Below are positions 1 through 64,000 of a stretch of 64,000 nt of DNA, piece after piece. The stretch is from a virus. Positions within the stretch are counted from its first letter, which is position 1. Every line of letters starts with the position of its first letter. The notes beneath the pieces are model-generated. The model did no database searches, was not told the DNA's origin, and saw only the letters and a list, made by a program, of their open reading frames with translations. The stretch covers positions 1 through 64,000 of IMG/VR virus record IMGVR_UViG_3300035670_000033. One strand, written 5' to 3'. Made by a program: the position numbers and the translations under genes.

Positions 1-161
1 TGTTTACTTATAAAATTATTACAACAAATATCCCTAATGTTTTTGGTATTTTAAGGTCAGATGGTTGCAGCATCCCGTCTGACCCTGATAACTCTGACTA
101 TCAGGTCTATCTAGCGTGGGTTGCTGAAGGTAATATTGCAGAAGAATGGGATAATAGTTAA
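1..161 (+). CDS. 5'-truncated small tail-associated protein
   Basis: Frame 3 is open to TAA at 159-161 and reads ...IPSDPDNSDYQVYLAWVAEGN..., a motif typical of small phage tail-associated proteins. Not in the ORF track. Confidence 0.7.
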   Translation, partial: FTYKIITTNIPNVFGILRSDGCSIPSDPDNSDYQVYLAWVAEGNIAEEWDNS

Positions 162-1301
162 ATGCCTCTCGCTTTCCCTTCTTCTCCTTCTAACGGTGAT
201 ACCTATACGGTTGGTGCACGCACATGGACGTGGAATGGTTCTATTTGGGAACTTAACGGAACTGCTATGGGTGTTGCTTCTGTTGGTGAAAGCGAACTTC
301 TTGCTGGTGCTGTAACTCAATCTAAACTTGCTTCCACTTTGAGTGGTGTCACTATTTGCACTTCTTCAACAAAACCTGCATCACCATTCACAGGGCAAAC
401 CATTTTTGAGACAGACACAGGTGTAATGAAGATTTATTTGGCTAATGGTTGGAGCAATGGCACTCAACATACTCGTGACATCCCCGTTGAGTATCTGATT
501 ATTGCTGGCGGTGGCGGTGGCGGTACGGTTCGTACCGGTGGTGGAGGAGGTGCTGGTGGATATCGTTCATCTGTGGCAGGTGAATCTTCTGGTCGTGGTG
601 CATCAGCAGAATCTGCAATTTCTCTTACTGCTGGAACTTCTTATACTGTCACGGTTGGTGCTGGTGGTGCATCAAGCGTAAGTGGTTCTAATTCTGTTTT
701 TGGTTCTATCACTTCTTTGGGTGGTGGTTTTGGTGGAACGGATGCTGTTTTTCAAACGACAAATGGTCGCGGTGCTAACGGTGGTTCGGGTGGTGGTTCT
801 CGTTCCAACAGTGCAGTCCCCTCTCCTGCTACTGGTGCTACTGGACAAGGTTTTGATGGCGGTTCATCAGCAGGTGGTGTTGGTCAATTAAAAGGTACTG
901 GCGGTGGCGGTGCTGGTGGTAACGGCGCAAACTACACAACGGATACTGGTGTAGGTGGTGTTGGTGTTGCATCATCCATAACAGGCACTTCCACTTTCCG
1001 TGCAGGTGGCGGTGGCGGTGGAAACTCAGGTTCGGGCAATCCTCTTGGCGGTAATGGTGGTGGCGGAAAAGGTGCAGACGTGACTAACGGTGGTGGTACT
1101 GCTGGTACAGCCAACACGGGTGGTGGTGGCGGTGGCGGTGGAGATTCATCTGGTGGTACTGCTGGTGGTTCAGGGGTAGTAATAGTTCGCTATCTCACAG
1201 CGGATGCCGTTGGTACAACGATCACTGGTGGCACAACTACCACATCTGGTTCTTACACCATTCACACATTCTTAGCATCGGGAAGTTTGGTTATCGCATA
1301 A
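162..1301 (+). CDS. Glycine-rich tail fibre/appendage protein
   Basis: N-terminal FPSSP.NGD...W.WNG module, TSSTKP..PFTGQ.IFETDT module, then YLIIAGGGGGG...YTIHTF Gly-rich domain. Confidence 0.75.
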   Translation: MPLAFPSSPSNGDTYTVGARTWTWNGSIWELNGTAMGVASVGESELLAGAVTQSKLASTLSGVTICTSSTKPASPFTGQTIFETDTGVMKIYLANGWSNGTQHTRDIPVEYLIIAGGGGGGTVRTGGGGGAGGYRSSVAGESSGRGASAESAISLTAGTSYTVTVGAGGASSVSGSNSVFGSITSLGGGFGGTDAVFQTTNGRGANGGSGGGSRSNSAVPSPATGATGQGFDGGSSAGGVGQLKGTGGGGAGGNGANYTTDTGVGGVGVASSITGTSTFRAGGGGGGNSGSGNPLGGNGGGGKGADVTNGGGTAGTANTGGGGGGGGDSSGGTAGGSGVVIVRYLTADAVGTTITGGTTTTSGSYTIHTFLASGSLVIA

Positions 1302-1588
1302 TGGCAATAGATTTCCCAAACACCCCAACAAACGGCGACACCTTTTCCGCTGGTGGAAAAAACTGGCAATACAACGGAACAGGATGGGTCCTTCAAGGTG
1401 TTGTCCCAACAATCCCGAACGCTTCAATAGGCTCCACCCAACTAGCCGACACTGCTGTGACAGCAGGTTCCTACACAACAGCAAACATCACAGTTGACGC
1501 TCAAGGCAGATTAACTGCCGCTTCTACAGGAAACGGTTTTGATGCGTTTGATGATCAAGTTTTTTTAGCAACACAAATATGGTCTTAA
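1301..1588 (+). CDS. Small tail-fibre-associated protein
   Basis: MAIDFPNTP.NGD..W.YNG module shared with neighbours; stop/start overlap with the previous gene. Confidence 0.65.
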   Translation: MAIDFPNTPTNGDTFSAGGKNWQYNGTGWVLQGVVPTIPNASIGSTQLADTAVTAGSYTTANITVDAQGRLTAASTGNGFDAFDDQVFLATQIWS

Positions 1589-1600
1589 CAGGAGAAAAAC

Positions 1601-1972
1601 ATGGCAACTTTAAGTAAATTAGCGTTACAACCAGCAGGCACAACAGGCGACGGTCTAGGTATTCTTGTCGCCGCTACAGCGACTGCTGGTACCGCAATTC
1701 ACACAGCGTCATCTACTGCTACAACCGTTGACGAAGTTTGGCTATACGCCTATAACAATGATTCTTCTTCTATTCTTTTAACCATTGAGTATGGTGGAGT
1801 CACTGCACCTAAAGATGTGATTAAACAAACCTTAACGGCACAGAATGGTTTGGTTCTTGTGGTCGCTGGTCTTTTGGTTCAAGGCAACGCAACACCGAAA
1901 GTTATTCGGGCATTCGCGGCTACAGCAAACCAAATATCAATTTTCGGGTATGTGAACAGGATAACCGCTTAA
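1601..1972 (+). CDS. Small beta-rich virion structural protein (putative)
   Basis: AGGAG RBS; Ala/Thr-rich; loosely similar to 4262..4600. Confidence 0.55.
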   Translation: MATLSKLALQPAGTTGDGLGILVAATATAGTAIHTASSTATTVDEVWLYAYNNDSSSILLTIEYGGVTAPKDVIKQTLTAQNGLVLVVAGLLVQGNATPKVIRAFAATANQISIFGYVNRITA

Positions 1973-1976
1973 ATAT

Positions 1977-2594
1977 ATGTCGGCTTTTGGTCTTCGCAGC
2001 AGAGTCAGTACAAGCATTGGTGCTTGGCTTGGTACTGGTTTGGGCACAACAGAGTTTGGCGACTTTGAATCTATTGCTACAACAACTGTAGGTGCAGGCG
2101 GAACCTCAACAATTACCTTCAGTTCTATTCCATCAACTTTCAAACATTTACAAATCAGATTTATTGCTCAGTCTAACCGCGCTACCTATGTTGATAATTT
2201 GGAAATGTACGTAAACGGTGACCAAAGTGCAAATTATTCCGTTCATTATTTAATAGGTGATGGAGTAAATACGCCAAGTAGTACTGGCGCAGCAGGTTCC
2301 ACTGGGTTTATATCTACTACTCAAAATTTGGGATCAAGTTCTGGTACAACAAATACTTTTGGCGCGGGAGTAATAGATGTTTTAGACTATTCCAACACGA
2401 ATAAGTACAAAACGCTACGTGGCTTTTGGGGATTAAATTTAAATGCTGCTGATGCTTCTGGTAGTTACGGTCGTCTAGGTCTATCTAGTGGCAACTGGAG
2501 AAACACAAATGCCATATCATCTATCACTTTTTATCCCACCCTCGGAACATCTTTCACCAACAACACACATTTTGCTTTGTACGGGATTAAATAA
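1977..2594 (+). CDS. Tail-associated beta-sandwich protein (paralog 1 of 3)
   Basis: TITFSSIPSTFKHL...NAISSIT...FALYGIK signature shared with the next two genes. Confidence 0.6.
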   Translation: MSAFGLRSRVSTSIGAWLGTGLGTTEFGDFESIATTTVGAGGTSTITFSSIPSTFKHLQIRFIAQSNRATYVDNLEMYVNGDQSANYSVHYLIGDGVNTPSSTGAAGSTGFISTTQNLGSSSGTTNTFGAGVIDVLDYSNTNKYKTLRGFWGLNLNAADASGSYGRLGLSSGNWRNTNAISSITFYPTLGTSFTNNTHFALYGIK

Positions 2595-3100
2595 TGCCAT
2601 CAACATATGAACCAATCTCAACACATACACTTCTTAGCGCCATAAACACCTACACCTTATCCAATATCCCTCAAACTTTTACAGATTTGGTTCTTGTCAT
2701 TGGGAGTATTCGTGATTCCGCTGCTGGTAGTTCTGTCGTTGCCATCCGCTACAACGGAGACACTGGCTCTAACTATTCTTGCTCTTACATCGGCGCCAGT
2801 GGTGCTGGTGGTCTTTATTCTGGTCGCAGAACAAACGATACGGGTATTTGGCTTGGTGGAATGTACCCACCTAGGGGAACTTTCCGAATCAATATCGCTA
2901 ATTACTCAAATTCAGCAACGAATAAAACTTCTCTTTCTAGACAAGATTTCTATGGCACAGCATATGAGGCTGTTGGTGCATATGTAGGTTTATGGCGTTC
3001 AACAGCCGCAATAACAAGTATTACCGTTTACAGTATTGACATATCCCCAAACTTTGATGTTGGTACAACTTTCACTCTTTACGGGATAAAGGCTGCTTAG
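2594..3100 (+). CDS. Tail-associated beta-sandwich protein (paralog 2 of 3)
   Basis: SNIPQTFTDL...STAAITSIT...FTLYGIK; coupled to the previous gene. Confidence 0.6.
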   Translation: MPSTYEPISTHTLLSAINTYTLSNIPQTFTDLVLVIGSIRDSAAGSSVVAIRYNGDTGSNYSCSYIGASGAGGLYSGRRTNDTGIWLGGMYPPRGTFRINIANYSNSATNKTSLSRQDFYGTAYEAVGAYVGLWRSTAAITSITVYSIDISPNFDVGTTFTLYGIKAA

Positions 3101-3102
3101 AC

Positions 3103-3612
3103 ATGGCTTTCACCCACATGCTCATTCAAACCCTAACGGCAAGTTCTGGTTCTGTAGCCAACTTTGAATTCACATCAATTCCACAAATTTACAAAGACCT
3201 ACTTTTCGTTGTTAGTGGTCGTGCGACAACCGATAATCCAACACTCCAAGTGTATTTCAACAATGACACAAACTCTGCTAATTACCAGTTCAGAACAATT
3301 GATGGCAATGGTTCATCTGTAGCAAATAATGCTGGGGCACAACCTTGGCTGATGCGTGTGACACCATCTAGTGCAACCGCAGGAATTTTTGGTAATGGGG
3401 TGATGTATATTGCAAACTATGCAGGTACTACATATCAGAAGTCTGTAAGTGCAGATTCGGTAACAGAAAACAACGGAACAACAGCATATAACGCATTTCA
3501 TTCTGGATTATGGTTATCCACCGCGGCGATAACGTCTATTAAGTTAGACCCATTTGGAACAGATTTTGCACAATATTCATCAGCATCCCTTTACGGGATT
3601 ACACCAAGTTAG
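3103..3612 (+). CDS. Tail-associated beta-sandwich protein (paralog 3 of 3)
   Basis: FTSIPQIYKDL...STAAITSIKL...ASLYGI. Confidence 0.6.
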   Translation: MAFTHMLIQTLTASSGSVANFEFTSIPQIYKDLLFVVSGRATTDNPTLQVYFNNDTNSANYQFRTIDGNGSSVANNAGAQPWLMRVTPSSATAGIFGNGVMYIANYAGTTYQKSVSADSVTENNGTTAYNAFHSGLWLSTAAITSIKLDPFGTDFAQYSSASLYGITPS

Positions 3613-3626
3613 GTTAGGATAAACAC

Positions 3627-3851
3627 ATGGTTAGCAAACTAGTAGTTGACTGTTCAACAGGTATCACAACAGAGGTAGAACTCACAGCAGAAGAGATCGC
3701 ACAACGCGAGGCAGACGCCTCCGCATATGCCGAAGCAGAAGCCGAGCGTCTAGCCGCGGAAGAAGCCAAAGCAGAAGCCAAAGCATCCGCAGAAGCGAAA
3801 CTGACCGCTTTAGGGCTGACATCAGAGGAAATCTCTGCTTTAACCCGATAG
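3627..3851 (+). CDS. Small helical tail-associated/chaperone-like protein
   Basis: ELTAEEIAQREA...LTALGLTSEEI pattern common in tail-fibre operons. Confidence 0.5.
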   Translation: MVSKLVVDCSTGITTEVELTAEEIAQREADASAYAEAEAERLAAEEAKAEAKASAEAKLTALGLTSEEISALTR

Positions 3852-3945
3852 CAGGCATATAACCCTTTCATCAGAAGGGTTATTAATGTGAGATAATTGC
3901 ACCACCACAAATACGTCTCACCCCATACCAACAAATTAGGTGAAA

Positions 3946-4260
3946 ATGGCTATAGATTTTCCCAACTCCCCGTCAAACAACGACCAATTCACCGTAGGTG
4001 CAACCACATGGAAGTACAACGGTTCACAATGGTTGATTATCGTTGGTGAACAAACCATTGCTACGGGATCCATCACTACTGATAAAATTGCTACCAACGC
4101 GATAACAGCGGCAAAGTTGGCGACAGGTGCAACGAACGACTATGTGCTGATGGCTGACTCGTCTGCCGCCGCTGGTGTAAAATGGGCAGACATACCACCC
4201 TCGGGAGGCTTGTCTACTACAACCGAAGGCGCAATTATGACAATGACTATAGGAGCATAA
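3946..4260 (+). CDS. Small tail-fibre-associated protein
   Basis: MAIDFPNSP module, paralogous to 1301..1588; ATG at 3946 preferred over GTG at 3940. Confidence 0.6.
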   Translation: MAIDFPNSPSNNDQFTVGATTWKYNGSQWLIIVGEQTIATGSITTDKIATNAITAAKLATGATNDYVLMADSSAAAGVKWADIPPSGGLSTTTEGAIMTMTIGA

Positions 4261-4261
4261 A

Positions 4262-4600
4262 ATGGCTGTTGGGGATAGGAATGAGGCACGACTCGGCGGC
4301 CCAGTCCAACTAGGAACTACGACCACGGTCATTGTCACGGCGGCGACTGGTTATGCCGACATCATTAAACAGGTTGTTATCTGCAATACCGACACCGCAG
4401 ACCGTACAGTAACTCTGGCTATCGGTTCAGCGGCTACAGCGGCAAACCGTTTGATGTCCGCTCTCCCAATTGGCGCTAACGACATCATGGTATGGGATAC
4501 CGCCATTGTTTTGGCGTCTGGAGAGACATTACAAGGTTTGTCCGATACTGCCGATAAAGTCACGGTAACTGCTGTTGGCTGGGAGAAACAAACCGCTTAA
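4262..4600 (+). CDS. Small virion structural protein (putative)
   Basis: In operon with a GGAG RBS; Ala/Thr/Val-rich beta protein. Confidence 0.55.
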   Translation: MAVGDRNEARLGGPVQLGTTTTVIVTAATGYADIIKQVVICNTDTADRTVTLAIGSAATAANRLMSALPIGANDIMVWDTAIVLASGETLQGLSDTADKVTVTAVGWEKQTA

Positions 4601-5577
4601 TGGCTCTTAGTTCTGCTTACGGTCTTGGTGGTTTAAAGCCAGGGGTTTGCACTAGCACAACACGCCCTGCTGCACCTTATATTGGTCAATGGATTTTTGA
4701 AACAGATACTAACTACTTAAAGGTTTACACTGCCTCTGGTTGGTCTACTGGAGTACGTCAAACAACTTCGTTTGTTGCTACATACCTAATAGTTGCAGGT
4801 GGCGGAGGCGGAGGCGGAGGTTACGGTGGAGGCGGAGGCGGTGCAGGTGGTTTATTAACATCTACAACAACACTTTCATCTGGAACGTATACAGTAACCG
4901 TTGGTGGTCCTGGTCCTGGTGGGTCCACTGCTAGTAGTGGAACTGCTGGTAATAACTCCATATTTGGAACAATTACCGCTACTGGTGGTGGTTTTGGTGG
5001 TGTAGGAAACGATGCGGCTGGCTCTGTAGCAGGTGGTAACGGAGGTTCAGGTGGCGGTGGCGGTGGTCGTGGCGGTAGGGCTGGAGGTTCTGGAACAGCA
5101 GGTCAAGGTTTTGCAGGAGGAACTTCACAAAGTGGTGACACTGGAAGCACAAGCAAAGGTGGAGGCGGTGGCGGTGCTAGTGCTGTAGGTGCTGGTCCAA
5201 CTTCTGTTGGCGGTGTTGGTGGTGCTGGAAGTGCATCATCAATTTCTGGTTCATCTGTTAATTATGCAGGAGGTGGAGGTGGCGGTGGTGACGGGCTTAA
5301 CTACACAGGTGGCGCTGGAGGAGCAGGTGGAGGTGGTCGTGGAGGTAACGCAGACGCAGGTGTTGCTGGAACAGTAAACACTGGTGGCGGTGGCGGTGGC
5401 GGTTCTTACACTGCTTCTGCAAACACAGTAGGTGGCAATGGTGGCTCAGGTGTTGTAATTGTTCGTTACTTGACCGCTGATGGTGCAGGTAAAACGATTA
5501 GTGGTGGAACAATTACAACATCAGGTACAGACACTGTTCATACGTTCACATCCTCTGGTAGTTTGGTGATCGCATGA
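4600..5577 (+). CDS. Glycine-rich tail fibre/appendage protein
   Basis: CTSTTRPAAPYIGQ.IFETDT module plus YLIVAGGGGGG...HTFTSSGSLVIA domain. Confidence 0.75.
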   Translation: MALSSAYGLGGLKPGVCTSTTRPAAPYIGQWIFETDTNYLKVYTASGWSTGVRQTTSFVATYLIVAGGGGGGGGYGGGGGGAGGLLTSTTTLSSGTYTVTVGGPGPGGSTASSGTAGNNSIFGTITATGGGFGGVGNDAAGSVAGGNGGSGGGGGGRGGRAGGSGTAGQGFAGGTSQSGDTGSTSKGGGGGGASAVGAGPTSVGGVGGAGSASSISGSSVNYAGGGGGGGDGLNYTGGAGGAGGGGRGGNADAGVAGTVNTGGGGGGGSYTASANTVGGNGGSGVVIVRYLTADGAGKTISGGTITTSGTDTVHTFTSSGSLVIA

Positions 5578-5735
5578 CCATTTCTGCTACGACACAAGGA
5601 CAGAAGTCTGGTGTTTGTACTAGTAGCACACGCCCACAAGCACCATACATTGGACAAATGATTTACGAAACAGACACCAACTTGTTGAAAGTTTGGTTGG
5701 GTTCTGCATGGTCGTCAGGACAGTCTCTGTTATGA
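5574..5735 (+). CDS. Stand-alone N-terminal fibre module (53 aa)
   Basis: MTISATTQGQKSGVCTSSTRPQAPYIGQMIYETDTNLLKVWLGSAWSSGQSLL*; ATGA overlaps at both ends; below the ORF-track cutoff. Confidence 0.7.
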   Translation: MTISATTQGQKSGVCTSSTRPQAPYIGQMIYETDTNLLKVWLGSAWSSGQSLL

Positions 5736-6700
5736 CAGTCACAGCAACCACTCAAGGCATTAAGCCCGGTATTTGTACTTCAACGAATCGCCCTGCAAAC
5801 CCGTATTTGGGTATGGTTATTTTTGAGACTGATACCAGTAAAATGCGTGTTTGGTTGGGTTCAGCATGGTCAACAGGGTATACACACAGCACAAATATAA
5901 ATATTGATTATTTGGTAGTTGCTGGTGGTGGTGGTTCTGGTGGTTCATATGGACAAACAGGAAACTATGCTCTTGGTGGCGGTGGCGGTGGCGCTGGTGG
6001 TTATAGAGCAGGTTCATCTCTACCAGTAACATCTGGTGTCACATATACGGTTACTGTTGGTGCTGGTGGTGTTGCTGGCGTTGCTGGAACCAACAGTGGC
6101 AGAGGTGGCTTAGGTGGGGATTCTGCATTTAGTACAATAACTTCTGCTGGCGGTGGCGGCGGAGGCTTGGCTGCTACTGGTGCTCAATCAACTGCTTCTG
6201 GTTCTGCTGGTGGTTCTGGTGGTGGTGGGTCTGCTAACTCAAGTGGCGCCCAGGGGTTGGGTGCTGCTGGAACTTCTGGTCAAGGATTTGCGGGAGCAGA
6301 TGGCGCAATTGGCACATTCGGTTCGGGTGGCGGCGGTGGCGGTTCAGGTGCTGCTGGTTCTGTTGGTAGTACCACAAACACAATTGGTGGAGCGGGTGGT
6401 GCAGGGACTTCAAATAGTATTTCGGGTTCTCCTGTAACTTATGCTGCTGGTGGTACTGGTGGTCGTTCAGGTGGTTCAGGAACTAATGCAACAGCAAACA
6501 CTGGCAATGGTGCAATTGGCAGAAATATACCAGCCAACTCATATGACAGCACTGGTCATGCTGGAGGTTCAGGTATCATTGTTTTGCGTTATTTAACTGC
6601 TGATGCTACTGGTCTCACCATTACTGGTGGCACCAAGACTACTGCCGATGCTTATACTATTCACACATTCACTAGTTCAGGAAGTTTGGTGGTTGCCTAA
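5732..6700 (+). CDS. Glycine-rich tail fibre/appendage protein
   Basis: Same architecture as 4600..5577; likely start is ATG 5732 within track ORF 5693..6700. Confidence 0.75.
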   Translation: MTVTATTQGIKPGICTSTNRPANPYLGMVIFETDTSKMRVWLGSAWSTGYTHSTNINIDYLVVAGGGGSGGSYGQTGNYALGGGGGGAGGYRAGSSLPVTSGVTYTVTVGAGGVAGVAGTNSGRGGLGGDSAFSTITSAGGGGGGLAATGAQSTASGSAGGSGGGGSANSSGAQGLGAAGTSGQGFAGADGAIGTFGSGGGGGGSGAAGSVGSTTNTIGGAGGAGTSNSISGSPVTYAAGGTGGRSGGSGTNATANTGNGAIGRNIPANSYDSTGHAGGSGIIVLRYLTADATGLTITGGTKTTADAYTIHTFTSSGSLVVA

Positions 6701-7668
6701 TGCCTCTTAGTTCCGTTGTCGGCGCACAGTCAATTGTTAAACCTGGTGTCTGCACCTCTACGACTCGCCCTGCGTCACCTTACACAGGTCAAATGATTTA
6801 TGAGAGCGACACAAACAAGTTGCGTTTGTGGAACGGTAGTGCATGGTCAACAGTCACGCATGGTGTAATTCTTCCAGTTGAATACCTTATTATTGCTGGC
6901 GGTGGTGGCGGTGGATTTGATGTTGGTGGTGGTGGCGGTGCAGGTGGATATCGCACCAATGTCGCAGGCGCCACTTCAGGCGGTGGTGCTGGTGCCGAGG
7001 CATCAATGAACATCACCACAGGAACATACACTGTTACCGTTGGTGCTGGAGGAGCAAAATCTTCAAGCAGTAGCGCAGGCTCAACGGGTGGAAATTCCGT
7101 ATTCAATGCTCTTACTTCCTTTGGTGGCGGTGGCGGAGCATCATACCCACCCGGTGGTGGCGTAGTCGCAGGTGCATCTGGTGGTTCTGGCGGTGGCGGT
7201 CATGGCTACGGCTGGACTAGTGCTGGTGGAACAGGAGCAGTAAATCAAGGTTTTGCTGGTGGTGCGACTATCGGTATTGGGTCTAACAATGGGGCGTATG
7301 TTTCAGGTGGTGGTGGTGGTGCAGGCTCTGTAGGTGTGACTGGAACCAATGTTGGTGAAACTTCATCCGTGGCTGGTGGTGTTGGAGTTGCATCGGCAAT
7401 AAATGGGACAAACACAACACGAGCAGCGGGTGGTAGGGGCTCAGGAAACAGTTACACAGGGCAAACAACCCCAGCAGCGAATACGGGTAGCGGTGGAGAC
7501 GGCGGCGGAACAGGTGATTCTGCGACAAACGGTGGTTCCGGTCTTGTTATTGTCCGATATTTGACTGCTGACGCATCGTTGCTTACCGTCACTGGCGGAA
7601 CCGAAACAACATCTGGCTCTTATACGGTTCACACATTCACTACAACAGGAAGTTTGGTAGTTGCATAA
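6700..7668 (+). CDS. Glycine-rich tail fibre/appendage protein
   Basis: Fourth paralog with the same N-module and Gly-rich domain. Confidence 0.75.
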   Translation: MPLSSVVGAQSIVKPGVCTSTTRPASPYTGQMIYESDTNKLRLWNGSAWSTVTHGVILPVEYLIIAGGGGGGFDVGGGGGAGGYRTNVAGATSGGGAGAEASMNITTGTYTVTVGAGGAKSSSSSAGSTGGNSVFNALTSFGGGGGASYPPGGGVVAGASGGSGGGGHGYGWTSAGGTGAVNQGFAGGATIGIGSNNGAYVSGGGGGAGSVGVTGTNVGETSSVAGGVGVASAINGTNTTRAAGGRGSGNSYTGQTTPAANTGSGGDGGGTGDSATNGGSGLVIVRYLTADASLLTVTGGTETTSGSYTVHTFTTTGSLVVA

Positions 7669-7847
7669 TGCCCGCACCTATTGATTTCCCTAACTCCCCG
7701 TCCGCTGGAGATGAATACGTAGCAGGCGGTAAAGTCTGGCGTTACCTTGACGGTTCATGGAAACGTTTCCCACAAACCCTTTCCGACGGTGGATTCGCTG
7801 ACACACCACTCAATAACTCTTTCGTAGACGACGGTGGAAGCGCATAA
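7668..7847 (+). CDS. Small protein carrying the IDFPNSP module (59 aa)
   Basis: MPAPIDFPNSPSAGDEYVAGGKVWRYLDGSW...DDGGSA*; TAATG overlap with the previous gene. Confidence 0.65.
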   Translation: MPAPIDFPNSPSAGDEYVAGGKVWRYLDGSWKRFPQTLSDGGFADTPLNNSFVDDGGSA

Positions 7848-7935
7848 AGCCATATCGTTGAAATAGAAAACCGTAATACCCCTGTAAACCCAAAAAGATA
7901 GTATTATAGGTGTAAAGCCAATCTGGAGATAACCA

Positions 7936-8976
7936 ATGACAACTAGACGAATATTGATTCGTAGGGACACGGCAGCGGCTTGGACGGCGGCTAACCCCAC
8001 CCTCGCGTCTGGTGAACTAGGCGGAGAAACCGACACAGGGAAACTTAAACTCGGCGACGGTTCCACAGCATGGAACAGCCTCGCCTATCAAGGCGGAGTT
8101 ACCTCAGTGAACGGTAGCACGGGTGTGGTAACGGGGATCGCCACAACCGCTGACCCTACTTTCACAGGAACAGTTGTTTTACCTTCTACTACCTCTATCG
8201 GAAATGTCACCTCAACGGAAATCGGTTATCTAGATGGTGTCACTTCGTCAATTCAAACCCAACTCAACACGGTTGCACCTTTAGTAACCCCTGTAACCAC
8301 TGTTTCTGATGCCTCATACACTTTGGTGCTTTCTGATGCAATCAAATATATAAGTTTCACTAACGCCAATGCGATCACATTATCTGTGCCACTTAACGCA
8401 AGCGTTGCTTTTGCGGTAAATGACTGGATAGATTTCACAACCACCACATCACCAGTGATCGTTAGCCCTGTTGCTGGTGTTACGGTCAACAAGTCGGCAG
8501 GTCAATGGCTTGTTGTGATGCCACATCAAAAAGCCAGATTAACAAAAACAGGTACCGATGTTTGGCAGTTGATTGTTAATTCATTTCCGTCATCTTTTAT
8601 TGAACCGATCGCTGTTAGCGCAACTGGTGCAACAGGAACAATTGATATTGATTTCGCTGTGAATGCTTCAATTTTGCGTACTGGTGATGCAACAGGAAAC
8701 TTTGTTCTCAACATTAGGGGCACTTCAACTACCGCAATGAACGACATTTTGGCTGTTGGTGAAGTAGCGACCGTAACATTTATGGCAACAATGGGATCCA
8801 CACCGTATTATGCGACCGCCTATCAGGTTGATGGTGTAGCAGTCACCCCGAAATGGCAGGGAGGTACCGCTATTTCGGCAGGTCAGGCTTCCTCAATTAA
8901 CATGTACACGATCACACTTATCAAGACTGCCTCAGCAACGTATACGGCGTTTGCAAGCATGACAAAGTTTGCGTAA
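7936..8976 (+). CDS. Tail fibre protein with hyaluronidase/Mtd-type N-terminal domain
   Basis: IRRDTAAAWTAANPTLASGELGGETDTGKLKLGDGSTAWNSL is the classic phage fibre N-terminal motif. Confidence 0.75.
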   Translation: MTTRRILIRRDTAAAWTAANPTLASGELGGETDTGKLKLGDGSTAWNSLAYQGGVTSVNGSTGVVTGIATTADPTFTGTVVLPSTTSIGNVTSTEIGYLDGVTSSIQTQLNTVAPLVTPVTTVSDASYTLVLSDAIKYISFTNANAITLSVPLNASVAFAVNDWIDFTTTTSPVIVSPVAGVTVNKSAGQWLVVMPHQKARLTKTGTDVWQLIVNSFPSSFIEPIAVSATGATGTIDIDFAVNASILRTGDATGNFVLNIRGTSTTAMNDILAVGEVATVTFMATMGSTPYYATAYQVDGVAVTPKWQGGTAISAGQASSINMYTITLIKTASATYTAFASMTKFA

Positions 8977-8985
8977 GGAGGAGTA

Positions 8986-9942
8986 ATGCCGTTTCTTAAT
9001 AGAATCGGGCAAGGTAGTTCCCGTAGGTTTGGTTTTTCAAAGATCCTTCGTTTAGCGGCTTTCTTTGATGCGTTCACTCGTTCCAATAACGCAAGTGCTG
9101 TTGGTGGTGATGCTCCTTGGGTGGCTACAAGCGGAACTTGGGGTATTTCAAACAACAATGTTGTTACTAGCACCGCGGCTGGTTCATATCCTCTGTTAAC
9201 TTTTGATGCTTTGTCAACAGATTCTGTTGTGAAAGCGACCCTTCCAACTACGAAGTCGGCGGGAGCAGGTGTTGCTTTCTGGGTGACAGATAATGATAAT
9301 TGGTGGGCGGCAATAGCAGATAAAACTGATTACAACGCTGCACCATACAACTGTCCTACGAACGGAACGAACGTTGCTGTTGTGAATAACTCAACTGGGA
9401 ACTGTTCTTACAATACGACTGGCGGTGGACCGTATCCTGCGGTTGGTGGCGGACCTTATGGAGCCTGTGCGTGTAACGCTGGAACTGTATTTGGTTGTGG
9501 TTGCTTCTATTATTATGAAAACCCACCTAACTGGTGGACTTTTTCTCATCCAGCCTACGGGTACACACAGCCAGCACCATACAACTATTATGTTCAAAGC
9601 GCACCATACAACTACACCCCAACAACATATGCTGGTGTGCCAACTCCATGGAATCGTTCACAGATTAAGGTCATCAAAAAAACGGCGGGCACAGTTTCAA
9701 CCGTGAGCACCACACAGGTAGGTGACGCAACATCCAGCCAGTATTTGACTTACATTCAGGCACAAACAACAGCGAACGGTGCAACAGTAACAACAGCGTT
9801 AAGTTCTGCACCCAACACCGCGATAACAGCACCCGCAATATCAATCGGAACACCAATCCCTGCAACAAAGTTTGGAATTGTTTACGCTCCTGCTACAAAC
9901 AATGCGAGTTCAGCCATAGTCCGTTTTGACTATAATGAATAA
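8986..9942 (+). CDS. Tail-associated protein with a Pro/Tyr/Cys-rich insertion
   Basis: Beta-rich body interrupted by APYN x3, GGGPY x2 and CACN..GCGC; strong AAGGAGG RBS. Confidence 0.55.
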   Translation: MPFLNRIGQGSSRRFGFSKILRLAAFFDAFTRSNNASAVGGDAPWVATSGTWGISNNNVVTSTAAGSYPLLTFDALSTDSVVKATLPTTKSAGAGVAFWVTDNDNWWAAIADKTDYNAAPYNCPTNGTNVAVVNNSTGNCSYNTTGGGPYPAVGGGPYGACACNAGTVFGCGCFYYYENPPNWWTFSHPAYGYTQPAPYNYYVQSAPYNYTPTTYAGVPTPWNRSQIKVIKKTAGTVSTVSTTQVGDATSSQYLTYIQAQTTANGATVTTALSSAPNTAITAPAISIGTPIPATKFGIVYAPATNNASSAIVRFDYNE

Positions 9943-9951
9943 GGATTAAAA

Positions 9952-10119
9952 GTGCTTAGTAAAGAAAAAGTGGACGAGCGACTTTCAATATGTAGGGGAT
10001 GTGAACGGTTTTTTCGTTTCACCTCTACTTGCAGAGAGTGCGGTTGCTTTATGACTATCAAAACACAAGTCGCATCAGCGTCTTGTCCACTAGGAAAATG
10101 GAGTAAACATGGCTCATAA
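9952..10119 (+). CDS. Six-cysteine miniprotein (DUF6171-like), copy 1
   Basis: GTG start; MLSKEKVDERLSICRGCERFFRFTSTCRECGCFMTIKTQVASASCPLGKWSKHGS*; not in the ORF track. Confidence 0.75.
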   Translation: MLSKEKVDERLSICRGCERFFRFTSTCRECGCFMTIKTQVASASCPLGKWSKHGS

Positions 10120-10378
10120 CAGAACTGTAACTTTCAACACTGATTCGGCAGACATTGAAAAAAGGGTTGCGTCTGTACTGTTTTATTTGGATATCGCCCA
10201 TGACCGTATTCTTCAGGATAACGAATATCCTGCGAGTAACGAAGTTATATCCACTCTCGCTGAGGCTAAGCAACTGATTTTTGCTATGAATACAACATTC
10301 ACTTCTTCGGCAGATGATCTTCCAGAGGACGAAACCTACGATTTGAACGAATATATTCACAGGTTTGATGTAGCCTAA
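10109..10378 (+). CDS. Hypothetical protein
   Basis: 89-aa ORF in operon context. Confidence 0.55.
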   Translation: MAHNRTVTFNTDSADIEKRVASVLFYLDIAHDRILQDNEYPASNEVISTLAEAKQLIFAMNTTFTSSADDLPEDETYDLNEYIHRFDVA

Positions 10379-10399
10379 ACAGGTATCCTGTGGAGGCTT

Positions 10400-10798
10400 A
10401 TGATAACCGAAATTTTACCCAGTAGTCAAGGACCAGTGGTCATTCATGATGGCATGGTTCTTCATCTTTCCGACTCGGAAGGCATGTGTATAGCAATTGA
10501 TGCACATCCAGAACTGTTACAGAATTTACAGGATTCCATTGTTGAGTTCGTAACCACTGTTACTGAATACAACTTGGAGATGTTTACCACTAAACGCCTC
10601 CCTGATTCTAAGATCATGAAAGAAGCCGTTCAAAGCATGGACACTTTTTTCAACTTGGCATATGTTGTTTATAAGGGTCATATGGAGCAAAAGGTGATTC
10701 AGAATAACCCTAGTTTGCCGAGAGAAGCGGTTCCAGCAGAAGTTATTAGAACCAATCATCCTGTGATAAATGCTTTCTACAAGTTTGAAGCACGATGA
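10400..10798 (+). CDS. Hypothetical protein
   Basis: GGAGG RBS; ATGA overlap with the next gene. Confidence 0.6.
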   Translation: MITEILPSSQGPVVIHDGMVLHLSDSEGMCIAIDAHPELLQNLQDSIVEFVTTVTEYNLEMFTTKRLPDSKIMKEAVQSMDTFFNLAYVVYKGHMEQKVIQNNPSLPREAVPAEVIRTNHPVINAFYKFEAR

Positions 10799-11388
10799 GC
10801 GATGTTCTGATTGGGCGTCCGGTTGATAACACGGTTTACACTCACGCAACTTTAGCCAACACTTTCACACGAGCGGAGTGTGAAACAATCATTGGTCTTG
10901 GTTTGGAAAAATTAGAGCAAGCCAAAATAGCCAACGGTGAAGTAGAGAACAAGACTAGGAGTTCAAAAGTCAACTTCTTGTTTCCGTCGGAAGAAACAAA
11001 ATGGATTTTTGACAGAATAAAAGAAGTAACCGACAATGTTAATGACAGGTTGTTTCACTTTGATTTACGATATTTCCCGAATGTTCAGTTCACCTCCTAC
11101 TCCACGGGCGATTATTATGACTGGCATATGGATCTAATTCCAAATGAAACACAGCAACTTTTTTCGCGAAAGTTGTCTTTATCGGTTGTTCTTTCAGACC
11201 CTCTTGAACATGAAGGAGGGGAGTTGGAGATAAACAGACATGCTAACGATAGTTGTGAAATCGCGCTGAAACCAGAGCAGGGGACAGTTGTATTTTTCCC
11301 TTCTTTTATTCAGCATCGCGTAACCAAAGTAACCAAAGGAACCAGATACTCTTTAGTTGTTTGGGTGGAAGGAGATAAGTTCAAATGA
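10795..11388 (+). CDS. 2OG-Fe(II) dioxygenase (prolyl-4-hydroxylase/PKHD-like)
   Basis: WHMD (HxD), EGGELE, IQHRVTKV (distal His), TRYSLVVW (2OG-binding Arg). Confidence 0.9.
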   Translation: MSDVLIGRPVDNTVYTHATLANTFTRAECETIIGLGLEKLEQAKIANGEVENKTRSSKVNFLFPSEETKWIFDRIKEVTDNVNDRLFHFDLRYFPNVQFTSYSTGDYYDWHMDLIPNETQQLFSRKLSLSVVLSDPLEHEGGELEINRHANDSCEIALKPEQGTVVFFPSFIQHRVTKVTKGTRYSLVVWVEGDKFK

Positions 11389-12143
11389 GTAAAGAGTTAG
11401 TTATCTATTGGGCACCTTGGATCTTGCGAGGTGGAACTTCAACGCAACAAGATTTCTCAGGACCTAGCGAAATAATGTTTACACCCCCAACCAGCCTTTG
11501 GTCGGAACTCACAACACAACTTTACGATCAGAGTGTTTCACGGAACTTCTTTCAATGTCCAGCAGTAAAAGACACCCTTACCCCAACTTATGTTATTTAT
11601 AACCCGCTTACAAGTTCGGCAGAAGTTGAAATAAAAGACAGTGGTGAAGTAGGTGAAGTAAGACAACAACCGGGTCGTGATTCTCAGATCAGAGTTACAA
11701 TGCCTCACGCACCTTCGCTGACAAATCAATTACTAGTTGTCTACAACCTTCAGCACATATTTTTTGCAGAAGAACCAGTTCTTATGAGATTGACATCACC
11801 ATGGTTTCACAAAGCGCCACACATGCAATACGGTTCTTTGATACCGGGGAATTACGATATTGGGCGATGGTTCAGACCAATAAACTTTGAATACAACCTT
11901 TGGGACGGAGGAACCAAACTATCTATAGAGGCTGGAGAACCACTTGCCTATGTTGAATTCGGAACAGATCGCAAAATAGTTTTAAAAAGATTTGAAGCAA
12001 CAGAAAAACTGCACACAATTGGGGCGGAAGTTATTCATGCCCGTTCTAAAAAGTGGAAAACACTTGGATCAAGATACGAACTCTTTGACCGTTCACCGTT
12101 AAGAAAAATTATTCTTAAAGAGATTTCGGGAAATCTTCTGTGA
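11385..12143 (+). CDS. Hypothetical protein within the dioxygenase cluster
   Basis: Coupled 252-aa ORF; WFRPINF...GEPLAYVEF; no clear HxD...H. Confidence 0.6.
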   Translation: MSKELVIYWAPWILRGGTSTQQDFSGPSEIMFTPPTSLWSELTTQLYDQSVSRNFFQCPAVKDTLTPTYVIYNPLTSSAEVEIKDSGEVGEVRQQPGRDSQIRVTMPHAPSLTNQLLVVYNLQHIFFAEEPVLMRLTSPWFHKAPHMQYGSLIPGNYDIGRWFRPINFEYNLWDGGTKLSIEAGEPLAYVEFGTDRKIVLKRFEATEKLHTIGAEVIHARSKKWKTLGSRYELFDRSPLRKIILKEISGNLL

Positions 12144-12655
12144 TATTTTTAGAGAGTTCAAATCTGATAGAAAAAAACCTTCAGGGATTTGAAGGGATAC
12201 TTGACTTCGCCCGTTTTAAATTCAACGACATTTATGGGCACACCGAATTCACAAAAGCATACCCAAACTACAATGTTTTTAGCCTCACAGCCACAGACAG
12301 TCTTATGTATTCGTTGTTTAAAGAACTTCAATTAAAGGTGCGTTCCGTATTGGGGGATCAACCGCTTTGGATGCAATGCTGGATGAACCATCACACACAG
12401 TACGAGGTTCTTGACTGGCATGATCACAATTTTCCGTGGCACGGCTATATCGCGATAGACCCCAAGAAAACAAATACCGTATTTGAAGACTTCACAATTG
12501 AAAACAAACCCGCACAGATATACTTTGGCGAAGGAAACAAAAAACACAAAGTTGAAGTGTTGGAGCCTTATGAAGGTCACCGAATTACGCTCGGCTTTGA
12601 CATTACGAACAAATCAGGAGAGAGGAGTAAGTATGTCAGTTTTATACCCTTCTAA
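12140..12655 (+). CDS. Putative 2OG-Fe(II) oxygenase-like (cupin) protein
   Basis: LDWHDH...WHGY...KHKV...RITLGFD pattern. Confidence 0.65.
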   Translation: MIFLESSNLIEKNLQGFEGILDFARFKFNDIYGHTEFTKAYPNYNVFSLTATDSLMYSLFKELQLKVRSVLGDQPLWMQCWMNHHTQYEVLDWHDHNFPWHGYIAIDPKKTNTVFEDFTIENKPAQIYFGEGNKKHKVEVLEPYEGHRITLGFDITNKSGERSKYVSFIPF

Positions 12656-13271
12656 CACAGGTAAAGAATCTTTCAGTTTGGGCGAACATATTGCTGTTTG
12701 GGATAATTTCTTTTCACCAGAACTGTGCAACAAGTTTATTGCGTTTTTTGAGTACCGTTCAAAGATGGCTTTTAAAAGAAACAACAGCATGAAACAAGAT
12801 GCTTCAGTTAATTTTGGTACAGAAATAGGTTTAAGAGAAGAAATCAATACAGAGTCTGTGTTTATAGATAATTCTATGAGCGATCAGTGTTTGCCTGAAT
12901 TTTTGACCAAGTTTTGGGATGTTTGTTTTCCGATGTATTTGGAGAAGTATCCGCATCTTGCTTCTAGTACCGCTAAATGTGATTTTTCGGTTATAAAACT
13001 TCAGAAAACACTTCCCAAAGAGGGTTATCATGTTTGGCATTGCGAGCAGGGGGATATAGCGACTTCCAGAAGAATGGCTTTCATCATCTTGTATCTAAAC
13101 GACGTTGATGCGGGTGGTGAAACAGAGTTTATTTATCAGTCGGCACGGGTGCATCCGATGCAAGGGCGTTTAGTTTTGGCACCTGCATCCTATACACACA
13201 CCCATAGAGGTAATCCACCACTGAGTGGGGCAAAATATATTTTGACTTCTTGGCTAGAGTTTCAGCAGTAA
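12633..13271 (+). CDS. 2OG-Fe(II) dioxygenase
   Basis: YHVWHCE, YLNDV..GGETEF, HTHRGNPP, KYILTSW; start moved to ATG 12633 after a GAGGA RBS. Confidence 0.9.
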   Translation: MSVLYPSNTGKESFSLGEHIAVWDNFFSPELCNKFIAFFEYRSKMAFKRNNSMKQDASVNFGTEIGLREEINTESVFIDNSMSDQCLPEFLTKFWDVCFPMYLEKYPHLASSTAKCDFSVIKLQKTLPKEGYHVWHCEQGDIATSRRMAFIILYLNDVDAGGETEFIYQSARVHPMQGRLVLAPASYTHTHRGNPPLSGAKYILTSWLEFQQ

Positions 13272-13287
13272 GGTAGTTGAATTGCAT

Positions 13288-13443
13288 TTACCATTTGCCC
13301 AAAGGGCATGATTGGTCGGGCATTTTCGTTTTGATTTTCATGAAGCATCCGCATTCTTTGCATTGTGCTGTTATTTTGAAGAATCGTGGGCATGCTAGGC
13401 AGATGGCGTATCGTTCGTGTGCTTCTAGTTTTTTGTTTTCCAT
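13288..13443 (-). CDS. Six-cysteine miniprotein (DUF6171-like), copy 2
   Basis: MENKKLEAHERYAICLACPRFFKITAQCKECGCFMKIKTKMPDQSCPLGKW* (51 aa); not in the ORF track. Confidence 0.75.
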   Translation of the reverse strand: MENKKLEAHERYAICLACPRFFKITAQCKECGCFMKIKTKMPDQSCPLGKW

Positions 13444-13914
13444 TTAGTTTTTTACCCAAAAGTATGAGGTTGCGTATCGGTCGCCTCGTGTTATTTCTTT
13501 GACCCCATGATAGATTGGGTTTACCCAATAGATGAGTGATCCTGCTTGGGGTTTTATTTCTGTGTCGTCTTGTGGGAAATATATTTCTCCGCCATCAAAA
13601 TCTTTGCTCCAATATACGATTGATGAGTAGTCGGGTTTTGTGTCTCTTTTTGTGAAGTCAATGTGGACGTCTTGTTTGTCTCCAACACTAAAAATACTGT
13701 ATTGAAGCCCGGAGTATTCGTAGTCTGAGATTGTTTCGTCAAATTCTTCTTCTATCAACGACTTGACTCTTTGTTTTATTGTGTCGTAGTTCAGTGTTGA
13801 AGGGAAACTTGGGAAAGAATCTTTTGGTGTAGTTGAAACATGTTGGGCGAACAGGTCTAGTTCTTCAACGGTCAAAACATCATGAATATAGTGAATCAGT
13901 CCCATTGGTACCAC
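13444..13914 (-). CDS. 2OG-Fe(II) dioxygenase
   Basis: VHID, FDGGEIYF, YHGVKEI, DRYATSYFW. Confidence 0.9.
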   Translation of the reverse strand: MVPMGLIHYIHDVLTVEELDLFAQHVSTTPKDSFPSFPSTLNYDTIKQRVKSLIEEEFDETISDYEYSGLQYSIFSVGDKQDVHIDFTKRDTKPDYSSIVYWSKDFDGGEIYFPQDDTEIKPQAGSLIYWVNPIYHGVKEITRGDRYATSYFWVKN

Positions 13915-15218
13915 TTTACCACCGAATAGCGGATACCAATTTTCACCGGATGCACTTGATGCATGTACGGGAAAGATGAGGAAAACACGACAACATCACC
14001 AGCATCAGGTTTTATTTTTATTCCAAATTCTTTGAATTCCAACTCCCCACCCTCAAAATTGTCATTAAGAAACATTGAAACAGACACGATTCGCGGATAG
14101 GTTTTCGCCTCGTCAAAATGATTATGAAACATGTTCCCCGGCTCGTACCGCAGAAGAACTGTGTGATGCGATTTTATTTCTGGAATACTGTAGCGACTTC
14201 TGTAGTCAACAACTATTTTGTCAATACCAAGTTCTAAAGATTTTTTTGCCCTTACTATTGGGTCTTGTGGGTGACATTCATCTTGTTTTGGTGATAGAAA
14301 ATAGTTAAAGCAGTTTCTTGCGCTATTTTCAACTGTTGGTTTTCCATCAATCAAAACTTCTGCTGGCACCCACTGTTGGAACATTGAGTTCTGTATTAAA
14401 CCTTTTATTACACGGGCTGAATCTTTGCCAGTTTTGTACAGGATGATGCCGGGCGCTAGTTCTTGTTTGAATTGTATTTCAATCTCAGATATTTCCGTAT
14501 CTTCCTCGTATGCATAACCAACGATTTCTTCATAGAGATTCAACGTCTGACTATAGTCATGGCATGCGCATACTGGTTGATTGATCGGACCATCTGGCAT
14601 GGCAAGAAATCTGTTGCGGTTAAAGAACCTTATATCGCCATCTTTACCGTGCGCGTTGAAGCCACTCTTATTTTTTTGTATCCAGTGATCTGGCTGTGTA
14701 AAATGCAAAAATAAACATATCGTGTATTTGTCTATATCGGTAGTTGGGTAAGGTGGTCTTGAATGGGTTTGTTGTTGACCACCAAAAATAATTGCGTCGT
14801 TGATGTTTTGTTCAAAGTGTTTTTCTTCAACTATTAAACCCCAATTGGCAGTATTTTCTATTGCTATATCAATTGTTGTTTGCGTCCCATTTTGATCTAA
14901 GTGTTCCCATAAGTGTGGTATACACCCATCTTTTATTTGGTATCGGACAGCATAAAAATAGGCTTTTTTTAATGTGTCGTCGTTGAATATTTCTTTTGCC
15001 TTTTCTAGGCAATATCTCTCAATGTCGTCATCAAATTCCACTGATGTTTCCCATCTTGCAAGCATTGTGTGGAACGTTGACGAATCTGTGCCCATACCAG
15101 TATTGTCTATCGCAGTTTTCACTCGTTCAAACATCTCATCTGAGAAAAAATTTGCGACTATTTTGGGCTCGGACAAAACATCTGGAAGTTCAAAAGATGG
15201 ATTTTTGGTTATTGGCAT
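13896..15218 (-). CDS. Two-domain 2OG-Fe(II) dioxygenase
   Basis: C-terminal HNHFD...FEGGELEF...HQVHPV...RYSVVKW; N-terminal HLD...HSRP second domain; ATG 15218 chosen as start. Confidence 0.85.
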   Translation of the reverse strand: MPITKNPSFELPDVLSEPKIVANFFSDEMFERVKTAIDNTGMGTDSSTFHTMLARWETSVEFDDDIERYCLEKAKEIFNDDTLKKAYFYAVRYQIKDGCIPHLWEHLDQNGTQTTIDIAIENTANWGLIVEEKHFEQNINDAIIFGGQQQTHSRPPYPTTDIDKYTICLFLHFTQPDHWIQKNKSGFNAHGKDGDIRFFNRNRFLAMPDGPINQPVCACHDYSQTLNLYEEIVGYAYEEDTEISEIEIQFKQELAPGIILYKTGKDSARVIKGLIQNSMFQQWVPAEVLIDGKPTVENSARNCFNYFLSPKQDECHPQDPIVRAKKSLELGIDKIVVDYRSRYSIPEIKSHHTVLLRYEPGNMFHNHFDEAKTYPRIVSVSMFLNDNFEGGELEFKEFGIKIKPDAGDVVVFSSSFPYMHQVHPVKIGIRYSVVKWYQWD

Positions 15219-15267
15219 GAGTTTACCAGACCAACCTGATTGAGGAGTGAAAAAAATTATCCATTTT

Positions 15268-16161
15268 CTAATACAATTCTCTGTATTCAAACACAGAATT
15301 TGGAAGCACTGTTCTTATGTCAATGTCAAAACCATAGTGATAATTTTTATTCACTTTCAATGCTTCAAAAACTGTTTTTTCGCTTGAAAATATTCCGTTA
15401 TAAAACGCCGTACCCAACAGACCAGATATTTTTTCTGCTTGGTTAAAAATAGACGCTTGATCTAAAATGTCCATGCCGGATAATTGGACTATTTCGTACC
15501 CCTTGTTGGCGTAATCTTTTTCTATCTCGTCTTCTAGATTGGGATCAACATAGCGTAATCTCATCTGTTCATTCTTCCAATTCTGAAGAACATGATTCCC
15601 GCCTACCGGGTGGTTGGGCAAATTTTCTGAAACTATCTTTCTTGACAGATAAATATTTTTGCCAAAATTATTTTGTTTTATAAATGGAAGAATACTTTTC
15701 CGTAATTCGTTATTTATTCCGGGGGTGTATGAGTAATTTGGTTGTTGATACGATTCGCCCATAATGCATTTTTGTGAGTCAAAAAGAACGACAAGTTTCT
15801 CTATGTGCAGATTCGTATTGAATGCATTGTTGATTGTTGTTCCATCGTAAATTTGACTAGAGCAGTATTTGCAAACATTGCCCATATTCTGGTATGCAGG
15901 ATAGAAGTAGTCGTTTTCTATCCAAAGATATTTTGCGCTTGAATCATACTTGCTCTTATAGTAAAGATAAAAACCATAGTATTCTTTTAAAAAATGAAAA
16001 TAGTGTGGGGTGCAAGTTATTGGAATATGTGTTCCGCTAAAAAAAACAAAACTGTCTGATAGTGGATTGTTTTTGATTCTTACGTTCTCAAATATTGATA
16101 TTGATCCGTCGGAATCATTTTCAACTGTATGGGAGTCATAAGTTGCATTTCTTATGAGCAT
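15268..16161 (-). CDS. Glycosyltransferase family 61-like (DUF563) protein
   Basis: HYFHFL, IYLSR, and LSGMDILDQASIFNQAEKISGLLGTAFYN match the GT61 C-terminal signature. Confidence 0.75.
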   Translation of the reverse strand: MLIRNATYDSHTVENDSDGSISIFENVRIKNNPLSDSFVFFSGTHIPITCTPHYFHFLKEYYGFYLYYKSKYDSSAKYLWIENDYFYPAYQNMGNVCKYCSSQIYDGTTINNAFNTNLHIEKLVVLFDSQKCIMGESYQQPNYSYTPGINNELRKSILPFIKQNNFGKNIYLSRKIVSENLPNHPVGGNHVLQNWKNEQMRLRYVDPNLEDEIEKDYANKGYEIVQLSGMDILDQASIFNQAEKISGLLGTAFYNGIFSSEKTVFEALKVNKNYHYGFDIDIRTVLPNSVFEYRELY

Positions 16162-16170
16162 TTTTGATTT

Positions 16171-16398
16171 TTACCATTTGCCGAGAGGGCATGTTGCTGA
16201 TTCAATTTTAACTTTTAGTTTCATGAAACAACCACATTCTTTGCATTGTTTTGTTGCTTTAATCAAACTTGGGCATTCTTCGCATAGTGAAAAACGTTTC
16301 TGTGCCGTATCCTCTGATGCTTGAGGGATGTTTGGGTTAAGCACATCCCATGGGCGTGTTGTACCCAACTTTTTCTTGTATTCCTGCCATGCGTTCAT
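16171..16398 (-). CDS. Six-cysteine miniprotein (DUF6171-like), copy 3
   Basis: RFSLCEECP...QCKECGCFMKLK...CPLGKW. Confidence 0.75.
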   Translation of the reverse strand: MNAWQEYKKKLGTTRPWDVLNPNIPQASEDTAQKRFSLCEECPSLIKATKQCKECGCFMKLKVKIESATCPLGKW

Positions 16399-16413
16399 TT
16401 CTAGGATTCTATC

Positions 16414-16644
16414 TTATGCAGGAGGATGGAAGCCAGATTCGTCATGGGTGTATCCCTCAACGACGACATCTTTTTGTTCTTCTGAAAGAACCATAACCTT
16501 TGGGTCAGAGGAAAGGGCTGCTACCTGAAGGGGCATGAATTCTGTCCTGAACGGGATAATTGTAGCCACTTCGCCGTCTACGACAAAAGCAAAGTAGGTG
16601 AAGTCTTCCTTGTTCCAAGTTGTTGGTTGTTGATGTTCTGACAT
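16414..16644 (-). CDS. Small tail-associated hypothetical protein
   Basis: FAFVVDGEVA...LSSDPKV motif; AAGGAG RBS. Confidence 0.55.
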   Translation of the reverse strand: MSEHQQPTTWNKEDFTYFAFVVDGEVATIIPFRTEFMPLQVAALSSDPKVMVLSEEQKDVVVEGYTHDESGFHPPA

Positions 16645-16668
16645 ATATCTCCTTTTATGACGATTTTA

Positions 16669-17376
16669 CTAGCAACCCGGTCCGTCGCAGTAAACGTTGT
16701 ACGTAATAGCGCAACTTGTTGCCCTGTAGTCTATCTGGAAACAGTTTCCAGCACCTTCATAGCATTTTCTTCCGCTGTTGTAGTAAAGAGCCGTGCAAGG
16801 TGCGGGTGGTGTCACAGGTGGTGTCACAGGTGGTGTCACAGGTGGTGTCACAGGTGGTGTCACAGGTGCTGGTGCAACATAACCGCAAACTCCATTTCTG
16901 TACGCTGGGTTATATCCACCCTCCCCTGGGCACCCGCCGCATCCACCTTGGTAATATTCATAACTTAAGGTACCTTCGCAGGTGTAACCAACAAATTGAA
17001 GCGTGCAATCACACGGTGCAACAGGCGGAGTCACTGGTGGTGTAACTGGTGGTGTGACTGGTGGTGTAACAGGTGGGACTACAGGGGTTACCGCAGTTGA
17101 AGCACTAGAAACATTACTCACACCATAACCACTAATAGTCGTAACCGTAAAAGTATAAGCAGTCCCATTACTCAAACCAGTAACAACAATAGGGGAACTA
17201 GAACCGCTAGCAGTAAACCCACCTGGCGAAGAAGTAGCCACAAAAGTCGCTGTACCCTTACCATCATAAACAGGCAAAGTAAACGACACAGTTGCCTGCC
17301 CGTTACCCGCAGTAGCCGAAACAGATGTCGGCGGATCTACATACTTTCCTTGGCTAGAAGTGTTGCCCGGAATCAC
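16669..17376 (-). CDS. FN3-domain protein with (PVTP)n tracts and Cys-rich segments
   Basis: PTSVSATAGNGQATVSF...GLSNGTAYTFTV (FN3); two PVTP repeat blocks flanking Cys-rich stretches. Confidence 0.75.
   Translation of the reverse strand: MIPGNTSSQGKYVDPPTSVSATAGNGQATVSFTLPVYDGKGTATFVATSSPGGFTASGSSSPIVVTGLSNGTAYTFTVTTISGYGVSNVSSASTAVTPVVPPVTPPVTPPVTPPVTPPVAPCDCTLQFVGYTCEGTLSYEYYQGGCGGCPGEGGYNPAYRNGVCGYVAPAPVTPPVTPPVTPPVTPPVTPPAPCTALYYNSGRKCYEGAGNCFQIDYRATSCAITYNVYCDGPGC
16805..16864. repeat. Perfect 12-bp tandem repeat (GGTGGTGTCACA x5)
   Basis: Read directly from the sequence; encodes the C-terminal PVTP tract of 16669..17376. Confidence 0.95.
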
Positions 17377-18074
17377 GAGGCACTCAAATCACCCATCAAC
17401 ATCCAAATGTTTGTGTCGCACTTTAATAGAGTTGCCGACGAGTATTGTGCACGCAAAAAGTTTCCGGGTGTTGAGTAAATGACAACCCCTGCACCAGCGA
17501 CTTGTGTTTTTCCTGTCCCATATTGAATGATGTGTATTTGGGTTCCGATTGGGAATGCGACAGAAGCGTTAGTTGGTACCGTGACGGTGTTCGCTGTTCC
17601 TACGCTCATTTTGATGAACTTTGTTGCGTCCGTGAGCACCAAAGTGTAGTTTGCGGACTTTTCGTCAATTGTTGCTACTGCTAGTTTGCTGAGTTCAATA
17701 GCGGCGGAGGTGTTAATGTCTGCATTGACTATCGTTCCGTCAACAATTTTTGCACTTGTTACGGAATTGTCGGCAAGTTTTGCGGTTGTCACAGCAAGAT
17801 TATTGATTTTTGCTGTTGTTACTTCACTGTCATCCAACTGTGCGCCGATTTCATTCCACTGGTTGTCGTTGCCGTATAGATACAGTTTGTTGTCGGAAAA
17901 CAGGTAGCAAACACGACCTGGGCTTAAAGTCGGCTCACCAACACCGCCAAACGCGGCATCACGAGCAGCGCTGTCCGCAAAATAAGCGACAGTTTGATCC
18001 ATTAGGTATGTGTTTATCTGCGATGCCAAAAGTTGGCTACCAGCGGAAAACAAGCGAACGCCTGCACCAGCCAT
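17373..18074 (-). CDS. Minor tail/structural protein
   Basis: TTAKI/VTSAKI repeats; YTLVLTDA...VTVPTNASVAFPIGT domain homologous to part of 7936..8976. Confidence 0.65.
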   Translation of the reverse strand: MAGAGVRLFSAGSQLLASQINTYLMDQTVAYFADSAARDAAFGGVGEPTLSPGRVCYLFSDNKLYLYGNDNQWNEIGAQLDDSEVTTAKINNLAVTTAKLADNSVTSAKIVDGTIVNADINTSAAIELSKLAVATIDEKSANYTLVLTDATKFIKMSVGTANTVTVPTNASVAFPIGTQIHIIQYGTGKTQVAGAGVVIYSTPGNFLRAQYSSATLLKCDTNIWMLMGDLSAS

Positions 18075-18175
18075 TTAAACCTCTGTTGCTTTCTTGAAAG
18101 TTATTTAGATTATACATCAAAAGACCTTATTTTTAATGAGGACAAATGTTGTAAAATTATTCTCGGGGTTCTTCA

Positions 18176-21100
18176 TTGCTTCAACGGTTCACTTTGGCAT
18201 TTCGGCGTGTGTCAGCGCTCATCGTCTCGTTAGTACTGCTTGCTCTTTTTGTCCCTGTCTCTGCCGCTGAAGCAACATTTACAAGCCTTACAACGATTTC
18301 TGACAGTCAAGGGTTCCTCCAAGGTCAGTTCGCCGAGGTTGGGGTAAGGGCTAATGGTGCTTTTGGTTCAACTAGTGTTCCTACTGGTTTTCATCAAAAC
18401 TCTGGCACCTGTCTAGGTTTCCGCGTAGACCGCGAGATGGACGGATGGGGTGAAACCATTGATGATGGTGACTTCTTTTGTCCGGGTTCCCCTTTTGAAG
18501 GTTGGCAACTCAAAGTTGGTTCAGTAGCCAAAAACGATCACAGTCAAACAGGTGTTTCTGGCTCTGTTTCTGCTCCGCAAGCCTCTGGTTCGTCACAGTG
18601 TGTTTCGTGGGTTAGTGCAAGCCCATATAACGGTGTAAGTGTAGAACAGCGTTACTGTGTGCCAACCGCAGGTCAAGCGCTACACACCGATGTCACACTA
18701 ACGAACACGACAGGTTCTGCCATTTCTGATGTTTATTTTGGTCGCGGTTTTGATCCCGACAACTTCACTGGAACAGGGACAGTTCCCGATTGCGGTGGAG
18801 CACCCGCAAGCACGAGCACTTTTCAATCCTGTAACGCTGTAACAGGTCAGGGGACGGAGGCTCAGGCAACAGCCCGTTGGGGTAACGGTGCGTTTATTGC
18901 TTTACAATCTTTTGATGCTCGTGCCCGTGTAGCGCGTCAGGCGGGTGGTTTTTCTTCACCTGATCCATCAGATATTTGGACTGCTGGCGATACCTCTGCT
19001 TCATCAGGCACATATTACGGGAACATCGGTGAGTTTCAGGCTGACGCTGGTCTTTATGTTGCCCTTAAAGTTGAAACATTGGGCGCTGGCGCTTCAACAT
19101 CTTTCCGTGTTAGTTACGTCCTTTCCGCTGAAGGAAACAACGCCCCAGTAGTTGGTGCGCCAGTAGTTAGCGGAATTGGGCAAACAGGTGCCCATGTTGC
19201 CACAACGATCAACCCTAAAGGTTATTCAACAACAGCAACACTTGTTTATTCAACAAACTCAGACTTCTCTTCTTCGGCTTCTGCGCCAATGGGGACTTTT
19301 ACTGGTAGCGAAGAATTAACGGCTGAAACGGACATAACAGGTCTTGACCCAAGCGAGACTTACTATGCAAAGGTTGTTGCCACTAATGAAACTGGCACAA
19401 CAGAATCGGCATTATTCAACTTTGACACTCTTGATGCGACTGCGCCAATTGTCTCTTCAGAGGAACCAACGGTAACAGTTGATGATGGTCCTGTAACCCT
19501 TTCAGGAACATTAAACCCTAACGGTTTTAGTTCTACTGCAACATTCCAATACAGCACGACTGCCGATTTTTCTGGCACGGTAGTTGATGTCCCTGTTTCT
19601 GGAACTTTTGATGGAACATCACTTTCAACGGTTTCAACAGTTGTTTCAGGTCTGACTGGTTCAACCACATACTACTTCCGTCTTAAAGTAACTAACGACT
19701 CTGGTTCTGCATACGGTTCAACAATTTCTTTTGTGCCAGCAGACATACCTGCACCAACATCTTTGGTCGTAACAAGCCTTGATGACACAACCGCAAACGG
19801 AACACTTCGTTGGGCGATCACTCAAGCAAATGCCACTGCTGGTGGAATTTACGATGAAATCACCTTTGGCGTTGATGGAACAATAAATTTGTCAAGCGCG
19901 CTGCCACAGATAACACAAAACGTAACCATTACAGGTAACGGTAGGGTACAGACAATCATTGACGGTAATAATCTATATCGCCCGTTCAATGTTGGCTCAG
20001 GTAGATCGCTAACGATTTCCAACATGACTCTCAAGCAGGGTCAAGCAACTAACGGCGGTTTGGTATTCAACGGTCAAGGAACAGTTATTGCGACAAACAT
20101 CAGATTTACGGGGATGACTGGTGGTTCTGCCGTATTCAATAACAATGGCGGGTCAACTGCGACTTACACAAACTGTACTTTTGACTACCTCAATAACGGC
20201 ATTGCTGGCGACTATGGCTCAACACCACAACTTGCCACTGGCGTTACAACATGGGCAAGCGAGCCAGACTCGGTTTTCCAAAACAGAACATATGTAGATA
20301 ACTGTGTATTTGACAACAACAATGCTGGTATATACAACTATCGCTTCACAAAAGTAAATAACTCAACATTTACAAATAACAGTTACGGCGCTCATGTCAC
20401 TGGTTTGAATCGCACCCAAATACTGAACTCCACATTCACTAATAATGGTATTGGTGTTTATCACAACTCATGGATCCCTACTTCCTTTAACATGGGAGTG
20501 GACAACCGTTTGATTAGTGGAAACACCTTCACCAATAATGGAATTTCCATCTATCTTGATGACACCTATAACAATGGTCAAAAAAACCAATCGTGGTCAA
20601 CCATCACAGGCAACACATGGGACGCTCTCGGTGTTTGGGTTCGTCACTATCAACACAACGGAACCACGAATGCAGAAGGGACTGCACGCCCTTACACAAC
20701 AGGAACGGTATTCGCACAAAGTTCAAACACATTCCCCGACACAATTATTGCCCCAAGCAACCTAACGGCAACCGATACTGGTACAGGAATTCTTCTTGAC
20801 TGGGATGCACCAGTTGGTGGTGGCTATCTTCCTGAACGGTACGCAATTTCGTGGTCGGGGAGTCTTGGTGGAGGTGGAATCGCTACTGGAAATGTCGGTG
20901 GTGCGAATGCGCTGAATACATCAATTGAAATCCCGTATTCGGTCATCTATTCATTCGGCGAAGAGGGTGAAACATTTGCTTTCCACATCCGCTCAGATAA
21001 TGACACCTACAGTAAGTATTCCGCTAATTCAAATACTGTTTCAATTCAAGTTGGCACTTCTTCAAGTACAACGACTACGACTTCCACCGTTCCCGACGCC

Positions 21101-22816
21101 CCTCCAGTGACAGAAGTACCAACGGGGACATCGTTGCCAGAAACACCAATAACAACCATAACGGTGACGCCGTTGCCAGAAACACCAGCAACAGACGGAA
21201 CAGATCCCATGATTCCGCCAACAGAGACAGGAACAGATCTAGAACCATTACCTGATTATACCGTCCCTACAGAAGAACCCATCGTTCTCCCTGAGATTCC
21301 CGACGCTGGCGAACCTATAACAACGGGCGACCTCACAGACATTCTGGATACAACTTTCACGCCTGATGCATCCACGGAAGAAATCACTGCGGTGCTTGAT
21401 GGTTTGTTACGCACGGAACTAACTGGTAAACAGTTTGATGCTGTTATTGATGCAACTCTTGGTTCGCTTGATGAGCCGGGTGCTGATGTTGGTGCTGTTC
21501 TTGACACATTCCTAGATGCAGATCTCAGCGACAAAGAGTTTACGAAAGTTCTTGATGCTGTGTTCTCTGAGGATGTTTCTGCTGAAGTTTTCACTGAGGC
21601 TTTAACAACGATGCTTAGTGCAGACATTAGTGATGCTGAGTTTGCGAAAGTTCTTGATTCAGCGTTTTCTGCGGATGCTTCTGCTGAAGCAATGGTTTCT
21701 GCTCTTGGCGCGATATTTGACGGACCAGTAAGCGCTGGCGATGTTTCCACAATTATGGACGCGGTGTTTGACGAAGACATTTCTGTTGCGGACGCTGGTG
21801 CTGTTTTGAGTGATCTGCTTTCAGGTGATTTGTCTGGTGCAAGTCTTGAGGCTGTGTTTGACAGCGTCTTTGACGGTGACCTTTCTGCTGGCGACACTGT
21901 GGCTCTTGCTAAAACCATTCTTGCTAAGCCGTTGAGCGATGAAGAGTTCGGCACTGTTATCAATGCGATCTTTGACGAAATAGTTTCTGACGAAGTATTG
22001 GTTGGCACTTTTGGCGCTGTTTTGGATACAGAACTAACGGTAGAGAAGTTTGCTGAAGTTGTCAATGTTCTTGAAAACGCAAATATCACAAATGATCAGG
22101 TTTCACAAGTGGTTGATTTGATCGTCAGCCAAGATGGGGGTGTCTCTGGTGAACAAGCGACGGAACTGGCAACAAGCCCCAAGGTACTTGAAAGCATTGA
22201 CGGTGAACAAGCGTCGGCAGTGTTTAGCGCAGTCGTTGTTGCCGAGGTCTCGGAAGAAGCGGGTGCTCAAATTGCCGAGGCACTTGCGAACGCGGGAACA
22301 GATGTAAAAGAATCTTTTGAAGAAGAGATCAATGTGTTCGCTGGCGTGTTTGATACCTATGTCGCTTTGGGTTCAACTATTGATGTTGGTGACCGTCGTA
22401 CTGTTATTGCGGTTGGCGCTGCTGTAGTTGCTGTTGCTGGTGTTATTGGGGCTGTTGGAGGCTCTGGTGGTGGCTCTGGTGGCAATTCTGGTGGTGGTTC
22501 GCCTCAGGGTTCTAATAACAACGTTGCTCGCAAGCCTGAGGAAGAAGAAATGAATGGTGAAATCGCAGGCGATGGCGTGGAGTGGATAAAAGAACTTTCT
22601 ATTTTCAGGTATAATAATGGAGTTAAAATTTTAGATTGGGGTCTTTTTGTGAAAAAACTATTTTTTGGTTTCATTAACCTTGGTTTCACTATTTCGGGTT
22701 CGCTCGTTGTCTATTTGACACTTTCGGGGGATATTCAAACGATCGCTGGTGTCTCGTCGGTTTTGGCTCTTATTGGTGCACTGTATCTGCACATGAAGGA
22801 ACCTGACAACAATTAA
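18176..22816 (+). CDS. Large secreted, membrane-anchored multidomain surface protein (1546 aa)
   Basis: Signal-peptide-like N-terminus; FN3-like repeats; Asn-rich beta-helix; Pro/Thr linker; acidic helical repeats; hydrophobic C-terminal segments. Confidence 0.75.
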   Translation: MLQRFTLAFRRVSALIVSLVLLALFVPVSAAEATFTSLTTISDSQGFLQGQFAEVGVRANGAFGSTSVPTGFHQNSGTCLGFRVDREMDGWGETIDDGDFFCPGSPFEGWQLKVGSVAKNDHSQTGVSGSVSAPQASGSSQCVSWVSASPYNGVSVEQRYCVPTAGQALHTDVTLTNTTGSAISDVYFGRGFDPDNFTGTGTVPDCGGAPASTSTFQSCNAVTGQGTEAQATARWGNGAFIALQSFDARARVARQAGGFSSPDPSDIWTAGDTSASSGTYYGNIGEFQADAGLYVALKVETLGAGASTSFRVSYVLSAEGNNAPVVGAPVVSGIGQTGAHVATTINPKGYSTTATLVYSTNSDFSSSASAPMGTFTGSEELTAETDITGLDPSETYYAKVVATNETGTTESALFNFDTLDATAPIVSSEEPTVTVDDGPVTLSGTLNPNGFSSTATFQYSTTADFSGTVVDVPVSGTFDGTSLSTVSTVVSGLTGSTTYYFRLKVTNDSGSAYGSTISFVPADIPAPTSLVVTSLDDTTANGTLRWAITQANATAGGIYDEITFGVDGTINLSSALPQITQNVTITGNGRVQTIIDGNNLYRPFNVGSGRSLTISNMTLKQGQATNGGLVFNGQGTVIATNIRFTGMTGGSAVFNNNGGSTATYTNCTFDYLNNGIAGDYGSTPQLATGVTTWASEPDSVFQNRTYVDNCVFDNNNAGIYNYRFTKVNNSTFTNNSYGAHVTGLNRTQILNSTFTNNGIGVYHNSWIPTSFNMGVDNRLISGNTFTNNGISIYLDDTYNNGQKNQSWSTITGNTWDALGVWVRHYQHNGTTNAEGTARPYTTGTVFAQSSNTFPDTIIAPSNLTATDTGTGILLDWDAPVGGGYLPERYAISWSGSLGGGGIATGNVGGANALNTSIEIPYSVIYSFGEEGETFAFHIRSDNDTYSKYSANSNTVSIQVGTSSSTTTTTSTVPDAPPVTEVPTGTSLPETPITTITVTPLPETPATDGTDPMIPPTETGTDLEPLPDYTVPTEEPIVLPEIPDAGEPITTGDLTDILDTTFTPDASTEEITAVLDGLLRTELTGKQFDAVIDATLGSLDEPGADVGAVLDTFLDADLSDKEFTKVLDAVFSEDVSAEVFTEALTTMLSADISDAEFAKVLDSAFSADASAEAMVSALGAIFDGPVSAGDVSTIMDAVFDEDISVADAGAVLSDLLSGDLSGASLEAVFDSVFDGDLSAGDTVALAKTILAKPLSDEEFGTVINAIFDEIVSDEVLVGTFGAVLDTELTVEKFAEVVNVLENANITNDQVSQVVDLIVSQDGGVSGEQATELATSPKVLESIDGEQASAVFSAVVVAEVSEEAGAQIAEALANAGTDVKESFEEEINVFAGVFDTYVALGSTIDVGDRRTVIAVGAAVVAVAGVIGAVGGSGGGSGGNSGGGSPQGSNNNVARKPEEEEMNGEIAGDGVEWIKELSIFRYNNGVKILDWGLFVKKLFFGFINLGFTISGSLVVYLTLSGDIQTIAGVSSVLALIGALYLHMKEPDNN

Positions 22817-22878
22817 TGTAATATATCTTATGGTGTATAATATTTAAGTTATTCACCATAAGATATAAAGGATTGACG

Positions 22879-23679
22879 ATGTCAAAAGTCGCATGGGATT
22901 ACATAGTCCCTGTCAAGTTGCCAAAAGATCTTCAAGGTATTGAACCGGGTAAACTTCCGGCACATCTCCTGCGCACTGTTCCCGGTGGCGGAAAACTGCA
23001 TCACATCGCCTCCTACGCATGGGAGGCAATGGTTGACCGCGCCAAAAAAGAGGGCGTTGAACTAAAACCGACTTCCAGCGGCGACACATACCGCGAGTAC
23101 GAGTTGCAAAAAAGAGGATTTTTAAGCCGCTACCAACTTCAACCAATTCCCGGACAGAGCACCAAAACGTTTGAAGGCAAAACTTGGTACCTCAAGAAAG
23201 GTATGGCGATGCTTGCCACACCGGGTAAATCGCAGCATAACCTCGGATTGGCGGTTGATGTTCATTCAGCAAGCGATCCGAAGCGCCTCAAGTGGCTGAT
23301 TGCCAATGTTAAAGATTTCGGATTTAGTTGGGAAGTAGTTCCAAGCGAACCATGGCATTTGCGTTATGTATGTGGCGACAATGTTCCCGCAGCGGTACTT
23401 GAGTTCGCTGGCGGTTCTTTGCCGAACATTTCGGCTCCTGCAAATAGTGCACCTAAAGCACAAAAAAGTGTTGCACCAGCATCAAGCACCAATGATGGTG
23501 ACAGTGACGCAAAGAAACTTCAGCAAGCATTGAAGGATAAAGGGTTTTACAAAGGCAAAGTTGATGGAGATATCGGTCCGCAAACCCAAAATGCTATCAA
23601 GGCTTTCAAGGTGGCTAACAAACTAAAGGCTGATCACATAGTTGGACCTAAAGTAAAAGAGTTGCTCGGTCTCAAATGA
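22879..23679 (+). CDS. Endolysin: M15 (VanY-like) peptidase plus peptidoglycan-binding domain
   Basis: SQHNLGLAVD and EPWHLRY zinc-peptidase motifs; C-terminal LQQALK..GFY.G.VDG.IGPQT PG-binding motif. Confidence 0.88.
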   Translation: MSKVAWDYIVPVKLPKDLQGIEPGKLPAHLLRTVPGGGKLHHIASYAWEAMVDRAKKEGVELKPTSSGDTYREYELQKRGFLSRYQLQPIPGQSTKTFEGKTWYLKKGMAMLATPGKSQHNLGLAVDVHSASDPKRLKWLIANVKDFGFSWEVVPSEPWHLRYVCGDNVPAAVLEFAGGSLPNISAPANSAPKAQKSVAPASSTNDGDSDAKKLQQALKDKGFYKGKVDGDIGPQTQNAIKAFKVANKLKADHIVGPKVKELLGLK

Positions 23680-23833
23680 GTCGTTACGCCTCTTCCGATC
23701 AGACTTCAAAAGTCATTGAGTCACGCAATGAAGAGTTTCTATCTTCAATTTTGATTGTCAAAGAAAAACAAAAAAACACTAAATCAAAGTCAACAAAAAA
23801 GAAGCCAACAAAGGCGTAAAGGAGAGATACCGA

Positions 23834-24064
23834 ATGGACGCTACATGGGCTGCTGTTGTGACTGGTGCATTTGGTCTTCTGATGCTTTTAATTGAAAAGG
23901 GTCGCCGAGAAAATGTTCGTGATCACGGTTTTGTGAAAGATCGTTTGGACTCGCTAAAAGAAGATATTGCCGATATTGACAGCGATCTAACTGTTATTGA
24001 ACTAAAGATAGATGGTCACCTTTCAGATCATGCTTCCTCATCTTTGAAAAAGGGAAAAAAATGA
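23834..24064 (+). CDS. Small membrane protein (holin-like or lysis-associated)
   Basis: N-terminal TM helix followed by a coiled coil; downstream of the endolysin. Confidence 0.5.
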   Translation: MDATWAAVVTGAFGLLMLLIEKGRRENVRDHGFVKDRLDSLKEDIADIDSDLTVIELKIDGHLSDHASSSLKKGKK

Positions 24065-24288
24065 GCAAGAAACCAGCAAAAAAACCATCTTCTAGTGCCA
24101 CACCACCTGCACCGAAGATTGACACCGGAATCAATGTGATGTACATAGGTTACAAGGGTGTAAAACACACTTGCCCTCATTGTGGCAGTTCTCGTGGAAA
24201 AGGAATGGTTCGTGAATATAAATCTGTTCTTTATTGCGGTATTGGTTGTGTTCTTTCATACAAGCGAATTAACGAGGTTCAACAATGA
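24061..24288 (+). CDS. Small zinc-finger-like protein
   Basis: CPHC...CGIGC; coupled to neighbours. Confidence 0.5.
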   Translation: MSKKPAKKPSSSATPPAPKIDTGINVMYIGYKGVKHTCPHCGSSRGKGMVREYKSVLYCGIGCVLSYKRINEVQQ

Positions 24289-24557
24289 AAAAAGATTTGT
24301 TTATAAATGTCCTTCTTAGAATTCTTGCTACTTTCGCCGCATCTGGTCTTGGTGTTATCGGTGCAGGAACTATCGCTGGTGTTCCAGTACTCAAGGCTGT
24401 CTTCATGGCTGGAATTGCAGGGGTTGCAGTCGTGATTGAAGGTTTGTCAAGGGCTTTTCTTGAAGATGGGAAACTTTCAAATTCCGAAATCAACGATGTT
24501 TTTAATAAGGTTGATCGGAAATCTCCTGCAAAGGCAAAGGCGAATGAAACGGCTTAG
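24285..24557 (+). CDS. Putative holin
   Basis: Two hydrophobic helices and a basic C-terminus, near the endolysin. Confidence 0.55.
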   Translation: MKKDLFINVLLRILATFAASGLGVIGAGTIAGVPVLKAVFMAGIAGVAVVIEGLSRAFLEDGKLSNSEINDVFNKVDRKSPAKAKANETA

Positions 24558-24768
24558 TCTTGTATTCGTATCCGTTCTTGCTTTTGCTTCTTGTGGTTAT
24601 GACGGAAATTATCGTTACGAATGTCAAGACCCGGAAAACTGGGGCAAAAGTGAATGCGAACCGCCGATATGCGAGGTAGATGGCGCGTGCACGAAAACGC
24701 TACTTGGATGGGATCCAAGCGAAACAACCGTAGAAACAATTCCAGTAGAGGAGACAGTAGCGCCATGA
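24544..24768 (+). CDS. Small Cys-rich lipoprotein
   Basis: MKRLSLVFVSVLAFASC lipobox-like signal; start at ATG 24544. Confidence 0.65.
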   Translation: MKRLSLVFVSVLAFASCGYDGNYRYECQDPENWGKSECEPPICEVDGACTKTLLGWDPSETTVETIPVEETVAP

Positions 24769-25058
24769 AAAATCGTCTAACACCAGCAGAACTAGATGCA
24801 CGCCTTAAGTTCATTATTGGTTGCATGCTTGGCTTTGTTCTGATGATTACAACGATCGGAGTCCTCTGGGCACTTGTATTTGTTACACAACCAATTGGTG
24901 CTCAAGCCGAAAATGACAAAATGTTCTTTGGTGTACTGTCAAGTGTTGCAACTTTCATTACAGGGACTCTTGCAGGACTCATGATTTCTACAGGTCGCAA
25001 CGCTGAAGACAAAGACGGTAACGGAATCCCCGATCACCTAGAAGAAAAAGGTAATTAA
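24765..25058 (+). CDS. Two-TM membrane protein
   Basis: Two hydrophobic helices; ATGA overlap with the lipoprotein gene. Confidence 0.6.
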   Translation: MKNRLTPAELDARLKFIIGCMLGFVLMITTIGVLWALVFVTQPIGAQAENDKMFFGVLSSVATFITGTLAGLMISTGRNAEDKDGNGIPDHLEEKGN

Positions 25059-25059
25059 C

Positions 25060-25743
25060 ATGGCTGATAAAAATGGCAACGGAATTGTTTACCACCGCTC
25101 AGACTGTGGTGATGATTATGTGAGAATGTATTTTTTTGGTGGCGATGCACCAGGTTCTTGCTGTGACACATGGGGACTCAATAGCCAAGCAATACGGTAC
25201 ATCCACGACCACCCCGAGGAGAATCACAGACTTGAAGACATACTTCATATGGAACTGGAAGCAGTCCTTCCAGTCTTAGAAGAAGGCTGGGAAAGAGTAG
25301 AGGAAGGCGTAGTAGATGCATACAAATGGGTTGATGCAAACGCTTGCAACATAGCAGTAACCGCAGCAATTTCTGCTGGAGTTGTTGCCTTATTTACACC
25401 AGTGCAACCCGAGGGTGCGGCAACATCATCCGCCCTTTCCTTAATGGCACAGCCAGTTCTCTATGTTACGGATATGGCGCTCAAAGCGACAGTTGTGGCA
25501 GGAATGACCAAAATGATAACCGAAGGGTTTTTGCTCATTCCTTACGTAAGCGACAGCATTGACCACACATTGTTGAGCAACATAATTTCAAATTGTTTAG
25601 CCAAGAGTTTAGATTCAGCAGAATTGTGGGCGACACCAGCAGGTGTTGGTATCGCAATCGGTGCGGCATTTGCACCTGTTATTGCAGATTTGATTTGCAA
25701 GAAAACATGCCCAGAGGGATTTACAAAAGCGTTTGGTGCGTAA
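25060..25743 (+). CDS. Hypothetical protein with hydrophobic helical C-terminal half
   Basis: 227-aa ORF with Ala/Gly-rich hydrophobic segments. Confidence 0.6.
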   Translation: MADKNGNGIVYHRSDCGDDYVRMYFFGGDAPGSCCDTWGLNSQAIRYIHDHPEENHRLEDILHMELEAVLPVLEEGWERVEEGVVDAYKWVDANACNIAVTAAISAGVVALFTPVQPEGAATSSALSLMAQPVLYVTDMALKATVVAGMTKMITEGFLLIPYVSDSIDHTLLSNIISNCLAKSLDSAELWATPAGVGIAIGAAFAPVIADLICKKTCPEGFTKAFGA

Positions 25744-25745
25744 AA

Positions 25746-25994
25746 TTGAAAGTCTGGATTGATCAAGACTTATGTACTGGCGATGGTCTTTGCGCGGAGA
25801 TAGCCCCAGATGTGTTTCACATGATGCCGGACGGGCTTGCGTATGTGCGCGAAGGGGACAAGATTTATGCGTCCGCTGTGGGGAACCCAGAAGGAGCGGA
25901 AGGAATGGCTTCTTTCGCAGACGAAAGACTTGCTGATGTCATTGAGGCTGCTGAGGAATGTCCTGGGGAATGCATTTTTCTAGACGCAGACTGA
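25746..25994 (+). CDS. fdx: Single-cluster ferredoxin (actinobacterial type)
   Basis: TTG start; MKVWIDQDLCTGDGLCAEIAPDVF...AAEECPGECI with CxxDxxC...CP cluster ligands. Confidence 0.88.
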   Translation: MKVWIDQDLCTGDGLCAEIAPDVFHMMPDGLAYVREGDKIYASAVGNPEGAEGMASFADERLADVIEAAEECPGECIFLDAD

Positions 25995-26082
25995 ATGGTA
26001 GAATAGAGGGTAGGAGAGGATCCCCTGCTTTTTGCGTGTAGGAGTGCTGATTCTGTTTTTTGTAGTCTAAACGAACTAGACT

Positions 26083-26424
26083 TTGCTTATGGTTAATACC
26101 GACGAAGAGATCAAGTGGCATAACGACGGGCACAATATTTCGTTGTTGTTAAACAAAGACAAACTTGAAATCATTGGGGTTTTTTGCCCTAACAAAGGTA
26201 AAGAGGATTCTTTTTGCTCCCACGATGATGTCCCTTGTGTTATAGAACATTTTTTAAACATTTATGGTCTTGAATGCAATGTTGGGGTTGTTAATCCAAG
26301 TGCGGAGATAACTGTTGCGTGGGCTTTCATTGGGGACAGACACAAAGATTTGGGTTCTTGTCAGGTTTGGGTTATTCCAACTGAGGATGAGGCTTTTTCT
26401 GCTTGGATTGCAACGCAAGCATAG
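26083..26424 (+). CDS. Hypothetical protein
   Basis: 113-aa ORF with several Cys. Confidence 0.5.
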   Translation: MLMVNTDEEIKWHNDGHNISLLLNKDKLEIIGVFCPNKGKEDSFCSHDDVPCVIEHFLNIYGLECNVGVVNPSAEITVAWAFIGDRHKDLGSCQVWVIPTEDEAFSAWIATQA

Positions 26425-26525
26425 TCAGTCGTCGTCTTCTACTCCTCTGTCACCGCATTCAGGGTTCTCTGGAATGGGTTTGTCGCATGGACATTTATAG
26501 TTTCGTACACCGATTACGACCATAA

Positions 26526-26984
26526 CTATCTTTTTGTTTCTTGAAATCCGAGCGTCAGACCTAACGTTGGTTCTAGTGTTTGGTACCAATTGCCTTTTTT
26601 CATGAGTATTCCTGTTGCTCCTGTTTTCTCGCATGTTCGGGCAGAAAGTTGCTCATATTTGTCTATTATGGTTCTGAAATTATCGGCATGTTTTGTTCGG
26701 GATGGTTCGGCATAGTAGCGCAGTGTTCCGAATTTTTGTTTTATTTGCAAAATGGTGTAGTTCGGGTCAACTGTTAGTAGTTCACTATGACAGTTGGCGA
26801 TAAGTTCTAGCCATCCGTCCTCACAGTCAATTTCGTGGTTCCATCCTTTGGCGAAACTTTTTAGGATGTTTTGTTTTACAACTGTTATATCAACATCTGT
26901 GAAGGTTTCTTCTTCTTTGTGATCCCATGCTGTTGGGGTTTGTTGGACGATTCCGCGGAAGAATTTTTCAATGAGTTTGAACAT
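26526..26984 (-). CDS. Conserved phage hypothetical protein
   Basis: GW..LI...ILQIKQKFGTLRYY motif that I recognise from other phages. Confidence 0.6.
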   Translation of the reverse strand: MFKLIEKFFRGIVQQTPTAWDHKEEETFTDVDITVVKQNILKSFAKGWNHEIDCEDGWLELIANCHSELLTVDPNYTILQIKQKFGTLRYYAEPSRTKHADNFRTIIDKYEQLSARTCEKTGATGILMKKGNWYQTLEPTLGLTLGFQETKR

Positions 26985-26988
26985 GTTT

Positions 26989-27759
26989 TTACATTTCGGT
27001 TGTGATGACCATGTGGTCGTCGTAGGTGTATTGGCTTTCTGGTGGTGTTGTGTCTACCACAAGCATTCTCATGAGCCATCTGTCTGTGCCGTCGTATCGG
27101 GCTGTGAATGACTTTCTTCCGTGAACGAGTTTTCTGTTGTCCAATATTAGGACATCTCCTGTTTGTAGGATGATTTCTTTGGTGTGTTTTTTGATTGATG
27201 TGAGCAGTTTGTCTAATGCTTCTTGCGCTTGGAAGGTTTTACCTCTCATAAAATATTCGTCAAAACAGATATGTGTTCCTTCTGTTGTGTCGGTGAGTAT
27301 TGGTAAAAGTATGTTTTTGTTTGGTTCTCCGTGGGTTCTGAAACTTTCATCAATTGATGTGATGAACAACGGTTCTTTTAGGTAGAAGATTGTTTCTTCG
27401 TCTAGGGAGGAGATGATTTCGTCAACAATTGCGAAGGTTGTGGCTGCTTGTAGGTCTTGTCTGAGGCACATGAGCAAAACGTGTGATGGGGCGTATGGGT
27501 GGAATGCTGTTTCTGTGTGTAGTTCTAGGTTTGTTTTTGATGATGACGATATTTGGGTGGATTCGGTTTTTTGTATAGGGAAAATGTGTTGTATGAGTCT
27601 TCCGTTTTGTTCTTGTTTGTATGCGGTTGGGAGACCGTATTTGTATGCGATTCGTTTTAGGGCGTGTTCTGCGTGTTTGATTTCTGGAACTTGGTCTAAG
27701 GACATGGGGGTGGCGGGTATTTCCCCTATGTCTACGCCTTTGAACAGTATCCAACTCAT
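26989..27759 (-). CDS. Clavaminate-synthase/AsnO-like (TauD family) Fe(II)/2OG dioxygenase
   Basis: LELHTETAFHP (HxE), LILDNRKLVHGR, YDGTDRWLMR. Confidence 0.88.
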   Translation of the reverse strand: MSWILFKGVDIGEIPATPMSLDQVPEIKHAEHALKRIAYKYGLPTAYKQEQNGRLIQHIFPIQKTESTQISSSSKTNLELHTETAFHPYAPSHVLLMCLRQDLQAATTFAIVDEIISSLDEETIFYLKEPLFITSIDESFRTHGEPNKNILLPILTDTTEGTHICFDEYFMRGKTFQAQEALDKLLTSIKKHTKEIILQTGDVLILDNRKLVHGRKSFTARYDGTDRWLMRMLVVDTTPPESQYTYDDHMVITTEM

Positions 27760-28199
27760 GGTGATATCACTTTAGACGAGGGGATGGCTTCAAAAAGTGT
27801 GCGTATTAGTCTGCGCAGGTCGGGGTGATATACAGCGTTGTTTAGGTTTATATGGTATTCGTAGCGTCCTTTGACTTTTGTTCTTGCTACAAGCCCGTTT
27901 TTGCTCAATAGAGATATGGCTTTAATGATTGAGGTGTTGGTTACACCCAATGTGGTGGCTAATTCACGGACAGTTAGACCCGGTGTTTGGATCAGATACA
28001 GCAGAACCCTGCCGGGTGGGGTTAAGAGATTGACATTGCTTTTGGGCGTGTAGGCGATGATGTTCTGTTCGTCTAGTTCTTCAAGTATTGATTCAACGAT
28101 TTCTTTTGCTGAAAGGTTTTTTGCTTGGGCGTTTTTGACTACTCGTTCTAGTGGTCCTCGTATTGCATGATCTCTTCTGTTGTCATGATTGGACGCCAT
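27756..28199 (-). CDS. Winged-HTH (MarR-like) regulator
   Basis: LTVRELATTLGVTNTSIIKAISLLSKNGLV wHTH. Confidence 0.75.
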   Translation of the reverse strand: MASNHDNRRDHAIRGPLERVVKNAQAKNLSAKEIVESILEELDEQNIIAYTPKSNVNLLTPPGRVLLYLIQTPGLTVRELATTLGVTNTSIIKAISLLSKNGLVARTKVKGRYEYHINLNNAVYHPDLRRLIRTLFEAIPSSKVISP

Positions 28200-28354
28200 T
28201 TTGTCAGATTATCACAGTGATATCACGAGTGTTTCTTTTGAAAAACCATTTATGTTTTAATTCTTTACTTTTGTATTTGTTCTTGCCAAATAACAGTGCT
28301 TGACACAAGAAGAATAGTGTAGAAATATGTCATACTAGAAAGACAGGAGAACAC

Positions 28355-28651
28355 ATGACTAGTCCAGATAAGTCAAAGAAAGACCTGCTCAGCAAACTTT
28401 CGCAGATGTCTAAAACCGTTAGTGCACCATGCCCAATAGGGAAAATACATAAGCAATTAGACCCCGAAACACAAGTCGCGTTAATGAACGCACTTCAATC
28501 ACCAGCATCAAATTCGCAAATACACCGAGCCCTCATTGACGAAGGTTTCTCTATATCGCGAACAACCATCAACCAAAAACGAGGATGCTTCAGAGAAGGC
28601 GGGCATAAAGAATGCCAATGTTTCCCTAGCAACCTAGGAGCCTCAAAATGA
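28355..28651 (+). CDS. Hypothetical protein
   Basis: AGGAG RBS; coupled to the next gene. Confidence 0.6.
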   Translation: MTSPDKSKKDLLSKLSQMSKTVSAPCPIGKIHKQLDPETQVALMNALQSPASNSQIHRALIDEGFSISRTTINQKRGCFREGGHKECQCFPSNLGASK

Positions 28652-29856
28652 GCAAACTAAAGAACACGTTGACCGATATCGCCCTAGATGCGGACGGTCA
28701 TCCCAACGGTGATAAAGCATGGGCAACAGTTTCACCAGACGGCGGAGAGTTATCCACAGGGGCGATGCCTACAGAACTAGGCACAGATTGGGATACCGTT
28801 CTGAAAGGATTTGGACTAGATCCAAATATTTTTGAAATAGTAGATGACACAGTAAAAATGTCTAAATGGCAGTCATCTAAACGCCTAGAGAACGGCGACC
28901 GTGACCTTATTTGGCTTTACTCGTATAAGGCTAGATTCCGACGCAAAAGTCTTACAGGTTTAAACGAAGAACAAGTGACTGAGATCCGTAACTATGTTCA
29001 GAAATGGAAGCCTATAAACAAGCCGACCATCACCTCGTCCAAGGAGGCGGGTTCAACTTTGGTGGTTTGTTGGGCAGATCAACAGTTAGGTAAATCTGCT
29101 GGTGGCGGTGTAGATGCGACAGTTGAACGGATTCTTGATAGTTACACAGCAACGATTGAACGGGTTAAAGAACTTCGCAAGATCGGACGCAACATTGAGA
29201 AGATCGCCATTGTGAACATGGGTGACCCTGTGGAAGGGTGCGACGGTAACTATGCGAGCCAATTGTTCACGGTTGAACTTACCCAACGGGAGCAACTCCT
29301 TTTGGCGATAGACCTTTGGTCTCAGGGGATACGACAGTTGGCTTCTTTGGCTGAGGAGTCGGAGTTCATTTCTGTTCTTTGTAACCATGGTGAGTGGATG
29401 CGTCGTAACGGTAAGGCGGTGACTAGTGATTCTGACAATGTTGGTGGGTTTTTGGCTGACACGGTGAAGCGTATTGTTGAAGACCGACCAGAGTTAGATA
29501 AACTACAATGGAAAATACCGCACGACGAAATGGTTGTCACCTCCGTGCTATCAGGTATCAAAGTGGCGTTCCATCATGGTCACAAGATCAGTGGTAAAGA
29601 GGTTGAATGGTTGCGCGGGCAGTCAATCAAGATCCTTCGTGAAGAGGGCAGAGAGCCCGATATTTGGGTTACGGCGCACAGACATCACCTTCAGGTGCAA
29701 GATTTCGGACCTTGGTACCGTTTCCAATGCCCATCTAATGATGGTGGTTCTAAGTGGTATACGGATATGAGTGGTAACTGGTCTACACCGGGAACTCTTA
29801 CTTTCCTTGTTGGTAAGCATGACCCTAAGGGTTGGTCAGATATGGCTGTTCTCTGA
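28648..29856 (+). CDS. Calcineurin-like metallophosphoesterase/nuclease
   Basis: ADQQLG, MGDPVEG, CNHG, HHGH and AHRH metal-binding motifs. Confidence 0.75.
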   Translation: MSKLKNTLTDIALDADGHPNGDKAWATVSPDGGELSTGAMPTELGTDWDTVLKGFGLDPNIFEIVDDTVKMSKWQSSKRLENGDRDLIWLYSYKARFRRKSLTGLNEEQVTEIRNYVQKWKPINKPTITSSKEAGSTLVVCWADQQLGKSAGGGVDATVERILDSYTATIERVKELRKIGRNIEKIAIVNMGDPVEGCDGNYASQLFTVELTQREQLLLAIDLWSQGIRQLASLAEESEFISVLCNHGEWMRRNGKAVTSDSDNVGGFLADTVKRIVEDRPELDKLQWKIPHDEMVVTSVLSGIKVAFHHGHKISGKEVEWLRGQSIKILREEGREPDIWVTAHRHHLQVQDFGPWYRFQCPSNDGGSKWYTDMSGNWSTPGTLTFLVGKHDPKGWSDMAVL

Positions 29857-29901
29857 ACCGCAGCGGCGCGTCAGATAAACCTAAACGACAAGGACTTTGA
29901 T

Positions 29902-30186
29902 ATGACATTCACACCAAACTATGTAAGAGACGACATCCAAACATTCTTAGAAACCATAGATCAGGGAGTGCTCCTCGCGGACGGCTTTGAACATGCTTTC
30001 CTAGGAACAACACAACGCATCAACGAACCCCCATTAGCGGTGTACTCGTATCCTCTTATGGCTGAAACCTTAATGCTTCGTGACGGCATGTCTTATGAGG
30101 AAGCCGAAGAATACATAGAGTTCAATGTTGCTGGCGCATGGGTTGGTGAACAAACCCCCATCATTATTCATCCGATAAACCTGTAA
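29902..30186 (+). CDS. Conserved phage hypothetical protein
   Basis: LADGFEHAFLG...MSYEEAEEYIEFNVAGAWVGE.TP motif. Confidence 0.65.
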   Translation: MTFTPNYVRDDIQTFLETIDQGVLLADGFEHAFLGTTQRINEPPLAVYSYPLMAETLMLRDGMSYEEAEEYIEFNVAGAWVGEQTPIIIHPINL

Positions 30187-30188
30187 CC

Positions 30189-30812
30189 GTGACAACGATC
30201 GTAGGGATACAAGGAGACGGATACTGTCTCATAGCAGGAGACACCCGTATTACTTCGGTGGATAGCAACGGCATCGGATATCAGATCAACACTTTGAAAC
30301 CCGAAACATCCAAGATAGCGGTAAACGGCAAATATCTGATCGGTACAGCAGGAGACCTAAGAGCAATCAACCTGCTCACCCACACCCTCACACCACCAGT
30401 ATGCCCACCCACCCTAAGAGGCAAAAAACTTGATGAGTTCATCACAAACAAACTGATCCCCTCAATCCGACAAATGTTTGAACAAAACGGTTACACCGTC
30501 AACGAAACCAACACCAACAGCAACAAAGCCGAACATGACTCCGAAATGCTCATAGCAATCAACCAAACCATCTATCTCATAGACGGCGACTACTCATGGT
30601 TCACAGACACCACAGGAATCTATGCCCTCGGCACAGGAGCAGCATACGCCCTCGGAGCCCTACACAACATGCCACCAGCCAAAAACCCTGCCCAAGCCAA
30701 AAAACATGCCCTCAAAGCCCTAGCCACAGCATCCAAATACGACCCCAACACAGGCAACCCATACCACACCCACATCCAACAAACACAACAAAAAACGGAT
30801 AAACCTAAATGA
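30189..30812 (+). CDS. HslV/proteasome-beta-like Ntn protease
   Basis: MTTIVG (Thr1 nucleophile), AGDTRIT, GTAGD, LGTGAAYALGAL. Confidence 0.8.
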   Translation: MTTIVGIQGDGYCLIAGDTRITSVDSNGIGYQINTLKPETSKIAVNGKYLIGTAGDLRAINLLTHTLTPPVCPPTLRGKKLDEFITNKLIPSIRQMFEQNGYTVNETNTNSNKAEHDSEMLIAINQTIYLIDGDYSWFTDTTGIYALGTGAAYALGALHNMPPAKNPAQAKKHALKALATASKYDPNTGNPYHTHIQQTQQKTDKPK

Positions 30813-31123
30813 AACAACAACACCACAACCCCCAAAACGATACACAAACAAAACGCTGGCAAAACCAAGCAGCCTGCCGCGGAAAAACAAACCTCATGTT
30901 CCCCCAACACCACAAAGACATCACCTATATTCTCCAAGCACGAGAAATATGCGCACACTGCACCGTACGCCCACAATGCCTCAAAGAAGCCCTTGAATAC
31001 CACCCCATAGACATGCACGGAGTATGGGCAGGCTTAACAAGCAGACAACTAGCCGCAGAACAAAAACGCCAAGGCATCAAACCAAAACGCCCATCCATCT
31101 CCCAAATGTGGGATCTATCCTAA
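30809..31123 (+). CDS. whiB: WhiB-family transcription factor
   Basis: W...AAC...F...A..IC..C.VR.QC...GVWAG with four Cys. Confidence 0.92.
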   Translation: MKQQHHNPQNDTQTKRWQNQAACRGKTNLMFPQHHKDITYILQAREICAHCTVRPQCLKEALEYHPIDMHGVWAGLTSRQLAAEQKRQGIKPKRPSISQMWDLS

Positions 31124-31450
31124 GCAAACCCCACAAGTATCACAAAAAGAAGACCCCAAAACCTCAACAGGCTTCTTATCACAAGACGGCAAACCACAAG
31201 GCTCCAACCTTCTCTCACCCCGCAAATAAGCCACAACCCCAGACAAAGGCTCAACAGGATCCGAAACCTCCAACAAAGCCCGACCCTCCGCATCCCGAAC
31301 ACCATTCACAAGCAACAAGTTCACAAGTTTCTGAAACGACAACTCCTTCAACACAGCCAAATCCACCAAATCATTCTTCAACCACCCAGGAATCGGAACA
31401 GTCACATACACCGAATCCCCATCACGAGCACGCCTAGGCTCAAACCCCAT
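31115..31450 (-). CDS. Putative ribbon-helix-helix protein with C-terminal Zn finger
   Basis: VYVTVPIPGWLKNDL; CGLPSC...CDTC; ATG 31450 chosen as start. Confidence 0.5.
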   Translation of the reverse strand: MGFEPRRARDGDSVYVTVPIPGWLKNDLVDLAVLKELSFQKLVNLLLVNGVRDAEGRALLEVSDPVEPLSGVVAYLRGERRLEPCGLPSCDKKPVEVLGSSFCDTCGVCLG

Positions 31451-31625
31451 CAACACCACCCCAATCCCGAACCACCAACATCCCCAAATACTCACCAATA
31501 GACAAATCAAAAGCATCCGCCTGATCAACCATCAAATTCTTGATGTCTGCGTCTATTTTTATGGTTAGGGTTGTTTTTGTGTTTGGTTGTGCGCGGTGTG
31601 GTGGGCGTCCGTGTCGTTTTTTCAT
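31440..31625 (-). CDS. Ribbon-helix-helix DNA-binding protein
   Basis: GRPP AT-hook-like motif; LTIKIDADIKNLM...SIGEYL. Confidence 0.6.
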   Translation of the reverse strand: MKKRHGRPPHRAQPNTKTTLTIKIDADIKNLMVDQADAFDLSIGEYLGMLVVRDWGGVDGV

Positions 31626-31739
31626 TTTGGTTTGTCTCCGGCTGGTGGGTGTTTGGCATTTTTTCGGGCGATGATGATGCCGAGGAGTGTTCCGTGTGTG
31701 AGTCCGATGATGATGCCGTATATGTATTGGAGCATTATG

Positions 31740-32171
31740 TTATCCTGTTGTTGTATGTTGGTTGTAGGTTTGTTTGAAGTGTTCTCTGTCTGCGCCTGTG
31801 GTGAGGTTTAGTCCTACTATTCGGATTACTTGTTTAAGTTTTTCTGTGATGTGTGTGTCGGGTTGTGCTGTCCCTGAGTTGACGGTGTCTCGTATGTGGC
31901 AGTAGGTGTTCCATGCTTGTGTGGCGGTGGGTTCTGCGTCGGGTTGGGTTTGTTGCCAGTGTTCATGGACGGATCCTGGGGTGGGCAGGTAGCGTTCTGT
32001 TCTGTTTAGTTTAACTAAGACGGGTTCTAGTTGGTCGTATGGGCAGTCCTGTAGTACGAGATGCCAAGCCCTGTACACAAGTTTCCTCTGATCAGGATCA
32101 TTAGGCAACTCCTTGTTCCACAGCGTGTAAGCAAGATCTACTAGTTTCGTCGTATCGGCTTTACTGCTCAT
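31740..32171 (-). CDS. Putative helicase loader/inhibitor
   Basis: W..VLQDCPY...L...ERYLPTP pattern; directly follows the putative initiator. Confidence 0.5.
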   Translation of the reverse strand: MSSKADTTKLVDLAYTLWNKELPNDPDQRKLVYRAWHLVLQDCPYDQLEPVLVKLNRTERYLPTPGSVHEHWQQTQPDAEPTATQAWNTYCHIRDTVNSGTAQPDTHITEKLKQVIRIVGLNLTTGADREHFKQTYNQHTTTG

Positions 32172-32574
32172 CTAGGAACTCCTGTCGTGCGTCACGCTTC
32201 TCTGTCCGTTGTATGAAGCCTTCTATTTTGTCGGCGTCACGGAATATAAGATCTATACCGTTATATTTTTTTTGTTGCGGGTTGTCGCCCATATGGAATG
32301 GGGAGGATGCACAGCCGTCTATGGCGCGACAGGATGCTTCTATGCCGTAGTCGTGGATGGATGCGGCGATCTTGACTTTGCGGTCGTGATCTAGGACGGC
32401 ACGGGTGGAACCCATTGTCTTAACCCAATAGTCCCATACGATCTGTACCGCATCGTCGGAGATCCCTTTGGCTTTGGCGTTGCGTTGTTTGGTGGAGATC
32501 CGAGGTCGTTCCTGTTTAGGTTTATATGACTTGTTTACGCCACCGTTCGGATTGGGAAACATCTCTTCAACCAT
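32161..32574 (-). CDS. Putative replication initiator (replisome-organiser-like)
   Basis: VWDYW...R..KI...AIDG..SSPFHMG.N...Y..IDLIFRD..KIE motif of phage initiator C-terminal domains. Confidence 0.55.
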   Translation of the reverse strand: MVEEMFPNPNGGVNKSYKPKQERPRISTKQRNAKAKGISDDAVQIVWDYWVKTMGSTRAVLDHDRKVKIAASIHDYGIEASCRAIDGCASSPFHMGDNPQQKKYNGIDLIFRDADKIEGFIQRTEKRDARQEFLDEQ

Positions 32575-32899
32575 CAGACGAACTCTACACCCTTTTACTT
32601 AAAAGGTCAACACACGTTGCCAAAATCAATAACTATCTTTTCCCGGCCGGACCAGTTAGAGGAAGTTATATCAGTGGTATCAACGTTGATGAAAAACAAA
32701 AGGAACAAACACCAGTTAGTTAATAACTTTGGAGGGTTCGGGAACCTTTACCAAATCTTTTTTGGGGCGCGTGCAGCCGAAACAGGATCCGCGATTTTTG
32801 ACAATCGCAGATTAAGATTTGATTATTGATCGCGCGCGAAAGGTTGTATACGCCACCGTGCATCTTAGATGCTTATCTGCGCTTACTATTTTTTTCGTC

Positions 32900-33175
32900 G
32901 CAGTCCCGTGTGTGTGGTTGTAAAAGATAGCAGACCAACAGCCCCGCCGCACGCACGTTTCAAAAATAAACCACTAGTAACGTAATATTGTGTTCGCAAG
33001 TCCCGTCTACCCGCGGGTAACCACAACATGTTGTGGGTGCGGGATCGCGAAGCGGGGCTATCCCTAGAAATGTGCAGGCATGCAGGCGGGGCTATCAGGT
33101 GTTGATAGGGTGATAGTTATCGGCGGGGCTATGAAGACCCCCATCTGAAGGACTCGTCGTGGTAGCGGGGCTGGG
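32900..33175. other. Origin-like non-coding region with palindromes and 8-bp iteron-like repeats
   Basis: CCACAACATGTTGTGG palindrome at 33021-33036. AGYCCCG at 32902, 32940 and 32999 on its left; GCGGGGCT at 33052, 33086, 33123 and 33165 on its right. Confidence 0.5.
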
Positions 33176-33327
33176 CTGTGAACTTAACGTCGGGTTTAGT
33201 TGCACAGCCCGCCCGTTACTTATCTAGCAATCTTAGTTCAGGCTTTTTATAAGTTGGATGGTTACGCATTGAATGTGTGAGGTCGTTGTTTCCGCCACCG
33301 TTCAATTTGGATAACTTCTTTTTAGTT

Positions 33328-33720
33328 TTAGAACTCTTCTTCGGTGCCATCTTGATCCTCTTCTTTGATTGATTGTTCTAACGCCATCAGAATGGTGAAT
33401 GCTTCTGATCTTCGGATGATCGCGTTACTGGTCATGATCGGCCAGTCTTTGATTGGTGTTGCGAAACCTTCAAAGTGTTCTTGCATTCCTTCTTCTGTTC
33501 CACAGTCTGAACAGATCTCTACGGGTTTGTGTGCGTCTTGTCCTCGTGTGAGTCGTGAGATCGCCCCTATGTACTGTCCGTGATGCGCGTTTGATGGGAT
33601 TAGCCCCTCGCAACGCGGGCAGATGCCCATGTCTATTTGTTTTGAGTGGATTCTGTTCCAAGGTTTCATTTTGTTCTCGTTTCTTCTAGTGGTATATGTG
33701 GTTCTTTTTTGTTTTGCCAT
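33328..33720 (-). CDS. Zn-ribbon hypothetical protein
   Basis: CPRC...CSDC. Confidence 0.55.
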   Translation of the reverse strand: MAKQKRTTYTTRRNENKMKPWNRIHSKQIDMGICPRCEGLIPSNAHHGQYIGAISRLTRGQDAHKPVEICSDCGTEEGMQEHFEGFATPIKDWPIMTSNAIIRRSEAFTILMALEQSIKEEDQDGTEEEF

Positions 33721-33833
33721 CCGCAGATTTCTTCAAACCATTTGTCCATCCACGATGTCCGTGATGAATAGTTTACTTCTGTTATTTCCCATCCACAGTA
33801 TTTGCAGGTTCTCATGTTTGTATCCGCCACCGT

Positions 33834-35386
33834 TCAGTTTGGAATAGGGGTTTGTTCGTAAACCATGTATTCACCGTCGTTGTTGACTGCGATTCCTGTC
33901 ACCCAACTGTTGCGATGCTCTGATCCTGTCACACTGTACGGGTCGTCGCCGATCATGATGCGCGTTTTGTATACCGCGTTAGACATCGCCTCGTTCTCGT
34001 TTGGTGCTTCTACATCTGTTGTGACCATTGTTGTGACACGGTACTTTGCCATTACTTGTCCTCCATATATTTTTCTACTGCTTTGAGACCCGTGCTGATG
34101 AGAAGAGAGATCGGTAGGAACGCTGATGCCTGCTTACCGTAGGTGTCACCGTTCTTTTCCACTGACTCTGCGATCAGTCGTTCTATGACATCGCTGTTGA
34201 ATGCCACATAAACATCTTTGTCGCTGATCCCATACACCAACGGTTCTAGTTCGTCTTTCTCTGTGAACACTTCTGATGGTGCTGTAAGGAATGTGACAGT
34301 GGTTCCGTCTTCATGTTGCATTCGCATCATCACATCGTCGCTGTCTTCATCTAAAAATTCAAAATCGCTCATTTGTTTTCTTTCTGATGGCGTATACGCC
34401 ACCGTTCGGTTTGGATAAAGCCACTTCGTTTAGAAGTGGTAGTCCACGATCACGATCCACTGTGAGTCAGGGTCTTTTTCTAGTCGCTTGTTCAACCACT
34501 CAGGGTTGGGTGTGTATTCCACTGTGTCATAGAACATGGTGTCTGCTGAGTACTCTCTGTTGAGAACCTTGAATGCTCTTGTGACTCTGAAGACCGCGAG
34601 ACTTTCTTTCATGCGGTTATCTTTTTCTTCGTCTGTCATTTCTGCATACGGTTTCCCGTCGTAGTCTGCGAAGTCGTATTTACGGTTGGTGAGAATGTCT
34701 TTTAGAGACACATCTCCGTACTCGCTGACAACTTTGTCTATGGTTTCTTGTGTCCATCCGCACGCAACTTCTACGAGTTTCTTGAAACCCTCAGGGTCTT
34801 GTGTGTAGTTCGTTGCGACTTTCATGTCTTGGACACGATCGTCGTCCACGATTGAACACCAATCTGACCACTCTTGTGACTCTGCGAACTGTAGTGCTCT
34901 GCCTTTCGCGTCCACTTCGTCAAATGCTTCTACTGCTAAACGGTGATATGTGTGCATTTTGTTCTCCTTAGAATTGTCGTGAGTTCACAGGATCGCCCTG
35001 TGAGAATGTGAGTGCTGTGTAACCATCTTCGGACGGTGTATGAAACCCGTCTATGTTGTAATACCAACCGTCTAGGTCGCCTATGACGATCTGAGTGCTT
35101 TCGTCAAGACCTTCTAACGCCTTGATTAGTTGCCCGACGGTAAGAATGCCACCCGATGTTTCATTGAAGTCGTATGTTCCTAATCGCATTATGCAACCGC
35201 CTGTTCGGTGTCTATTTTTGTGCCGTACTGTTTTCCTAGTTTTATTGCGTCGCTGTCGTTACCGCCCTCTGCCCACTCTTGGTAGAGTGCGAGACCTGCT
35301 TCGTCAAGTGTTGAGACATCAACGATCACGCTGTGCCAAGTATTCGTAATTGTTCCGTCAAGGGTGTTGATTATCAACTTATCCAT
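33834..35386 (-). CDS. Run of five small hypothetical genes (33834..34052, 34052..34372, 34430..34957, 34968..35189, 35189..35386)
   Basis: Contiguous or coupled leftward ORFs, several with GGAG RBS; no family recognised. Confidence 0.6.
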
Positions 35387-35465
35387 TTTTAGTACTCCAA
35401 TTTCTAGTAGTTGTATTTATTGTAGCGGTTACAAAAATATTTTGCAACCTTCAGCGGTTGGGTTT

Positions 35466-35819
35466 TTACACCCGAACCGCCCTACTAAGGATCTCTGCCT
35501 CAATCTCTTTCACAGGACGAGGACTCCAATAACAATCACGCTCTACCGCAGGGACACCGCCAAAGACGCTGACCGCTTCTAGTTCGCTGTACGAGAAGTA
35601 CCCGTACTCCATCTCAAACCCGTCTACAAGACCCCAAAAGGTGTCTTCGCCGTCAAACTCAATCGCATACCAAGTCCACTGTGAATACGGTGAGAAGAAC
35701 TTGACCATTGCGATCGCTTCCTTTTCAGGGTGCTTCTCGCTGTTGTAGAGAGGAGGGAGAGTGTCCCTGATCTCTTGGGTCAAGAGTAAATGCTTCCGTT
35801 TTGCTCTCTGAGTTTCCAT
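35466..35819 (-). CDS. DUF2958-like protein
   Basis: VKFFSPYSQWTWYAIEFDGEDTFWGLVDGFEMEYGYFSYSEL signature. Confidence 0.75.
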   Translation of the reverse strand: METQRAKRKHLLLTQEIRDTLPPLYNSEKHPEKEAIAMVKFFSPYSQWTWYAIEFDGEDTFWGLVDGFEMEYGYFSYSELEAVSVFGGVPAVERDCYWSPRPVKEIEAEILSRAVRV

Positions 35820-36074
35820 TACTTGATCTCCTTGTAGTTTCCGTTTTTGGTTTCTTTTAGGTTTGTATAAATGATTACTTGCCCCTCGTTATCAACATCC
35901 ATGTCGCAACTAGGGATAAGTTTTTCTAACGCTTTACGCAACTTGTCACCGTCAATAGTTTTCATTATTGCTCCTCGCAATCGTGTCCGTACCAATAATC
36001 ATTCGCTTGATCTTCGTCGCGCATATCAAACACGCGATCGCATTCCGCACATTTCGCTTTCATGATTTTGCTCC

Positions 36075-36416
36075 TTAGTTTTCTAGTGTGACTGTTGTGT
36101 CTTTTACGAATGTTGTCCACGCTGAAGTGAACTCTTCTCCGTGCTTTGCAAACCCAATGATCTCGCCATGTGGGTCACGCTCAACAATGTGAATGAGTTG
36201 TGCCATGCGTGCTGTCGCTTGTGAGAGAAGATCGTATTCTTCTTCCCAAACATTTGCCACATAGTCGCCCCAAATCAAAACGAACTTGTTGAACATTTCG
36301 CTTTCAGGTTCGGTTTCAACAATGAACATCTCTGAGATGTCTGTACGCAACTCAAACAAAACATTTGAGTTCTTGTACTTCTCGTCTTCTACGATCCCTT
36401 GTTTTAGTAATGACAT
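36075..36416 (-). CDS. Hypothetical protein
   Basis: Own promoter (36467-36484) and AAGGAG RBS. Confidence 0.65.
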   Translation of the reverse strand: MSLLKQGIVEDEKYKNSNVLFELRTDISEMFIVETEPESEMFNKFVLIWGDYVANVWEEEYDLLSQATARMAQLIHIVERDPHGEIIGFAKHGEEFTSAWTTFVKDTTVTLEN

Positions 36417-36495
36417 TTTTTGCTCCTTGTTTAGTAGGTTTAGTTTCGGGTTTCCCCTTACCCATAATTATAGGTAAGGGGTGTAACACGGTTGT

Positions 36496-37113
36496 TTAGA
36501 CCGAAACGACGCTCAGTGCCTCTTTGCATTGGACTTCAATCGCTTCAAGTGTTTCTGTGACTTGCTCGTACATTGCGTCGTAGTCTTCGTCGTCTACGCC
36601 ACTCATGCTCGGGTATTCGCCCTCAATGTCTGCAACGATCTCGCCGTTGCGGAATGCGTAACCGCCACAGAACGCCATACCGCCCTCCTCGTAAGAGAGA
36701 ACGAAGTCAAGTGTTGGGAATTGCTTAGACACCCTGCGAATGCCCTCGCCGATCGGAGACCACGCTGACATGAAAGTCATGTTCAGTTCTGTTGGTGTGA
36801 TCGTTCCGAACACGCCATCAAAATCTGACCACTTAGAACCGTAGTTCGCACAATTCCAATCGTACCAATCTGCGTATCCGTACTTTGCTTTATTTGCTTT
36901 CTGCATTTCTTCCATCTGCTTTTGCTTTTCGGTTTCACCGAAAGAACCTTTTGGTGTTGCCGAAAGATCGGATGGTGTTGGTAACAGATTGTCAAGAATG
37001 CTGAACTCGTTATATGACTCACGATCGTCACCTTGAATGATCGCTTCATGGAAACGCTTGATTTCTTTTTCGTCACCTGAAACGGTGAGGTTGTTAGTGC
37101 AATAGTTTGGCAT
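36496..37113 (-). CDS. DUF1281/YubB-like protein
   Basis: MPNYCTNNLTVSG...WYDWNCANYGSKW...FMSAWSP...YEEGGMAFCG signature. Confidence 0.75.
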   Translation of the reverse strand: MPNYCTNNLTVSGDEKEIKRFHEAIIQGDDRESYNEFSILDNLLPTPSDLSATPKGSFGETEKQKQMEEMQKANKAKYGYADWYDWNCANYGSKWSDFDGVFGTITPTELNMTFMSAWSPIGEGIRRVSKQFPTLDFVLSYEEGGMAFCGGYAFRNGEIVADIEGEYPSMSGVDDEDYDAMYEQVTETLEAIEVQCKEALSVVSV

Positions 37114-37512
37114 TACTTCTCCTTGTTTAGTTAGGTTTATTTGCTTGCCCAATCAGTATGCCTCATGGGTGTAACACAGTTATTTTTAGTAGGGATTTTT
37201 TATTACTCTAACATTATATATAAGACAAAAACAAAAAGCAAGTATCGGATCAAAAAACTTGGAGCGATATTTAGAGCGATATTTAGTGCTAACCCGAGAT
37301 CAGATCACACACCCCAAAGCCCCCGATCGCTGTTGAGGTTTATATACGCCACCGTTCGGTTTAGATACAAGCAAACAACTCATGCTAAATAACAATCGTT
37401 GCAAACTAGACAGCCCCGCATCCCAACAGCCCACCCCGACAGCCCCGCCACTCGCGCGGAAGCGCGGGACTAATGCTCGCGAACAGTTGTTCGCTCAACT
37501 ACTATCGGGACT

Positions 37513-37899
37513 ATGACAATCTCCCGAACAGACAGATGGCAATATCGTTTCAATGCGCTCGTGCAATTCACCAACAGGACAGGTTCGTCGCTTGTTCCCG
37601 CAACACAAGTTGAGGTTTATGAGGGCAAGAATGTTGCGCTTGGTGCGTGGGTCGCATACAACCGTCAGCAATATCGTGCAGGAGAACTACCGATCGTGCG
37701 ACAACAAGCGTTAGAGCAACTTGCAGGTTGGCATTGGGAGAAGCAGAAACCTGGCAGACGCTACGACACGAAGCGAGACGCAGAGATCGCACAGCGTTAC
37801 AAGAGTGGCGAGCGTGTCGGACTGATCGCTGTTAGTTTCAATCTTTCACGGCAACGAGTTCATCAAATACTCAAGAAGGTTTCAACACCCAATGTCTGA
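37513..37899 (+). CDS. Helicase-associated (HA) domain plus sigma-4-like HTH protein
   Basis: WQYRFNAL.QF....G...VP......LGAWV...R..Y..G.L...R...LE.L..W (HA domain), then SFNLSRQRVHQI (HTH). Confidence 0.75.
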   Translation: MTISRTDRWQYRFNALVQFTNRTGSSLVPATQVEVYEGKNVALGAWVAYNRQQYRAGELPIVRQQALEQLAGWHWEKQKPGRRYDTKRDAEIAQRYKSGERVGLIAVSFNLSRQRVHQILKKVSTPNV

Positions 37900-38242
37900 T
37901 TTCAGTAACCATGACAAGCGTGATGCTTGGAAAAAGATGAGTGAGTGGTCTCACAGCATTCCTGATGATGAACTTGACAGTCTGTTTGTTGATGAAGATT
38001 GGGAAGACGAGTGGGCTAATCTTCCGCCCGTGTTGCGTGAAACACGCAGACAGGTATTCGGAAAGTTTATATTCGCTCTGTTTGGTTTATCTGTCGGCGT
38101 TGCTTTTGTGTCGTTCTTGTTGTATCAACTTGTTCAAGCGTTGGGTGTCACCGATCTAACTTTTCGTGAGTCTGTGATCGTCACATTGTGTGTTGCGTTC
38201 ATTCGTTACATTGACGCAGGAGTAATGAAACAGATCCGATAA
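37892..38242 (+). CDS. Two-TM membrane protein
   Basis: Two hydrophobic helices; coupled to the HA/HTH gene. Confidence 0.6.
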   Translation: MSDFSNHDKRDAWKKMSEWSHSIPDDELDSLFVDEDWEDEWANLPPVLRETRRQVFGKFIFALFGLSVGVAFVSFLLYQLVQALGVTDLTFRESVIVTLCVAFIRYIDAGVMKQIR

Positions 38243-38371
38243 ACACATCAGGACGCACTCTTGCGAGTGCGCCCTGAGCGGAGAAGCGAAAGGTGAAAGG
38301 AGAAGTCCTTTCGTTCCTCTAGCGGTAAAGAATAACATATGAGTTATATGTCATTCTGAAGCGATCAGGTT

Positions 38372-39868
38372 TTACCCCAATCGCTTTCCGTTTAGTCGTG
38401 TATATGTTTCCTGCCACTTTCTTGGATACCAACGGTTCGGTTTCTTTCCGACCGAAAGTTGCTTCAACAGTGCAAGTCCGTCATTCACATTGTGTGCCAT
38501 AAACACTTTGTGCTTCAAGACTTCTTTTATGCAGTCCATTGCCAAGATGTCGTGGTATCCACCGTATTGACCGCCTGTGCCAAGACCGTGAACCTGACCG
38601 TCTGTAATCCACACGATCGGAGTTGATGAACGCTTGCGTTGTTTGATCGCCCAACGAATTGCTTCGCCGTCTACGCCGTTGCCACCATTCCGTTCAGGAA
38701 GTTTGTCTACCATTTTCCCATCTTTTGCAAGAATGAGAAGGTTCGGTTTCACATTGTTTCGGTCTGCTGAATAAACCGCAACAGTGCAACCTGGACTTGC
38801 TTCCGTGATGTCAAGAATGTTTTTGTTGTTGAGAGACATTGAACCTGAACCGTCAATCAAGACGATACCGCCGTTGCCTTTCTTGTATCGGTCAAACACT
38901 CGCTTCTCGGGGTCTGCAAGTGCGTTACCAATTCTGCGAGGGTTACGACCCATGTTGCTTGCAACACGCTTGCGACCGAGACCGCCATGCGCTTTGCGAG
39001 TGAGTGGGAGATTACCAACAATAAGTTTTCCCCAAGTCGGTACTGCACCGCTACCTCGTTGTGAAGGTTCAGTCGGTTTTACTTTCTTTGGGTCTGCTTT
39101 CGGTTTCTGTGGTTTATCTGTTGCACCGTTGCCGTTCTTGGTTTCTTTTTCTGCGTTGCCTTCTTGCTTCGCTTCGTTCTCTTGCTTCGCTTCGGTTTCG
39201 CCGTCCTCGTTTTCGTTCTCATCAACAGGTGGGTTTGCCAAACGATCAATCCACTCTGCAATTCGCTCTGTGTGTGCGAACCCCATTGGTGCGAGACCTG
39301 TGCGCTCATCTATTTCTGTTGAACCGAGTGTGCCTGTCTTGTGTGCTTTGACGAACTCTTTCTCCACTGCTTTCACAATGTCTCGGAGTGTTGTTCCCCA
39401 TGCACGATTTACTCTGCGTACACCTGTGAGGAAGTCTTTGCCACCACCACAAACCGAGTAACCGACTGCTGTATAAACCGCACTCGCCCAATCGCCTTGC
39501 TCTGCGACACGCATTCCTGTAGTGAGTTCGCTTCCGTCTGCCAACAGATCAACATCAAACCCTGCTTTCTTGATAAGAAAGTTCACACGAACTTCCTCAA
39601 CAACGATCAGTGCATTCTCTGTTGCGATCTTGCGTTCAATCCACTTCGGGAAGTCGTCCGCAGGTGAGAACCGTGCGTGTGCCATTTCATGCGCACGGAT
39701 TACACGATCAACTTGTTCGTCACCAACAGGAACGACCATGTGCTTTGTAACAACATTGGTCATTGGTTTGCCACGAACAGGTGCGCAAGTATCTACTTGC
39801 CATGCGCCCGAGTCTTTATCTTTGCGCCCCAACATTTCGGGGAGTGGTCTGATTTCTACTTTTTGCAT
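38372..39868 (-). CDS. VWA (MIDAS) domain protein, CobT/MoxR-partner type
   Basis: VLIDGSGSM (DxSxS), WITDG, N-terminal HEMAH metallopeptidase-like motif, acidic linker. Confidence 0.8.
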   Translation of the reverse strand: MQKVEIRPLPEMLGRKDKDSGAWQVDTCAPVRGKPMTNVVTKHMVVPVGDEQVDRVIRAHEMAHARFSPADDFPKWIERKIATENALIVVEEVRVNFLIKKAGFDVDLLADGSELTTGMRVAEQGDWASAVYTAVGYSVCGGGKDFLTGVRRVNRAWGTTLRDIVKAVEKEFVKAHKTGTLGSTEIDERTGLAPMGFAHTERIAEWIDRLANPPVDENENEDGETEAKQENEAKQEGNAEKETKNGNGATDKPQKPKADPKKVKPTEPSQRGSGAVPTWGKLIVGNLPLTRKAHGGLGRKRVASNMGRNPRRIGNALADPEKRVFDRYKKGNGGIVLIDGSGSMSLNNKNILDITEASPGCTVAVYSADRNNVKPNLLILAKDGKMVDKLPERNGGNGVDGEAIRWAIKQRKRSSTPIVWITDGQVHGLGTGGQYGGYHDILAMDCIKEVLKHKVFMAHNVNDGLALLKQLSVGKKPNRWYPRKWQETYTRLNGKRLG

Positions 39869-39956
39869 ATTTCCAACTTTCGTTTCTAGGTTTATGTCTC
39901 TTGCTTAGGGAGGCTTGCTTACACCCCCACCTTACGGCAGGGGTGTAACGAGGTTA

Positions 39957-40700
39957 TTAGACCGCAACCTTGTTGATTGCGATTGCGTCTAGGACGCTTT
40001 CTGCCTGCTTGCCGAACACCATTCGTGCGCTGTCTGCGTCACCGAGTGTCTTTCGCAGTTGGTCAAACGCATAGAAGGTGCGGAGTGAGATCCTGCGCTC
40101 GCCTGCGTCTGCCATACGAACCGCATACTCACGGAGATCTGCCGACAACTTCTTGAGTGCGTCAGGGTGAGGTTGGTTGATACGGATTGCGACAGGGAAA
40201 CGATCTTTCAACGCTTCAGGAAGTTCCTCCATTGTTTCAATGTTGGTGGTCATGACAACGCTGAACCCGTCCTTTGGTGTGATCGTCCGATTGTTTTCAG
40301 GACTTTCCCACTTCGCACTTTCAGGTGAGTCAGTGAATGCGAGGAGTGTTGCGAACACATCTGCGCCTGCTTTGTCAATCTCGTCAATTACGAGACGACC
40401 GCCACGCAAACCGTCACCTTTCCACGCTGACACTGCTTTACCGTCTACCCAAGACCAACCGCCTTCGCCGTTCATCTTGTAGTGACCTTCAACTTGCGCA
40501 TTGGACATATCCTCTGTGCAGATAAGTCGGAATGCACCTGCTGTGACATCACCGTAGTTGAGACCTGCGAAAGTCTTTCCTGTTCCTGGGGGACCGAATA
40601 AGATCAAACGGTCTACGCCTGCTTTGAGTGCGTTCTCAACATCTTTCCAACACTGTGGGAGATCGTTGCGCACCTTTCCTTCTAGTACTTGCTGTTCCAT
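39957..40700 (-). CDS. MoxR/CbbQ-type AAA+ ATPase
   Basis: GPPGTGKT (Walker A), VIDEID (Walker B), MTTN (sensor I), ALKDRF (Arg finger). Confidence 0.88.
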   Translation of the reverse strand: MEQQVLEGKVRNDLPQCWKDVENALKAGVDRLILFGPPGTGKTFAGLNYGDVTAGAFRLICTEDMSNAQVEGHYKMNGEGGWSWVDGKAVSAWKGDGLRGGRLVIDEIDKAGADVFATLLAFTDSPESAKWESPENNRTITPKDGFSVVMTTNIETMEELPEALKDRFPVAIRINQPHPDALKKLSADLREYAVRMADAGERRISLRTFYAFDQLRKTLGDADSARMVFGKQAESVLDAIAINKVAV

Positions 40701-40802
40701 TACTTTCCTTCTTTCTCCGAAGTTCGTTCGGACTAGTTTGCTTATTTCTAGGTTTATTTCCTTACACCCCCAACATTACATTGGGGGTGTAACAGGGTTT
40801 AG

Positions 40803-41210
40803 TTACGCTACTTGCGCTTCTGCTGTTGCCTTGCTGTCGGACTTTGCGCCCTTGAGTTCGGTAACACGGATTTGCTCGTATGCCGTGATCGTGGTTACTG
40901 CGTCTGCGACATCTGCTTTGATTACGCCGACTTCCACTGCTGACTTGAACTTCTTACCGTCCACTGCGGACTTGGTAACAGTCTTGAACACCTTGTCGGA
41001 AACGAGATCCTTCAAGATTTCAACGCTGTATGAAGGACGCTCGCCTTTTACGACTGCAACCTTTACACCGTCTACGACTGCGTAGTCCACGCCTTCTTTT
41101 GCGAGTTCCAACTTGAAACTTGCTTCTGCTTGTGCAAGTTCTTGCTGTGCGATCTCTAATGCTTCACGCTTCGCAAGTACTGCCTTTGCTGTTGATGTGG
41201 TTAGTGCCAT
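40803..41210 (-). CDS. Hypothetical helical protein
   Basis: Own motif-C promoter and AAGGAG RBS. Confidence 0.65.
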   Translation of the reverse strand: MALTTSTAKAVLAKREALEIAQQELAQAEASFKLELAKEGVDYAVVDGVKVAVVKGERPSYSVEILKDLVSDKVFKTVTKSAVDGKKFKSAVEVGVIKADVADAVTTITAYEQIRVTELKGAKSDSKATAEAQVA

Positions 41211-41308
41211 TTGATTTTCTCCTTATGTCTAGGTTTATTTGCTTCTTGCCACCACTGTATATCAGGGGTGTAACACGGTTATTCGTACTGACTTTCTATC
41301 TATGATAG

Positions 41309-41339
41309 ATAGTCTAGTACCTGTTTTTGGACTTGTCAA
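41309..41339 (-). promoter_or_regulatory. Canonical sigma-A promoter (TTGACA-N17-TAGACT)
   Basis: Reverse complement reads TTGACAagtccaaaaacaggtacTAGACT. Confidence 0.6.
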
Positions 41340-41342
41340 GTC

Positions 41343-43465
41343 TTATGCGAGAAACCTCGCAATCCCTGCGTCCGTAAGGTCGTCCCCGATCTGACGCTTT
41401 GCGTCTAAGTCATTCAGGTACTCGCTGACGATCTCGCAGATTTCATCACATTGGTTCTGAATCGCTTCGTGACGCTCACGCTCGTCTGCGTCCTCTAAAG
41501 GGTTCATCACGACTGCGTACGATCTGAACGCCTGTGCGATCAACGCTTGCTCAATGCGCTCTAGTTGTGCTTCTGTGAATGTTGTGATTTTCATTTCTTA
41601 CTCCTTGTTTGTTGGTGTACCTGTAATACGCACGGTGACACGGAATGTGTGACAATCTTTTTTTGGACAGAGTCCAAAAGAGGTTGTGAATAACTCGTTG
41701 AGGTTTATATACGCCACCGTTCAGGTTGGGAGATGACAGTTCGGATCGCCGATCTCCGTGCGCCTGCGCCTGAGAGCCCCGCGTTGTTTACATCTTCCCG
41801 CAAGCCCCGCACCGCATCTTCGGGCGCGGGACTAGGCAAAAATAAAGGGGAGGCTTTCGCCCCCCCCCTTGGTTAGTCCCAAGTGATCAACCCGTTTTCT
41901 GCGATGTAGGTTGGGAGTCCCATACTTTTCAGTTCCTCGTATGTGAAAGGAACTTCTTGGTTCTTGTTGATGTGATCAACATATCCCCTGTTTCTGAGGG
42001 CTTCGTCTGTCATTGCTTCTCCTATGTGTCTAGTAGTTGTATCTCTTATACGCAATATTAGAGCAAGGGTGTGACACAGATAAATAGAAAACTTTCACGG
42101 CCGTGTGACATCACGCTTTATGTGACCGTGTGCGTTATATGTATGTAGGCAAAACCGCCTACCAAAGCGTTAGGAGAAGTAGTTGGAAATCAACTATGAA
42201 GCAATAAAAGAAATGACCCGTGCGTTGAAGCAAGAAATTGCAAGAAACGGGATCAACGAAAACAATTCGCAGTGGGTTCACGAAATGCGAGTTGCGATTG
42301 AACTTCGTGAAAGCGGTGTCTACTAGAACCGCCAACAAGACCCCAACTCGGAAACGGGTTGGGGTTCTTTTTTGCCATAGCCCCGCGATCTGATGCGGTT
42401 GCCGCACAGCCCCGACATCCGATGCGCGACGCGGGACTGAGACAAAAGAAAACCCGCAGAAGATGGTTGGTCTCCTGCGGGTTCTTGATTTAGTTGGTTG
42501 TTTCGCGGACTATCTGAAAACGATCGCCTTCTTCGGTAATCATTCCGAGAGTGCTTCCGTTGTCCCATTTGATGTGAACCGTGCCAAGTCCGTCAATGTG
42601 GGTTACGAGACCTTCGTCGCCCCACTTCAACCTCGTGTACGGGTCGCCTGACCGCATAAACATTACTCGCTTACCGACATAACTTTCTTTGTCTGACATT
42701 AGTAGACCCCGAAAGATATTCCGTCTGATGTCATTCCGAACAACGCACCTGCGTCGTTCCCTTCTGTATCCATTGACGGGTAGAGGATTGTTCCGCTAGA
42801 GAGAACGAGAACCATAGGGATTTCTCGTTTGCGCCAACCTTCTTTGTTCATTTCCGCTTTTGTCATTGGACGAATGTCAATGATTGTTGATCCGATCATT
42901 GAGTCGTCTACGGTTTCTGCTTCGTATGTACTGCTCATGTGCTTTCTCCTTTGTTTAGGTTTATATGAAGCGTCTCGCTGTTACACGGACGCTTTTAGTG
43001 GTGACTTGATGTCTGCTAGTTCACGCTCTAACTCTGCACCTTCGCAGTTGTTCATAAGGTCAATCAAATTATCTAACCATGTTGCAACGGACGCAGGAAG
43101 TGGTGTCGTGCTGAGATAGTTGGTGTACTTGTTGAGTACGATGTCAATCTCGGTAACGAGTCCTGCTCCTTCAACATTGTTTGTGATGTCAAGGATTTCT
43201 GTGATTAGGTTGATGTAACTTTGCTTTTCCATTTTTATTTCCTCTCGTTTTGTTTTACAAATCTGACACACTCTTTTTTCGTGGACGCATTGAACGCCTG
43301 ATTGCCTGTTGCGATCTCAATAACAACCCACCAATCGGTTTTGGTTTCGTGAAACCAAACATCATTGAACCCTCTTTGCATAAACCGTTGGTGAAACCTT
43401 TCGCATTCAGGGTGTTCGCACGGTGACTCTTGGATCTCTTTTTCTATCCTGTAAGTGCTGTTCAT
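41343..43465 (-). CDS. Small leftward hypothetical genes (41343..41594, 41873..42013, 42490..42699, 42699..42938, 42981..43232, 43235..43465)
   Basis: Each has an RBS and/or a motif-C promoter; no family recognised. Confidence 0.6.
41838..41870 (-). terminator. Intrinsic terminator
   Basis: GC stem with GAAA loop followed by TTTATTTTT on the minus strand, just after 41873..42013. Confidence 0.75.
42183..42326 (+). CDS. 47-aa rightward miniprotein
   Basis: AGGAG RBS, TTG start, LEINYEAIKEMTRALKQEIARNG...GVY*; followed by a terminator. Confidence 0.55.
   Translation: MEINYEAIKEMTRALKQEIARNGINENNSQWVHEMRVAIELRESGVY
42338..42373 (+). terminator. Intrinsic terminator
   Basis: ACCCCAAC..GAAA..GTTGGGGT stem followed by TCTTTTTT. 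Confidence 0.8.
42444..42483 (-). terminator. Intrinsic terminator
   Basis: AACCCGCAG/CTGCGGGTT stem with a minus-strand U-tract, after 42490..42699. Confidence 0.65.
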
Positions 43466-43654
43466 TTCTATCTCCTTGTCTAGGTCTATATAGATATGTT
43501 ACCCAAGCGGTGTAGCAGGGTTATTCGCCCTGCCACCTGAACCCACGACACTCTCGCTTACTGCGCTTCTTGCGCTTGTCTGCGACACGCTGTGCCTTCA
43601 GGATATTGCGATCTGCAAACGCCTGACGATCTGCCTCACTCCATTGCTTGCTCA

Positions 43655-44137
43655 TTAGAACCTTCTCCTATTCTTTGTCCATTCGTGACAACTATGTTTT
43701 GCTTGCTCATCTACTTGCTCTTGTGACATTCCTGCCTTGATCAACGGACGGTATCCGCATGAGTTGCACGAAACGCCGAGGTACTCGGTGACACCTTGTG
43801 CGATCTGATATGCGTGAACGGTCGTGTTGCCGTGTGTGCGCTCATTCAGATAAACCGTGATGAACACTTCGCAATTCGCACAACCGATGATCTTGACATC
43901 TTTGCCGTCTGTTGGTGCTTGCTTTGGAAAGAAATCAAACTTGAAGTGTTTGCAGGTTTCGCACTTGTCATCAAGTTTGCGAACCTTTGCCACTTCTACT
44001 GCACCTTCGGTTACTGCTTTCCAATGTGCAGGAAGTATCCCTTTCTTTTGTGCTTGCTCAACGAGGTGGTTGCGAACCGCCCATTGTGCGTAAGGCTTGG
44101 CTACTTTTGTTGCCTTTGCCTTTTTGATCTTTGCCAT
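43655..44137 (-). CDS. Cys-rich (Zn-binding) hypothetical protein
   Basis: CETC, CANC and CNSC pairs; ATG 44137 after an AAGGAG RBS. Confidence 0.6.
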   Translation of the reverse strand: MAKIKKAKATKVAKPYAQWAVRNHLVEQAQKKGILPAHWKAVTEGAVEVAKVRKLDDKCETCKHFKFDFFPKQAPTDGKDVKIIGCANCEVFITVYLNERTHGNTTVHAYQIAQGVTEYLGVSCNSCGYRPLIKAGMSQEQVDEQAKHSCHEWTKNRRRF

Positions 44138-44272
44138 TTCTAGTACTCCTTGTTTAGGTTTATCTAACTCGCTAATTACACTATATACGCAGGGTGTCAC
44201 ATAGTGTGTGATCTTTTTAGATCTAAATAATAAATATACTTCTAATATATCAGGGGCATAATATCCCCAACC

Positions 44273-44293
44273 TTGTCCACAGCCTGTGGATAA
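44273..44293. promoter_or_regulatory. Inverted DnaA-box pair TTGTCCACA-gcc-TGTGGATAA
   Basis: Both 9-mers match TTWTNCACA or the actinobacterial TTGTCCACA; preceded by an AT-rich tract at about 44210-44265. Confidence 0.6.
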
Positions 44294-44736
44294 CTAGATC
44301 ACGCAACTCCATTTAGCACTAAGTCAAACGATCAGCAGGCTATATACGCCACCGTTCAAGTTGGGTGATGTCTTGATGTCTTGATGTCGGATCGCCCGAT
44401 CCCATAGCCCCGCGCCATCCGTCGCACGGCGGGGCTAACAAGTCTCGCATCCGTTCGCGGGGCTGTCGCCGTCGGATCTTCGGTTTGTTGGGATAGTGTT
44501 GGGATATGGCTATGCCCTTCAGTCCCAAGCATTCCACTAACTTGCAGATCGGCGAAGTTATTGACGCGCTCGCGCAAACTGAGCCCGATCTATTTGGTGA
44601 AGGTAACGCGACACTAATGCCCGTGCAATACTCTGATCGTCTCGCGTTAGTGATATGCGATCGTTCGCTAGGGGAGTCCATAAACGCTAATAGCCCGCCT
44701 GCCTAACGGCGGACGGGCTACGACACTGCGGACTAT

Positions 44737-46112
44737 TTACTTATTGCGTTGCGACTCTGCCCATAGGTGACGGAATACGAACGCAGGTATCGCGTTGCCG
44801 TCATCCGTGAAGTAGTAACCATTGTCAAGTGTTGAATGATCGGGGATAGTGACGATCCGTCTATTGCTAACGCGACCACGATACCAATATCCAATGATAA
44901 AGATATTGTGATCGCTTGTCGTCTCCCATTGCCAACGCGAAGTGCCGACATATCCCTTATAGGTGAGTTGCGTTGTCATTACTCAACCGCCTGAATCATC
45001 GCGAAGATAGACGGAGACGCCGTAGTGATTCCGTGCGCGTAATCCGTGACTAGGTGCAACATATAATTGTCGCGTTCGTCCTGATCCCATGTCTCTGCCC
45101 AAGTGGTGCGATCGTTGTCGTCCCAATTCATTGTTGAGTTAATGAATATCTCTGCCTTCGTTGGTGGAGTTGAGTTGAGTGTGTATCTCATAATTTGCCC
45201 TTCGTGTAGTAGTTGTGTTGGTAATCGGCTTGCGCCTTGTGCCTAGTTGGAATTGAATCCCACGCCGAACGCGCTAGGCGACTCACCTAAGTGAGTGTGT
45301 TAGATCGCGACCGCTTCGCTGTAACGAAGTGTGCCATCGCCACCCATTGCGATCTCGGTCGCGCGTAACCATAGGTCGCGCACGACTTCATTACCGCGTG
45401 CCCACGAAGTTAAACATCCGAGAACTTCAGTCTCAAACTCCGCGAGTGCTTTATCCGAGTATCGCTTAACCGACTTACGGATAAGAGTTGCGAACGGATA
45501 ATTTACGCGATCGTAAACACCAACCAATTCACTTGTCTGATCGTAGTGTCGCAACGCGATGGACGACATGAGTTGCTTATTATCCGCATCGTGCCAAATT
45601 GTGATACGCACTAAAGTGCCCATTGGTCTGCCATCCACTTCAACCGAGTCACAAGTCGGACTCTTAAGTGTGTAGGTGATCTCGCGATCTTTAACCTTGC
45701 GTGTCGCTTGCGCTAACACTGTATTGTGACTAACAATTAAATTACTCATTATTTATCTCCCGTGTCTAGTTGGTTTATGTTTATTACTTACTATCTATAT
45801 TACGCAACGGGTGTTGCATAGTGTGACATTGCCTGATTAGTCATGATCTGCGAGTTTGACCCAATGCATACCGACCCAACCATCAGGTGTGCGCATTGAG
45901 TTCAGGTGTCCGCCTTCAATGATTGAACGGATAAGACTGAACAATTCCCGCGACAAGTCGTCTCGCGTAATATCCATTGCGTCTACCCATTCATTGTCGT
46001 AACGATTCTGCGTAAGATCGTCAATTACTGATCCAACGATCTCCATGCCGATCGCGCCGATACCGAGATAATTCTCTGCCAATACTTCGCTTAGTGATTC
46101 ATCTAGTGCCAT
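44737..46112 (-). CDS. Small leftward hypothetical genes (44737..44979, 44979..45191, 45300..45749, 45837..46112)
   Basis: ORFs with RBS; two have motif-C promoters. Confidence 0.55.
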
Positions 46113-46696
46113 GTCTATTCCTTGTCTAGTAAGTGTAAGCGTTATTGCTTACTCCCCAATAATACGCAATGGGTGTTGCAGAGTGTGACATTGCCATTCT
46201 GCAATATCGCGTATCCGCTATATCCGTGATCCGATATCTACGATCCGATATACGGTTTATATGCGCTACCGTTCAGGTTGGGGACTTGGATCGGCGATCC
46301 GCCCGCCCGCGTGCGCCCGCGAGCCCCGCGCGCTAAATGGGGGCGCGGGACTGTCAAGTTTTTTGGGGCAAACAGTAGCGTTTGCAGTGTCGCCTTACCC
46401 TCCTGTGACGCATATGAGCCCCGCGTGTTTACACGGGATGCGGGGCTGTGGGCAGGGGAGCCAGAGCCGCGGGTTGGGGAAGCCGCTGAGCGGCTTCGCC
46501 GTCGGTATCTGTATCTGAACTGAGACAATTACGAGAACCTGCCGCGCACTCAAACAATCGTTGAACACTATTCTGAACGCGTTACCGACATTGCAGTGGT
46601 TAGAACTCGCGTGAGAAGTAGCGTCCATGATGTGTGAGTGGCACGGTGCGCTCAACCTAGATAGCCGTGAGACGCACTACAAGCCCCCTAGAAACG

Positions 46697-46726
46697 CAAA
46701 AGCCCCCACCCCGAAGGGTGAGGGCT
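46697..46726 (-). terminator. Intrinsic terminator (UUCG tetraloop)
   Basis: Minus strand AGCCCTCACCC-TTCG-GGGTGGGGGCT-TTTG, after the DUF6011-like gene. Confidence 0.75.
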
Positions 46727-46747
46727 CGCGCCTGCGTTAGGAACTAA

Positions 46748-47236
46748 CTAGATGTTCCTTGCGCACACGGGTCCGATACCCCGTGCTACCGAGTTTGGGT
46801 CGGAAAGTTCCGCACCACACACGCAACAGATACCGAACTCATGCCCTGCCTCCTGCGCCTGTGCGAGGGTCATGCGATCCTCTGCGGAGAGACGGAACAA
46901 CCCGCCACGCTCGTAGGTGAAACGCTCTGCCTTGACAGGTGCGAGAGGGTTGTAACGCATTGCGTACAGGTTGCCTGACTGCCGTGAACGCTTTACACGG
47001 AACACAACGCCGTCCTTGCGGTACATACCGATCTCGGTAACAGGGTTTGCCTGTACGACCCGTGCAGGACGATTCATGTTGCGCTCAACCGCCTGCAACT
47101 GCTTGTCGGATAGACGACCGAAACGATCGTAACCATTGAGGACGCTCGTAAAGAATGCATTGCCAAGTGCGTTGTCACGCAGGAACTGAACTACACGCTC
47201 CTCACGGGTGAGTGGTGGAAGTGTCTGAACTGACAT
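46748..47236 (-). CDS. DUF6011-like Zn-finger protein
   Basis: C-terminal CCVCGAELSDPNSVARGIGPVCA. Confidence 0.75.
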   Translation of the reverse strand: MSVQTLPPLTREERVVQFLRDNALGNAFFTSVLNGYDRFGRLSDKQLQAVERNMNRPARVVQANPVTEIGMYRKDGVVFRVKRSRQSGNLYAMRYNPLAPVKAERFTYERGGLFRLSAEDRMTLAQAQEAGHEFGICCVCGAELSDPNSVARGIGPVCARNI

Positions 47237-47804
47237 AGGTAACTCGCTTTCGTTAGTAGGTTTATTTGCTTACCCTGAATATACGCACAGGGTGTAACAG
47301 AGTGTGCGATACCCGATCGGGGGCGCAGATCGCAGGCACGGCGTTCACCGCAACCTGACAAACCGATTCCGTTGCATGGCTGAGACTTATATCCGCCACC
47401 GTTCAAGTTGGGGACTCAGATCCGCGATCCGCCTCCGCGCTACGCGCCCGCCCGCCCCCACAGCCCCGCGAACTACGCGGTCACGCGGGACTATCAGCAT
47501 CAGCAGAAAGAAGAAGACAAGCCCAGTTGGGAACGTTCCGGCTGACGTCCCGGCGAACGTCATCAAAAACGTTACTTTTTACGCGTTTTGAAAAACATCA
47601 ACTTTTGCTAATTTTTCTGGTTTTTTGAAAGCCTTATACCATAAGGGTTTTACGGGGTGACTTATTGAGGTTTGTAGAAGAAACGAATAAACTGTCAGAA
47701 AGAACAACTTTTTGGGACTCCGGCTGCCGGGCTGGTCTTCAGCCAGTTCCGAAGATGGGCTGATAGCCCCGCGTTATTGTCTGCGCGGAAGTTTGACGCG
47801 GGAC

Positions 47805-50006
47805 TTAGAAGAGAGTTGGCGCATCGTCAAATGCGTTGCGGGTTTCGGTGCAGATTTTGTGTGCGTAACCGAGTGGTGCTGAAGGGTTCCGAGGCGTCCC
47901 TAAGTATCTGCCGTCTTTGTGTTCTAACCAAGCGACAACCTTGACGCAGTATGCCGTGTTCAGGGTGTCTAGCCCTGTGTTGCAGATGGAGCAGGTGACT
48001 TTCATTTATGCGGTTGCTTCTGCCTTTAGTGGTGCGACGATCACGGAAAGTAGATCTTCTACAGGGAACTGTAGGTCACTATGCGACCTGATGTCAAGGA
48101 GTAGATCAACCATTTCCGATGATGATACGAGTTCACGACCCGAGATCTGTTTGATCGCGCTGTCAATGAGTTCGGTGATGGTGCTAATTTTTTGTTCTGT
48201 TTCCAAGAGACTTCTTCTTTCTAGGTGCAATAGTTGGTAGATAGTTTATCGCATAATCGTAAGTATGACGCAGACAAACGATGTGGTCGTTGTACACCGA
48301 GAGTGCTGTAGAGCACCCTTCTAGTGCACAACGACGAACGCCGTTGCCATCTGTTTTGGGTTTGAGAACGGTGTTACTCTCCAAGTTTCGCCCACTCTTC
48401 GTCGCCGATGAGTTCTGATGCTTGCAGTATTGCTTCCTCTATATCAAAGTGCACGCAGTTCAACCAACCCGCTTCACCAACTGTGTCGTCGTCTGCGTAC
48501 AGATCAAACCATGCGTTGTTGTCAAACTCAATGCGTTCTTCGTCTATTGCTTTCTGCAACTGCTCATCTGTTTCAATGCCTACTTCTGCGAGACGGTCGG
48601 AGTATCTGATCACCTGATAGTTCGCATTGTCAATGCGCGCTTCTTTGCTGTCCCAAACATGGAGACGCATTTCGCCATCGCAGTAAACGCTGATGGTGCG
48701 GTCTTTGTAGGTAACCCGTGCCACGAGTTGGTGTGCATTTGCGTCCCAAACATAGAACGCAGGGTCTTTGCAGAACTCTCGCTCATGCGGTGACTGTTCT
48801 CGGGTGATAATTAGGTCTTGCATTACTTCTCCTTGTTTCTAGTAGTTGTACCAAGAGTAATACGAGGGTGTTGTACGGTTACGCCTTTCCTAACAACGCC
48901 AATGCTTCATCTATTTCTATGGTGGTCTTGATGGAGTGATCGCCGTCGTATGCAACGGTGACATAGTTTGCGCCAACGGACGGGTTCTCTGCGAGATCGC
49001 AAATAGACCCGTACGCTTGCGCAACTGCGTCTAAATGGTTGTCTGCTTCATAGACCATTGACCAAGTGACGATGTACTGCATTAGACGGACAGACTTTCC
49101 TGCCATGAAAACATTGGTGAAACACCGAACTCGTCTTTTACGGAACGGGTGCTGACTTCAACATCAACTTTGTATTGCTCTAACGATGCGAGGATATCTG
49201 CAAGTTCCGCCTTGTCGGTTGCGATGCGGTAACGCAACTCGTGCATACGGGTATTTAGGGTCTCAAATGTTTGCTTTTTGTTACGGAGTTTCATTACTTA
49301 TCTGCCTTTCGGTCTGCTTGTGGGTCTCTTATTTCATACTGACGACCTTCTCGTTTTACGAAGATGTCAGGACGATCTTGAACGATCTTGCGGACGGTTG
49401 CTTCTGATATGTCGCCAATTTCCGCAAGTTCTTTTACTGTCACCAAGTCAAAGACATGGTTTTTGCACCAAGACAAGATGTCTTGCTTGCCGTCTTGTGC
49501 CGTGCGCCAACCTTCACTTGGTTGTGCCTGTGCCAAGAGTTCTGCCTTGATGTTGTTTGGTACGAGATCACGGACACGCTTAGGTACTTGCGCAACCCAA
49601 ACAGGTTTCCCATAGGTGTTGATCGCTTCAGTAACTTCGCGTATCGCGTCGTCTAGTTGTGTGTCTACTTCGTTGCTCATAGTGTCTACTATACGCAACG
49701 GGTGTGACAAAGTGTGTGATCCCATTAGAACGGTTCTGCTGTTCGCATGGACTCAGGTACTACAAGTGCGCTTTGTGCTTCGTTCAGTACCGTCATTGTC
49801 TGAGAAATGATGTTGCTGGTTTTTAGTACTGCGCCCTTGAACACCGCTGACTGTTCTTGTGTGCCAACTCGTGATAGTTCTTGTTCAAGAACTTCGTAAA
49901 TGCTGTGTATCGCTTTCTCAATGCGACTCAAACTTGCTGAGTCCGCATCAAAGATCTGTGCGAGTGTTTGTGTTCTTTCCATCTGCTTTTTATATACCCC
50001 TTTCAA
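47805..50006 (-). CDS. Small leftward hypothetical genes (47805..48005, 48006..48230, 48374..48823, 48879..49082, 49082..49294, 49294..49680, 49725..50006)
   Basis: Contiguous ORFs; 49294..49680 has a C-terminal HTH-like segment (TVKELAEIGDISEATVRK). Confidence 0.55.
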
Positions 50007-50271
50007 GGTCTAGGTTTATCTAACAGTATCATTATATACACGGACTTGTCAAATAGCAACCTCGCCACAAACAAATGTTCGCCCACCCCTCCCAAAACTT
50101 TTATATAAGCCACCGTTCGGTTTGGGGTAATTCTTCCCCCTCCTGCTGTTGGGGCAGATCTCGCCCGCCTCCCTAGTCCCGTCGCGGATTTCTTCCGCGG
50201 GGCTGTAAAACTTTGACTTGCAAATCTCAGATGACTCGGATAAACTAAACAGGTACTAGAAATGGGGTGAA

Positions 50272-50871
50272 ATGATTCAAGAAGAACTAAAAGTTTTAGA
50301 AGAAGTCACTAAACAATGGGTTTTGTGGCGCAAAAATAACAACATTCAGAAGAACTCGTGCATTTTGGCGTGCAACTTTGCGCATCAACTGCTGATCCGT
50401 TTGGGTTTGGAACACGAGGTTATTCCCGTCGGGACTACAGTCTTCAACCGCAAAGGGTGGGAGATGTTTGGGATCCCTGCCAACCGACTTCCTGATGATG
50501 CGTGGACAGTCCATTGTTCAAGCCAAACAACAGGTTCAGGTTTTGGTGGACACACCGTAATACATACGGAGAACTACTTTCTAGATTTGACGGCATTGCA
50601 GTTTTCTCGTCCTGAGCACGAAATCTTCGTCGGAGAAACCTTGATAGTCCCGTTAGAAAAGATGGAAGTCTTTGAGCGGGGCTCACAACCTCACGCAATT
50701 CACCTTGCGTTCCGTACCGACAAGTTTTGGACTTTCCCGATCGGTTCAGGTTTGTATTCGTACTACCTAGAGAAGTGGAACACGATCTACCGTAAGTCAC
50801 CCGATTGGAACATCTCGGCAAAGGAGTTAGGTATCCCGAGCATTATTGAGGAAATGCGGAAGGGTTCTTGA
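50272..50871 (+). CDS. Hypothetical protein, possible Cys-His-Asp (transglutaminase-like) fold
   Basis: NSCILAC...GGHTVI...YFLDLT spacing. Confidence 0.45.
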   Translation: MIQEELKVLEEVTKQWVLWRKNNNIQKNSCILACNFAHQLLIRLGLEHEVIPVGTTVFNRKGWEMFGIPANRLPDDAWTVHCSSQTTGSGFGGHTVIHTENYFLDLTALQFSRPEHEIFVGETLIVPLEKMEVFERGSQPHAIHLAFRTDKFWTFPIGSGLYSYYLEKWNTIYRKSPDWNISAKELGIPSIIEEMRKGS

Positions 50872-50896
50872 CTTTGAGACACCCCACCCATATAAT
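50868..50896 (+). promoter_or_regulatory. Sigma-A promoter TTGACT-N17-TATAAT with ACACCC in the spacer
   Basis: Read directly; lies upstream of 50935..51267. Confidence 0.8.
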
Positions 50897-50934
50897 GGTA
50901 CTTGTAAGATAAACCTACTAAATAAGGAGACGAA

Positions 50935-51267
50935 ATGAACGAGAACACTTACCGAACAGCAAAGACCGTGCTTATCACGGCGAGCGTAACTATTGCGTCA
51001 GTATTCGCATTTAGTTTCTTGAGCAAGCAGAACACCAAAGACAACGAGTTTTTCTGCAACGGAGCACCAATAAGCGTCAAAAATGGCGACACCTTGTATT
51101 GGATTGCACGCACAAACTGTGAAGGCAACACCATGAATGTTGTAGACGAACTAGTACGAGTTTACGGAACTGATCTAACCGTTGGTGACACAATCTACCT
51201 ACCCACTCACCCGAATTGCGAACTACGCATGACAGACGGCGGACAAGTAATGGAAGAGTGCAAGTAA
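50935..51267 (+). CDS. Membrane-anchored LysM-domain protein
   Basis: N-terminal TM helix; VKNGDTLYWIA...DLTVGDTIYLP. Confidence 0.75.
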   Translation: MNENTYRTAKTVLITASVTIASVFAFSFLSKQNTKDNEFFCNGAPISVKNGDTLYWIARTNCEGNTMNVVDELVRVYGTDLTVGDTIYLPTHPNCELRMTDGGQVMEECK

Positions 51268-51715
51268 TGGGCATAGAGAAACTAGATAACCCATACACAA
51301 CGGAGTGTCTTGACTGCGGAATAAACCTGTGGTCACAATACCTGCACTATTTAGGTATGGACAACGACACTGCACAATGTGCGAACTGTCTAACAGCGAA
51401 CCCTACTAAATATGAAAGAGAGATAGAAATAGCATGAGCGAACAAAACGGACAACTACCAACCTTCGGCGAATGGTGCGATCTGCACTCTTTCAACCCCG
51501 ACAACGACGACAACTTTAGTCTCTACCTGAATTGGTTACAGAGAGAAACGAGCAAGTAATGAGCGACACCGAAGTCACCCTAGAAGACCTAGACGAAACA
51601 GTTAGCGAACTAGACCGTCTAATGGCGTTACTAGCAGAGCGTCTAGGCGCACGACCCGTAACCGAAGCACCTCACTATCAAGACAAATAACCCCCAACAG
51701 GGATAAACTTACCTA

Positions 51716-53650
51716 GTGTCAGAGAAATACCTCTTCCTAGCCGACGACCATTTAGTCTCAACCTCGCCATACGACCGAGAAGAAGTTGAACAAATCAAAG
51801 CCATCAACGGCGCAAAGTGGGACAAAGTAGCCAAAGCGTGGCGTATCCCAATGTCTTCAGTTGTTGAAGCGCGGGACTTCGGAATGCGCAACGGGTTCAC
51901 CATAGACCCTCAGGTTCTGACATTTGATCTTCCTGAGAAACTCAACCCAATCTTCGGTGTCACCCTAGAAAAAGACTTTATTTATATGTCCTTTGCTTAC
52001 GACCCTGTGAAAGTCAAAGCAGTCAAGGAGATTCCGAGCGTAACTTGGCACGCAAAAACCAAAGCGTGGCGTGCACCCGTAGCAAGTATCGCCGAATGCA
52101 TCAGTTGGGCAGAGAAGTTCAACCAACAAGTCCCAAACAACCTGAGTGATTTGGCTTCCAAACTCAAAGAAACACACGACGCTTCCGTGCAACAGTCCCG
52201 ATCCGTAGATGCGGATCTAGAAGTCGCGGGACTCCCACTTCTTCCATACCAGCGAGCCGGAGTGAAATACGCGTCAGCAGCCAAAAGATGCTTTATTGCT
52301 GATGACATGGGACTCGGGAAAACCTTGCAGGCGATTGCAACTTTGGAATATGTTTGGGATTCCTACCCTGCGATTGTTGTTTGCCCACCCAACTTGGTGT
52401 TGAATTGGCAGAAAGAATACGCCAAATGGCTACCTGAAAAGAAAGTCGTAACGGTTATAGACCGCAAAACCTTCCCCGAACATAAAGACTTTGATGTTCT
52501 TGTTATTGGATACTCTAACATTTCTCATTGGCAAAAGCAAATCACCAACTTCAGGTCACTCGTGCTTGATGAGTCACATTACGTTAAATCTCCAACGTCT
52601 CAGAGAACCAAAGCCGCCATCAAGATCGCCAGAACAGTCCCGAGTGACGGAATCGTGTTGTGTCTCACCGGAACACCTGTGACAAACAGACCAGCAGAGT
52701 ACGCATCTCAGTTAGACGTTCTGGGGAAACTAAACACGTTTGGTGGACTTTGGGGTTTTTACCGAAGATATTGCGGTGCTTTCAGAGACAGGTTTGGTCA
52801 ATGGAACATCAACGGCAACTCAAACTTAGATGAACTCAACGAAAGATTACGCGGAAACTGTTATATACGAAGAACCAAAGAGCAGGTCCTCAAAGATCTT
52901 CCTCCCGTGCGGCACGCAAACATCGTCGTGTCTGGTAGCCCCGCGCAGATGGCGGAGTACCGTAAAGCAGAGCGGGACATCGTGGAATATTTGGTTGAAC
53001 GCGCCAAGCAGATCGCGTTGGAAATCGGTAAATCGCCTGGGTCCGCAGCCGTCGTCGCACGCATAAAAGCCGAATCTAATGAACATTTAGTTCGTATTTC
53101 TGTGCTCAGGAAGTTGGCGGCAAGGGCAAAGATGGAATCAGTTATTGAGTTTATTGAATCTCACAGAGATGCTGGTTTGAAAGTGGTTGTTGCGGCTCAC
53201 CACCGAGAGATTGTTGATGAATTGGCAAACAAGTTTGGGGGGCTGAAGATCCAAGGAGGGATGCTGGTCTCAGATGTGGAAGATGCGAAGTCCCGTTTCC
53301 AAGAACAGCCGACGGAAGACGCACCCGTAATTGTTTTGTCCATCCAAGCCGCCAAAACCGGGCACACCCTGACGGCTGCCCAAGATGTTCTTTTTGTTGA
53401 ACTTCCTTGGACACCCGCAGATGTTGACCAAACCTATAGTCGTTGCCATCGTTTGGGACAGCAGGGTTCTGTGACCGCAACCTATTTGTTGTGTGAAGGA
53501 ACTGTTGATGAGGAGATTTACAACCTGATCAGCCGCAAACGTGGAGTCGTTGATGCGGCGACTGATGGCGGGGCTGTGGAGCGAAAGCAGGAGTCGGTTG
53601 GTCAGATGATTGTTGGGATGTTTGCGAAGAGGGGACTTGATGGCATATAG
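51716..53650 (+). CDS. SNF2-family helicase/annealing translocase
   Basis: ADDMGLGKT, LDESH, LTGTP, RRTK and SRCHRLGQ helicase motifs. Confidence 0.93.
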   Translation: MSEKYLFLADDHLVSTSPYDREEVEQIKAINGAKWDKVAKAWRIPMSSVVEARDFGMRNGFTIDPQVLTFDLPEKLNPIFGVTLEKDFIYMSFAYDPVKVKAVKEIPSVTWHAKTKAWRAPVASIAECISWAEKFNQQVPNNLSDLASKLKETHDASVQQSRSVDADLEVAGLPLLPYQRAGVKYASAAKRCFIADDMGLGKTLQAIATLEYVWDSYPAIVVCPPNLVLNWQKEYAKWLPEKKVVTVIDRKTFPEHKDFDVLVIGYSNISHWQKQITNFRSLVLDESHYVKSPTSQRTKAAIKIARTVPSDGIVLCLTGTPVTNRPAEYASQLDVLGKLNTFGGLWGFYRRYCGAFRDRFGQWNINGNSNLDELNERLRGNCYIRRTKEQVLKDLPPVRHANIVVSGSPAQMAEYRKAERDIVEYLVERAKQIALEIGKSPGSAAVVARIKAESNEHLVRISVLRKLAARAKMESVIEFIESHRDAGLKVVVAAHHREIVDELANKFGGLKIQGGMLVSDVEDAKSRFQEQPTEDAPVIVLSIQAAKTGHTLTAAQDVLFVELPWTPADVDQTYSRCHRLGQQGSVTATYLLCEGTVDEEIYNLISRKRGVVDAATDGGAVERKQESVGQMIVGMFAKRGLDGI

Positions 53651-53660
53651 TTCGGATCCC

Positions 53661-53736
53661 GCCCTCGTATCGGCTCACTCTTATAAGGTGTAGAAACCGT
53701 AGCGGTGACACGGTGGTTCAAGTCCACCCGAGGGCA
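53661..53736 (+). tRNA. Non-canonical tRNA-like element, anticodon UAU (Ile), no D-arm, long variable arm
   Basis: 7-bp acceptor GCCCTCG/CGAGGGC, perfect T-arm GGTGG-TTCAAGT-CCACC, loop CTTATAA, only about 7 nt where the D-arm should be, no encoded CCA. Confidence 0.65.
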
Positions 53737-53771
53737 CGAAACCCTTACGCAGTATGGAGTTCACCTAATGT

Positions 53772-54434
53772 TTGCGGTTTGGTTACGCAATTTGCTATAC
53801 TGGAGATACAAGATTACTTGACATAGACGGGCACAAAAGAGACCCGAGACCTATCCCCAAACCGAAGGAAAATCTTTTGATACGCAAAGCAACTTTACTC
53901 GTAATTGCTATATATACCCTGACCTTCTGTGCCTCCGTCGCAAAAGCCTCAGCACCCGATGATGCACCCGGCAGGGGATTCATCGCGTTAGCCCCGCTAT
54001 CAATAAAAACAGCGGATCGCATCAAAACCCCTGATAAGACAGTGGTTTTTAGACACGGAGATGTCAGTTGGCTACCCGAACTCGCACTCGCTGCTGGTTG
54101 GAAGCCAGCACAGTTCAAAAAGTTGTCGCACATCATTCTTCGTGAATCAGGCGGATGCCCGAACCGCATCGGAAGTTCAATCGTTGATAAGAACTGCAAC
54201 ATCACGGGCTACACCAAGGCGACCAACAAGTCCGACTCAGGGCTGTTGCAAATCAACGGTGTGAATTGGGACTTGAAGCGCAACAAGAACGCAATTGCTT
54301 GCGTCAAACTTGGTTTCTGCACCCAACAAGACCTGCTTGACCCAATAAATAACCTGAGGGCGGGAAGACTCTTGTTTGAAGCCGCGGGATGGCAACCGTG
54401 GAATGCATGCAACTGGGATCCAACACGCTGTTAG
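53772..54434 (+). CDS. Secreted lytic transglycosylase (SLT-like)
   Basis: LRESGG (catalytic Glu), DSGLLQIN, DP..NL.AG..L....GWQPW; hydrophobic signal segment; true start probably downstream of 53772. Confidence 0.8.
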   Translation: MRFGYAICYTGDTRLLDIDGHKRDPRPIPKPKENLLIRKATLLVIAIYTLTFCASVAKASAPDDAPGRGFIALAPLSIKTADRIKTPDKTVVFRHGDVSWLPELALAAGWKPAQFKKLSHIILRESGGCPNRIGSSIVDKNCNITGYTKATNKSDSGLLQINGVNWDLKRNKNAIACVKLGFCTQQDLLDPINNLRAGRLLFEAAGWQPWNACNWDPTRC

Positions 54435-54598
54435 TCCCGTAGCGTTTCCTGCTGTTGGGAGGGGAGAAGCCTGACAGCAGGGGACCGCTCTCTGCTGGTC
54501 AAATAATCTTGTAAAAAAGTCTTTGGATAGGTTGACATTCAACCACATTCCATATAAACTATTGCATATAAACTAAACAGGAACCGAGGAGGTATCCG

Positions 54599-55624
54599 AT
54601 GACAGCAAACATAGAAGTAAACAAAGACGGAACAGCGAGATTTGCGTACGCAGGTGCACAAACACCGTGGCACCGACTAGGCAAATCAATGAATGGTCTC
54701 CAAACCATTGACGCAATGTTGGAAGCATCCCAAGCGGACTACCAAGTACTACTCACCAAAATCGCAGTAGTAGACGACGACGGCAACCTAATCAGAAACC
54801 CTGACGGTTCACCCGTGATCGTTGAAGACAACAAAGCAACAGTCCGAATGAACGACGACGGATCATTCTCACCATTCGCAACAGTGGGCAATCGTTACGA
54901 TGTCCGACAGAACCGAGAAGTTCTTGAGCGAGCAATGGCAGTCGTAGGCGCATCAAAGGGCGACGCAGTAATTGACACTTGCGGTGTCCTCAAGGGCGGT
55001 GCACGATTCTTCGCAGGCATTGACCTCGGAACACTCGTCATTGACCCAACGGGCGTAAACGACAGGATCGCACGGTACTTGGTTGTCTCCCACGGACATG
55101 ACGGTTACTGGCCGATTCGGTACGCAAATACCGATGTTCGGGCAGTATGTCAAAACACTGTGATCATGGGCATCAAGAACGCAGAGCGTCTATTCACCGC
55201 ACGACACACCCGTAACGCAGACGAATATCTGAACACCGCACAAGAGGCGTTGCAGATCTCCACTGAATGGGCGAAGAACTTCAAGATTATGGCAGAGCAA
55301 ATGTTGGCGATCCCCGTCCCACAAGCATCACAGCGGGTGGACAAAGTTCTCAACACAGTCTTCCCAATCAAACCAACGGAAACAGATTCTCAGCGACGCA
55401 ATCGTGAAGAAATCACGGGAACAATCCGTGCACTGTACGGTTCACAAAAAAACGCAGGCGGTTACGGTTTCAACGGTTGGAGTATCTACAACTCAGTAGT
55501 TGAATATCTTGACCACCACCGAAAAGGTGATGCAAGTGACCGAGCATTGGCAACCATTGAAGAATATTCGTGGGTGAACAAAGCGAAGATCACAGCACAA
55601 CACGCGGTTTTAGAACTCGCATAA
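54599..55624 (+). CDS. DUF932 phage/plasmid protein
   Basis: PWHRLG, LKGGARFF, SHGHDG, RAVCQNT and RHT signature. Confidence 0.85.
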   Translation: MTANIEVNKDGTARFAYAGAQTPWHRLGKSMNGLQTIDAMLEASQADYQVLLTKIAVVDDDGNLIRNPDGSPVIVEDNKATVRMNDDGSFSPFATVGNRYDVRQNREVLERAMAVVGASKGDAVIDTCGVLKGGARFFAGIDLGTLVIDPTGVNDRIARYLVVSHGHDGYWPIRYANTDVRAVCQNTVIMGIKNAERLFTARHTRNADEYLNTAQEALQISTEWAKNFKIMAEQMLAIPVPQASQRVDKVLNTVFPIKPTETDSQRRNREEITGTIRALYGSQKNAGGYGFNGWSIYNSVVEYLDHHRKGDASDRALATIEEYSWVNKAKITAQHAVLELA

Positions 55625-55686
55625 ATCTCACATCTCCTTGTTGAGGCTTGGATGCCACCCTTTAATCGGGGTGGTATTCTTGTTTT

Positions 55687-56133
55687 ATGGACGATGCAGA
55701 GTGGGACGAGTTCAAAGGAGAGAAGATAGAACTCCCACCCGTAGCAATACCCAAAGACCTATTAAACGAATTAGCAGAGTTTGTGCAGAACGCACTAGCA
55801 AAGGAAAACAAACTTATGAGCCTCACAACCGAAGTATTAGACGAACTGTACCGAGAGATCAACGACGAAGACGCCGCCGCCTCACACATCATTTCCTACA
55901 TACAACGACGACACCATTGGGATGTAGAACTACTCGCCGAACGCCAAGATGTAGACAACATGCTGATGCAAAGGTTCAACATTTTTGACGAGCACATGTG
56001 GGACAAAGTTATGAACACATCAGCGATCTCTGACCTACACCACGAAACCTACAAACTGTCCCAAAAATATATTGCGTTAGCGATCAGGGAAGTTTTGGAT
56101 AAAGACGGGACTGCTGAAGAACCAGCGTTCTAA
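55687..56133 (+). CDS. Hypothetical protein
   Basis: 148-aa acidic helical ORF. Confidence 0.55.
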   Translation: MDDAEWDEFKGEKIELPPVAIPKDLLNELAEFVQNALAKENKLMSLTTEVLDELYREINDEDAAASHIISYIQRRHHWDVELLAERQDVDNMLMQRFNIFDEHMWDKVMNTSAISDLHHETYKLSQKYIALAIREVLDKDGTAEEPAF

Positions 56134-56384
56134 TCTAGATCCGAGTCATCAAGCGGGTCGCCTTCAATCATCTCAAAAGTGGCGGTAAAGCGAGTCCCCT
56201 CTTCGTTATCAACAGATACGACCTTGAACCCAAGCGAATCAAGCATCAAATCAGCCACACCACCCATATCGTCTTCAAATGTTGCGACTTCTTCGTCGGT
56301 TGTTTCATCATCAACCGCAAGGGACACAAGTATCTCCATCAGCAGGTCACGGACTTTTAGGCGGGTTTCTTCAGGTGTATTCAT
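56130..56384 (-). CDS. Small acidic hypothetical protein
   Basis: ATG 56384 (MNTPEETR). Confidence 0.5.
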   Translation of the reverse strand: MNTPEETRLKVRDLLMEILVSLAVDDETTDEEVATFEDDMGGVADLMLDSLGFKVVSVDNEEGTRFTATFEMIEGDPLDDSDLD

Positions 56385-56468
56385 GGTTGCAATACTAGTC
56401 CCGCGTCGGCTATAGTTCTTGTAACTACCCAACCAAAAGGGTTGGGATTTACACTAGGAGGATCCGAA

Positions 56469-56945
56469 GTGAGTGCATCACCCGTAACGCTGGTTGGGAA
56501 TCTAACCGCAGAACCAGAACTGAAGTTTCTACCAACAGGAGTTGGTAAGTTGTCTTTCAGTATTGCAGTAAACCATTATTGGACTGACCAAGATGGTGAA
56601 AAGCAGGAGAAAACCTCCTTTTTCAATATTGTTGCTTGGCGCAACCTCGCCGAAGATGCAGCGAATGTGCTCGCTAAGGGCGTTCGTGTTGTTGTAACGG
56701 GACGGTTGGAACAACGCTCGTGGGACGACAAGGAAACAGGAGCGAAGCGTTCAACAGTTGAAGTTCTTGCTGACAACATTGGTTTGTCGGTTGGGAACAT
56801 TGACTCGTTCGTACGAAAGCAGAAGGCTGAAGGTCAAAGCGGTTCATTCGCACCGAAGGCAAAGACCGCAACCGCATCTGCGCCTGCACGCAACAAGCCA
56901 CAGCCGATGGCTCAGGTTCAACTTGAAGAAGAAGAGGCTTGGTAG
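56469..56945 (+). CDS. ssb: Single-stranded DNA-binding protein
   Basis: VTLVGNLTAEPELKF...VVVTGRLEQRSW...KRSTVEVLAD OB fold; AGGAGG RBS; GTG start; acidic tail. Confidence 0.93.
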   Translation: MSASPVTLVGNLTAEPELKFLPTGVGKLSFSIAVNHYWTDQDGEKQEKTSFFNIVAWRNLAEDAANVLAKGVRVVVTGRLEQRSWDDKETGAKRSTVEVLADNIGLSVGNIDSFVRKQKAEGQSGSFAPKAKTATASAPARNKPQPMAQVQLEEEEAW

Positions 56946-57042
56946 AAGCGGATAGCCCCGCTATCGGATAACTTCCTCACCAATAAGTGTCACCCGTGAG
57001 TGCACTTGGTGAGGTTATTCCGTTGTTATTTCCCAAGTCGTG

Positions 57043-57408
57043 TCAACATTGCCTGCGAAGTCGTTCAATCTTTTTTTTGCTTTCTTCGTCGGTGTTGCAT
57101 TTTTTGTAGAGTTCCATTGTTTCTTCGTCTATTGCGAAGTCGGTTTCATCTCCGTTTGCTGTTGAACGACTGAGTACGACATCTCCGACGAGTAGTTGCC
57201 CGAACAGGTAGGACATTGCGACATTCGCTTCCTGTTTGAGTAGTAGTCCTTCGTCGTGTACATATGCGTGCAAATCTTTACGTAGAGGGTGACGCACGAT
57301 ATCAAACCATCCGCCAACCATGTGGTGAACCATGATGTGTGCGTCTGTTGCGGGTAGGTCTATGTGTCGTACCTCGCCGTTTGCTCTTACAAGTACTGCT
57401 GATGTCAT
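57043..57408 (-). CDS. DUF3846-like protein
   Basis: VGGWFDIV...HDEGLL...N...LVGDVVL. Confidence 0.65.
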   Translation of the reverse strand: MTSAVLVRANGEVRHIDLPATDAHIMVHHMVGGWFDIVRHPLRKDLHAYVHDEGLLLKQEANVAMSYLFGQLLVGDVVLSRSTANGDETDFAIDEETMELYKKCNTDEESKKKIERLRRQC

Positions 57409-57970
57409 TTGTCGCCCATGAATTCTGTTCCGTCTGCAAGTATGCGGACAATACGGGTGTGGTCGTATTCACGGTCTTGGTTTTCAAGACGGATTGGTAG
57501 ATAGAAGTCATTTGTTGTGCGCTTGATGTATGGGTTGCGCAGACCCGACCAAGAGACATGAACACCGCTAGGTACATAGGTCGTGAACCATGCAAACGCT
57601 TCTGCGCTGTTCGCAAATGGTCCGTAAAACTTTTGTGTTCTATCAAACGAGATTACTGCGATAAGTGGTGAGTTGAGATAGTAGGTATCTAGATACTCTT
57701 GCATCTCGTCTAGTGTTTCAATGTTCATTGTTGCTCTTTCGTTGGTACTGCTATTTGGATAGTTCCCGTTTTTGTGTTGTGGGCAATCACTTTGTCGTCT
57801 TGCACCAGCAGAGTGATATCACCCGAGTATTCATAGAAATAGTCGCCGAGGTCTACCGCTCCGCATTTTGTATCTGCTACATATTGTGCGTATGCGAGTA
57901 GACGATCGGCTTCTGTTTCGTAATCGTCTTGTGGACGATCGGGGGGCATTTGCTCTTTTGGTTTGCGCAT
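57405..57970 (-). CDS. Two hypothetical genes (57405..57728, 57725..57970)
   Basis: Coupled ORFs. Confidence 0.55.
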
Positions 57971-58803
57971 TAGTAGGTGTACTTTCCTTCTAACAAACGG
58001 TTGAACTCCTCGCCGTAATACTTGAACGAGTGTGATGAACTGTCCTCTAGTTCTAGATCGTTGTTGTCAACGCCTAGTTCAAGAATCAGGACGCTGTCCG
58101 AATCCATTCCGTCACGACCGAGGACGCTTACTTCTGTCTCGCCGTCCATCCAATCCACCCGTGTGTGGTGGTGTCCACAGATGTGAAACTGTGGTGTCAC
58201 TTTGTCAAGGATTTCCTTGACGAGATGTCGTTGTGCGATAGATACTTGGATGTCGTCCTTGTATGTGATCTTGTTCCCATTGTCGTACGGTGCTTCGTGT
58301 GTCATCAGGATGTCAACGGGTTCGTTGCTAAGTAGATCAACATCAAACGGGTTGATGAGTTCACCTCTCCACCATGAGTCACCTTCTACACGGTCTAACC
58401 AATCCACCGAGTACGCACCGCCATAACCCATGAAGGTTGTTTCTCCGATTTGGAAACGACATCCACGAGGAATGTATTGCAACCATTCGCTAGGTGTTGG
58501 GATTGGGTTGTTCTTTCCGTACTTGTCGGTGAGGTCACGAAGTAGATCATGATTTTCGTGGTTGCCGTCAATCCAAAGGAACTTGATTTGTGCTTCCTCT
58601 GCGAGTTTTGCTACACGATTCACGAACTGCTTGCCAAATGGACGGTGTACCCAATATCCGAAGTCTCCGACTGAGATGATGTGTGTGACATCGTTCTTTT
58701 TTGCGTGCGAGATTACCCACTCTGCGTGCCCGATGTTTCCGTGGATGTCGCCTGCGAACATGACGATCTGTTTAGTTTGTTTAGTGTTTTCTAGTTGTTT
58801 CAT
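57970..58803 (-). CDS. Metallophosphoesterase
   Basis: GDIHG, VGDFG, DGNHE, THEAP and GHHH motifs. Confidence 0.9.
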   Translation of the reverse strand: MKQLENTKQTKQIVMFAGDIHGNIGHAEWVISHAKKNDVTHIISVGDFGYWVHRPFGKQFVNRVAKLAEEAQIKFLWIDGNHENHDLLRDLTDKYGKNNPIPTPSEWLQYIPRGCRFQIGETTFMGYGGAYSVDWLDRVEGDSWWRGELINPFDVDLLSNEPVDILMTHEAPYDNGNKITYKDDIQVSIAQRHLVKEILDKVTPQFHICGHHHTRVDWMDGETEVSVLGRDGMDSDSVLILELGVDNNDLELEDSSSHSFKYYGEEFNRLLEGKYTY

Positions 58804-58810
58804 ATATATA

Positions 58811-58839
58811 AGTATATACCCGTAAGGTTATATTGTCAA
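58811..58839 (-). promoter_or_regulatory. Sigma-A promoter TTGACA-N17-TATACT
   Basis: Directly upstream of 57970..58803, probably a leaderless or short-leader transcript. Confidence 0.75.
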
Positions 58840-58904
58840 CCCCACAAATGCCCTATTTTTAGCGGTTTTCAGTGATATATCCCGAAGTAAGGTAGTGTAT
58901 TCAT

Positions 58905-59704
58905 ATGGCTGAAACCCCCACCCCACAAGAACTAATCTCCCGAATGCCCGAGGATTTCGTTGACTTGGTAGGTCGCTTTATCTCCGACCCCGATATAAAC
59001 ACCGACCACCTTGATGTCCAAGAACTAATGCCTGCACCACCGTGTGTAGCGTTGATTGCCAACCATTTGGGTCTAGAAAAGGAGCCACTCGGGACTGCTG
59101 AGTTGGATCAGGCTAAAGCGTGGCTAGACGAACAAGCATCTTGGCAGGACAGGTCTTTTGCGGTTCAAAAGAAACTCGCAGAAACAGCCCCCTTCGGCGA
59201 ACAAGAAGCACTAAAAGGCGAAATCCCTTTGTGGATGAACGCAAAATGGGCTCCGATGCTGTTATTTCAGTGGTCAGACGGATTGCGTGACGCAGTTCTA
59301 CAAGCAGAAGAATATGTGGAAGAGGTTCTATGAGCGACATCAACGACAACTTGGAAGTAGCGATGAACAAAGTCGCAGAAGACTTGACTCCCACCCGATC
59401 GCGTGCGGTTGGGAAAAAGAAAAAAAGCGAAGACGGGACTGAACTTTCTTCAACAGCACAAGAACAGGTTTTGTTCCGTGCAACAACTGAAGACAAACAA
59501 AAGTGGGAGGAATGCGCCAAACATTTGGGTATTTCTATGGCTGAGTTCCTTCGTGTTTCCGCAAACGAAAAGGTTGATAACACGATGAAAGGGTGCGAGC
59601 ATCCGCTTTCTTTCCGTCGTTCATTTCCGTGGATGGAAGAATGCTTGAAGTGTGGTGTTCGCCTCCGCAACGAAGATCAAACAAATCATCAAAACCGTCG
59701 CTAA
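58905..59704 (+). CDS. Two hypothetical genes (58905..59333; 59330..59704, RHH-like)
   Basis: Coupled ORFs; the second has VLFRATTEDKQKWEECA.HLGISMAEFLR. Confidence 0.55.
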
Positions 59705-59707
59705 GCA

Positions 59708-60061
59708 ATGAAGCCCCGCAAACCACTAAAACGAACTCCTCTCAAACGATCAACTAAGCCGATCAAACAGAAGTCGGATAAACGGTTGGTTGCTGATGTG
59801 GATAGGCGCATCTTTGTTGCGATGATGCTGAACAAACATCCGTATTGTGTTGCGTGTCCTGTGTTCGCTGAACATGATGGTCTTGTTGCTTATGTGCGTC
59901 GCCCGTCTCAGGATATTCATGAACTTATCCGTCGTTCTCAGGGTGGGTCTACTGTTAGTGAAACTAACTGTATTGCTGTGTGCCGTCCGTGTCATACCCG
60001 TATCGGCAATTTCCCTCAGTTGGCTTTTGATTTGGGGCTTGCTAAACACTCTTGGGAATAG
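59708..60061 (+). CDS. HNH-type endonuclease
   Basis: CVAC...DIHELIRRSQGG...NCIAVCRPCH. Confidence 0.75.
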   Translation: MKPRKPLKRTPLKRSTKPIKQKSDKRLVADVDRRIFVAMMLNKHPYCVACPVFAEHDGLVAYVRRPSQDIHELIRRSQGGSTVSETNCIAVCRPCHTRIGNFPQLAFDLGLAKHSWE

Positions 60062-60167
60062 CACCCGTAACACTATTTGCGTTTACGCCCGTGTCTGCGT
60101 TCGTGTTCAATGCCTAAACGATAAACCCATATTGCTAAAGCGATCAACGCTAAACCTGTAACGATGT

Positions 60168-60701
60168 TCATTGTGCTTTGCCTTTCTTGCAGAAGTCAAT
60201 GTATTTGGTCATCACGAAGTCTACGAACTCTGATCGTATGGTCGCTTCACCATCGTCAATCATGGTGAACTCAGGTAAACCACGGTCGTTGTAAACATAT
60301 TTGACACACTTACCTGCACTGCCCCCGTGATACCCGTAGGTCGCTACGGTCAATGCCTCTGAAACGGGTGTATCAGGGTTGTTCTTGTACTCTTTCTCTA
60401 GGTCGCCTCTCTGATAACCCGTGAGACTGTCTAACTTTTTGAGACGAACATAACTATCTACAACGATACTTACAGTGTCAAACTCATCTAAACCGTCATT
60501 GTATGCGTCACTCAACACTGTAGGTAGTGACTCAAATGGGTGACCATTGAGACCACTCTGACGACACTCAAATAGGTCGCCCTTTTGGAATACAACGAAT
60601 GACTGCATATCGGTTATGCCGTTGTCCTCTGTGCATATCTCTGTCTTGCGAAGTTGTGCGATCTTTGCGATCTTCTCTGCCTCTATGTCTATGTCCATCA
60701 C
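60168..60701 (-). CDS. Hypothetical protein
   Basis: 177-aa ORF. Confidence 0.55.
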   Translation of the reverse strand: MMDIDIEAEKIAKIAQLRKTEICTEDNGITDMQSFVVFQKGDLFECRQSGLNGHPFESLPTVLSDAYNDGLDEFDTVSIVVDSYVRLKKLDSLTGYQRGDLEKEYKNNPDTPVSEALTVATYGYHGGSAGKCVKYVYNDRGLPEFTMIDDGEATIRSEFVDFVMTKYIDFCKKGKAQ

Positions 60702-60940
60702 TTTACCCGTGTGCTCCTTTTTCGTTCAACGCTTAGACACGCCTTGTATGCCTCTTGCCTTGTGTCATGTGTAGACAACGGCATGTTGCCACACTGTGTG
60801 TCTATAACCAACCATTTAGTGGAAGGGTATCTGTCAGGTGATATGTCGTATCTGTAGTTCATAATGTTCCTACGAAAAGAATGATTAGTGCTATTGCCAT
60901 TGTTGCTATGCCTAGTAATGCATCAGTACTCATGTGTAAA

Positions 60941-60969
60941 ACTATATAACACTTACGAGTATATGTCAA
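60941..60969 (-). promoter_or_regulatory. Sigma-A promoter TTGACA-N17-TATAGT
   Basis: Read directly from the sequence. Confidence 0.7.
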
Positions 60970-60994
60970 GTATCACCCGAAACCACCCGTAGCA

Positions 60995-61213
60995 CTATTT
61001 CTCAACACACCACCTCAAACCCAAACCCCTACGCCTCGCATTAGCCTCCAACCTACGAGACCTCTCAGGCTCAGGCAACAACTCATACAAAGCAACACGC
61101 CTAGCATTCTTACGCTCACGCTCATACTCCCTACGCCTATCACGCTTAGCCTTCGTATCCTCACGATGACACCTTTGCCACTCCCTATGATCTTCAACAT
61201 TCTTATAAGGCAC
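60995..61213 (-). CDS. Small Arg/Glu-rich protein
   Basis: MPYKN.ED.REWQR motif, as in HNH-associated N-termini. Confidence 0.45.
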   Translation of the reverse strand: MPYKNVEDHREWQRCHREDTKAKRDRRREYERERKNARRVALYELLPEPERSRRLEANARRRGLGLRWCVEK

Positions 61214-61513
61214 AACTAACGACCTTTAGCAAACAATTTGTACACAGAAAACACAACAAAAGTAATCACAACAGACGCAACAACCTCTTGAAAATGCACA
61301 ACAAACACAAACCACAACAACTGCAACACCCAATACACGCCAACCATCACAAACAACAAAGGCACCAAAAACCTCACAACAAACAACCCCCCTCCAACAA
61401 CAGTAGGTTGCTAAGCGGGGCTGTCAACCTTTTGCACTCTCTCAGTAGCAGGGGGCGGTCATATGACATATTTTTTGGTTCCGTTTTGTTTTTTAGGTTT
61501 ATCTGACACGGGT

Positions 61514-61834
61514 CTATTGGGGTGGGGTTTGGTTGTGGTGGTGGATCATGTTTAGGCAGGTGAGGTATCCGATTGTGTCTAGGAGTGTGTCGTGGTGTAG
61601 TTGTCCTTGGTCTAGGTTGGTGCGTAGTCTTGCGAGTTTGACGGAGGTCATGAAGAGGATTGCTTGGTTGAGGGTGAGTTGGATTCCTGTGAGTGTTTCA
61701 AATATTTTGGTGACTTTTGTGTAGTCGTCTTTTGGGTGTCCGTATGTGTTTTGTCGGTCTTGGTTGACGATTTTGTAGGCTTCTTGGAGGATTTCGGTTC
61801 CGGGTGTGGGCGTATTTTTTTGTGTGTTGGTCAT
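61514..61834 (-). CDS. DUF6378-like (nucleotide pyrophosphohydrolase-like) protein
   Basis: ILQEAYKIVNQDRQNTYGHP...KLARL...HHDTLLDTIGY. Confidence 0.7.
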   Translation of the reverse strand: MTNTQKNTPTPGTEILQEAYKIVNQDRQNTYGHPKDDYTKVTKIFETLTGIQLTLNQAILFMTSVKLARLRTNLDQGQLHHDTLLDTIGYLTCLNMIHHHNQTPPQ

Positions 61835-61846
61835 GGTCGTTTAGGT

Positions 61847-62709
61847 TTATTTGGTCTGGGACTGTTGGGGTGCTGTTTTTGAATTTTTGCGCGGCGGTTT
61901 TGCCTTTTTTAGGGTTGCGCGTTTTTCTTTGATTTGTTTTTTGTTTTCTTCATAGAATTTGTCGTGGAAGTAGATTGATGTTTCTAATGCTTTTTCTATT
62001 CCTTTGAGTTGAGTCAATTTTTGAAATATGCGTTCGGTGTCTGGTGCGTCGCCTTTTTCTTGTAGGGTTTTTGCTAGTTGTTTTCGTTGTTCTGCTACTA
62101 GTGCGAGGAGCCCTTTCATTTGTGGTTCGTTGACATTGAGGGCATATATTTGTCGTTGTCTCATTTTTTGTCTTCCTATAGGTGTTTGAGTTGTTGTTCT
62201 TTTAGGGTGAGTCTTGGTCCGTAACCGTAGTCGGTTTTTTGGGCGTTTGCAAAAAAATGTTCGCGGGTTGTTCCGCCGATTATTTGGAATTGGGTGTTTG
62301 TGCCGATGTTTTCCCATTGGTTTTTGGGTTGGTTGCACCATACAACTATGCATTGTTCGGTGTCTGGTTTCCATAAACCGTATTTGCAGTGTTGGGGGTC
62401 GTTGATGATCAGGTCTTTTTGGGATGATGTTTTGATCTCTGTTTTTTTGTTGTTTATGGTGGTGTCAAAGCCGTTGTCTGCGCCTATATAGATTTCCCAA
62501 TCTATTTCGGTGTTGTAGTAGCGGGAGATGATTACTTCTCCTGCTTTTCCGAGCATGATGATGCCTTTTTCGGTGGCTCCTGCCGTGTATTTTCGGTCGG
62601 TTATTTGGTGTTCGTTTTTGTTTGCTTTGCAGAGGTCGGTGAATCTGCGTAGTTGTAGTACTTCTCGGGCGGTGAGGTGCATCAACGGATATTTAGTAGC
62701 GGTTTCCAT
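61847..62709 (-). CDS. Two hypothetical genes (61847..62164; 62176..62709, possible PD-(D/E)xK fold)
   Basis: The second has GFDTTI...TEIKTS. Confidence 0.5.
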
Positions 62710-62720
62710 CGCGTTGTAGT

Positions 62721-63440
62721 TTATCTAGCGGGGGACTGTTTTGCTATCTCCACATATTTTTCGTCTAGGTCGTATCCGATATATTTTCTGCCTAGTTTTT
62801 GGGCTGTTGTTGTGGTTGTCCCTATCCCATTGAAGGGGTCTAGGACGATGTCGTCGGGTTGTGTGGTGAGGAGGATGCAGTTTTCTACTAGTTGTGTTGG
62901 GAATGGTGCGGGGTGGATTGTTTGCCGTTGTGGTGATATGTCCCATATTTCGCCAAGATATTTGGGGTCTATGTTGTCACGGAATGTTTTCGGCTTGTCT
63001 TTGGATAGCCAGTAGATGTGTTCGGTGTTTGGGAGCAGGTGGTCTTTGCGTATGTTCGGACTGTTTTTGCGGTTCCATATGATCAGTTGATAGATGTGTG
63101 CGTTTGTTTTGTGAATAAATTCGGTGGGTAGCCGTGCTTGGTTGTTGTGTCGGCGTGGTTTGTGGTTAAAAAAGATGGATCCGTCGGGGGTGATCACTCG
63201 GTGTAGTTCGTTGATTATTTCTATAATCCACTCTTGATACATTTTTTCTGGCATGTTGTCGTGGTATTCGTTGTAGTCAATATTGTGTTTTTGCCAGATT
63301 TGGTTGCTGTTTTGTGTTTTGCCGTTTTGGATACCTTTTTTGTTGTATGGCGGGGATGTGACAACGGTGTTTATTGTGTTGTCTGAAAGTTTTTTGAGTT
63401 CTTGTAGGGCGTCACCACATTTTATGATGTCTGTTTCCAC
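62721..63440 (-). CDS. Beta-class amino-DNA methyltransferase (N4-C or N6-A)
   Basis: Motif IV VTSPPY near the N-terminus, HPAPFP, motif I VLDPFNGIGTT near the C-terminus. Confidence 0.92.
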   Translation of the reverse strand: METDIIKCGDALQELKKLSDNTINTVVTSPPYNKKGIQNGKTQNSNQIWQKHNIDYNEYHDNMPEKMYQEWIIEIINELHRVITPDGSIFFNHKPRRHNNQARLPTEFIHKTNAHIYQLIIWNRKNSPNIRKDHLLPNTEHIYWLSKDKPKTFRDNIDPKYLGEIWDISPQRQTIHPAPFPTQLVENCILLTTQPDDIVLDPFNGIGTTTTTAQKLGRKYIGYDLDEKYVEIAKQSPAR

Positions 63441-63450
63441 GCTGTTTAGT

Positions 63451-63957
63451 TTATCCAGCCTTGGACTGTTTTGCCTTACTTCCTAGCAACCCATTTATTC
63501 GTGCTAGTCGGCGTTGTTCTTTTTCTTGTTGTTCGCGTTTGGCTCTTCCAACATACATGAGTGCGTGTTCACCGCTTAACGTTATTTTGTACATGTTTTT
63601 GACATTAAAGTTCTGTGGGTCGTATGGTGCTTCTAGTTTTGTGATGTACCCAACTTTTGTTAAATGTTGTAGTGATGCATCTATTCGTGTTGGGTTCATT
63701 GCGTTTAAACAGAATTTGCGATAGTCGGGAACGGTGAATGGTTTTTTTCCTCTGAATTTTGCGTATGACAAAATTTTGTATGGGCTTTCCCCGTATTTCA
63801 GGAAGTTGGTTGGTTTTGTTAACGGTGTTTGTTTTATTCCCGATTTTTGTGATCTTTTTGAGTTGCGTCGTGCTTTTTGCGGTTCAGTTTTTTCGGGTTG
63901 TGTGTTCATCGCTGTTAATATATCTTCACCGATTGGAGGGCGCTTATGAAAAGGCAA
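63451..63957 (-). CDS. Putative winged-helix protein
   Basis: SLQHLTKVGYI...YKITLSGE wHTH-like pattern. Confidence 0.5.
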   Translation of the reverse strand: MPFHKRPPIGEDILTAMNTQPEKTEPQKARRNSKRSQKSGIKQTPLTKPTNFLKYGESPYKILSYAKFRGKKPFTVPDYRKFCLNAMNPTRIDASLQHLTKVGYITKLEAPYDPQNFNVKNMYKITLSGEHALMYVGRAKREQQEKEQRRLARINGLLGSKAKQSKAG

Positions 63958-64000
63958 AAAAATCCCAAAAAACGTTCAGTGAACAAAAGTGATGTTTCGG

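What the first reader, a model, noticed from the sequence alone, without database searches (positions are those of the whole stretch)
32531..50126. Motif A: a strictly polarised 26-bp element, 10 full copies plus 1 partial
Seen: the core CGCCACCGTTC is nearly invariant, with one GCTACC and one AGCC variant. On the transcribed minus strand it reads CCCAACCTGAACGGTGGCGTATATAA. All copies share one orientation and are confined to 32.5-50.1 kb. Most are intergenic; one overlaps a stop codon (33834) and one lies in the initiator gene 5' end. Established analogies: asymmetric, orientation-locked stoperators of cluster A mycobacteriophages, and approximately 23-bp promoters of single-subunit phage RNA polymerases that end in TATA. 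Inference: an operator/roadblock set or a phage-polymerase promoter set of an undescribed type.
Basis: partly seen in the sequence, partly recalled or inferred. Interest (0 to 1): 0.8.

Follow-up and report, generated by a model that had tools for sequence, protein, structure and literature searches.

The report
Orientation-locked regulatory motif in lake actinophage
A 26-base motif occurs eleven times, always on the gene strand, in the early-gene block of an uncultured 138-kb phage of freshwater actinobacteria. It is most likely a docking site for a phage protein that gates transcription rather than a promoter for a phage polymerase, but no experiment has tested this.

Summary
There are eleven copies of yCCAAmyTGAACGGTGGCGkATAyAA, all on the minus strand at 32531-50126. 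No other copy exists in the 138,071-bp genome. Ten of the eleven lie outside ORFs.

The motif is not private to this genome. Six related IMG/VR phages in three clades carry 9-13 co-oriented copies each, 73 of 73 on the sense strand, always within one 17-20 kb block of small early genes. Two sister clades keep the 9-nt core ACGGTGGCG but replace the TATA-like end with GGAAAGC.

I found no single-subunit RNA polymerase, sigma factor, NusG or integrase gene. One copy lies at about codons 5-13 of the initiator-like gene, about 13 nt downstream of a conserved leaderless sigmaA-type promoter. Other copies sit 6-15 nt before start codons, at no fixed distance. In long gaps the motif lies between an inverted repeat (B) and a separate sigmaA-like promoter element (C).

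My best reading (about 0.4) is a polar operator, working like a stoperator, read by a phage protein. The best candidate is the two-module HA+HTH protein at 37513-37899. A new phage-specific promoter class remains a live rival (about 0.27). The closest known systems are Cluster A stoperators and Cluster K/EF SAS/ESAS motifs. The scan had not recorded this motif on other DNA.

The parts
50101..50126 (-). Motif A copy 1, at the head of the block. It lies in the divergent gap between minus ORF 49725-50006 and plus ORF 50272-50871.
   Evidence: A sigma70-like promoter match (50059-50031) lies downstream of it.
47387..47412 (-). Motif A copy 2, in a long gap. Order along the minus strand is B, then A, then C.
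46257..46282 (-). Motif A copy 3, in a long gap. This is the GGTAGC variant.
44340..44365 (-). Motif A copy 4, in a long gap.
41705..41730 (-). Motif A copy 5, a perfect match to the consensus. The order is terminator-like hairpin, B, A, DnaA-box-like leader, C.
37340..37365 (-). Motif A copy 6, in a long gap, divergent from the HA+HTH gene.
34390..34415 (-). Motif A copy 7, in a short gap. Its 3' half forms a 14-nt palindrome with the next bases. A purine-rich RBS and the ATG at 34372 follow.
33818..33843 (-). Motif A copy 8. It holds the TGA stop of ORF 33834-34052. The ATG of a small Cys-rich ORF follows 9 nt after the core.
33286..33311 (-). Motif A copy 9, at the start of a roughly 750-nt non-coding stretch rich in B half-sites.
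32844..32869 (-). Motif A copy 10, the GCACGG variant, in the same non-coding stretch.
32531..32556 (-). Motif A copy 11, inside the initiator-like ORF at about codons 5-13. It lies about 13 nt downstream of a leaderless promoter.
   Evidence: In five genomes a TAnnnT hexamer is followed by 7 nt and then ATG, and the N-terminal extension stays in frame with synonymous changes.
32574..32610 (-). Predicted sigmaA-type promoter of the initiator-like gene, with a TTGACC-like hexamer, a 17-nt spacer, a TAGAGT hexamer, 7 nt and then ATG. The mRNA would be leaderless.
37441..50204 (-). Inverted repeat B. There are eight full copies, at 37441, 41803, 42408, 44406, 46322, 46417, 47462 and 50175. Each has 9-nt arms and a 12-13 nt spacer. 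B lies 40-76 nt upstream of A at all six long-gap copies.
   Evidence: There are none elsewhere in the genome. B is also kept in clades II and IIb.
41615..49718 (-). Motif C elements, seven in all. On the minus strand they start at 49718, 47306, 46187, 45825, 44210, 42073 and 41651. Each has an ACACCC box and then GCG followed by a TAnnnT-like hexamer. They are probably sigmaA-type promoters.
   Evidence: Five of seven have TAnnnT. Leaderless geometry is seen at 49718 and in L175. Some C-like boxes lie downstream of canonical promoters.
37513..37899 (+). HA+HTH protein of 128 aa with pI 10.5, the best candidate reader. It is the first gene of the only opposite-strand transcription unit inside the block.
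32161..32574 (-). Initiator-like gene. Only the C-terminal half of a replication-initiation family is matched.
   Evidence: phrog_16167, 8e-17, profile positions 172-274 of 315.

Best explanation
Motif A is a DNA site read by a sequence-specific protein that the phage itself encodes. It is not the promoter of the genes it precedes. The core plus its 3' flank (about 17-19 bp, asymmetric) would be bound by a monomer with two DNA-reading modules. The best candidate is the basic HA+HTH protein 37513-37899, which is transcribed against the block. Once that protein accumulates, the bound sites would act as polar barriers or operators. They would stop host RNA polymerase that reads through from the upstream cassette. 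They would stop it between cistrons in the tight gaps. They would stop it at about +13 of the leaderless initiator-like gene. The effect would be to insulate the early cassettes and later shut them down. Shown here: the motif, its polarity, its confinement to one block, its conservation and its clade-wide change together across copies, its varied position relative to promoters and start codons, and the lack of a polymerase, sigma or integrase gene. Inferred: that a protein binds it, which protein, and that binding blocks elongation.
For: (1) 73 of 73 copies in 7 genomes lie on the sense strand of one 17-20 kb early block.
(2) The motif changes together across all copies between clades, from kATAyAA to GGAAAGC, while the 9-nt core stays fixed. 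This points to one trans-acting reader.
(3) The motif is absent from prokaryote genomes except 7 unrelated singletons, against about 17 expected by my estimate. It therefore does not look like a host promoter class, although only exact matches were searched.
(4) No consistent sigmaA -10 element follows the motif in any clade.
(5) Copy 32538 lies inside a translated ORF about 13 nt after a promoter conserved in five genomes.
(6) Start codons follow the core by 6-15 nt with no fixed spacing. This is incompatible with one fixed transcription start serving leaderless genes.
(7) Separate sigmaA-like promoters (C and canonical ones) already serve the cassettes.
(8) HA+HTH is conserved in all three clades. 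It is modelled as two helical modules joined by a basic linker. Its recognition helix is invariant, while the preceding HTH helix differs between clade I and clades II/IIb, in parallel with the flank change.
(9) There is a precedent. Cluster A repressors are two-domain monomers on asymmetric, orientation-dependent sites (PMC9283540).
Against: The head-of-block copies (50108, and L175 in clade IIb) lie upstream of the first promoter, next to divergent genes, so nothing obvious needs blocking there. In long gaps A lies after a terminator-like hairpin and B, so it may seldom be reached by polymerase. The phage looks lytic, with no integrase or resolvase, so there is no prophage to silence. The link between HA+HTH and motif A rests on two phylogenetic groups only, and the same protein could equally read B. 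The structural model is of modest confidence (pLDDT 68) and has no significant structural neighbour. No binding or transcript data exist.
Confidence: 0.4

Rival explanations
1. Motif A is a new class of phage-specific promoter. Host RNA polymerase, redirected by an unrecognised phage factor, or an unrecognised phage or virion polymerase, starts at or just after the motif. That would give tandem A and C promoters with different timing. The redirecting factor could be a divergent sigma, or a WhiB-plus-adaptor pair analogous to T4 AsiA/MotA or to PafBC 'sigma adaptation'.
For: The motif is about as long and as asymmetric as single-subunit polymerase promoters. One copy heads the block next to divergent genes. 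No sigmaA promoter is evident between the upstream terminator-like hairpin and A. Several tight-gap copies are followed by an RBS and ATG at 15-28 nt, which is a normal leader length. The clade I Cys-rich ORF starts 7-9 nt after the core without an RBS, which could be leaderless. The phage has two WhiB genes. Three head-operon proteins of 954-1048 aa have no Pfam, PHROG or PDB match.
Against: No RNA polymerase, Sigma70_r2 or sigma70-family match was found in six-frame or ORF scans. No -10-like element is shared by the three clades, and the AT-rich end is lost in clades II/IIb. Copy 32538 lies within a translated ORF downstream of its promoter. In clade II the start codons lie 2-9 nt after the motif at varying distance, and three copies turn the core into GGAGG, so the motif must itself be transcribed there.
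Confidence: 0.27
2. Motif A acts in the RNA. It would be a linear binding site for a phage RNA-binding protein, or a ribosome-related element like the start-associated sequences of Cluster K phages, and would control translation or stability of early mRNAs.
For: Sense-strand polarity would be inherent. About half of the copies across clades lie within ribosome reach of a start codon, including codons 5-13 of the initiator-like gene. Three clade II copies carry a perfect GGAGG at RBS distance.
Against: The best-conserved copies lie 100-190 nt from the next start codon and upstream of the C promoters, so they would be absent from the main mRNAs. There is no common fold: z-scores range from -1.95 to +1.98. 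There is no Rfam match. The clade I core pairs poorly with the anti-Shine-Dalgarno sequence.
Confidence: 0.12
3. Motif A is an iteron-like site for the replication machinery, or mainly a homology patch that lets regulatory cassettes recombine as T4 PeSL elements are thought to do. Any transcriptional role would be secondary.
For: Three copies cluster in and beside the initiator-like gene, next to a non-coding stretch full of B half-site repeats. DnaA-box-like words lie in one leader. Several homology breakpoints between relatives fall within about 100 nt of A.
Against: Most copies are spread over 17 kb at cassette heads, not clustered. The initiator-like protein matches only the non-DNA-binding C-terminal half of its family. 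Sequence between B, A and C is not conserved, so selection acts on the motif itself and not on a copied block. The breakpoint pattern was not tested statistically.
Confidence: 0.1

Closest known systems
Stoperators and operators of Cluster A mycobacteriophages (L5 gp71, TipsytheTRex repressor; PMC9283540, PMC6550527)
   Same: Both are asymmetric sites in many copies, found in short intergenic gaps and near promoters. In both, orientation is tied to the direction of transcription, and the consensus shifts between related phages.
   Different: Here the conserved stretch is 26 bp rather than 13 bp. There are 9-13 copies confined to one early block, not 20-36 spread through the genome. The phage has no integrase and looks lytic. 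The candidate reader has no sequence or fold similarity to Cluster A repressors. The shared GGTGGC word is probably chance.
[quoted passage not shown]
   Same: These are actinophage motifs that are asymmetric, occur in 10-19 copies in one orientation, are limited to the non-structural part of the genome and are absent from host genomes. A subset is preceded by an inverted repeat with a variable spacer. Some copies overlap a stop codon or sit at RBS distance. Their function is still unknown.
   Different: SAS are 13 bp and lie 3-9 bp from nearly every associated start codon. Here half of the copies are 100-190 nt away and one is inside an ORF. The ESAS repeat holds the sigmaA-like promoter immediately upstream of the SAS. 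Here the order is repeat B, then A, then promoter-like C.
Promoters of single-subunit phage RNA polymerases (T7, T3, SP6)
   Same: They are similar in length (about 23 bp), are asymmetric, and have an AT-rich end in clade I.
   Different: No such polymerase gene was found. The AT-rich end is not kept in sister clades. There is no fixed distance to downstream starts.
Hybrid promoters read through an adaptor: T4 MotA/AsiA middle promoters and PafBC 'sigma adaptation' promoters of mycobacteria (PMC8635444)
   Same: In these systems an upstream box replaces the -35 element and is read by an adaptor that sits on sigma region 4. The phage has WhiB genes, whose products are known to bind that region. 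The clade II word TGACGG resembles the tGTCgg box.
   Different: Those promoters keep a canonical TAnnnT at a fixed distance. Motif A has none in clades II/IIb and only a weak one in clade I (T at the -7 position in about half of the copies). The strictly conserved GTC triplet is not present.
PeSL promoter-early stem-loop cassettes of T4-type phages (recalled from memory, Arbiol et al. 2010; not read here)
   Same: These are repeated regulatory cassettes that punctuate arrays of small early genes whose content is mosaic between relatives.
   Different: PeSLs are a stem-loop plus a host-type early promoter. Here there are three separate conserved elements, and A itself is not host-promoter-like.

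Membership tests
Cluster A stoperator / immunity repressor system | Asymmetric repeated site whose orientation follows transcription | tested here: met
   73 of 73 copies on the sense strand in 7 genomes.
Cluster A stoperator / immunity repressor system | Sites distributed through the whole genome, both arms | tested here: not met
   All copies lie in one 17-20 kb block. There are none elsewhere in the 133-145 kb genomes.
Cluster A stoperator / immunity repressor system | Repressor of the HTH plus Stoperator-domain family | tested here: not met
   A profile of the candidate HA+HTH protein does not hit the solved repressor (best PDB E = 0.24, a transposase subdomain). Foldseek gives nothing at E <= 0.001. 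Other ORFs were not compared one by one.
Cluster A stoperator / immunity repressor system | Temperate life style (integrase or partition system) | tested here: not met
   There are no Phage_integrase or Resolvase matches, although the controls rang. Partition genes were not searched.
Cluster A stoperator / immunity repressor system | Orientation-dependent block of elongation | not testable with these tools
   This needs reporter or in vitro transcription assays.
Single-subunit RNA polymerase promoter set | Phage-encoded T7-type RNA polymerase | tested here: inconclusive
   The PF00940 six-frame search was silent, but its controls were silent too. Pfam and/or PHROG scans of 37 of the 39 ORFs of 300 aa or more found none; the ORFs at 83440-84678 and 123947-125251 were not scanned. 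Three proteins of 954-1048 aa remain unassigned.
Single-subunit RNA polymerase promoter set | Conserved melting/initiation end at a fixed distance from the start site | tested here: not met
   The TATA-like end is replaced by GGAAAGC in clades II/IIb. Start codons follow at variable distance, and one copy is inside an ORF.
SAS / ESAS of Cluster K and EF phages | 13-bp motif 3-9 bp upstream of the start codon, containing an RBS core | tested here: not met
   Only the tight-gap copies lie 6-15 nt from a start. Six of the 11 copies in this genome are 92-185 nt away, by an automatic call of the next ORF of 35 codons or more that was checked by eye for two copies. The clade I core is not a good RBS.
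SAS / ESAS of Cluster K and EF phages | A subset preceded by an inverted repeat with variable spacer; restricted to the non-structural region; one orientation | tested here: met
   B precedes all six long-gap copies by 40-76 nt. For the block restriction and polarity.
RfaH/ops-type recruitment site | NusG-paralogue encoded or recruited; site in the transcribed leader | tested here: not met
The long-gap copies lie upstream of the promoter-like C elements.
PafBC-type hybrid promoter | GTC box at -28 to -23 plus canonical TAnnnT 10 nt after the box | tested here: not met
   The GTC triplet is absent. There is no TAnnnT in clades II/IIb, and in clade I T at the -7 position occurs in 52% of 50 copies (motif taken from PMC8635444).

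The most novel reading that the evidence does not exclude
These freshwater actinophages carry an undescribed three-part regulatory code in their early region: palindrome B, polar motif A and promoter C. A small bipartite HA+HTH monomer, unrelated to Cluster A repressors, reads motif A and blocks host RNA polymerase in one direction. That would be an independent invention of the stoperator principle, used by a lytic phage for temporal gating rather than for lysogeny. Alternatively, A could be the first example of a promoter class for an actinophage factor that has not been recognised yet.
Probability: 0.25. Interest if true: 0.7.

Novelty: new variant of a known kind. Interest (0 to 1): 0.55.

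Why it matters
Gene regulation in phages of the abundant, mostly uncultured freshwater actinobacteria is essentially unknown. This motif set is conserved, changes together across all copies between clades, and is easy to score. It gives a handle on the early programme of a whole group of 130-145 kb myoviruses.

If the polar-operator reading holds, the stoperator principle would not be tied to Cluster A prophages or to their repressor fold. A function would also be assigned to the widespread 'helicase-associated' HA domain. If the promoter reading holds, an unknown way of redirecting actinobacterial RNA polymerase is waiting to be found.

Either way, the sites mark cassette boundaries, which helps in annotating metagenomic phage contigs.

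Tried and rejected
**Explanations rejected**
- Chance repeat: rejected by shuffles and by the genome-wide PWM scan.
- Host promoter class or prophage remnant: an exact 18-base pattern gives only 7 singletons in unrelated phyla among 185,579 genomes. Degenerate host versions were not testable.
- Structured RNA or a known RNA family: no common fold and no Rfam match over A.
- SigmaA, ECF, sigma-28, sigma-54 and SigB/F-type geometries, compared by eye and by logo: none fits in spacing or in the invariant positions.
- Class I activator site for promoter C: the A-to-C distance ranges from 39 to 185 nt without clean helical phasing.
- Integron-like cassette site: no integrase.
- HTH_17 ORF 49294-49725 as an essential reader: it is missing from the syntenic block of relative G002, which still has 10 copies.

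**Checks that gave nothing**
- No paper contains the motif.
- No close relative exists among deposited phages.
- A fold search of the HA+HTH model gave nothing significant.
- The Atlas look-up of the 1048-aa head protein was uninformative.
- Metagenome contigs that begin at A (L187) or at a C-like box (L195) look like assembly breaks at repeats, not transcript ends.

Full report
**Observation**

The window is the first 64 kb of a 138,071-bp IMG/VR phage record estimated 97% complete. The 11-nt core occurs 11 times with up to one mismatch, always on the minus strand between 32538 and 50118. Shuffles give about one match. A weight matrix built from the copies finds exactly these 11 sites in the whole genome (39-51 bits) and nothing else above 12 bits on either strand. 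Ten of the 11 lie outside ORFs in a block that is 74% coding (P = 1.3e-5).

**Genome context**

- The phage is a myovirus: it has a tail sheath, tape measure, baseplate, terminase, portal, HK97-type protease and capsid.
- It carries two WhiB genes, which points to an actinobacterial host.
- It has a primase, ribonucleotide reductase, a DNA methyltransferase and an SNF2 helicase.
- I found no T7-type polymerase, no Sigma70 region 2, no sigma-70 family match beyond isolated region-4-like HTHs, no NusG, no integrase and no resolvase.
- The PF00940 search is weak evidence, because its controls were silent too.
- Three head-operon proteins of 954-1048 aa match nothing in Pfam, PHROGs or the PDB. 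Earlier unchecked notes of this scan assign enzyme domains to that array.
- The motif block (31.7-50.1 kb, minus strand) holds about 38 mostly small ORFs. They include an AAA ATPase with a 498-aa partner, DUF2958, DUF4314 and DUF6011 proteins, Cys-rich small proteins and an initiator-like protein. This is a typical early or host-takeover module.

**Conservation**

An exact-pattern scan of IMG/VR found many contigs with several co-oriented copies. Four relatives (G001-G004) each carry 9-10 copies, all on one strand, in a syntenic block. Fifty instances give the consensus ttyyCCAAmyTGAACGGTGGCGkATAyAAm. There is no information outside these roughly 26 positions.

Searching with the 498-aa protein and with the HA+HTH protein brought in two more distant clades. 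They do not match the clade I matrix (for L153-L158; L170 was not put through the matrix). They carry 13 copies (G005, 133 kb) and 10 copies (G006) of TGACGGTGGCGGAAAGC. Again all are on one strand and lie in one 16-20 kb block. So the 9-nt core is fixed, while the 3' flank, and partly the 5' flank, has been replaced in every copy of a genome together. That is the signature of a single trans-acting reader.

Exact copies are absent from 185,579 prokaryote genomes apart from 7 singletons in unrelated phyla, about the number expected by chance. No paper contains the motif, and the scan had not met it on other DNA.

**Anatomy of the sites**

Six copies (50108 to 37347) lie in long gaps with a fixed order on the minus strand:
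1. Sometimes an intrinsic-terminator-like hairpin.
2. An inverted repeat B, with arms AGTCCCGCG and CGCGGGGCT and a 12-13 nt spacer. There are eight full copies, found only between 37.4 and 50.2 kb.
3. A G-rich stretch with paired GATC.
4. Motif A.
5. 65-170 nt of leader.
6. A third conserved element, C.
7. The RBS and start codon.

B and C are also kept in clades II and IIb.

C looks like a sigmaA-type promoter. Five of seven copies have TAnnnT right after GCG. In L175 the ACACCC box lies in the 17-nt spacer of a canonical -35/-10 pair that ends 6 nt before an ATG. At 49718 a TAnnnT hexamer ends 7 nt before an ATG that has no RBS. One caution applies: some C-like boxes lie downstream of canonical promoters, so part of C may be a leader element.

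The other five copies are of a different kind:
- Two lie in tight gaps between cistrons (34397, 33825).
- Two lie in a roughly 750-nt non-coding stretch full of B half-sites (33293, 32851).
- One lies in the initiator-like gene (32538).

**Against the promoter reading**

(a) No polymerase or sigma gene was detected.

(b) No -10-like element is common to the three clades. In clade I the invariant A residues are not followed by a T at the spacing sigmaA requires. In clades II/IIb the flank is GC-rich.

(c) In five clade I genomes the initiator-like gene is preceded by a TAnnnT hexamer exactly 7 nt before its ATG, while the 7-nt spacer itself varies. That predicts a leaderless mRNA. Motif A then occupies about codons 5-13. 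The N-terminal extension stays in frame across an in-frame 9-nt indel and shows synonymous changes between clades. This copy is therefore transcribed and translated, and it lies where an operator would lie.

(d) Across the clades, start codons without their own RBS follow the core by 6, 7, 8, 8, 8, 8, 9, 10, 11, 13 and 15 nt. Three clade II copies change the core to GGAGG. A promoter serving leaderless genes would need one fixed distance.

**For the promoter reading**

- The head-of-block copies have divergent genes upstream.
- No host-type promoter is evident between the upstream hairpin and A.
- Several tight-gap copies are followed by normal short leaders with an RBS.

I therefore keep the promoter reading as a strong rival.

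**Candidate reader**

Among the block's proteins only 37513-37899 is both strongly basic (pI 10.5) and conserved in all three clades (77-91%, 60% and 54% identity). It begins the only opposite-strand transcription unit inside the block and diverges from a B-A pair.

Pfam finds a helicase-associated (HA) domain plus a resolvase/transposase-type HTH. The model (pLDDT 68, with the HTH part at 84-90) shows two three-helix modules joined by a disordered basic linker.

The recognition helix is identical in the three clades. The preceding HTH helix differs between clade I and clades II/IIb, in parallel with the change in the motif's 3' flank. That is only two phylogenetic groups, so it is a lead and not a test, and the protein could read B instead.

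It has no significant sequence or fold neighbour in the PDB. The weak rows are resolvase HTHs, mariner and Sleeping Beauty bipartite domains and POU domains. The HTH_17 ORF 49294-49725 is absent from the block of G002.

**Other readings**

- RNA-level action is unlikely for the best copies. They lie upstream of C and far from start codons, there is no shared fold, and there is no Rfam match.
- A replication or iteron role is suggested only by the cluster of three copies around the initiator-like gene. That gene matches just the C-terminal half of its family.
- Homology blocks between relatives often end within about 100 nt of A. This fits cassette shuffling at the repeated regulatory region, but I did not test it statistically.

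**Comparison with known systems**

The anatomy is closest to two actinophage systems.

Cluster A stoperators are 13-bp asymmetric sites. They are read by a two-domain monomer, depend on orientation, and lie in promoters and in short gaps (PMC9283540).

Cluster K/EF SAS/ESAS motifs are 13-bp asymmetric motifs in 10-19 copies. They occur in one orientation in the non-structural half of the genome, a subset is preceded by an inverted repeat, and their function is unknown. The ESAS is now thought to hold a sigmaA-like promoter (PMC3203893, PMC7302621, PMC11373665).

Motif A is not a member of either family. It fails on copy distribution, life style and repressor family for the first. It fails on distance to start codons and on the order of elements for the second.

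The PafBC hybrid-promoter motif (PMC8635444) and the ops word resemble parts of the core, but their defining features are not met.

**Verdict**

This is a real, conserved, phage-specific, strictly polar regulatory motif, not described before. Its function is unresolved. I rate the readings as follows:
- Polar operator for a phage-encoded protein: about 0.4.
- New promoter class: about 0.27.
- RNA-level element: about 0.12.
- Replication or recombination role: about 0.1.

I class it as a new variant of a known kind. Interest is moderate to high.

Noticed in passing
window 32890-33280 (minus strand): This non-coding stretch lies between two A copies and just upstream of the initiator-like gene. 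It carries at least four direct repeats and several inverted copies of the B half-site, plus an AT-rich patch. It looks like an origin or a protein-loading region, and it suggests that B is a protein-binding DNA site rather than only an RNA hairpin.
   Followed up: partly
window 32574-32610, and the same place in G001-G004: The initiator-like gene has a conserved sigmaA-type -10 hexamer exactly 7 nt before its ATG in five genomes, which predicts a leaderless mRNA. The same geometry is seen at the C element at 49718 and at the head of the block in L175.
   Followed up: yes
window 41660-41700; orthologous leaders in G002-G004, L185, L187, L193: The leader after the 41712 copy holds DnaA-box-like words. 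In the relatives these are a perfect match to the E. coli-type box, present in both orientations. In this genome there is a one-mismatch version plus a perfect 8-bp palindrome.
   Followed up: no
window 41745-41760, 44385-44400, 46290-46305, 47420-47435, 50155-50160: Paired GATC words lie between B and A in the long gaps. The phage encodes a DNA methyltransferase at 70470-71852, whose specificity I did not determine.
   Followed up: no
window 46195-46250, 37265-37295, 44366-44390: Each long gap has its own private short direct repeats. There are two to three copies of a 9-mer after the 46264 copy, two copies of a 13-mer after the 37347 copy, and three copies of an 8-mer before the 44347 copy. 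They may be sites for gene-specific regulators.
   Followed up: no
window 41311-41339; L184, L185, L187, L193, L196: A canonical -35/-10 promoter with a 17-nt spacer precedes ORF 40803-41210 and is conserved in relatives. In the relatives' contigs (L184, L185, L187, L193, L196) it is followed by a 17-nt palindrome at about +1 to +20 and then by one or two C-like ACACCCC boxes; this genome was not checked for the palindrome or the boxes. C-like boxes can therefore lie inside leaders.
   Followed up: partly
L153 1459-1505, 2158-2204, 9197-9243; L174 about 4150-4200: In clade II, leaders end in a small hairpin with a GNRA- or UUCG-type tetraloop. Its 3' arm runs into the RBS. The loop sequence varies while the stem is kept.
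   Followed up: no
G000 84941-94572 (minus strand; L131 941-10572): Three head-operon proteins of 1048, 959 and 954 aa have no Pfam, PHROG or PDB sequence match. They are the only large unassigned proteins and should be folded, to exclude a virion polymerase.
   Followed up: partly
window 34393-34406: At the 34397 copy the 3' half of the motif and the next bases form a perfect 14-nt palindrome. Orthologous copies in relatives keep the pairing through G-T changes.
   Followed up: no
window 36829-36915 (minus strand): There is a weak sub-threshold Rfam match to RsmY (24 bits against a gathering score of 57, E = 0.024). It is probably chance.
   Followed up: no

Follow-up and report, generated by a model that had tools for sequence, protein, structure and literature searches.

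To our knowledge, next to nothing has been learned of how large uncultured phages time their gene expression. The stoperators of Cluster A mycobacteriophages are 13-mers found genome-wide, their orientation follows transcription and their reversal abolishes function. KorA and ArdK of the IncP and IncW plasmids are small HTH repressors whose operators recur in many promoters of a single functional region. The L5-type repressor carries two DNA-binding domains in one chain (PMC9283540). In phi29 the p4 sites read CTTTTT-15 bp-AAAATG, are bound by an early protein as a dimer, cluster before early promoters and have systematically unequal half-sites (PMC3100819). T4-type PeSL cassettes and the intergenic repeats of halovirus HF2 are composite repeats of promoter and terminator regions that flank small accessory early genes and occur at indel boundaries between close relatives (PMC2839356, PMC4122927, PMC8707807).

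Here we describe an 8-bp word, AGYCCCGC (last position C more often than T), that recurs in a 64,000-nucleotide window (positions 1 to 64,000 of IMG/VR record IMGVR_UViG_3300035670_000033) of a large uncultured freshwater phage genome (G000; 138 kb, 97%-complete). Like the phi29 p4 sites, its paired copies are pseudo-inverted short arms with, at the commonest spacing, exactly 15 bp of non-conserved sequence between them. Our preferred reading, to which we give a probability of roughly 0.55, is that the octamer is the site of a phage-encoded, sequence-specific dsDNA-binding regulator controlling early-region transcription, and that its best candidate reader is a small protein combining an HA domain with an HTH (HA+HTH). 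The core AGYCCCG was used for counts, and the whole relatives compared were G001, G002, G004 and G005 (100-160 kb); cultured relatives were looked for and none was found.

The octamer and its territory

The numbers and distribution of the sites, their independence of strand, their conservation and their architecture were read directly from the genomes. G000 has 49 cores, all in 32.9-61.4 kb, where four to five would be expected, and the remaining 108 kb holds none against 9-14 expected. The octamer territory (32902..61422) occupies 28.5 kb of the 138 kb. Each of the four relatives has 45-61 cores inside its territory and none outside, where 7-15 would be expected (Markov orders 1-3). Summed over four independent genomes, AGCCCCG occurs 116 times inside and 0 outside and AGTCCCG 104 times inside and 0 outside, with all other 7-mers far behind in confinement. 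The word is enriched 10-fold within the territory and avoided on both strands beyond it, and it is unchanged among phages of 45% to 62% GC. Sequence information is limited to 8 bp at the octamers, a length that one HTH would cover. It is this word, not the pair, that forms the unit, and its regional confinement is the more striking fact.

The gene content of the territory, early small genes on the - strand (32.5-50 kb) followed by replication and recombination genes (50-62 kb), suggests that it is the early/middle region. Intergenic copies, 32 of the 49, include promoter-upstream regions and are mostly inverted pairs, and about 55% of all arms are singletons whose best partner is no better than in random controls. 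Copies inside genes number 47 in sense and 61 in antisense orientation. In 11 of 28 cases an in-gene octamer is kept at the orthologous position, whereas control words are kept at a rate of 8.2% (p = 6e-6); third codon positions, compared crudely, showed no significant effect (p = 0.16). The SNF2 helicase gene (51716..53650, + strand) carries seven octamers, six of them at positions common to at least one of G001 and G005. Direct repetition also occurs: four copies on the - strand (33052..33172, spacings 34, 37 and 42 bp) lie beside three further cores at 32902, 32940 and 32999, the whole in a 640-bp gap adjoining a replication-initiator-like gene.

Inverted pairs and cassette boundaries

The first-pass annotation had described an inverted octamer pair with a spacer of exactly 15 nt at seven sites and had proposed a pattern search against a shuffled null. 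A search of that kind, for AGCCCCGC-N(10-30)-GCGGGRCT, returned 37441, 41803, 44406, 46322, 46417 and 47462 (all N15) and 47765 (N25), with 0 matches in 100 dinucleotide-preserving shuffles. Six of the seven sites have the motif as described, but the left arm at 42408 is AGCCCCGA, one mismatch away. The N14 and N25 variants are also present, as are third arms at 37412, 41775 and 42379, respectively 29, 28 and 29 bp upstream of their pairs.

The pair at 37441..37471 (AGCCCCGC / GCGGGACT, N15) has its third arm at 37412..37419 on the + strand and a fourth, TCGGGACT, at 37505..37512 on the - strand, abutting the ATG of the HA+HTH gene. The N15 pair at 41803..41833 starts right after the tail of a - strand terminator (stem 41869-41844) and has a + strand third arm at 41775..41782, while 42379..42438 is a three-arm cluster made of the arm at 42379 and the N15 pair 42408-42438. 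At 44406..44436 the arms of the N15 pair are perfectly palindromic, and a mirror-image third arm (44457..44464, - strand) lies 28 bp from the arm at 44429. Further N15 pairs occupy 46322..46352, 46417..46447 (within a 635-bp non-coding gap) and 47462..47492, and an N25 pair occupies 47765..47805. The N14 pair, AGTCCCGT-N14-GCGGGGCT at 50175..50204, sits where the - strand and + strand gene blocks diverge. Two pairs are intragenic and conserved in both G002 and the locus L073, one with N22 (50646..50683) and one with N24 inside the SNF2 helicase gene (52194..52233).

Across 10 related sequences (genomes and loci), inverted spacers are bimodal with a minimum of N14 (N15, 52; N16, 9; N14, 2; N22-25, 24), the divergent orientation is rare (9), and the relative G004 has spacers mostly of N23-28. 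Fifteen is a strong mode but not an absolute rule, as N14, N16 and N22-25 also occur; the suggestion that N25 adds about one helical turn agrees with the distance between the N15 and N24-25 modes. Such fixed spacing of inverted half-sites, with whole-turn changes, is what an operator of a dimeric HTH regulator would show.

Pairs are found at gene-cassette boundaries, just past intrinsic terminators and 48-84 bp upstream of a conserved box, GAACGGTGGCGTATATAA (GAACGGTGGCG..., hereafter the GGTGGCG box). The copy at 37340..37357 is one of 11, all on the - strand, at 32531, 32844, 33286, 33818, 34390, 37340, 41705, 44340, 46257, 47387 and 50101; at six of the 11 the distance to an upstream pair or arm is 48-58 bp. 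Overall the pair-to-box distance is loose (31-118 bp), which makes a poor fit to a classical activator. Pairs and box sit between small - strand genes, and in the locus L124 (62% GC) there are 16 successive cassettes, each separating small genes, with 16 pairs.

An intrinsic terminator consists of a G+C-rich stem, a 3-8 nt loop and a U-tract directly after it. The pairs would have loops of 14-25 nt and have no T-run next to them on either strand, and a terminator scan called canonical terminators beside them and not the pairs themselves, in keeping with the earlier view that they are not terminators. These canonical terminators are separate elements that precede the pairs at 41803 and 42408. 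The cluster at 42379-42438, noted previously as lying between two convergent terminators, occupies precisely the interval left between them: the + strand terminator has its stem at 42339-42366 and its T-tail to 42376, and the - strand one its stem at 42485-42449 and its tail to 42439. Because two pairs come directly after terminator tails and one cluster lies between convergent terminators, the DNA at these places is probably untranscribed.

A candidate binding protein

The predicted product of 37513..37899 (+ strand, 128 aa) has an N-terminal HA domain and a C-terminal HTH with the recognition helix SRQRVHQI, and it is our best candidate for the octamer binder. Its gene lies inside the octamer territory in all five genomes, and four octamers stand directly upstream of it in G000. 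Within about 100 bp upstream of the start there are three or four arms in G000, G002 and G001, and a pair lies upstream in G005; the G004 gene has no arms upstream, and the same is true of many distant loci. Eighty IMG/VR loci encoding HA+HTH proteins contain 986 cores against 226 expected.

The helix (L/I)SRQR(V/I)HQI is invariant across homologues of 38-98% overall identity, and no homologue with a differing helix was found in searches of which one pattern contained the helix itself. An AF2 model (pLDDT 87) places an HTH of three helices at the C-terminus. Matches by sequence and by fold are weak and all to DNA-binding HTH domains (KorA/ArdK, resolvase, IstA); the best PDB sequence match, to ArdK/KorA-domain proteins, is itself weak (E = 0.04, about 30 residues, sharing ...LSRQRV...), and the local fold matches are 7bcb and 7bca. 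The target of this HTH could instead be the invariant GGTGGCG box.

Alternative explanations

Site sets that are confined to, or excluded from, chromosome domains are exemplified by matS/MatP, parS/ParB-KorB and Noc/SlmA. By analogy, a protein on the roughly 50 sites might fold, bridge or localise the early third, with transcription control secondary. Absolute exclusion from two-thirds of the genome in five genomes would fit this idea, as would sites away from any promoter, whether inside genes, in long stretches of non-coding DNA or between convergent terminators, and the multi-arm clusters and four-copy direct array suggest higher-order complexes. We nevertheless regard it as unlikely: none of the proteins was recognised as ParB-, MatP- or Noc-like, we know of no such case among phages, and the link to a promoter-proximal box and to cassette boundaries is simpler under transcription control. 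The wider proposal that the octamers mark a phage chromosome domain, with a dedicated protein folding, insulating or silencing the early third as a unit, as a viral counterpart of matS/MatP or Noc/SlmA, is a long shot that we rate slightly higher; if true, it would mean single-switch shut-off or segregation of the early region across a large freshwater phage family.

It is also conceivable, if rather doubtful, that the pairs act in RNA. On - strand transcripts each would be an 8-bp G+C-rich stem with a 15-nt loop, serving as an mRNA 3'-end stabiliser, a terminator without a U-tract or a processing site for a sequence-specific RNA-binding protein. The pairs do lie at the 3' ends of gene cassettes, and in L124, where no canonical terminator is visible, 16 of 16 pairs are followed by four pyrimidines. 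Moreover, most pairs have a T-type distal and a C-type proximal arm (T/G 22 vs C/A 4), an asymmetry by which the transcribed strand gains G-U wobbles where the opposite strand has C-A mismatches. The hairpin is accordingly better on the transcribed strand (-17.0 to -21.3 vs -11.1 to -20.3 kcal/mol); in the six C/T pairs that are asymmetric, the - strand folds at -17.0 to -21.3 kcal/mol and the + strand at -11.1 to -19.7 kcal/mol. Against this, more than half of the octamers are singletons, so that most arms have no partner with which to form a hairpin. In-gene copies are about equally frequent in sense and antisense, and both strands are avoided outside the territory. The identity of the arms is conserved beyond mere complementarity, and the Y/R combinations match independent arm preferences instead of compensatory change. 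Spacer lengths do not vary at will but shift in a step of about one helical turn. Strong canonical terminators stand upstream of two pairs, convergent terminators flank one, and Rfam gave no match. Copies on both strands, the many singletons, the N15 and N22-25 modes and in-gene orthologous conservation argue for dsDNA recognition rather than an RNA hairpin or terminator, and the earlier argument for a function at the DNA level, drawn from the cluster between terminators, gains from the singletons, the both-strand avoidance and the terminators adjoining two pairs.

The first-pass annotation had favoured a dimeric protein or recombinase site. Its protein half is supported by the sequence; a recombinase is not, as no domain of the tyrosine or serine type turned up in the 97%-complete genome. 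Recombination would make the pairs sites of early-gene cassette shuffling, through a dedicated recombinase of integron or shufflon style or through PeSL-like homologous exchange, with sites outside the accessory region avoided because the rearrangements would be lethal. Blocks of homology between G000 and its relatives end 0-8 bp from a pair edge at 41834, 46320, 46353, 47459-47470 and 47765, gene content in G000 and G002 differs exactly in the pair-rich 44.6-47.5 kb, and L124 is array-like, with 16 small genes and one cassette between each. Comparing breakpoints among relatives with the sites, as had been suggested, gave a modest excess: of 75 distinct intergenic breakpoints, 12 lie no more than 8 bp from the edge of an octamer, where the null is 8.7%, but this is only 1.8-fold (p = 0.03) and would be expected anyway if the octamers are conserved islands in fast-diverging spacers. 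Conserved pairs and singletons also lie inside an essential helicase gene, and an identity of 8 bp is too short for efficient homologous exchange. A tyrosine-recombinase core has inverted arms, a 6-8 bp crossover spacer (with extrahelical bases in attC) and a cognate integrase gene. We rejected both such a core and an integron attC site, given the 15-bp spacer with perfect arms and given that profile searches of the 97%-complete genome with PF00589 and PF00239 (resolvase) found neither a tyrosine nor a serine recombinase domain. Despite the precedent of the PeSLs (PMC2839356, PMC4122927), we judge cassette shuffling improbable.

Very improbable indeed is that the octamer is the target of a host or phage nuclease, purged from the late region and, in the early region, tolerated or put to use as a decoy or a place for nicking. 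The complete absence of a 7-mer from about 100 kb, seen in each of five genomes, is reminiscent of restriction-site avoidance, but avoidance leaves the 10-fold enrichment, fixed-spacer pairs and positional conservation unexplained, and no matching nuclease was identified.

Discussion

For the preferred reading, an operator set read by a phage regulator, we infer protein binding, the identity of the protein and the direction of regulation from the pattern of the sites. One protomer would occupy each octamer. Two protomers would stand head-to-head at N15, with N24-25 adding one helical turn to the distance between them, and a third would bind 28-29 bp away at some sites. The roughly 50 sites would mark the early/middle third, being dense in control regions, present also in early/middle genes and purged from the late two-thirds, perhaps because a stray site in a late gene is harmful. 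The dense sites would correspond to cassette boundaries, right after terminators, with the GGTGGCG box and the promoters presumed to lie behind it some 50-85 bp downstream. Global control of early-region transcription by a single regulator is the most likely role, and a bound site may work as an operator or roadblock by which early cassettes are shut off or insulated. The HA+HTH protein might also regulate its own gene. As G000 has no integrase and looks virulent, the switch would be one from early to late rather than one of lysogenic immunity.

A single 8-bp word divides genomes of 100-160 kb into an early/middle domain that carries it and a late domain that does not, in phages of 45% to 62% GC, and the small HTH protein is a testable reader. 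If confirmed, this would provide a sequence signature by which early regions could be recognised straight from metagenomes in a freshwater phage family that is widespread, and a compact pair of protein and operator whose footprint in the genome is unusually strict. Beside the stoperators and phi29 p4 it would also place a new regulatory logic built on many sites, restricted to one region, free of orientation and paired at a fixed N15.

The Cluster A stoperators (L5 gp71 type) share with the octamer a short asymmetric word in tens of copies at promoters and in short intergenic gaps, read by one phage protein (here a candidate), and the HA+HTH candidate resembles the L5-type repressor in having two domains. 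Unlike stoperators, the octamer has 8 bp, is confined to one third of the genome, often forms inverted N15 pairs and lacks orientation bias. The phi29 p4 sites differ from the octamers in being just four in one 200-bp control region, with no singletons, intragenic sites or genome-wide avoidance, and p4 reads A-tracts indirectly and without an HTH, unlike our candidate. With KorA and ArdK the candidate would share its small size, an HTH similar over about 30 residues and repeated sites in one functional region; its N-terminal HA domain is unrelated, operator sequence and geometry differ, and those are plasmid rather than phage systems. The PeSLs are likewise composite repeated elements at the boundaries of small accessory early genes, but a PeSL is an early promoter plus a terminator stem-loop with no separate protein-site word, whereas here the canonical terminators are separate and the conserved 8-bp word also stands alone and within genes.

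The octamer pairs

The first-pass annotation had listed seven inverted pairs of AGYCCCGC arms with a fixed 15-bp spacer. Six were recovered with N15 when the window was searched for AGCCCCGC-N(10-30)-GCGGGRCT (37441, 41803, 44406, 46322, 46417 and 47462), and 100 dinucleotide-preserving shuffles gave 0 matches to the same pattern; the remaining pair, at 42408, has one mismatch in its left arm (AGCCCCGA). The proposed spacer variants, N25 at 47765 (a further match in the search) and N14 at 50175 (AGTCCCGT-N14-GCGGGGCT), were confirmed, as were additional third arms at 37412, 41775 and 42379, lying 29, 28 and 29 bp upstream of their pairs. Two more arms were found: a mirror-image third arm at 44457 and, at 37505-37512, a fourth that adjoins an ATG. 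The cluster at 42379-42438 does occupy the gap between convergent + strand and - strand intrinsic terminators, and a terminator tail directly precedes the start of pair 41803-41833. With the pairs, third arms and terminators all located, the first description holds except in details. Pairs, together with the conserved boxes discussed below, also sit in long non-coding gaps at 46113-46747, 47237-48005 and 32575-33215 (635-770 bp), which are unusual in a tightly packed phage genome and could also encode small RNAs.

Confinement of the octamer to one region

The true unit is not the pair but the single octamer, which occurs in one region of the genome only. All 49 copies of its core, AGYCCCG, in the 138,071-bp IMG/VR record, whose first 64 kb make up the window, fall at 32,902-61,422, with 0 in the other 108 kb, where 9-14 would be expected under Markov models of order 1-3. 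For comparison we used the whole genomes of four related phages (100-160 kb) plus a partial fifth; each related whole genome carries 45-61 cores within one 28-35-kb region and 0 outside it. Over four independent genomes AGCCCCG occurs 116 times inside the region and AGTCCCG 104 times, both with 0 copies outside, and the runner-up among unrelated 7-mers reaches only a ~8-fold ratio. A position matrix built on 338 sites shows information at position 8 (C 64%, T 21%) in addition to the 7 that define the core, and nowhere else. The feature is real, non-random and conserved across a phage family.

The phage's habitat is subsurface, river and lake metagenomes. It has roughly 224 relatives in IMG/VR, but DNA, helicase and terminase searches found no cultured relative, near or distant, and the element accordingly lacks an annotated homologue. 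Octamer strings in the literature were only primers and unrelated sequences, and the asymmetric pair gave single scattered matches to cellular genomes of unrelated taxa, which pointed to no host and included no cellular array. Within the early region, conservation across the five genomes is highest for a gene pair at 38372-40700 (-), whose products are a 498-aa protein (phrog_33218; 57-95% identity) and an AAA_5 (MoxR-like) ATPase (62-96%).

Probable recognition in DNA rather than RNA

Several lines of evidence indicate that individual octamers are recognised sequence-specifically in double-stranded DNA, with a preference for head-to-head geometry, and that the feature acts at the DNA level. 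Cores are 59% intergenic vs ~23% of region DNA, and of the 108 intragenic copies 47 lie in sense and 61 in antisense orientation. For about 55% of arms no inverted partner beats random controls, and outside the region the word is avoided completely on both strands. Octamers are also retained in orthologous genes of two relatives, G001 and G005, in 11 of 19 cases vs 8-10% for control words; adding a third relative, G004, makes this 11 of 28 (word-retention test, p = 6e-6). A third-codon-position conservation test of the octamers was not significant (p = 0.16). Across ten genomes and loci, inverted spacers cluster at N15 (52, with 9 at N16 and 2 at N14) and in a second mode at N22-25 (24), none is shorter than N14, and divergent orientation is rare.

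It should also be considered that the pairs might work as RNA, the main argument being the asymmetry of their arms. In most pairs the box-distal arm is of T type and the arm nearer the box of C type (T/G 22 vs C/A 4); the transcribed strand thereby gains G-U wobbles, and hairpins of the - strand are the stabler. However, the four Y/R classes match independent arm preferences and not compensatory change, and unequal half-sites of like kind also occur at phi29 p4 sites. An Rfam search of 32-62 kb (E <= 1) returned only two sub-threshold chance matches, and no tRNA genes were found. Four riverine metatranscriptomes compared with 32-52 kb yielded sparse short contigs, mostly intragenic and covering no pair, and are thus uninformative on pair transcription. 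In one low-depth contig from run X17, of 90% likeness, 32993 is followed directly by 33118, so that 124 bp of octamer array (32994-33117) are missing; an octamer lies 5-6 nt from each end, and the contig probably represents a strain variant.

A recombinase site had also been proposed, to be checked by whether gene-content breakpoints between related phages fall at the pairs. Homology blocks shared with relatives do often end at pair edges (41834, 46320/46353, 47459-47470 and 47765), but the excess is modest: 12 of 75 breakpoints fall within 8 bp of an octamer edge vs 8.7% under an intergenic null (p = 0.03). The 97%-complete genome encodes no tyrosine or serine recombinase domain.

Boxes, leaders and cassettes

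An 18-bp box, GAACGGTGGCGTATATAA, occurs in 11 copies, all on the - strand, at 32531, 32844, 33286, 33818, 34390, 37340, 41705, 44340, 46257, 47387 and 50101 (range 32531-50118). On this strand, the gene strand over 32.5-50 kb, a pair or arm precedes the box by 48-58 bp in six cases. The extended consensus is (CC)CAAnnTGAACGGTGGCGTATAYAA; its core, ACGGTGGCG, is common to all relatives and the flanks vary, with TTGACGGTGGCGGAAAGC in G001, G004 and G005 and GAATAGGTGGCGAGACAGC in L124, a 13.9-kb IMG/VR contig. Between pair and box lie CCCAAC and a GATC-rich palindrome, the latter of GGATCGNCGATCC type in four or five cassettes (~41744-41757, 44375-44390, 46290-46305 and 47420-47435). This palindrome could be a further operator or, because the phage encodes several DNA methyltransferases, a methylation-sensitive element.

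The pair-to-box distance ranges over 31-118 bp, a poor fit to a phase-dependent activator and a better one to an operator, roadblock or insulator. The box itself may serve as a promoter or as the site of another protein. Neither a T7-like RNA polymerase nor a sigma70 region 2 was found in the genome, and the box is therefore not obviously a phage-polymerase promoter; a sigma54 or ECF promoter was dropped since the spacing is inconsistent across relatives. A 1546-aa ORF at 18176-22816 (+) has no PHROG match, in a genome with no recognisable RNA polymerase or sigma factor. Further downstream, near the start codons, are a sigma70-like promoter and a conserved leader, so that the box is not securely a promoter. 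A sigma70 scan returned few promoters; for the 50101 box it put a good candidate downstream and not inside. The leader, a second conserved element just upstream of early gene starts (- strand; ~47300-47240, 44215-44150, 41640-41600, 37190-37120 and 50059-50025), is laid out as GTGTTACACCC...GCGTATAT(T/A)...AAATAAACCTAA...AGGAG and holds the best sigma70-like hexamers of the region, e.g., TTGCTA-17-TATAAT at 50059-50031. It may be the leaders, rather than the boxes, that contain the real early promoters.

The cleanest version of the cassette is in L124 (62% GC), where one perfect N15 pair and then a box come after each of sixteen successive small acidic ORFs within 1-10100. The unit runs ORF, GAATAAAGATAGC, ~25 nt, perfect AGCCCCGC-N15-GCGGGGCT, four pyrimidines, ~40 nt, GAATAGGTGGCGAGACAGC and GCTAACAYCG, and the upstream 13-mer resembles the box minus its GGTGGCG core.

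A candidate reader

The 128-aa product of the ORF at 37513-37899 combines a Pfam HA domain (E = 6e-14) with a C-terminal HTH whose matches (HTH_28, HTH_7, Mor, sigma70 region 4) are all sub-threshold. Its gene lies inside octamer territory in five of five genomes, and JGI gene calls on sister contigs confirm both the gene and its 395-bp upstream gap. About four arms precede it in G000 (the phage studied here), G002 and G001 and a pair in G005, one arm touching the ATG in G000 and G002; among the five genomes compared, G004 has no upstream arm. The recognition helix, (L/I)SRQR(V/I)HQI, is invariant at 38% to 98% overall identity and was the same in every homologue found in two homologue searches. 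The 80 IMG/VR loci encoding the protein hold 986 cores vs 226 expected. An AF2 model (pLDDT 87) was obtained, and sequence and fold matches are weak, all to DNA-bound HTH domains (ArdK/KorA, resolvase, IstA). By association, this protein is a candidate reader of the octamer, and the invariant box may be its alternative target. Two other HTH proteins are encoded at 49294-49698 and 59330-59704. An NCBI copy of the candidate, P0005 (91% identical), is assigned to a Verrucomicrobia MAG, which may reflect mis-binning of a phage contig or else hint at the host phylum.

Comparison with known systems

Judged from sequence, the octamers are most likely the operators through which a global regulator encoded by the phage controls the early region; a role in genome architecture or recombination would be tentative. 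The closest functional analogue is the stoperator set of Cluster A mycobacteriophages, whose sites are 13-mers, genome-wide and orientation-dependent (PMC9283540). Geometrically, the N15 pairs come closest to phi29 p4 sites, which are hexamer-15 bp-hexamer (PMC3100819), and their position in the cassette recalls PeSLs (PMC2839356, PMC4122927). What sets the octamers apart from all three is a word ten-fold enriched in one third of the genome and excluded from the rest.

Follow-up and report, generated by a model that had tools for sequence, protein, structure and literature searches.

Conserved non-coding headers and a domain-confined site family among the early genes of an uncultured freshwater phage

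What is the function of six non-coding stretches that recur, with the same motifs, between the early genes of an uncultured freshwater phage? The genome measures 138 kb, and the window analysed here is a stretch of 64,000 nucleotides from it. The intergenic stretches, called headers, lie at 37.4, 41.8, 44.4, 46.3, 47.4 and 50.15 kb and have two motifs in common, B and A. Read on the minus strand, which is the direction of transcription, each header shows B first. A follows after 48-84 nt, counted from where B ends to GAACGG, and next come a promoter-like motif and the genes. A sequence-only reading of the window had placed the headers at these positions and in this order, and both were borne out at all six, with every coordinate correct. 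It had assigned one to five genes to each header; the units hold one to nine, with internal promoters and terminators. The header at 50.15 kb is a divergent region that separates leftward and rightward gene blocks. The leftward block, described earlier as modular, does consist of small, mostly unknown genes and is strongly mosaic between relatives. The headers themselves are present in 16 of 16 related contigs, even at 54-69% protein identity. Most likely, judging from such sequence patterns, the conserved header motifs are protein-binding control sites.

Motif A is a 28-bp asymmetric box, tcCAAmyt-GAACGGTGGCG-kATAyAA, built around the core GAACGGTGGCG. All eleven copies are on the minus strand, that is, co-oriented with the genes, and they are confined to 32.5-50.1 kb of the 138 kb. 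Six stand in headers, where the first G of the core is at 37357, 41722, 44357, 46274, 47404 and 50118. The corresponding minus-strand boxes occupy 37339-37365, 41704-41730, 44339-44365, 46256-46282 (the variant GAACGGTAGCG), 47386-47412 and 50100-50126, and the next start codon follows after 110-226 nt. The other five copies lack B (first G at 32548, 32861, 33303, 33835 and 34407) and form a minus-strand cluster at 32530-34415, at gene junctions or within ORFs. Three run into coding sequence or across a gene end, and some lie 2-24 nt ahead of an ATG. The copy at 32861 is without a B pair but has an octamer array alongside.

In relatives, the orientation of A follows transcription with two exceptions among about 100 copies, and 86 distinct instances yield a single 28-bp logo with an invariant 11-nt core. 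The earlier reading took A and B for one composite element. The two parts are separable: of the 166 distinct contexts in which A was found, 121 lack an octamer within 150 nt. By analogy with known phage sites, motif A, a separate element, most likely acts like a stoperator or operator.

Motif B, AGYCCCGY-N15-RCGGGRCT, is 30-31 nt long and is an inverted pair of the 7-mer AGYCCCG. Its header copies lie at 37441-37471 (with half-sites on either side at 37412-37418 and 37506-37512), 41803-41833 (extra half-site at 41775-41781), 44406-44436 (extra half-site at 44458-44464), 46322-46352, 47462-47492 and 50175-50204. Solitary copies are found at 42408-42438, at 47765-47805 and, as a second B near header 46.3, at 46417-46447. 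Each arm pair offers only 8 bp, complementarity over the 15 nt in between is inconsistent, and the Y and R positions vary independently of each other. Positions 8 and 24 do covary (C-G, T-A or T-G, never C-A). B is located after terminators. At header 41.8 an intrinsic terminator on the minus strand (41844-41869, a stem with a T-run) ends 10 nt before B, as had been noticed before, and the copy at 42.4 kb sits between convergent terminators (42449-42485 on the minus strand, 42339-42366 on the plus strand). Because of this placement, B should be poorly transcribed. By its sequence, motif B is not primarily an RNA hairpin; two AGYCCCG(C) sites stand head to head in it.

Further elements follow A. 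A promoter within about 200 bp had been predicted, and a promoter-like motif does occur 50-170 nt past A at all six headers. At 50.05 kb it is of the TTGACA type: a sigma-70-like promoter with TTGACA-N16/17 (50025-50059, minus strand) is followed by the leader ATAAACCTA at 50011-50019 and the first gene at 49725-49982. The other five headers carry a 'C'-type motif, xTGTTACACCC-N-TAnAnT. At header 44.4 it spans 44180-44221, and at header 47.4 it spans 47278-47314 (minus strand), followed by the leader at 47257-47265 and a DUF6011 gene at 46748-47236. The leader has 16 copies in the window against 0.35 expected. Its reported place between promoter and RBS holds at four headers and not at the other two. 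RNA contigs from river metatranscriptomes cover gene interiors only.

Four headers also contain GATC doublets, exactly where they had been reported: 41744-41754, 44390-44401, 46289-46299 and 47419-47429, the last within a GGATCG/CGATCC-type palindrome. GATC-N3/4-GATC occurs six times in the window (1.3 expected), a count reached in none of 100 shuffles. The doublets are lineage-specific, being missing in four of seven relatives that retain B and A, and a search for a Dam-type methylase found none; the proposed methylation switch is not supported. DnaA boxes are present at two of the six headers. An inverted pair (TTATCCACA / TTGTCCACA) lies between A and the C-type promoter of header 44.4 (44273-44293), and a DnaA-like box follows A at header 41.8 (41685-41693), where most relatives have a cluster of two to three boxes.

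The explanation favoured here, with a likelihood approaching even, is that the headers are non-coding boundary or control modules composed of sites on the DNA to which one or several sequence-specific proteins of the phage would bind. Each header would separate early transcription units and lie upstream of the unit's own promoter. Its B pair would be part of a larger network, about 49 sites strong, by which one early/replication domain of 30 kb is marked. A protein on A could time, insulate or shut off transcription entering or starting at the unit, and a protein with an HA domain and an HTH, encoded by an antisense gene next to header 37.4, would be the candidate binder. The sequences show the motifs with their distribution, conservation, separability and selection at the DNA level; that a protein binds them, which protein this is and how transcription responds are what we infer. 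The separate promoter-like motif downstream of A at every header counts for this reading, as does the conservation of the headers as regulatory-type non-coding modules, which agrees with the regulatory role first suggested for them. Some observations pull the other way. A roadblock upstream of the unit promoter would control read-through only, and a simple operator function leaves the regular spacing of the network sites and their avoidance elsewhere unexplained. The GCGTATAT of A resembles the -10 region of C2-type motifs, so that A could be a non-canonical promoter. No integrase was found, and nothing points to lysogeny, unlike in stoperator phages.

The candidate binder is encoded at 37513-37899 on the plus strand, in a gene that abuts header 37.4. 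The protein of 128 aa combines an HA domain (E=6e-14) with a C-terminal HTH, and it has an invariant LSRQRVHQI helix. Foldseek gives it only weak matches (E>0.5), which are local to the HTH. A 116-aa ORF with two hydrophobic helices (37892-38242) is co-transcribed with it. The gene stands beside this header in every one of the 16 relatives that carry the motifs; in three distant relatives without them, the corresponding loci showed no such gene. A half-site near its start codon is degenerate in three relatives. Adjacency and co-occurrence are what nominate this protein as a putative binder of A or B.

The half-site of B has a distribution of its own. AGYCCCG occurs 49 times within 32.9-61.4 kb (the domain 32902-61422) and not once in the remaining 109 kb; for these two parts, Markov models predict 3-4 and about 8 sites, respectively. 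The hexamer GYCCCG has 52 copies inside the domain and one outside; AA-, AC- and AT-YCCCG occur 21, 14 and 27 times in the rest of the genome. Three large relatives show equal confinement, with 45 of 45, 46 of 46 and 51 of 51 sites (G001, G003 and G002). Single sites lie inside the helicase gene (51716-53650) and the DUF932 and SSB genes, about 350 bp apart, and ORF-internal sites fall in all three frames and on both strands. In the helicase gene, four of seven sites are conserved at 70.7% nucleotide identity (P=0.006), and one lost site has a new one 47 nt off in its place. Spacings of 280-450 bp are enriched, with 13 observed against 3.6 expected and 10 against 2.9 (p<=2e-4). A spacing of about 350 bp is near the optimum for DNA looping. 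These patterns indicate DNA-level selection for AGYCCCG within genes, and selection against it outside the domain. It is unusual for one motif to mark an entire block of 30 kb and to be missing from all other parts of the genome.

Taken as a domain, the network has paired sites at unit boundaries, single ones about 350 bp apart in replication genes and its largest array at the edge. A non-coding array of seven sites, four direct and three inverted, forms the left edge (32902-33172); each of the four large genomes has its largest array at the domain edge. The domain is also nearly free of TTAA (26 observed, 155 expected) and of CCAG/CTGG (32 observed, 156 expected), and AATT is depleted as well. 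A motif-bearing block purged of TTAA and CCAG leaves room for a staged-entry or early-domain role. It is conceivable, if tentative, that a phage protein, either one from the virion or the HA+HTH protein, recognises AGYCCCG and defines the 30-kb domain. The network might then organise the domain as a whole: early and replication genes could be silenced on schedule, or the DNA could be compacted, tethered to the membrane or taken in by stages.

A different account, doubtful but not far-fetched, treats the headers as PeSL-like cassettes in which A is a phage-specific middle or late promoter, a phage factor replaces -35 recognition, B is an upstream hairpin or activator site, and tandem promoters belong to different temporal classes. 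There is precedent in PeSL and PmSL (PMC4122927). That eleven of eleven copies of A are co-oriented with genes and carry the AT-rich kATAyAA behind the core fits a promoter, as do its long, near-invariant box, typical of phage-specific promoters, and the GCGTATAT that it has in common with C2-type promoter-like motifs. The B-less copies 2-24 nt before the starts of small genes have no other promoter near. The fit to a -10 element is poor, however: in the 54-60% relatives (G002 and L160 lineages) the AT-rich 3' part of A is replaced by GGAAAGC while the core stays unchanged, and the last -10 position is not T in any copy. Another promoter lies downstream at every header. No phage RNA polymerase or sigma factor was found with PF00940 (whose control was uninformative), PF04542, the DxDGD motif or PHROG scans of large ORFs. 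B is ill-suited to its part as well, since it lies 48-84 nt from A, has no T-run and is itself preceded by true terminators.

Staged entry can also be proposed for the headers themselves, although this is unlikely. As with the first-step-transfer region of T5 and its injection stop signal, the site network would mark a domain that enters first or is specially handled. The headers, and most of all the array of seven sites at 32.9-33.2 kb, would help to stage entry, to tether the DNA or to silence the whole domain. The coincidence of the AGYCCCG domain with the block depleted of TTAA, CCAG/CTGG and AATT suggests such a role. So do the edge position of the largest array in the four large genomes, the conserved DnaA boxes past A at two headers, and the pairing of the HA+HTH gene with a small membrane-type ORF. 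The T5 injection stop signal likewise has repeats, palindromes and eight DnaA boxes (10.1101/866236). Against it, the domain is internal in the record, and its 30 kb and about 60 genes are far above any known first-step segment. There are six headers instead of one stop site, and the level of the single header gives no support.

Recombination joints for cassette exchange were also proposed at the outset. As such joints, headers would move gene cassettes by homologous (PeSL-like) or site-specific (attC-like) exchange. The six headers do lie in a block that is mosaic among seven compared relatives. Breaks against the closest relative fall exactly at motif edges (47459 and 41834 for B, 37343 for A), and contigs of a wastewater relative connect 46353, 47388 and 47471 elsewhere. 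Breakpoints occur at seven of seven B+A junctions, with a mean of 3.7 partner genomes per junction against 2.2 at ordinary ones. Yet 166 of 210 ordinary junctions (79%) are broken too, despite gaps six times shorter, and the unit of exchange therefore appears to be the single gene. Any conserved motif amid unrelated DNA forces alignments to end at its edges. Headers 41.8 and 37.4 stay put in all relatives while single neighbouring genes are swapped. PF00589, the tyrosine recombinase family, has no match in the genome although controls were detected; no integrase was found, and lysogeny is not indicated. With breakpoints at nearly every gene junction and no clear preference for headers, recombination joints are very improbable. 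What stands of the earlier interpretation is the mosaic block with conserved regulatory-type headers; the methylation switch, header-based exchange and the obligatory composite are not supported.

It is equally improbable that B and A act in RNA, either as hairpin and linear box in the manner of nut boxB/boxA or as a site of processing, or that they serve as several origins of replication made up of promoter, DnaA boxes, GATC and an AT-rich stretch: a GC stem of 8 bp is possible in B, its position 8/24 covaries, B-less A copies are certainly transcribed, and DnaA boxes and GATC clusters occur at some headers, but half-sites are also single, on both strands, in direct arrays and ORF-internal, terminators precede B, Rfam gives no match, only two headers have DnaA boxes, and the GATC doublets are lineage-specific.

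A conserved cis-acting grammar is legible from sequence alone in a clade of freshwater and wastewater phages; its elements are the A boxes, the B pairs, a common leader and three or more promoter-like classes. The early regions of large uncultured phages contain mostly unknown genes under obscure control logic, and here a small candidate regulator is at hand to test. The AGYCCCG network, if real as a system, would be a cis-acting 'macrodomain' marking of a kind not described for phages. It suggests that a phage can mark and handle a 30-kb part of its genome as a unit. If confirmed, this would have a bearing on how genomes enter in stages, how early genes are shut off and how far phage DNA is exposed to host restriction, and the site and its binder would be portable parts.

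Domain-restricted site families are represented by matS/MatP of the E. coli Ter macrodomain and by the dispersed C1 operators of phage P1. The network resembles them in being a short protein-binding site kept to one domain, or dispersed singly or in pairs. We know of no phage in which sites lie about 350 bp apart inside ORFs and are avoided completely in the remaining 80% of the genome.

An integron-type cassette array (attC plus IntI) was considered and rejected, given that PF00589 has no match and that B half-sites also occur singly inside genes. The T5 injection stop signal is a single cis-acting locus at the terminal repeat with eight ordered DnaA boxes (10.1101/866236). It is likewise untranslated, contains DnaA boxes and palindromes as well as repeats and inverted repeats, and lies in DNA from which restriction sites have been purged. 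Here, six headers and a boundary array are found, DnaA boxes occur at two headers only, and the likeness is one of sequence.

T4-like phages have composite terminator-promoter cassettes, PeSL (promoter-early stem-loop) and PmSL (PMC2839356, PMC4122927). In a PeSL, the stem-loop immediately precedes a sigma-70 promoter, after which come an SD and the start codon. These cassettes and the headers alike are repeated composite intergenic modules of hyperplastic early regions that adjoin gene replacements. Here, however, B lies 150-300 nt before the start codon, an A box and a 50-170 nt spacer precede the promoter-like motif, true terminators and promoters are separate with A and B between them, and breakpoints are not header-specific.

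A resembles the SAS/ESAS repeats of Cluster K mycobacteriophages (PMC3203893). SAS is a 13-bp asymmetric repeat that lies 3-8 bp before start codons and contains the Shine-Dalgarno sequence. Both families have 11-19 copies in one orientation, only in the non-structural part of the genome, and an obscure function. About half of the SAS repeats stand behind an imperfect inverted repeat with a variable spacer; here, six of eleven A copies have B (8-bp arms, 15-nt variable spacer), and the copy at 32861 has the octamer array. Header A is 110-226 nt from the start codon, and only some B-less copies are within 2-24 nt. The ESAS repeat abuts SAS, whereas 48-84 nt separate B from A, and the B half-site also occurs dispersed by itself. 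The sequences are unrelated.

Stoperators of Cluster A mycobacteriophages are bound by monomeric two-domain repressors of the L5 gp71 type at more than 20 asymmetric sites co-oriented with transcription (PMC9283540). They are spread genome-wide and serve the immunity repressor of temperate phages, whereas the eleven A copies lie within 18 kb (32.5-50.1 of 138 kb), header A is upstream of unit promoters, and this phage shows no sign of integrase or lysogeny. Sequence and protein family (HA+HTH here) are unrelated, and A is known from sequence. What the two have in common is a multi-copy asymmetric site whose orientation is tied to transcription (11 of 11 for A), placed in promoter regions and short junctions, with a two-domain HTH binder in the mycobacteriophages and a candidate HA+HTH binder here.

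The source record is a 138,071 bp IMG/VR phage with a completeness rating of 97%. Near-identity and protein searches found no close relative among cultured phages. Genes point leftward over 32-50.2 kb, the early block, and from 50.2 kb a rightward module carries an SNF2-type helicase, DUF932 and SSB; the genes for head, tail, primase, ribonucleotide reductase and methyltransferase are in other parts of the genome. In a protein search of cultured phages the helicase reached at best only ~35% identity, with Arthrobacter phages. The best-conserved pair of the early block (38372-40700, minus strand) is a 247-aa AAA_5 (MoxR-like) ATPase followed by a conserved 498-aa protein without a Pfam family. 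This second protein had no match among cultured phages in the protein search, and the pair was the anchor by which relatives were found. Scanning IMG/VR with the core of motif A and the 498-aa protein found relatives: 15 contigs with protein identities of 69-95%, and 3 with 33%. Motifs are written as on the minus strand, along which transcription runs.

The most interesting result reaches beyond the headers, the six non-coding modules at 37.4, 41.8, 44.4, 46.3, 47.4 and 50.15 kb that carry motifs B and A: a family of sites marks one domain of the genome and is excluded from the remainder. Motif B is an inverted repeat of 30-31 nt, AGYCCCGY-N15-RCGGGRCT, whose building unit, a 7-mer, is scattered across 29 kb. 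The genome has 49 copies of this half-site, AGYCCCG, all of them within 32,902-61,416, where 3-4 sites are expected; about 8 are expected elsewhere and none is observed. The shorter GYCCCG is found 52 times inside the domain and once outside, where AA/AC/AT-YCCCG is common. The confinement of AGYCCCG recurs in three large related genomes (45/45 sites in G001, 46/46 in G003, 51/51 in G002), and the 33% relatives carry it at background numbers only.

Sites in the leftward block form intergenic pairs or nested sets in the order forward-forward-reverse-reverse. Those of the rightward module are mainly single and lie inside ORFs, in all three frames and on both strands. G002, at 70.7% nucleotide identity, has four of the seven helicase sites in exactly the same position (P=0.006), and a new site 47 nt away replaces one that is lost. 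Spacings of 280-450 bp occur at 3-4 times the random frequency (p<=2e-4), and those in the G002 helicase are 355, 359, 348 and 352 bp. At 32.90-33.17 kb, on the left edge of the domain, seven sites (four direct, three inverted) make up a non-coding array; in each of the four large genomes this array is the outermost cluster. A solitary B lies between the convergent terminators of a 47-aa antisense ORF and of the leftward unit. The combined evidence points to DNA-level selection in favour of a dispersed, putative protein-binding site within the domain, and against that site outside it.

A reading of B as an extended hairpin fails, as its inner 15 nt are non-complementary in register. The arms pair over their outermost 8 bp only, and their Y/R positions vary independently of each other. 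The antisense ORF next to the solitary B (42183-42366, plus strand) has its own terminator, converging on the leftward terminator at 42449-42485. In G002 (contig L135, IMGVR_UViG_3300036770_005816) all sites read AGTCCCG, never AGCCCCG.

The site-bearing stretch coincides with a block in which TTAA is almost absent, CCAG/CTGG and AATT are scarce, and GATC is abundant. Over 33000-63000 of the window, TTAA occurs 0-2 times per 3 kb vs ~10 elsewhere, and GATC, frequently within CGATCG, is enriched 1.7-fold. The bin at 45-48 kb departs from this pattern and may be a recent acquisition. Restriction-site avoidance is also strong genome-wide: AGCT and TCGA are absent from the whole 138 kb, GGCC has 11 copies, and ACGT and CCGG stand at 0.19-0.25 of expectation.

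Repeat finding and pattern scans recovered the recurrent header elements where the sequence-only reading had placed them, and their presence is not due to chance. The interpretation built on them is supported in part. B followed by A holds as a composite at the headers; away from them, A occurs five times without B (32.5-34.4 kb), and B also occurs without A. The distance from A to the nearest octamer, AGYCCCG(C), varies over 40-80 nt, without fixed phasing. A promoter-like motif lies 50-170 nt past A. At four headers the element ATAAACCTA (16 copies vs 0.35 expected) is found between this motif and the RBS; its fixed distance after TTGACA-N17-TATAAT promoters marks it as a 5' leader element. 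The header spacers are not coding sequence, since indels between orthologues are not multiples of three. Cassettes, first put at 1-5 genes, hold 1-9, with internal promoters and terminators. The counts are approximate, as the simple gene caller overlooked some genes and cut others short. A search of 30-52 kb with Rfam gave a single sub-threshold RsmY match, within a gene. RNA contigs from river and wastewater runs were short and covered gene interiors only, with no 5' ends and no headers.

The order of A and B is kept in all 15 contigs related at 69-95% protein identity. The motifs themselves vary: in the L125/129/130 lineage the arms of B are altered to AGCCCCGT...ACGGGGCT, and motif A is GACGGTGGCGGAAAGC in G002, of the 69% lineage, and in the contig L160. 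At header 41.8 an intrinsic terminator ends 10 nt ahead of B. Orthologues of this header have differing terminators in this place, a second half-site 28-29 nt past B, and a cluster of DnaA boxes directly after A.

Several roles were considered for the headers or their parts. A methylation-sensitive switch would use the GATC-N3/4-GATC doublets, which lie between B and A at four headers within GGATCG/CGATCC-type palindromes and number 6 in the window vs 1.3 expected; they are restricted to this genome and three relatives, and the idea is not supported, as four others retain headers without them and no Dam-type methylase was found. Headers as recombination joints are not supported by the synteny check. 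The early block is mosaic against seven relatives, and some breaks coincide exactly with the edge of a motif (47459 and 41834 at B, 37343 at A). All seven B+A junctions are broken, with gaps six times longer, but so are 166 of 210 ordinary junctions; breaks are thus not specific to headers, and no tyrosine integrase was found. The exchange unit is the single gene, and headers 41.8 and 37.4 stay in place while their neighbours change.

Another role is that of motif A, tcCAAmyt-GAACGGTGGCG-kATAyAA, as a promoter. The motif has 11 copies, all on one strand and invariably co-oriented with the genes, and its logo (86 distinct instances) has 28 informative positions beyond which information ends abruptly. 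Two copies without B lie 15-24 nt ahead of starts, one of them before a conserved 17-codon ORF. The copy at 33835 includes the stop codon of one gene and abuts the following ATG, and that at 32548 lies within conserved coding sequence served by a leaderless TTGACC-N17-TAGAGT promoter. Inspection of the copies and logo showed no fit to sigma-70, sigma-54 or ECF geometry. The AT-rich 3' part is not retained in distant relatives, and downstream of it every header has a promoter-like motif of its own. Searches for a phage RNA polymerase or sigma factor with PF00940 (whose control was uninformative) and PF04542, by a DxDGD motif scan and by scanning large ORFs against PHROG, came up empty; a 1546-aa ORF is an FN3-type structural protein. 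For these reasons a putative protein-binding role, stoperator- or operator-like, is ranked as likelier than the promoter role. An RfaH ops-like reading (CGGTAGCG at 46274) was given up: between the terminators and A there is no promoter.

The micro-ORF of ~17 codons (MRNHPT.KKP...; 33216-33285, minus strand) starts 15 nt past the A box at 33303 and is conserved at the protein level in contig L130. Two further long promoter-like classes are found ahead of leaders and genes, and neither has a -35 element of the sigma-70 type: C1, AATAACCGTGTTACACCCC-N5-TAnAnT, and C2, CACACTnTGnnACACCC-nTGCG-TATAnT. Their sites are 36478-36496, 37166-37184, 39940-39958, 40784-40802, 41265-41283 and 43514-43532, and 44180-44221, 45797-45833, 46159-46195, 47278-47314 and 49688-49724. 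Header promoters in G002 are of plain TTGACT-N17-TATTAT types, ~100 nt past its variant of A.

A candidate binder of A or B is encoded at 37513-37899 (plus strand), by an antisense gene, of which the block has few. The gene begins beside a half-site, at a distance of 42 nt from the B of header 37.4, and the next ORF after it codes for 116 aa that include two hydrophobic helices. The candidate protein itself combines an HA domain (PF03457, E=6e-14) with a C-terminal HTH, in which the helix LSRQRVHQI is invariant. Its AlphaFold model has a mean pLDDT of 81, and Foldseek gave weak local matches only, to resolvase, KorA and LuxR-type HTH domains. The gene keeps its place in all motif-bearing relatives. 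Distant homologues, sought for co-variation of motif and recognition helix, came only from the same clade and from L160, whose protein is 60% identical; neither the helix nor the motif cores differ in L160. A -10-like hexamer lies exactly 7 nt ahead of the ATG of this gene (TACTAT; 37513-37535) and of gene 32161-32574 (32582-32610), so both transcripts are probably leaderless.

Known phage repeats resemble the headers in different ways. Cluster A stoperators (PMC9283540) share their asymmetry and co-orientation, and have a two-domain binder, for which there is only a candidate here. The SAS/ESAS elements of Cluster K (PMC3203893) are alike in design. PeSLs (PMC4122927) occur in a similar hyperplastic setting but differ in anatomy. 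The T5 injection stop region (10.1101/866236) also combines repeats, palindromes and DnaA boxes, though at one terminal locus only. As none of these four families is matched in full, the headers are classed as their own variant of composite phage regulatory repeats.
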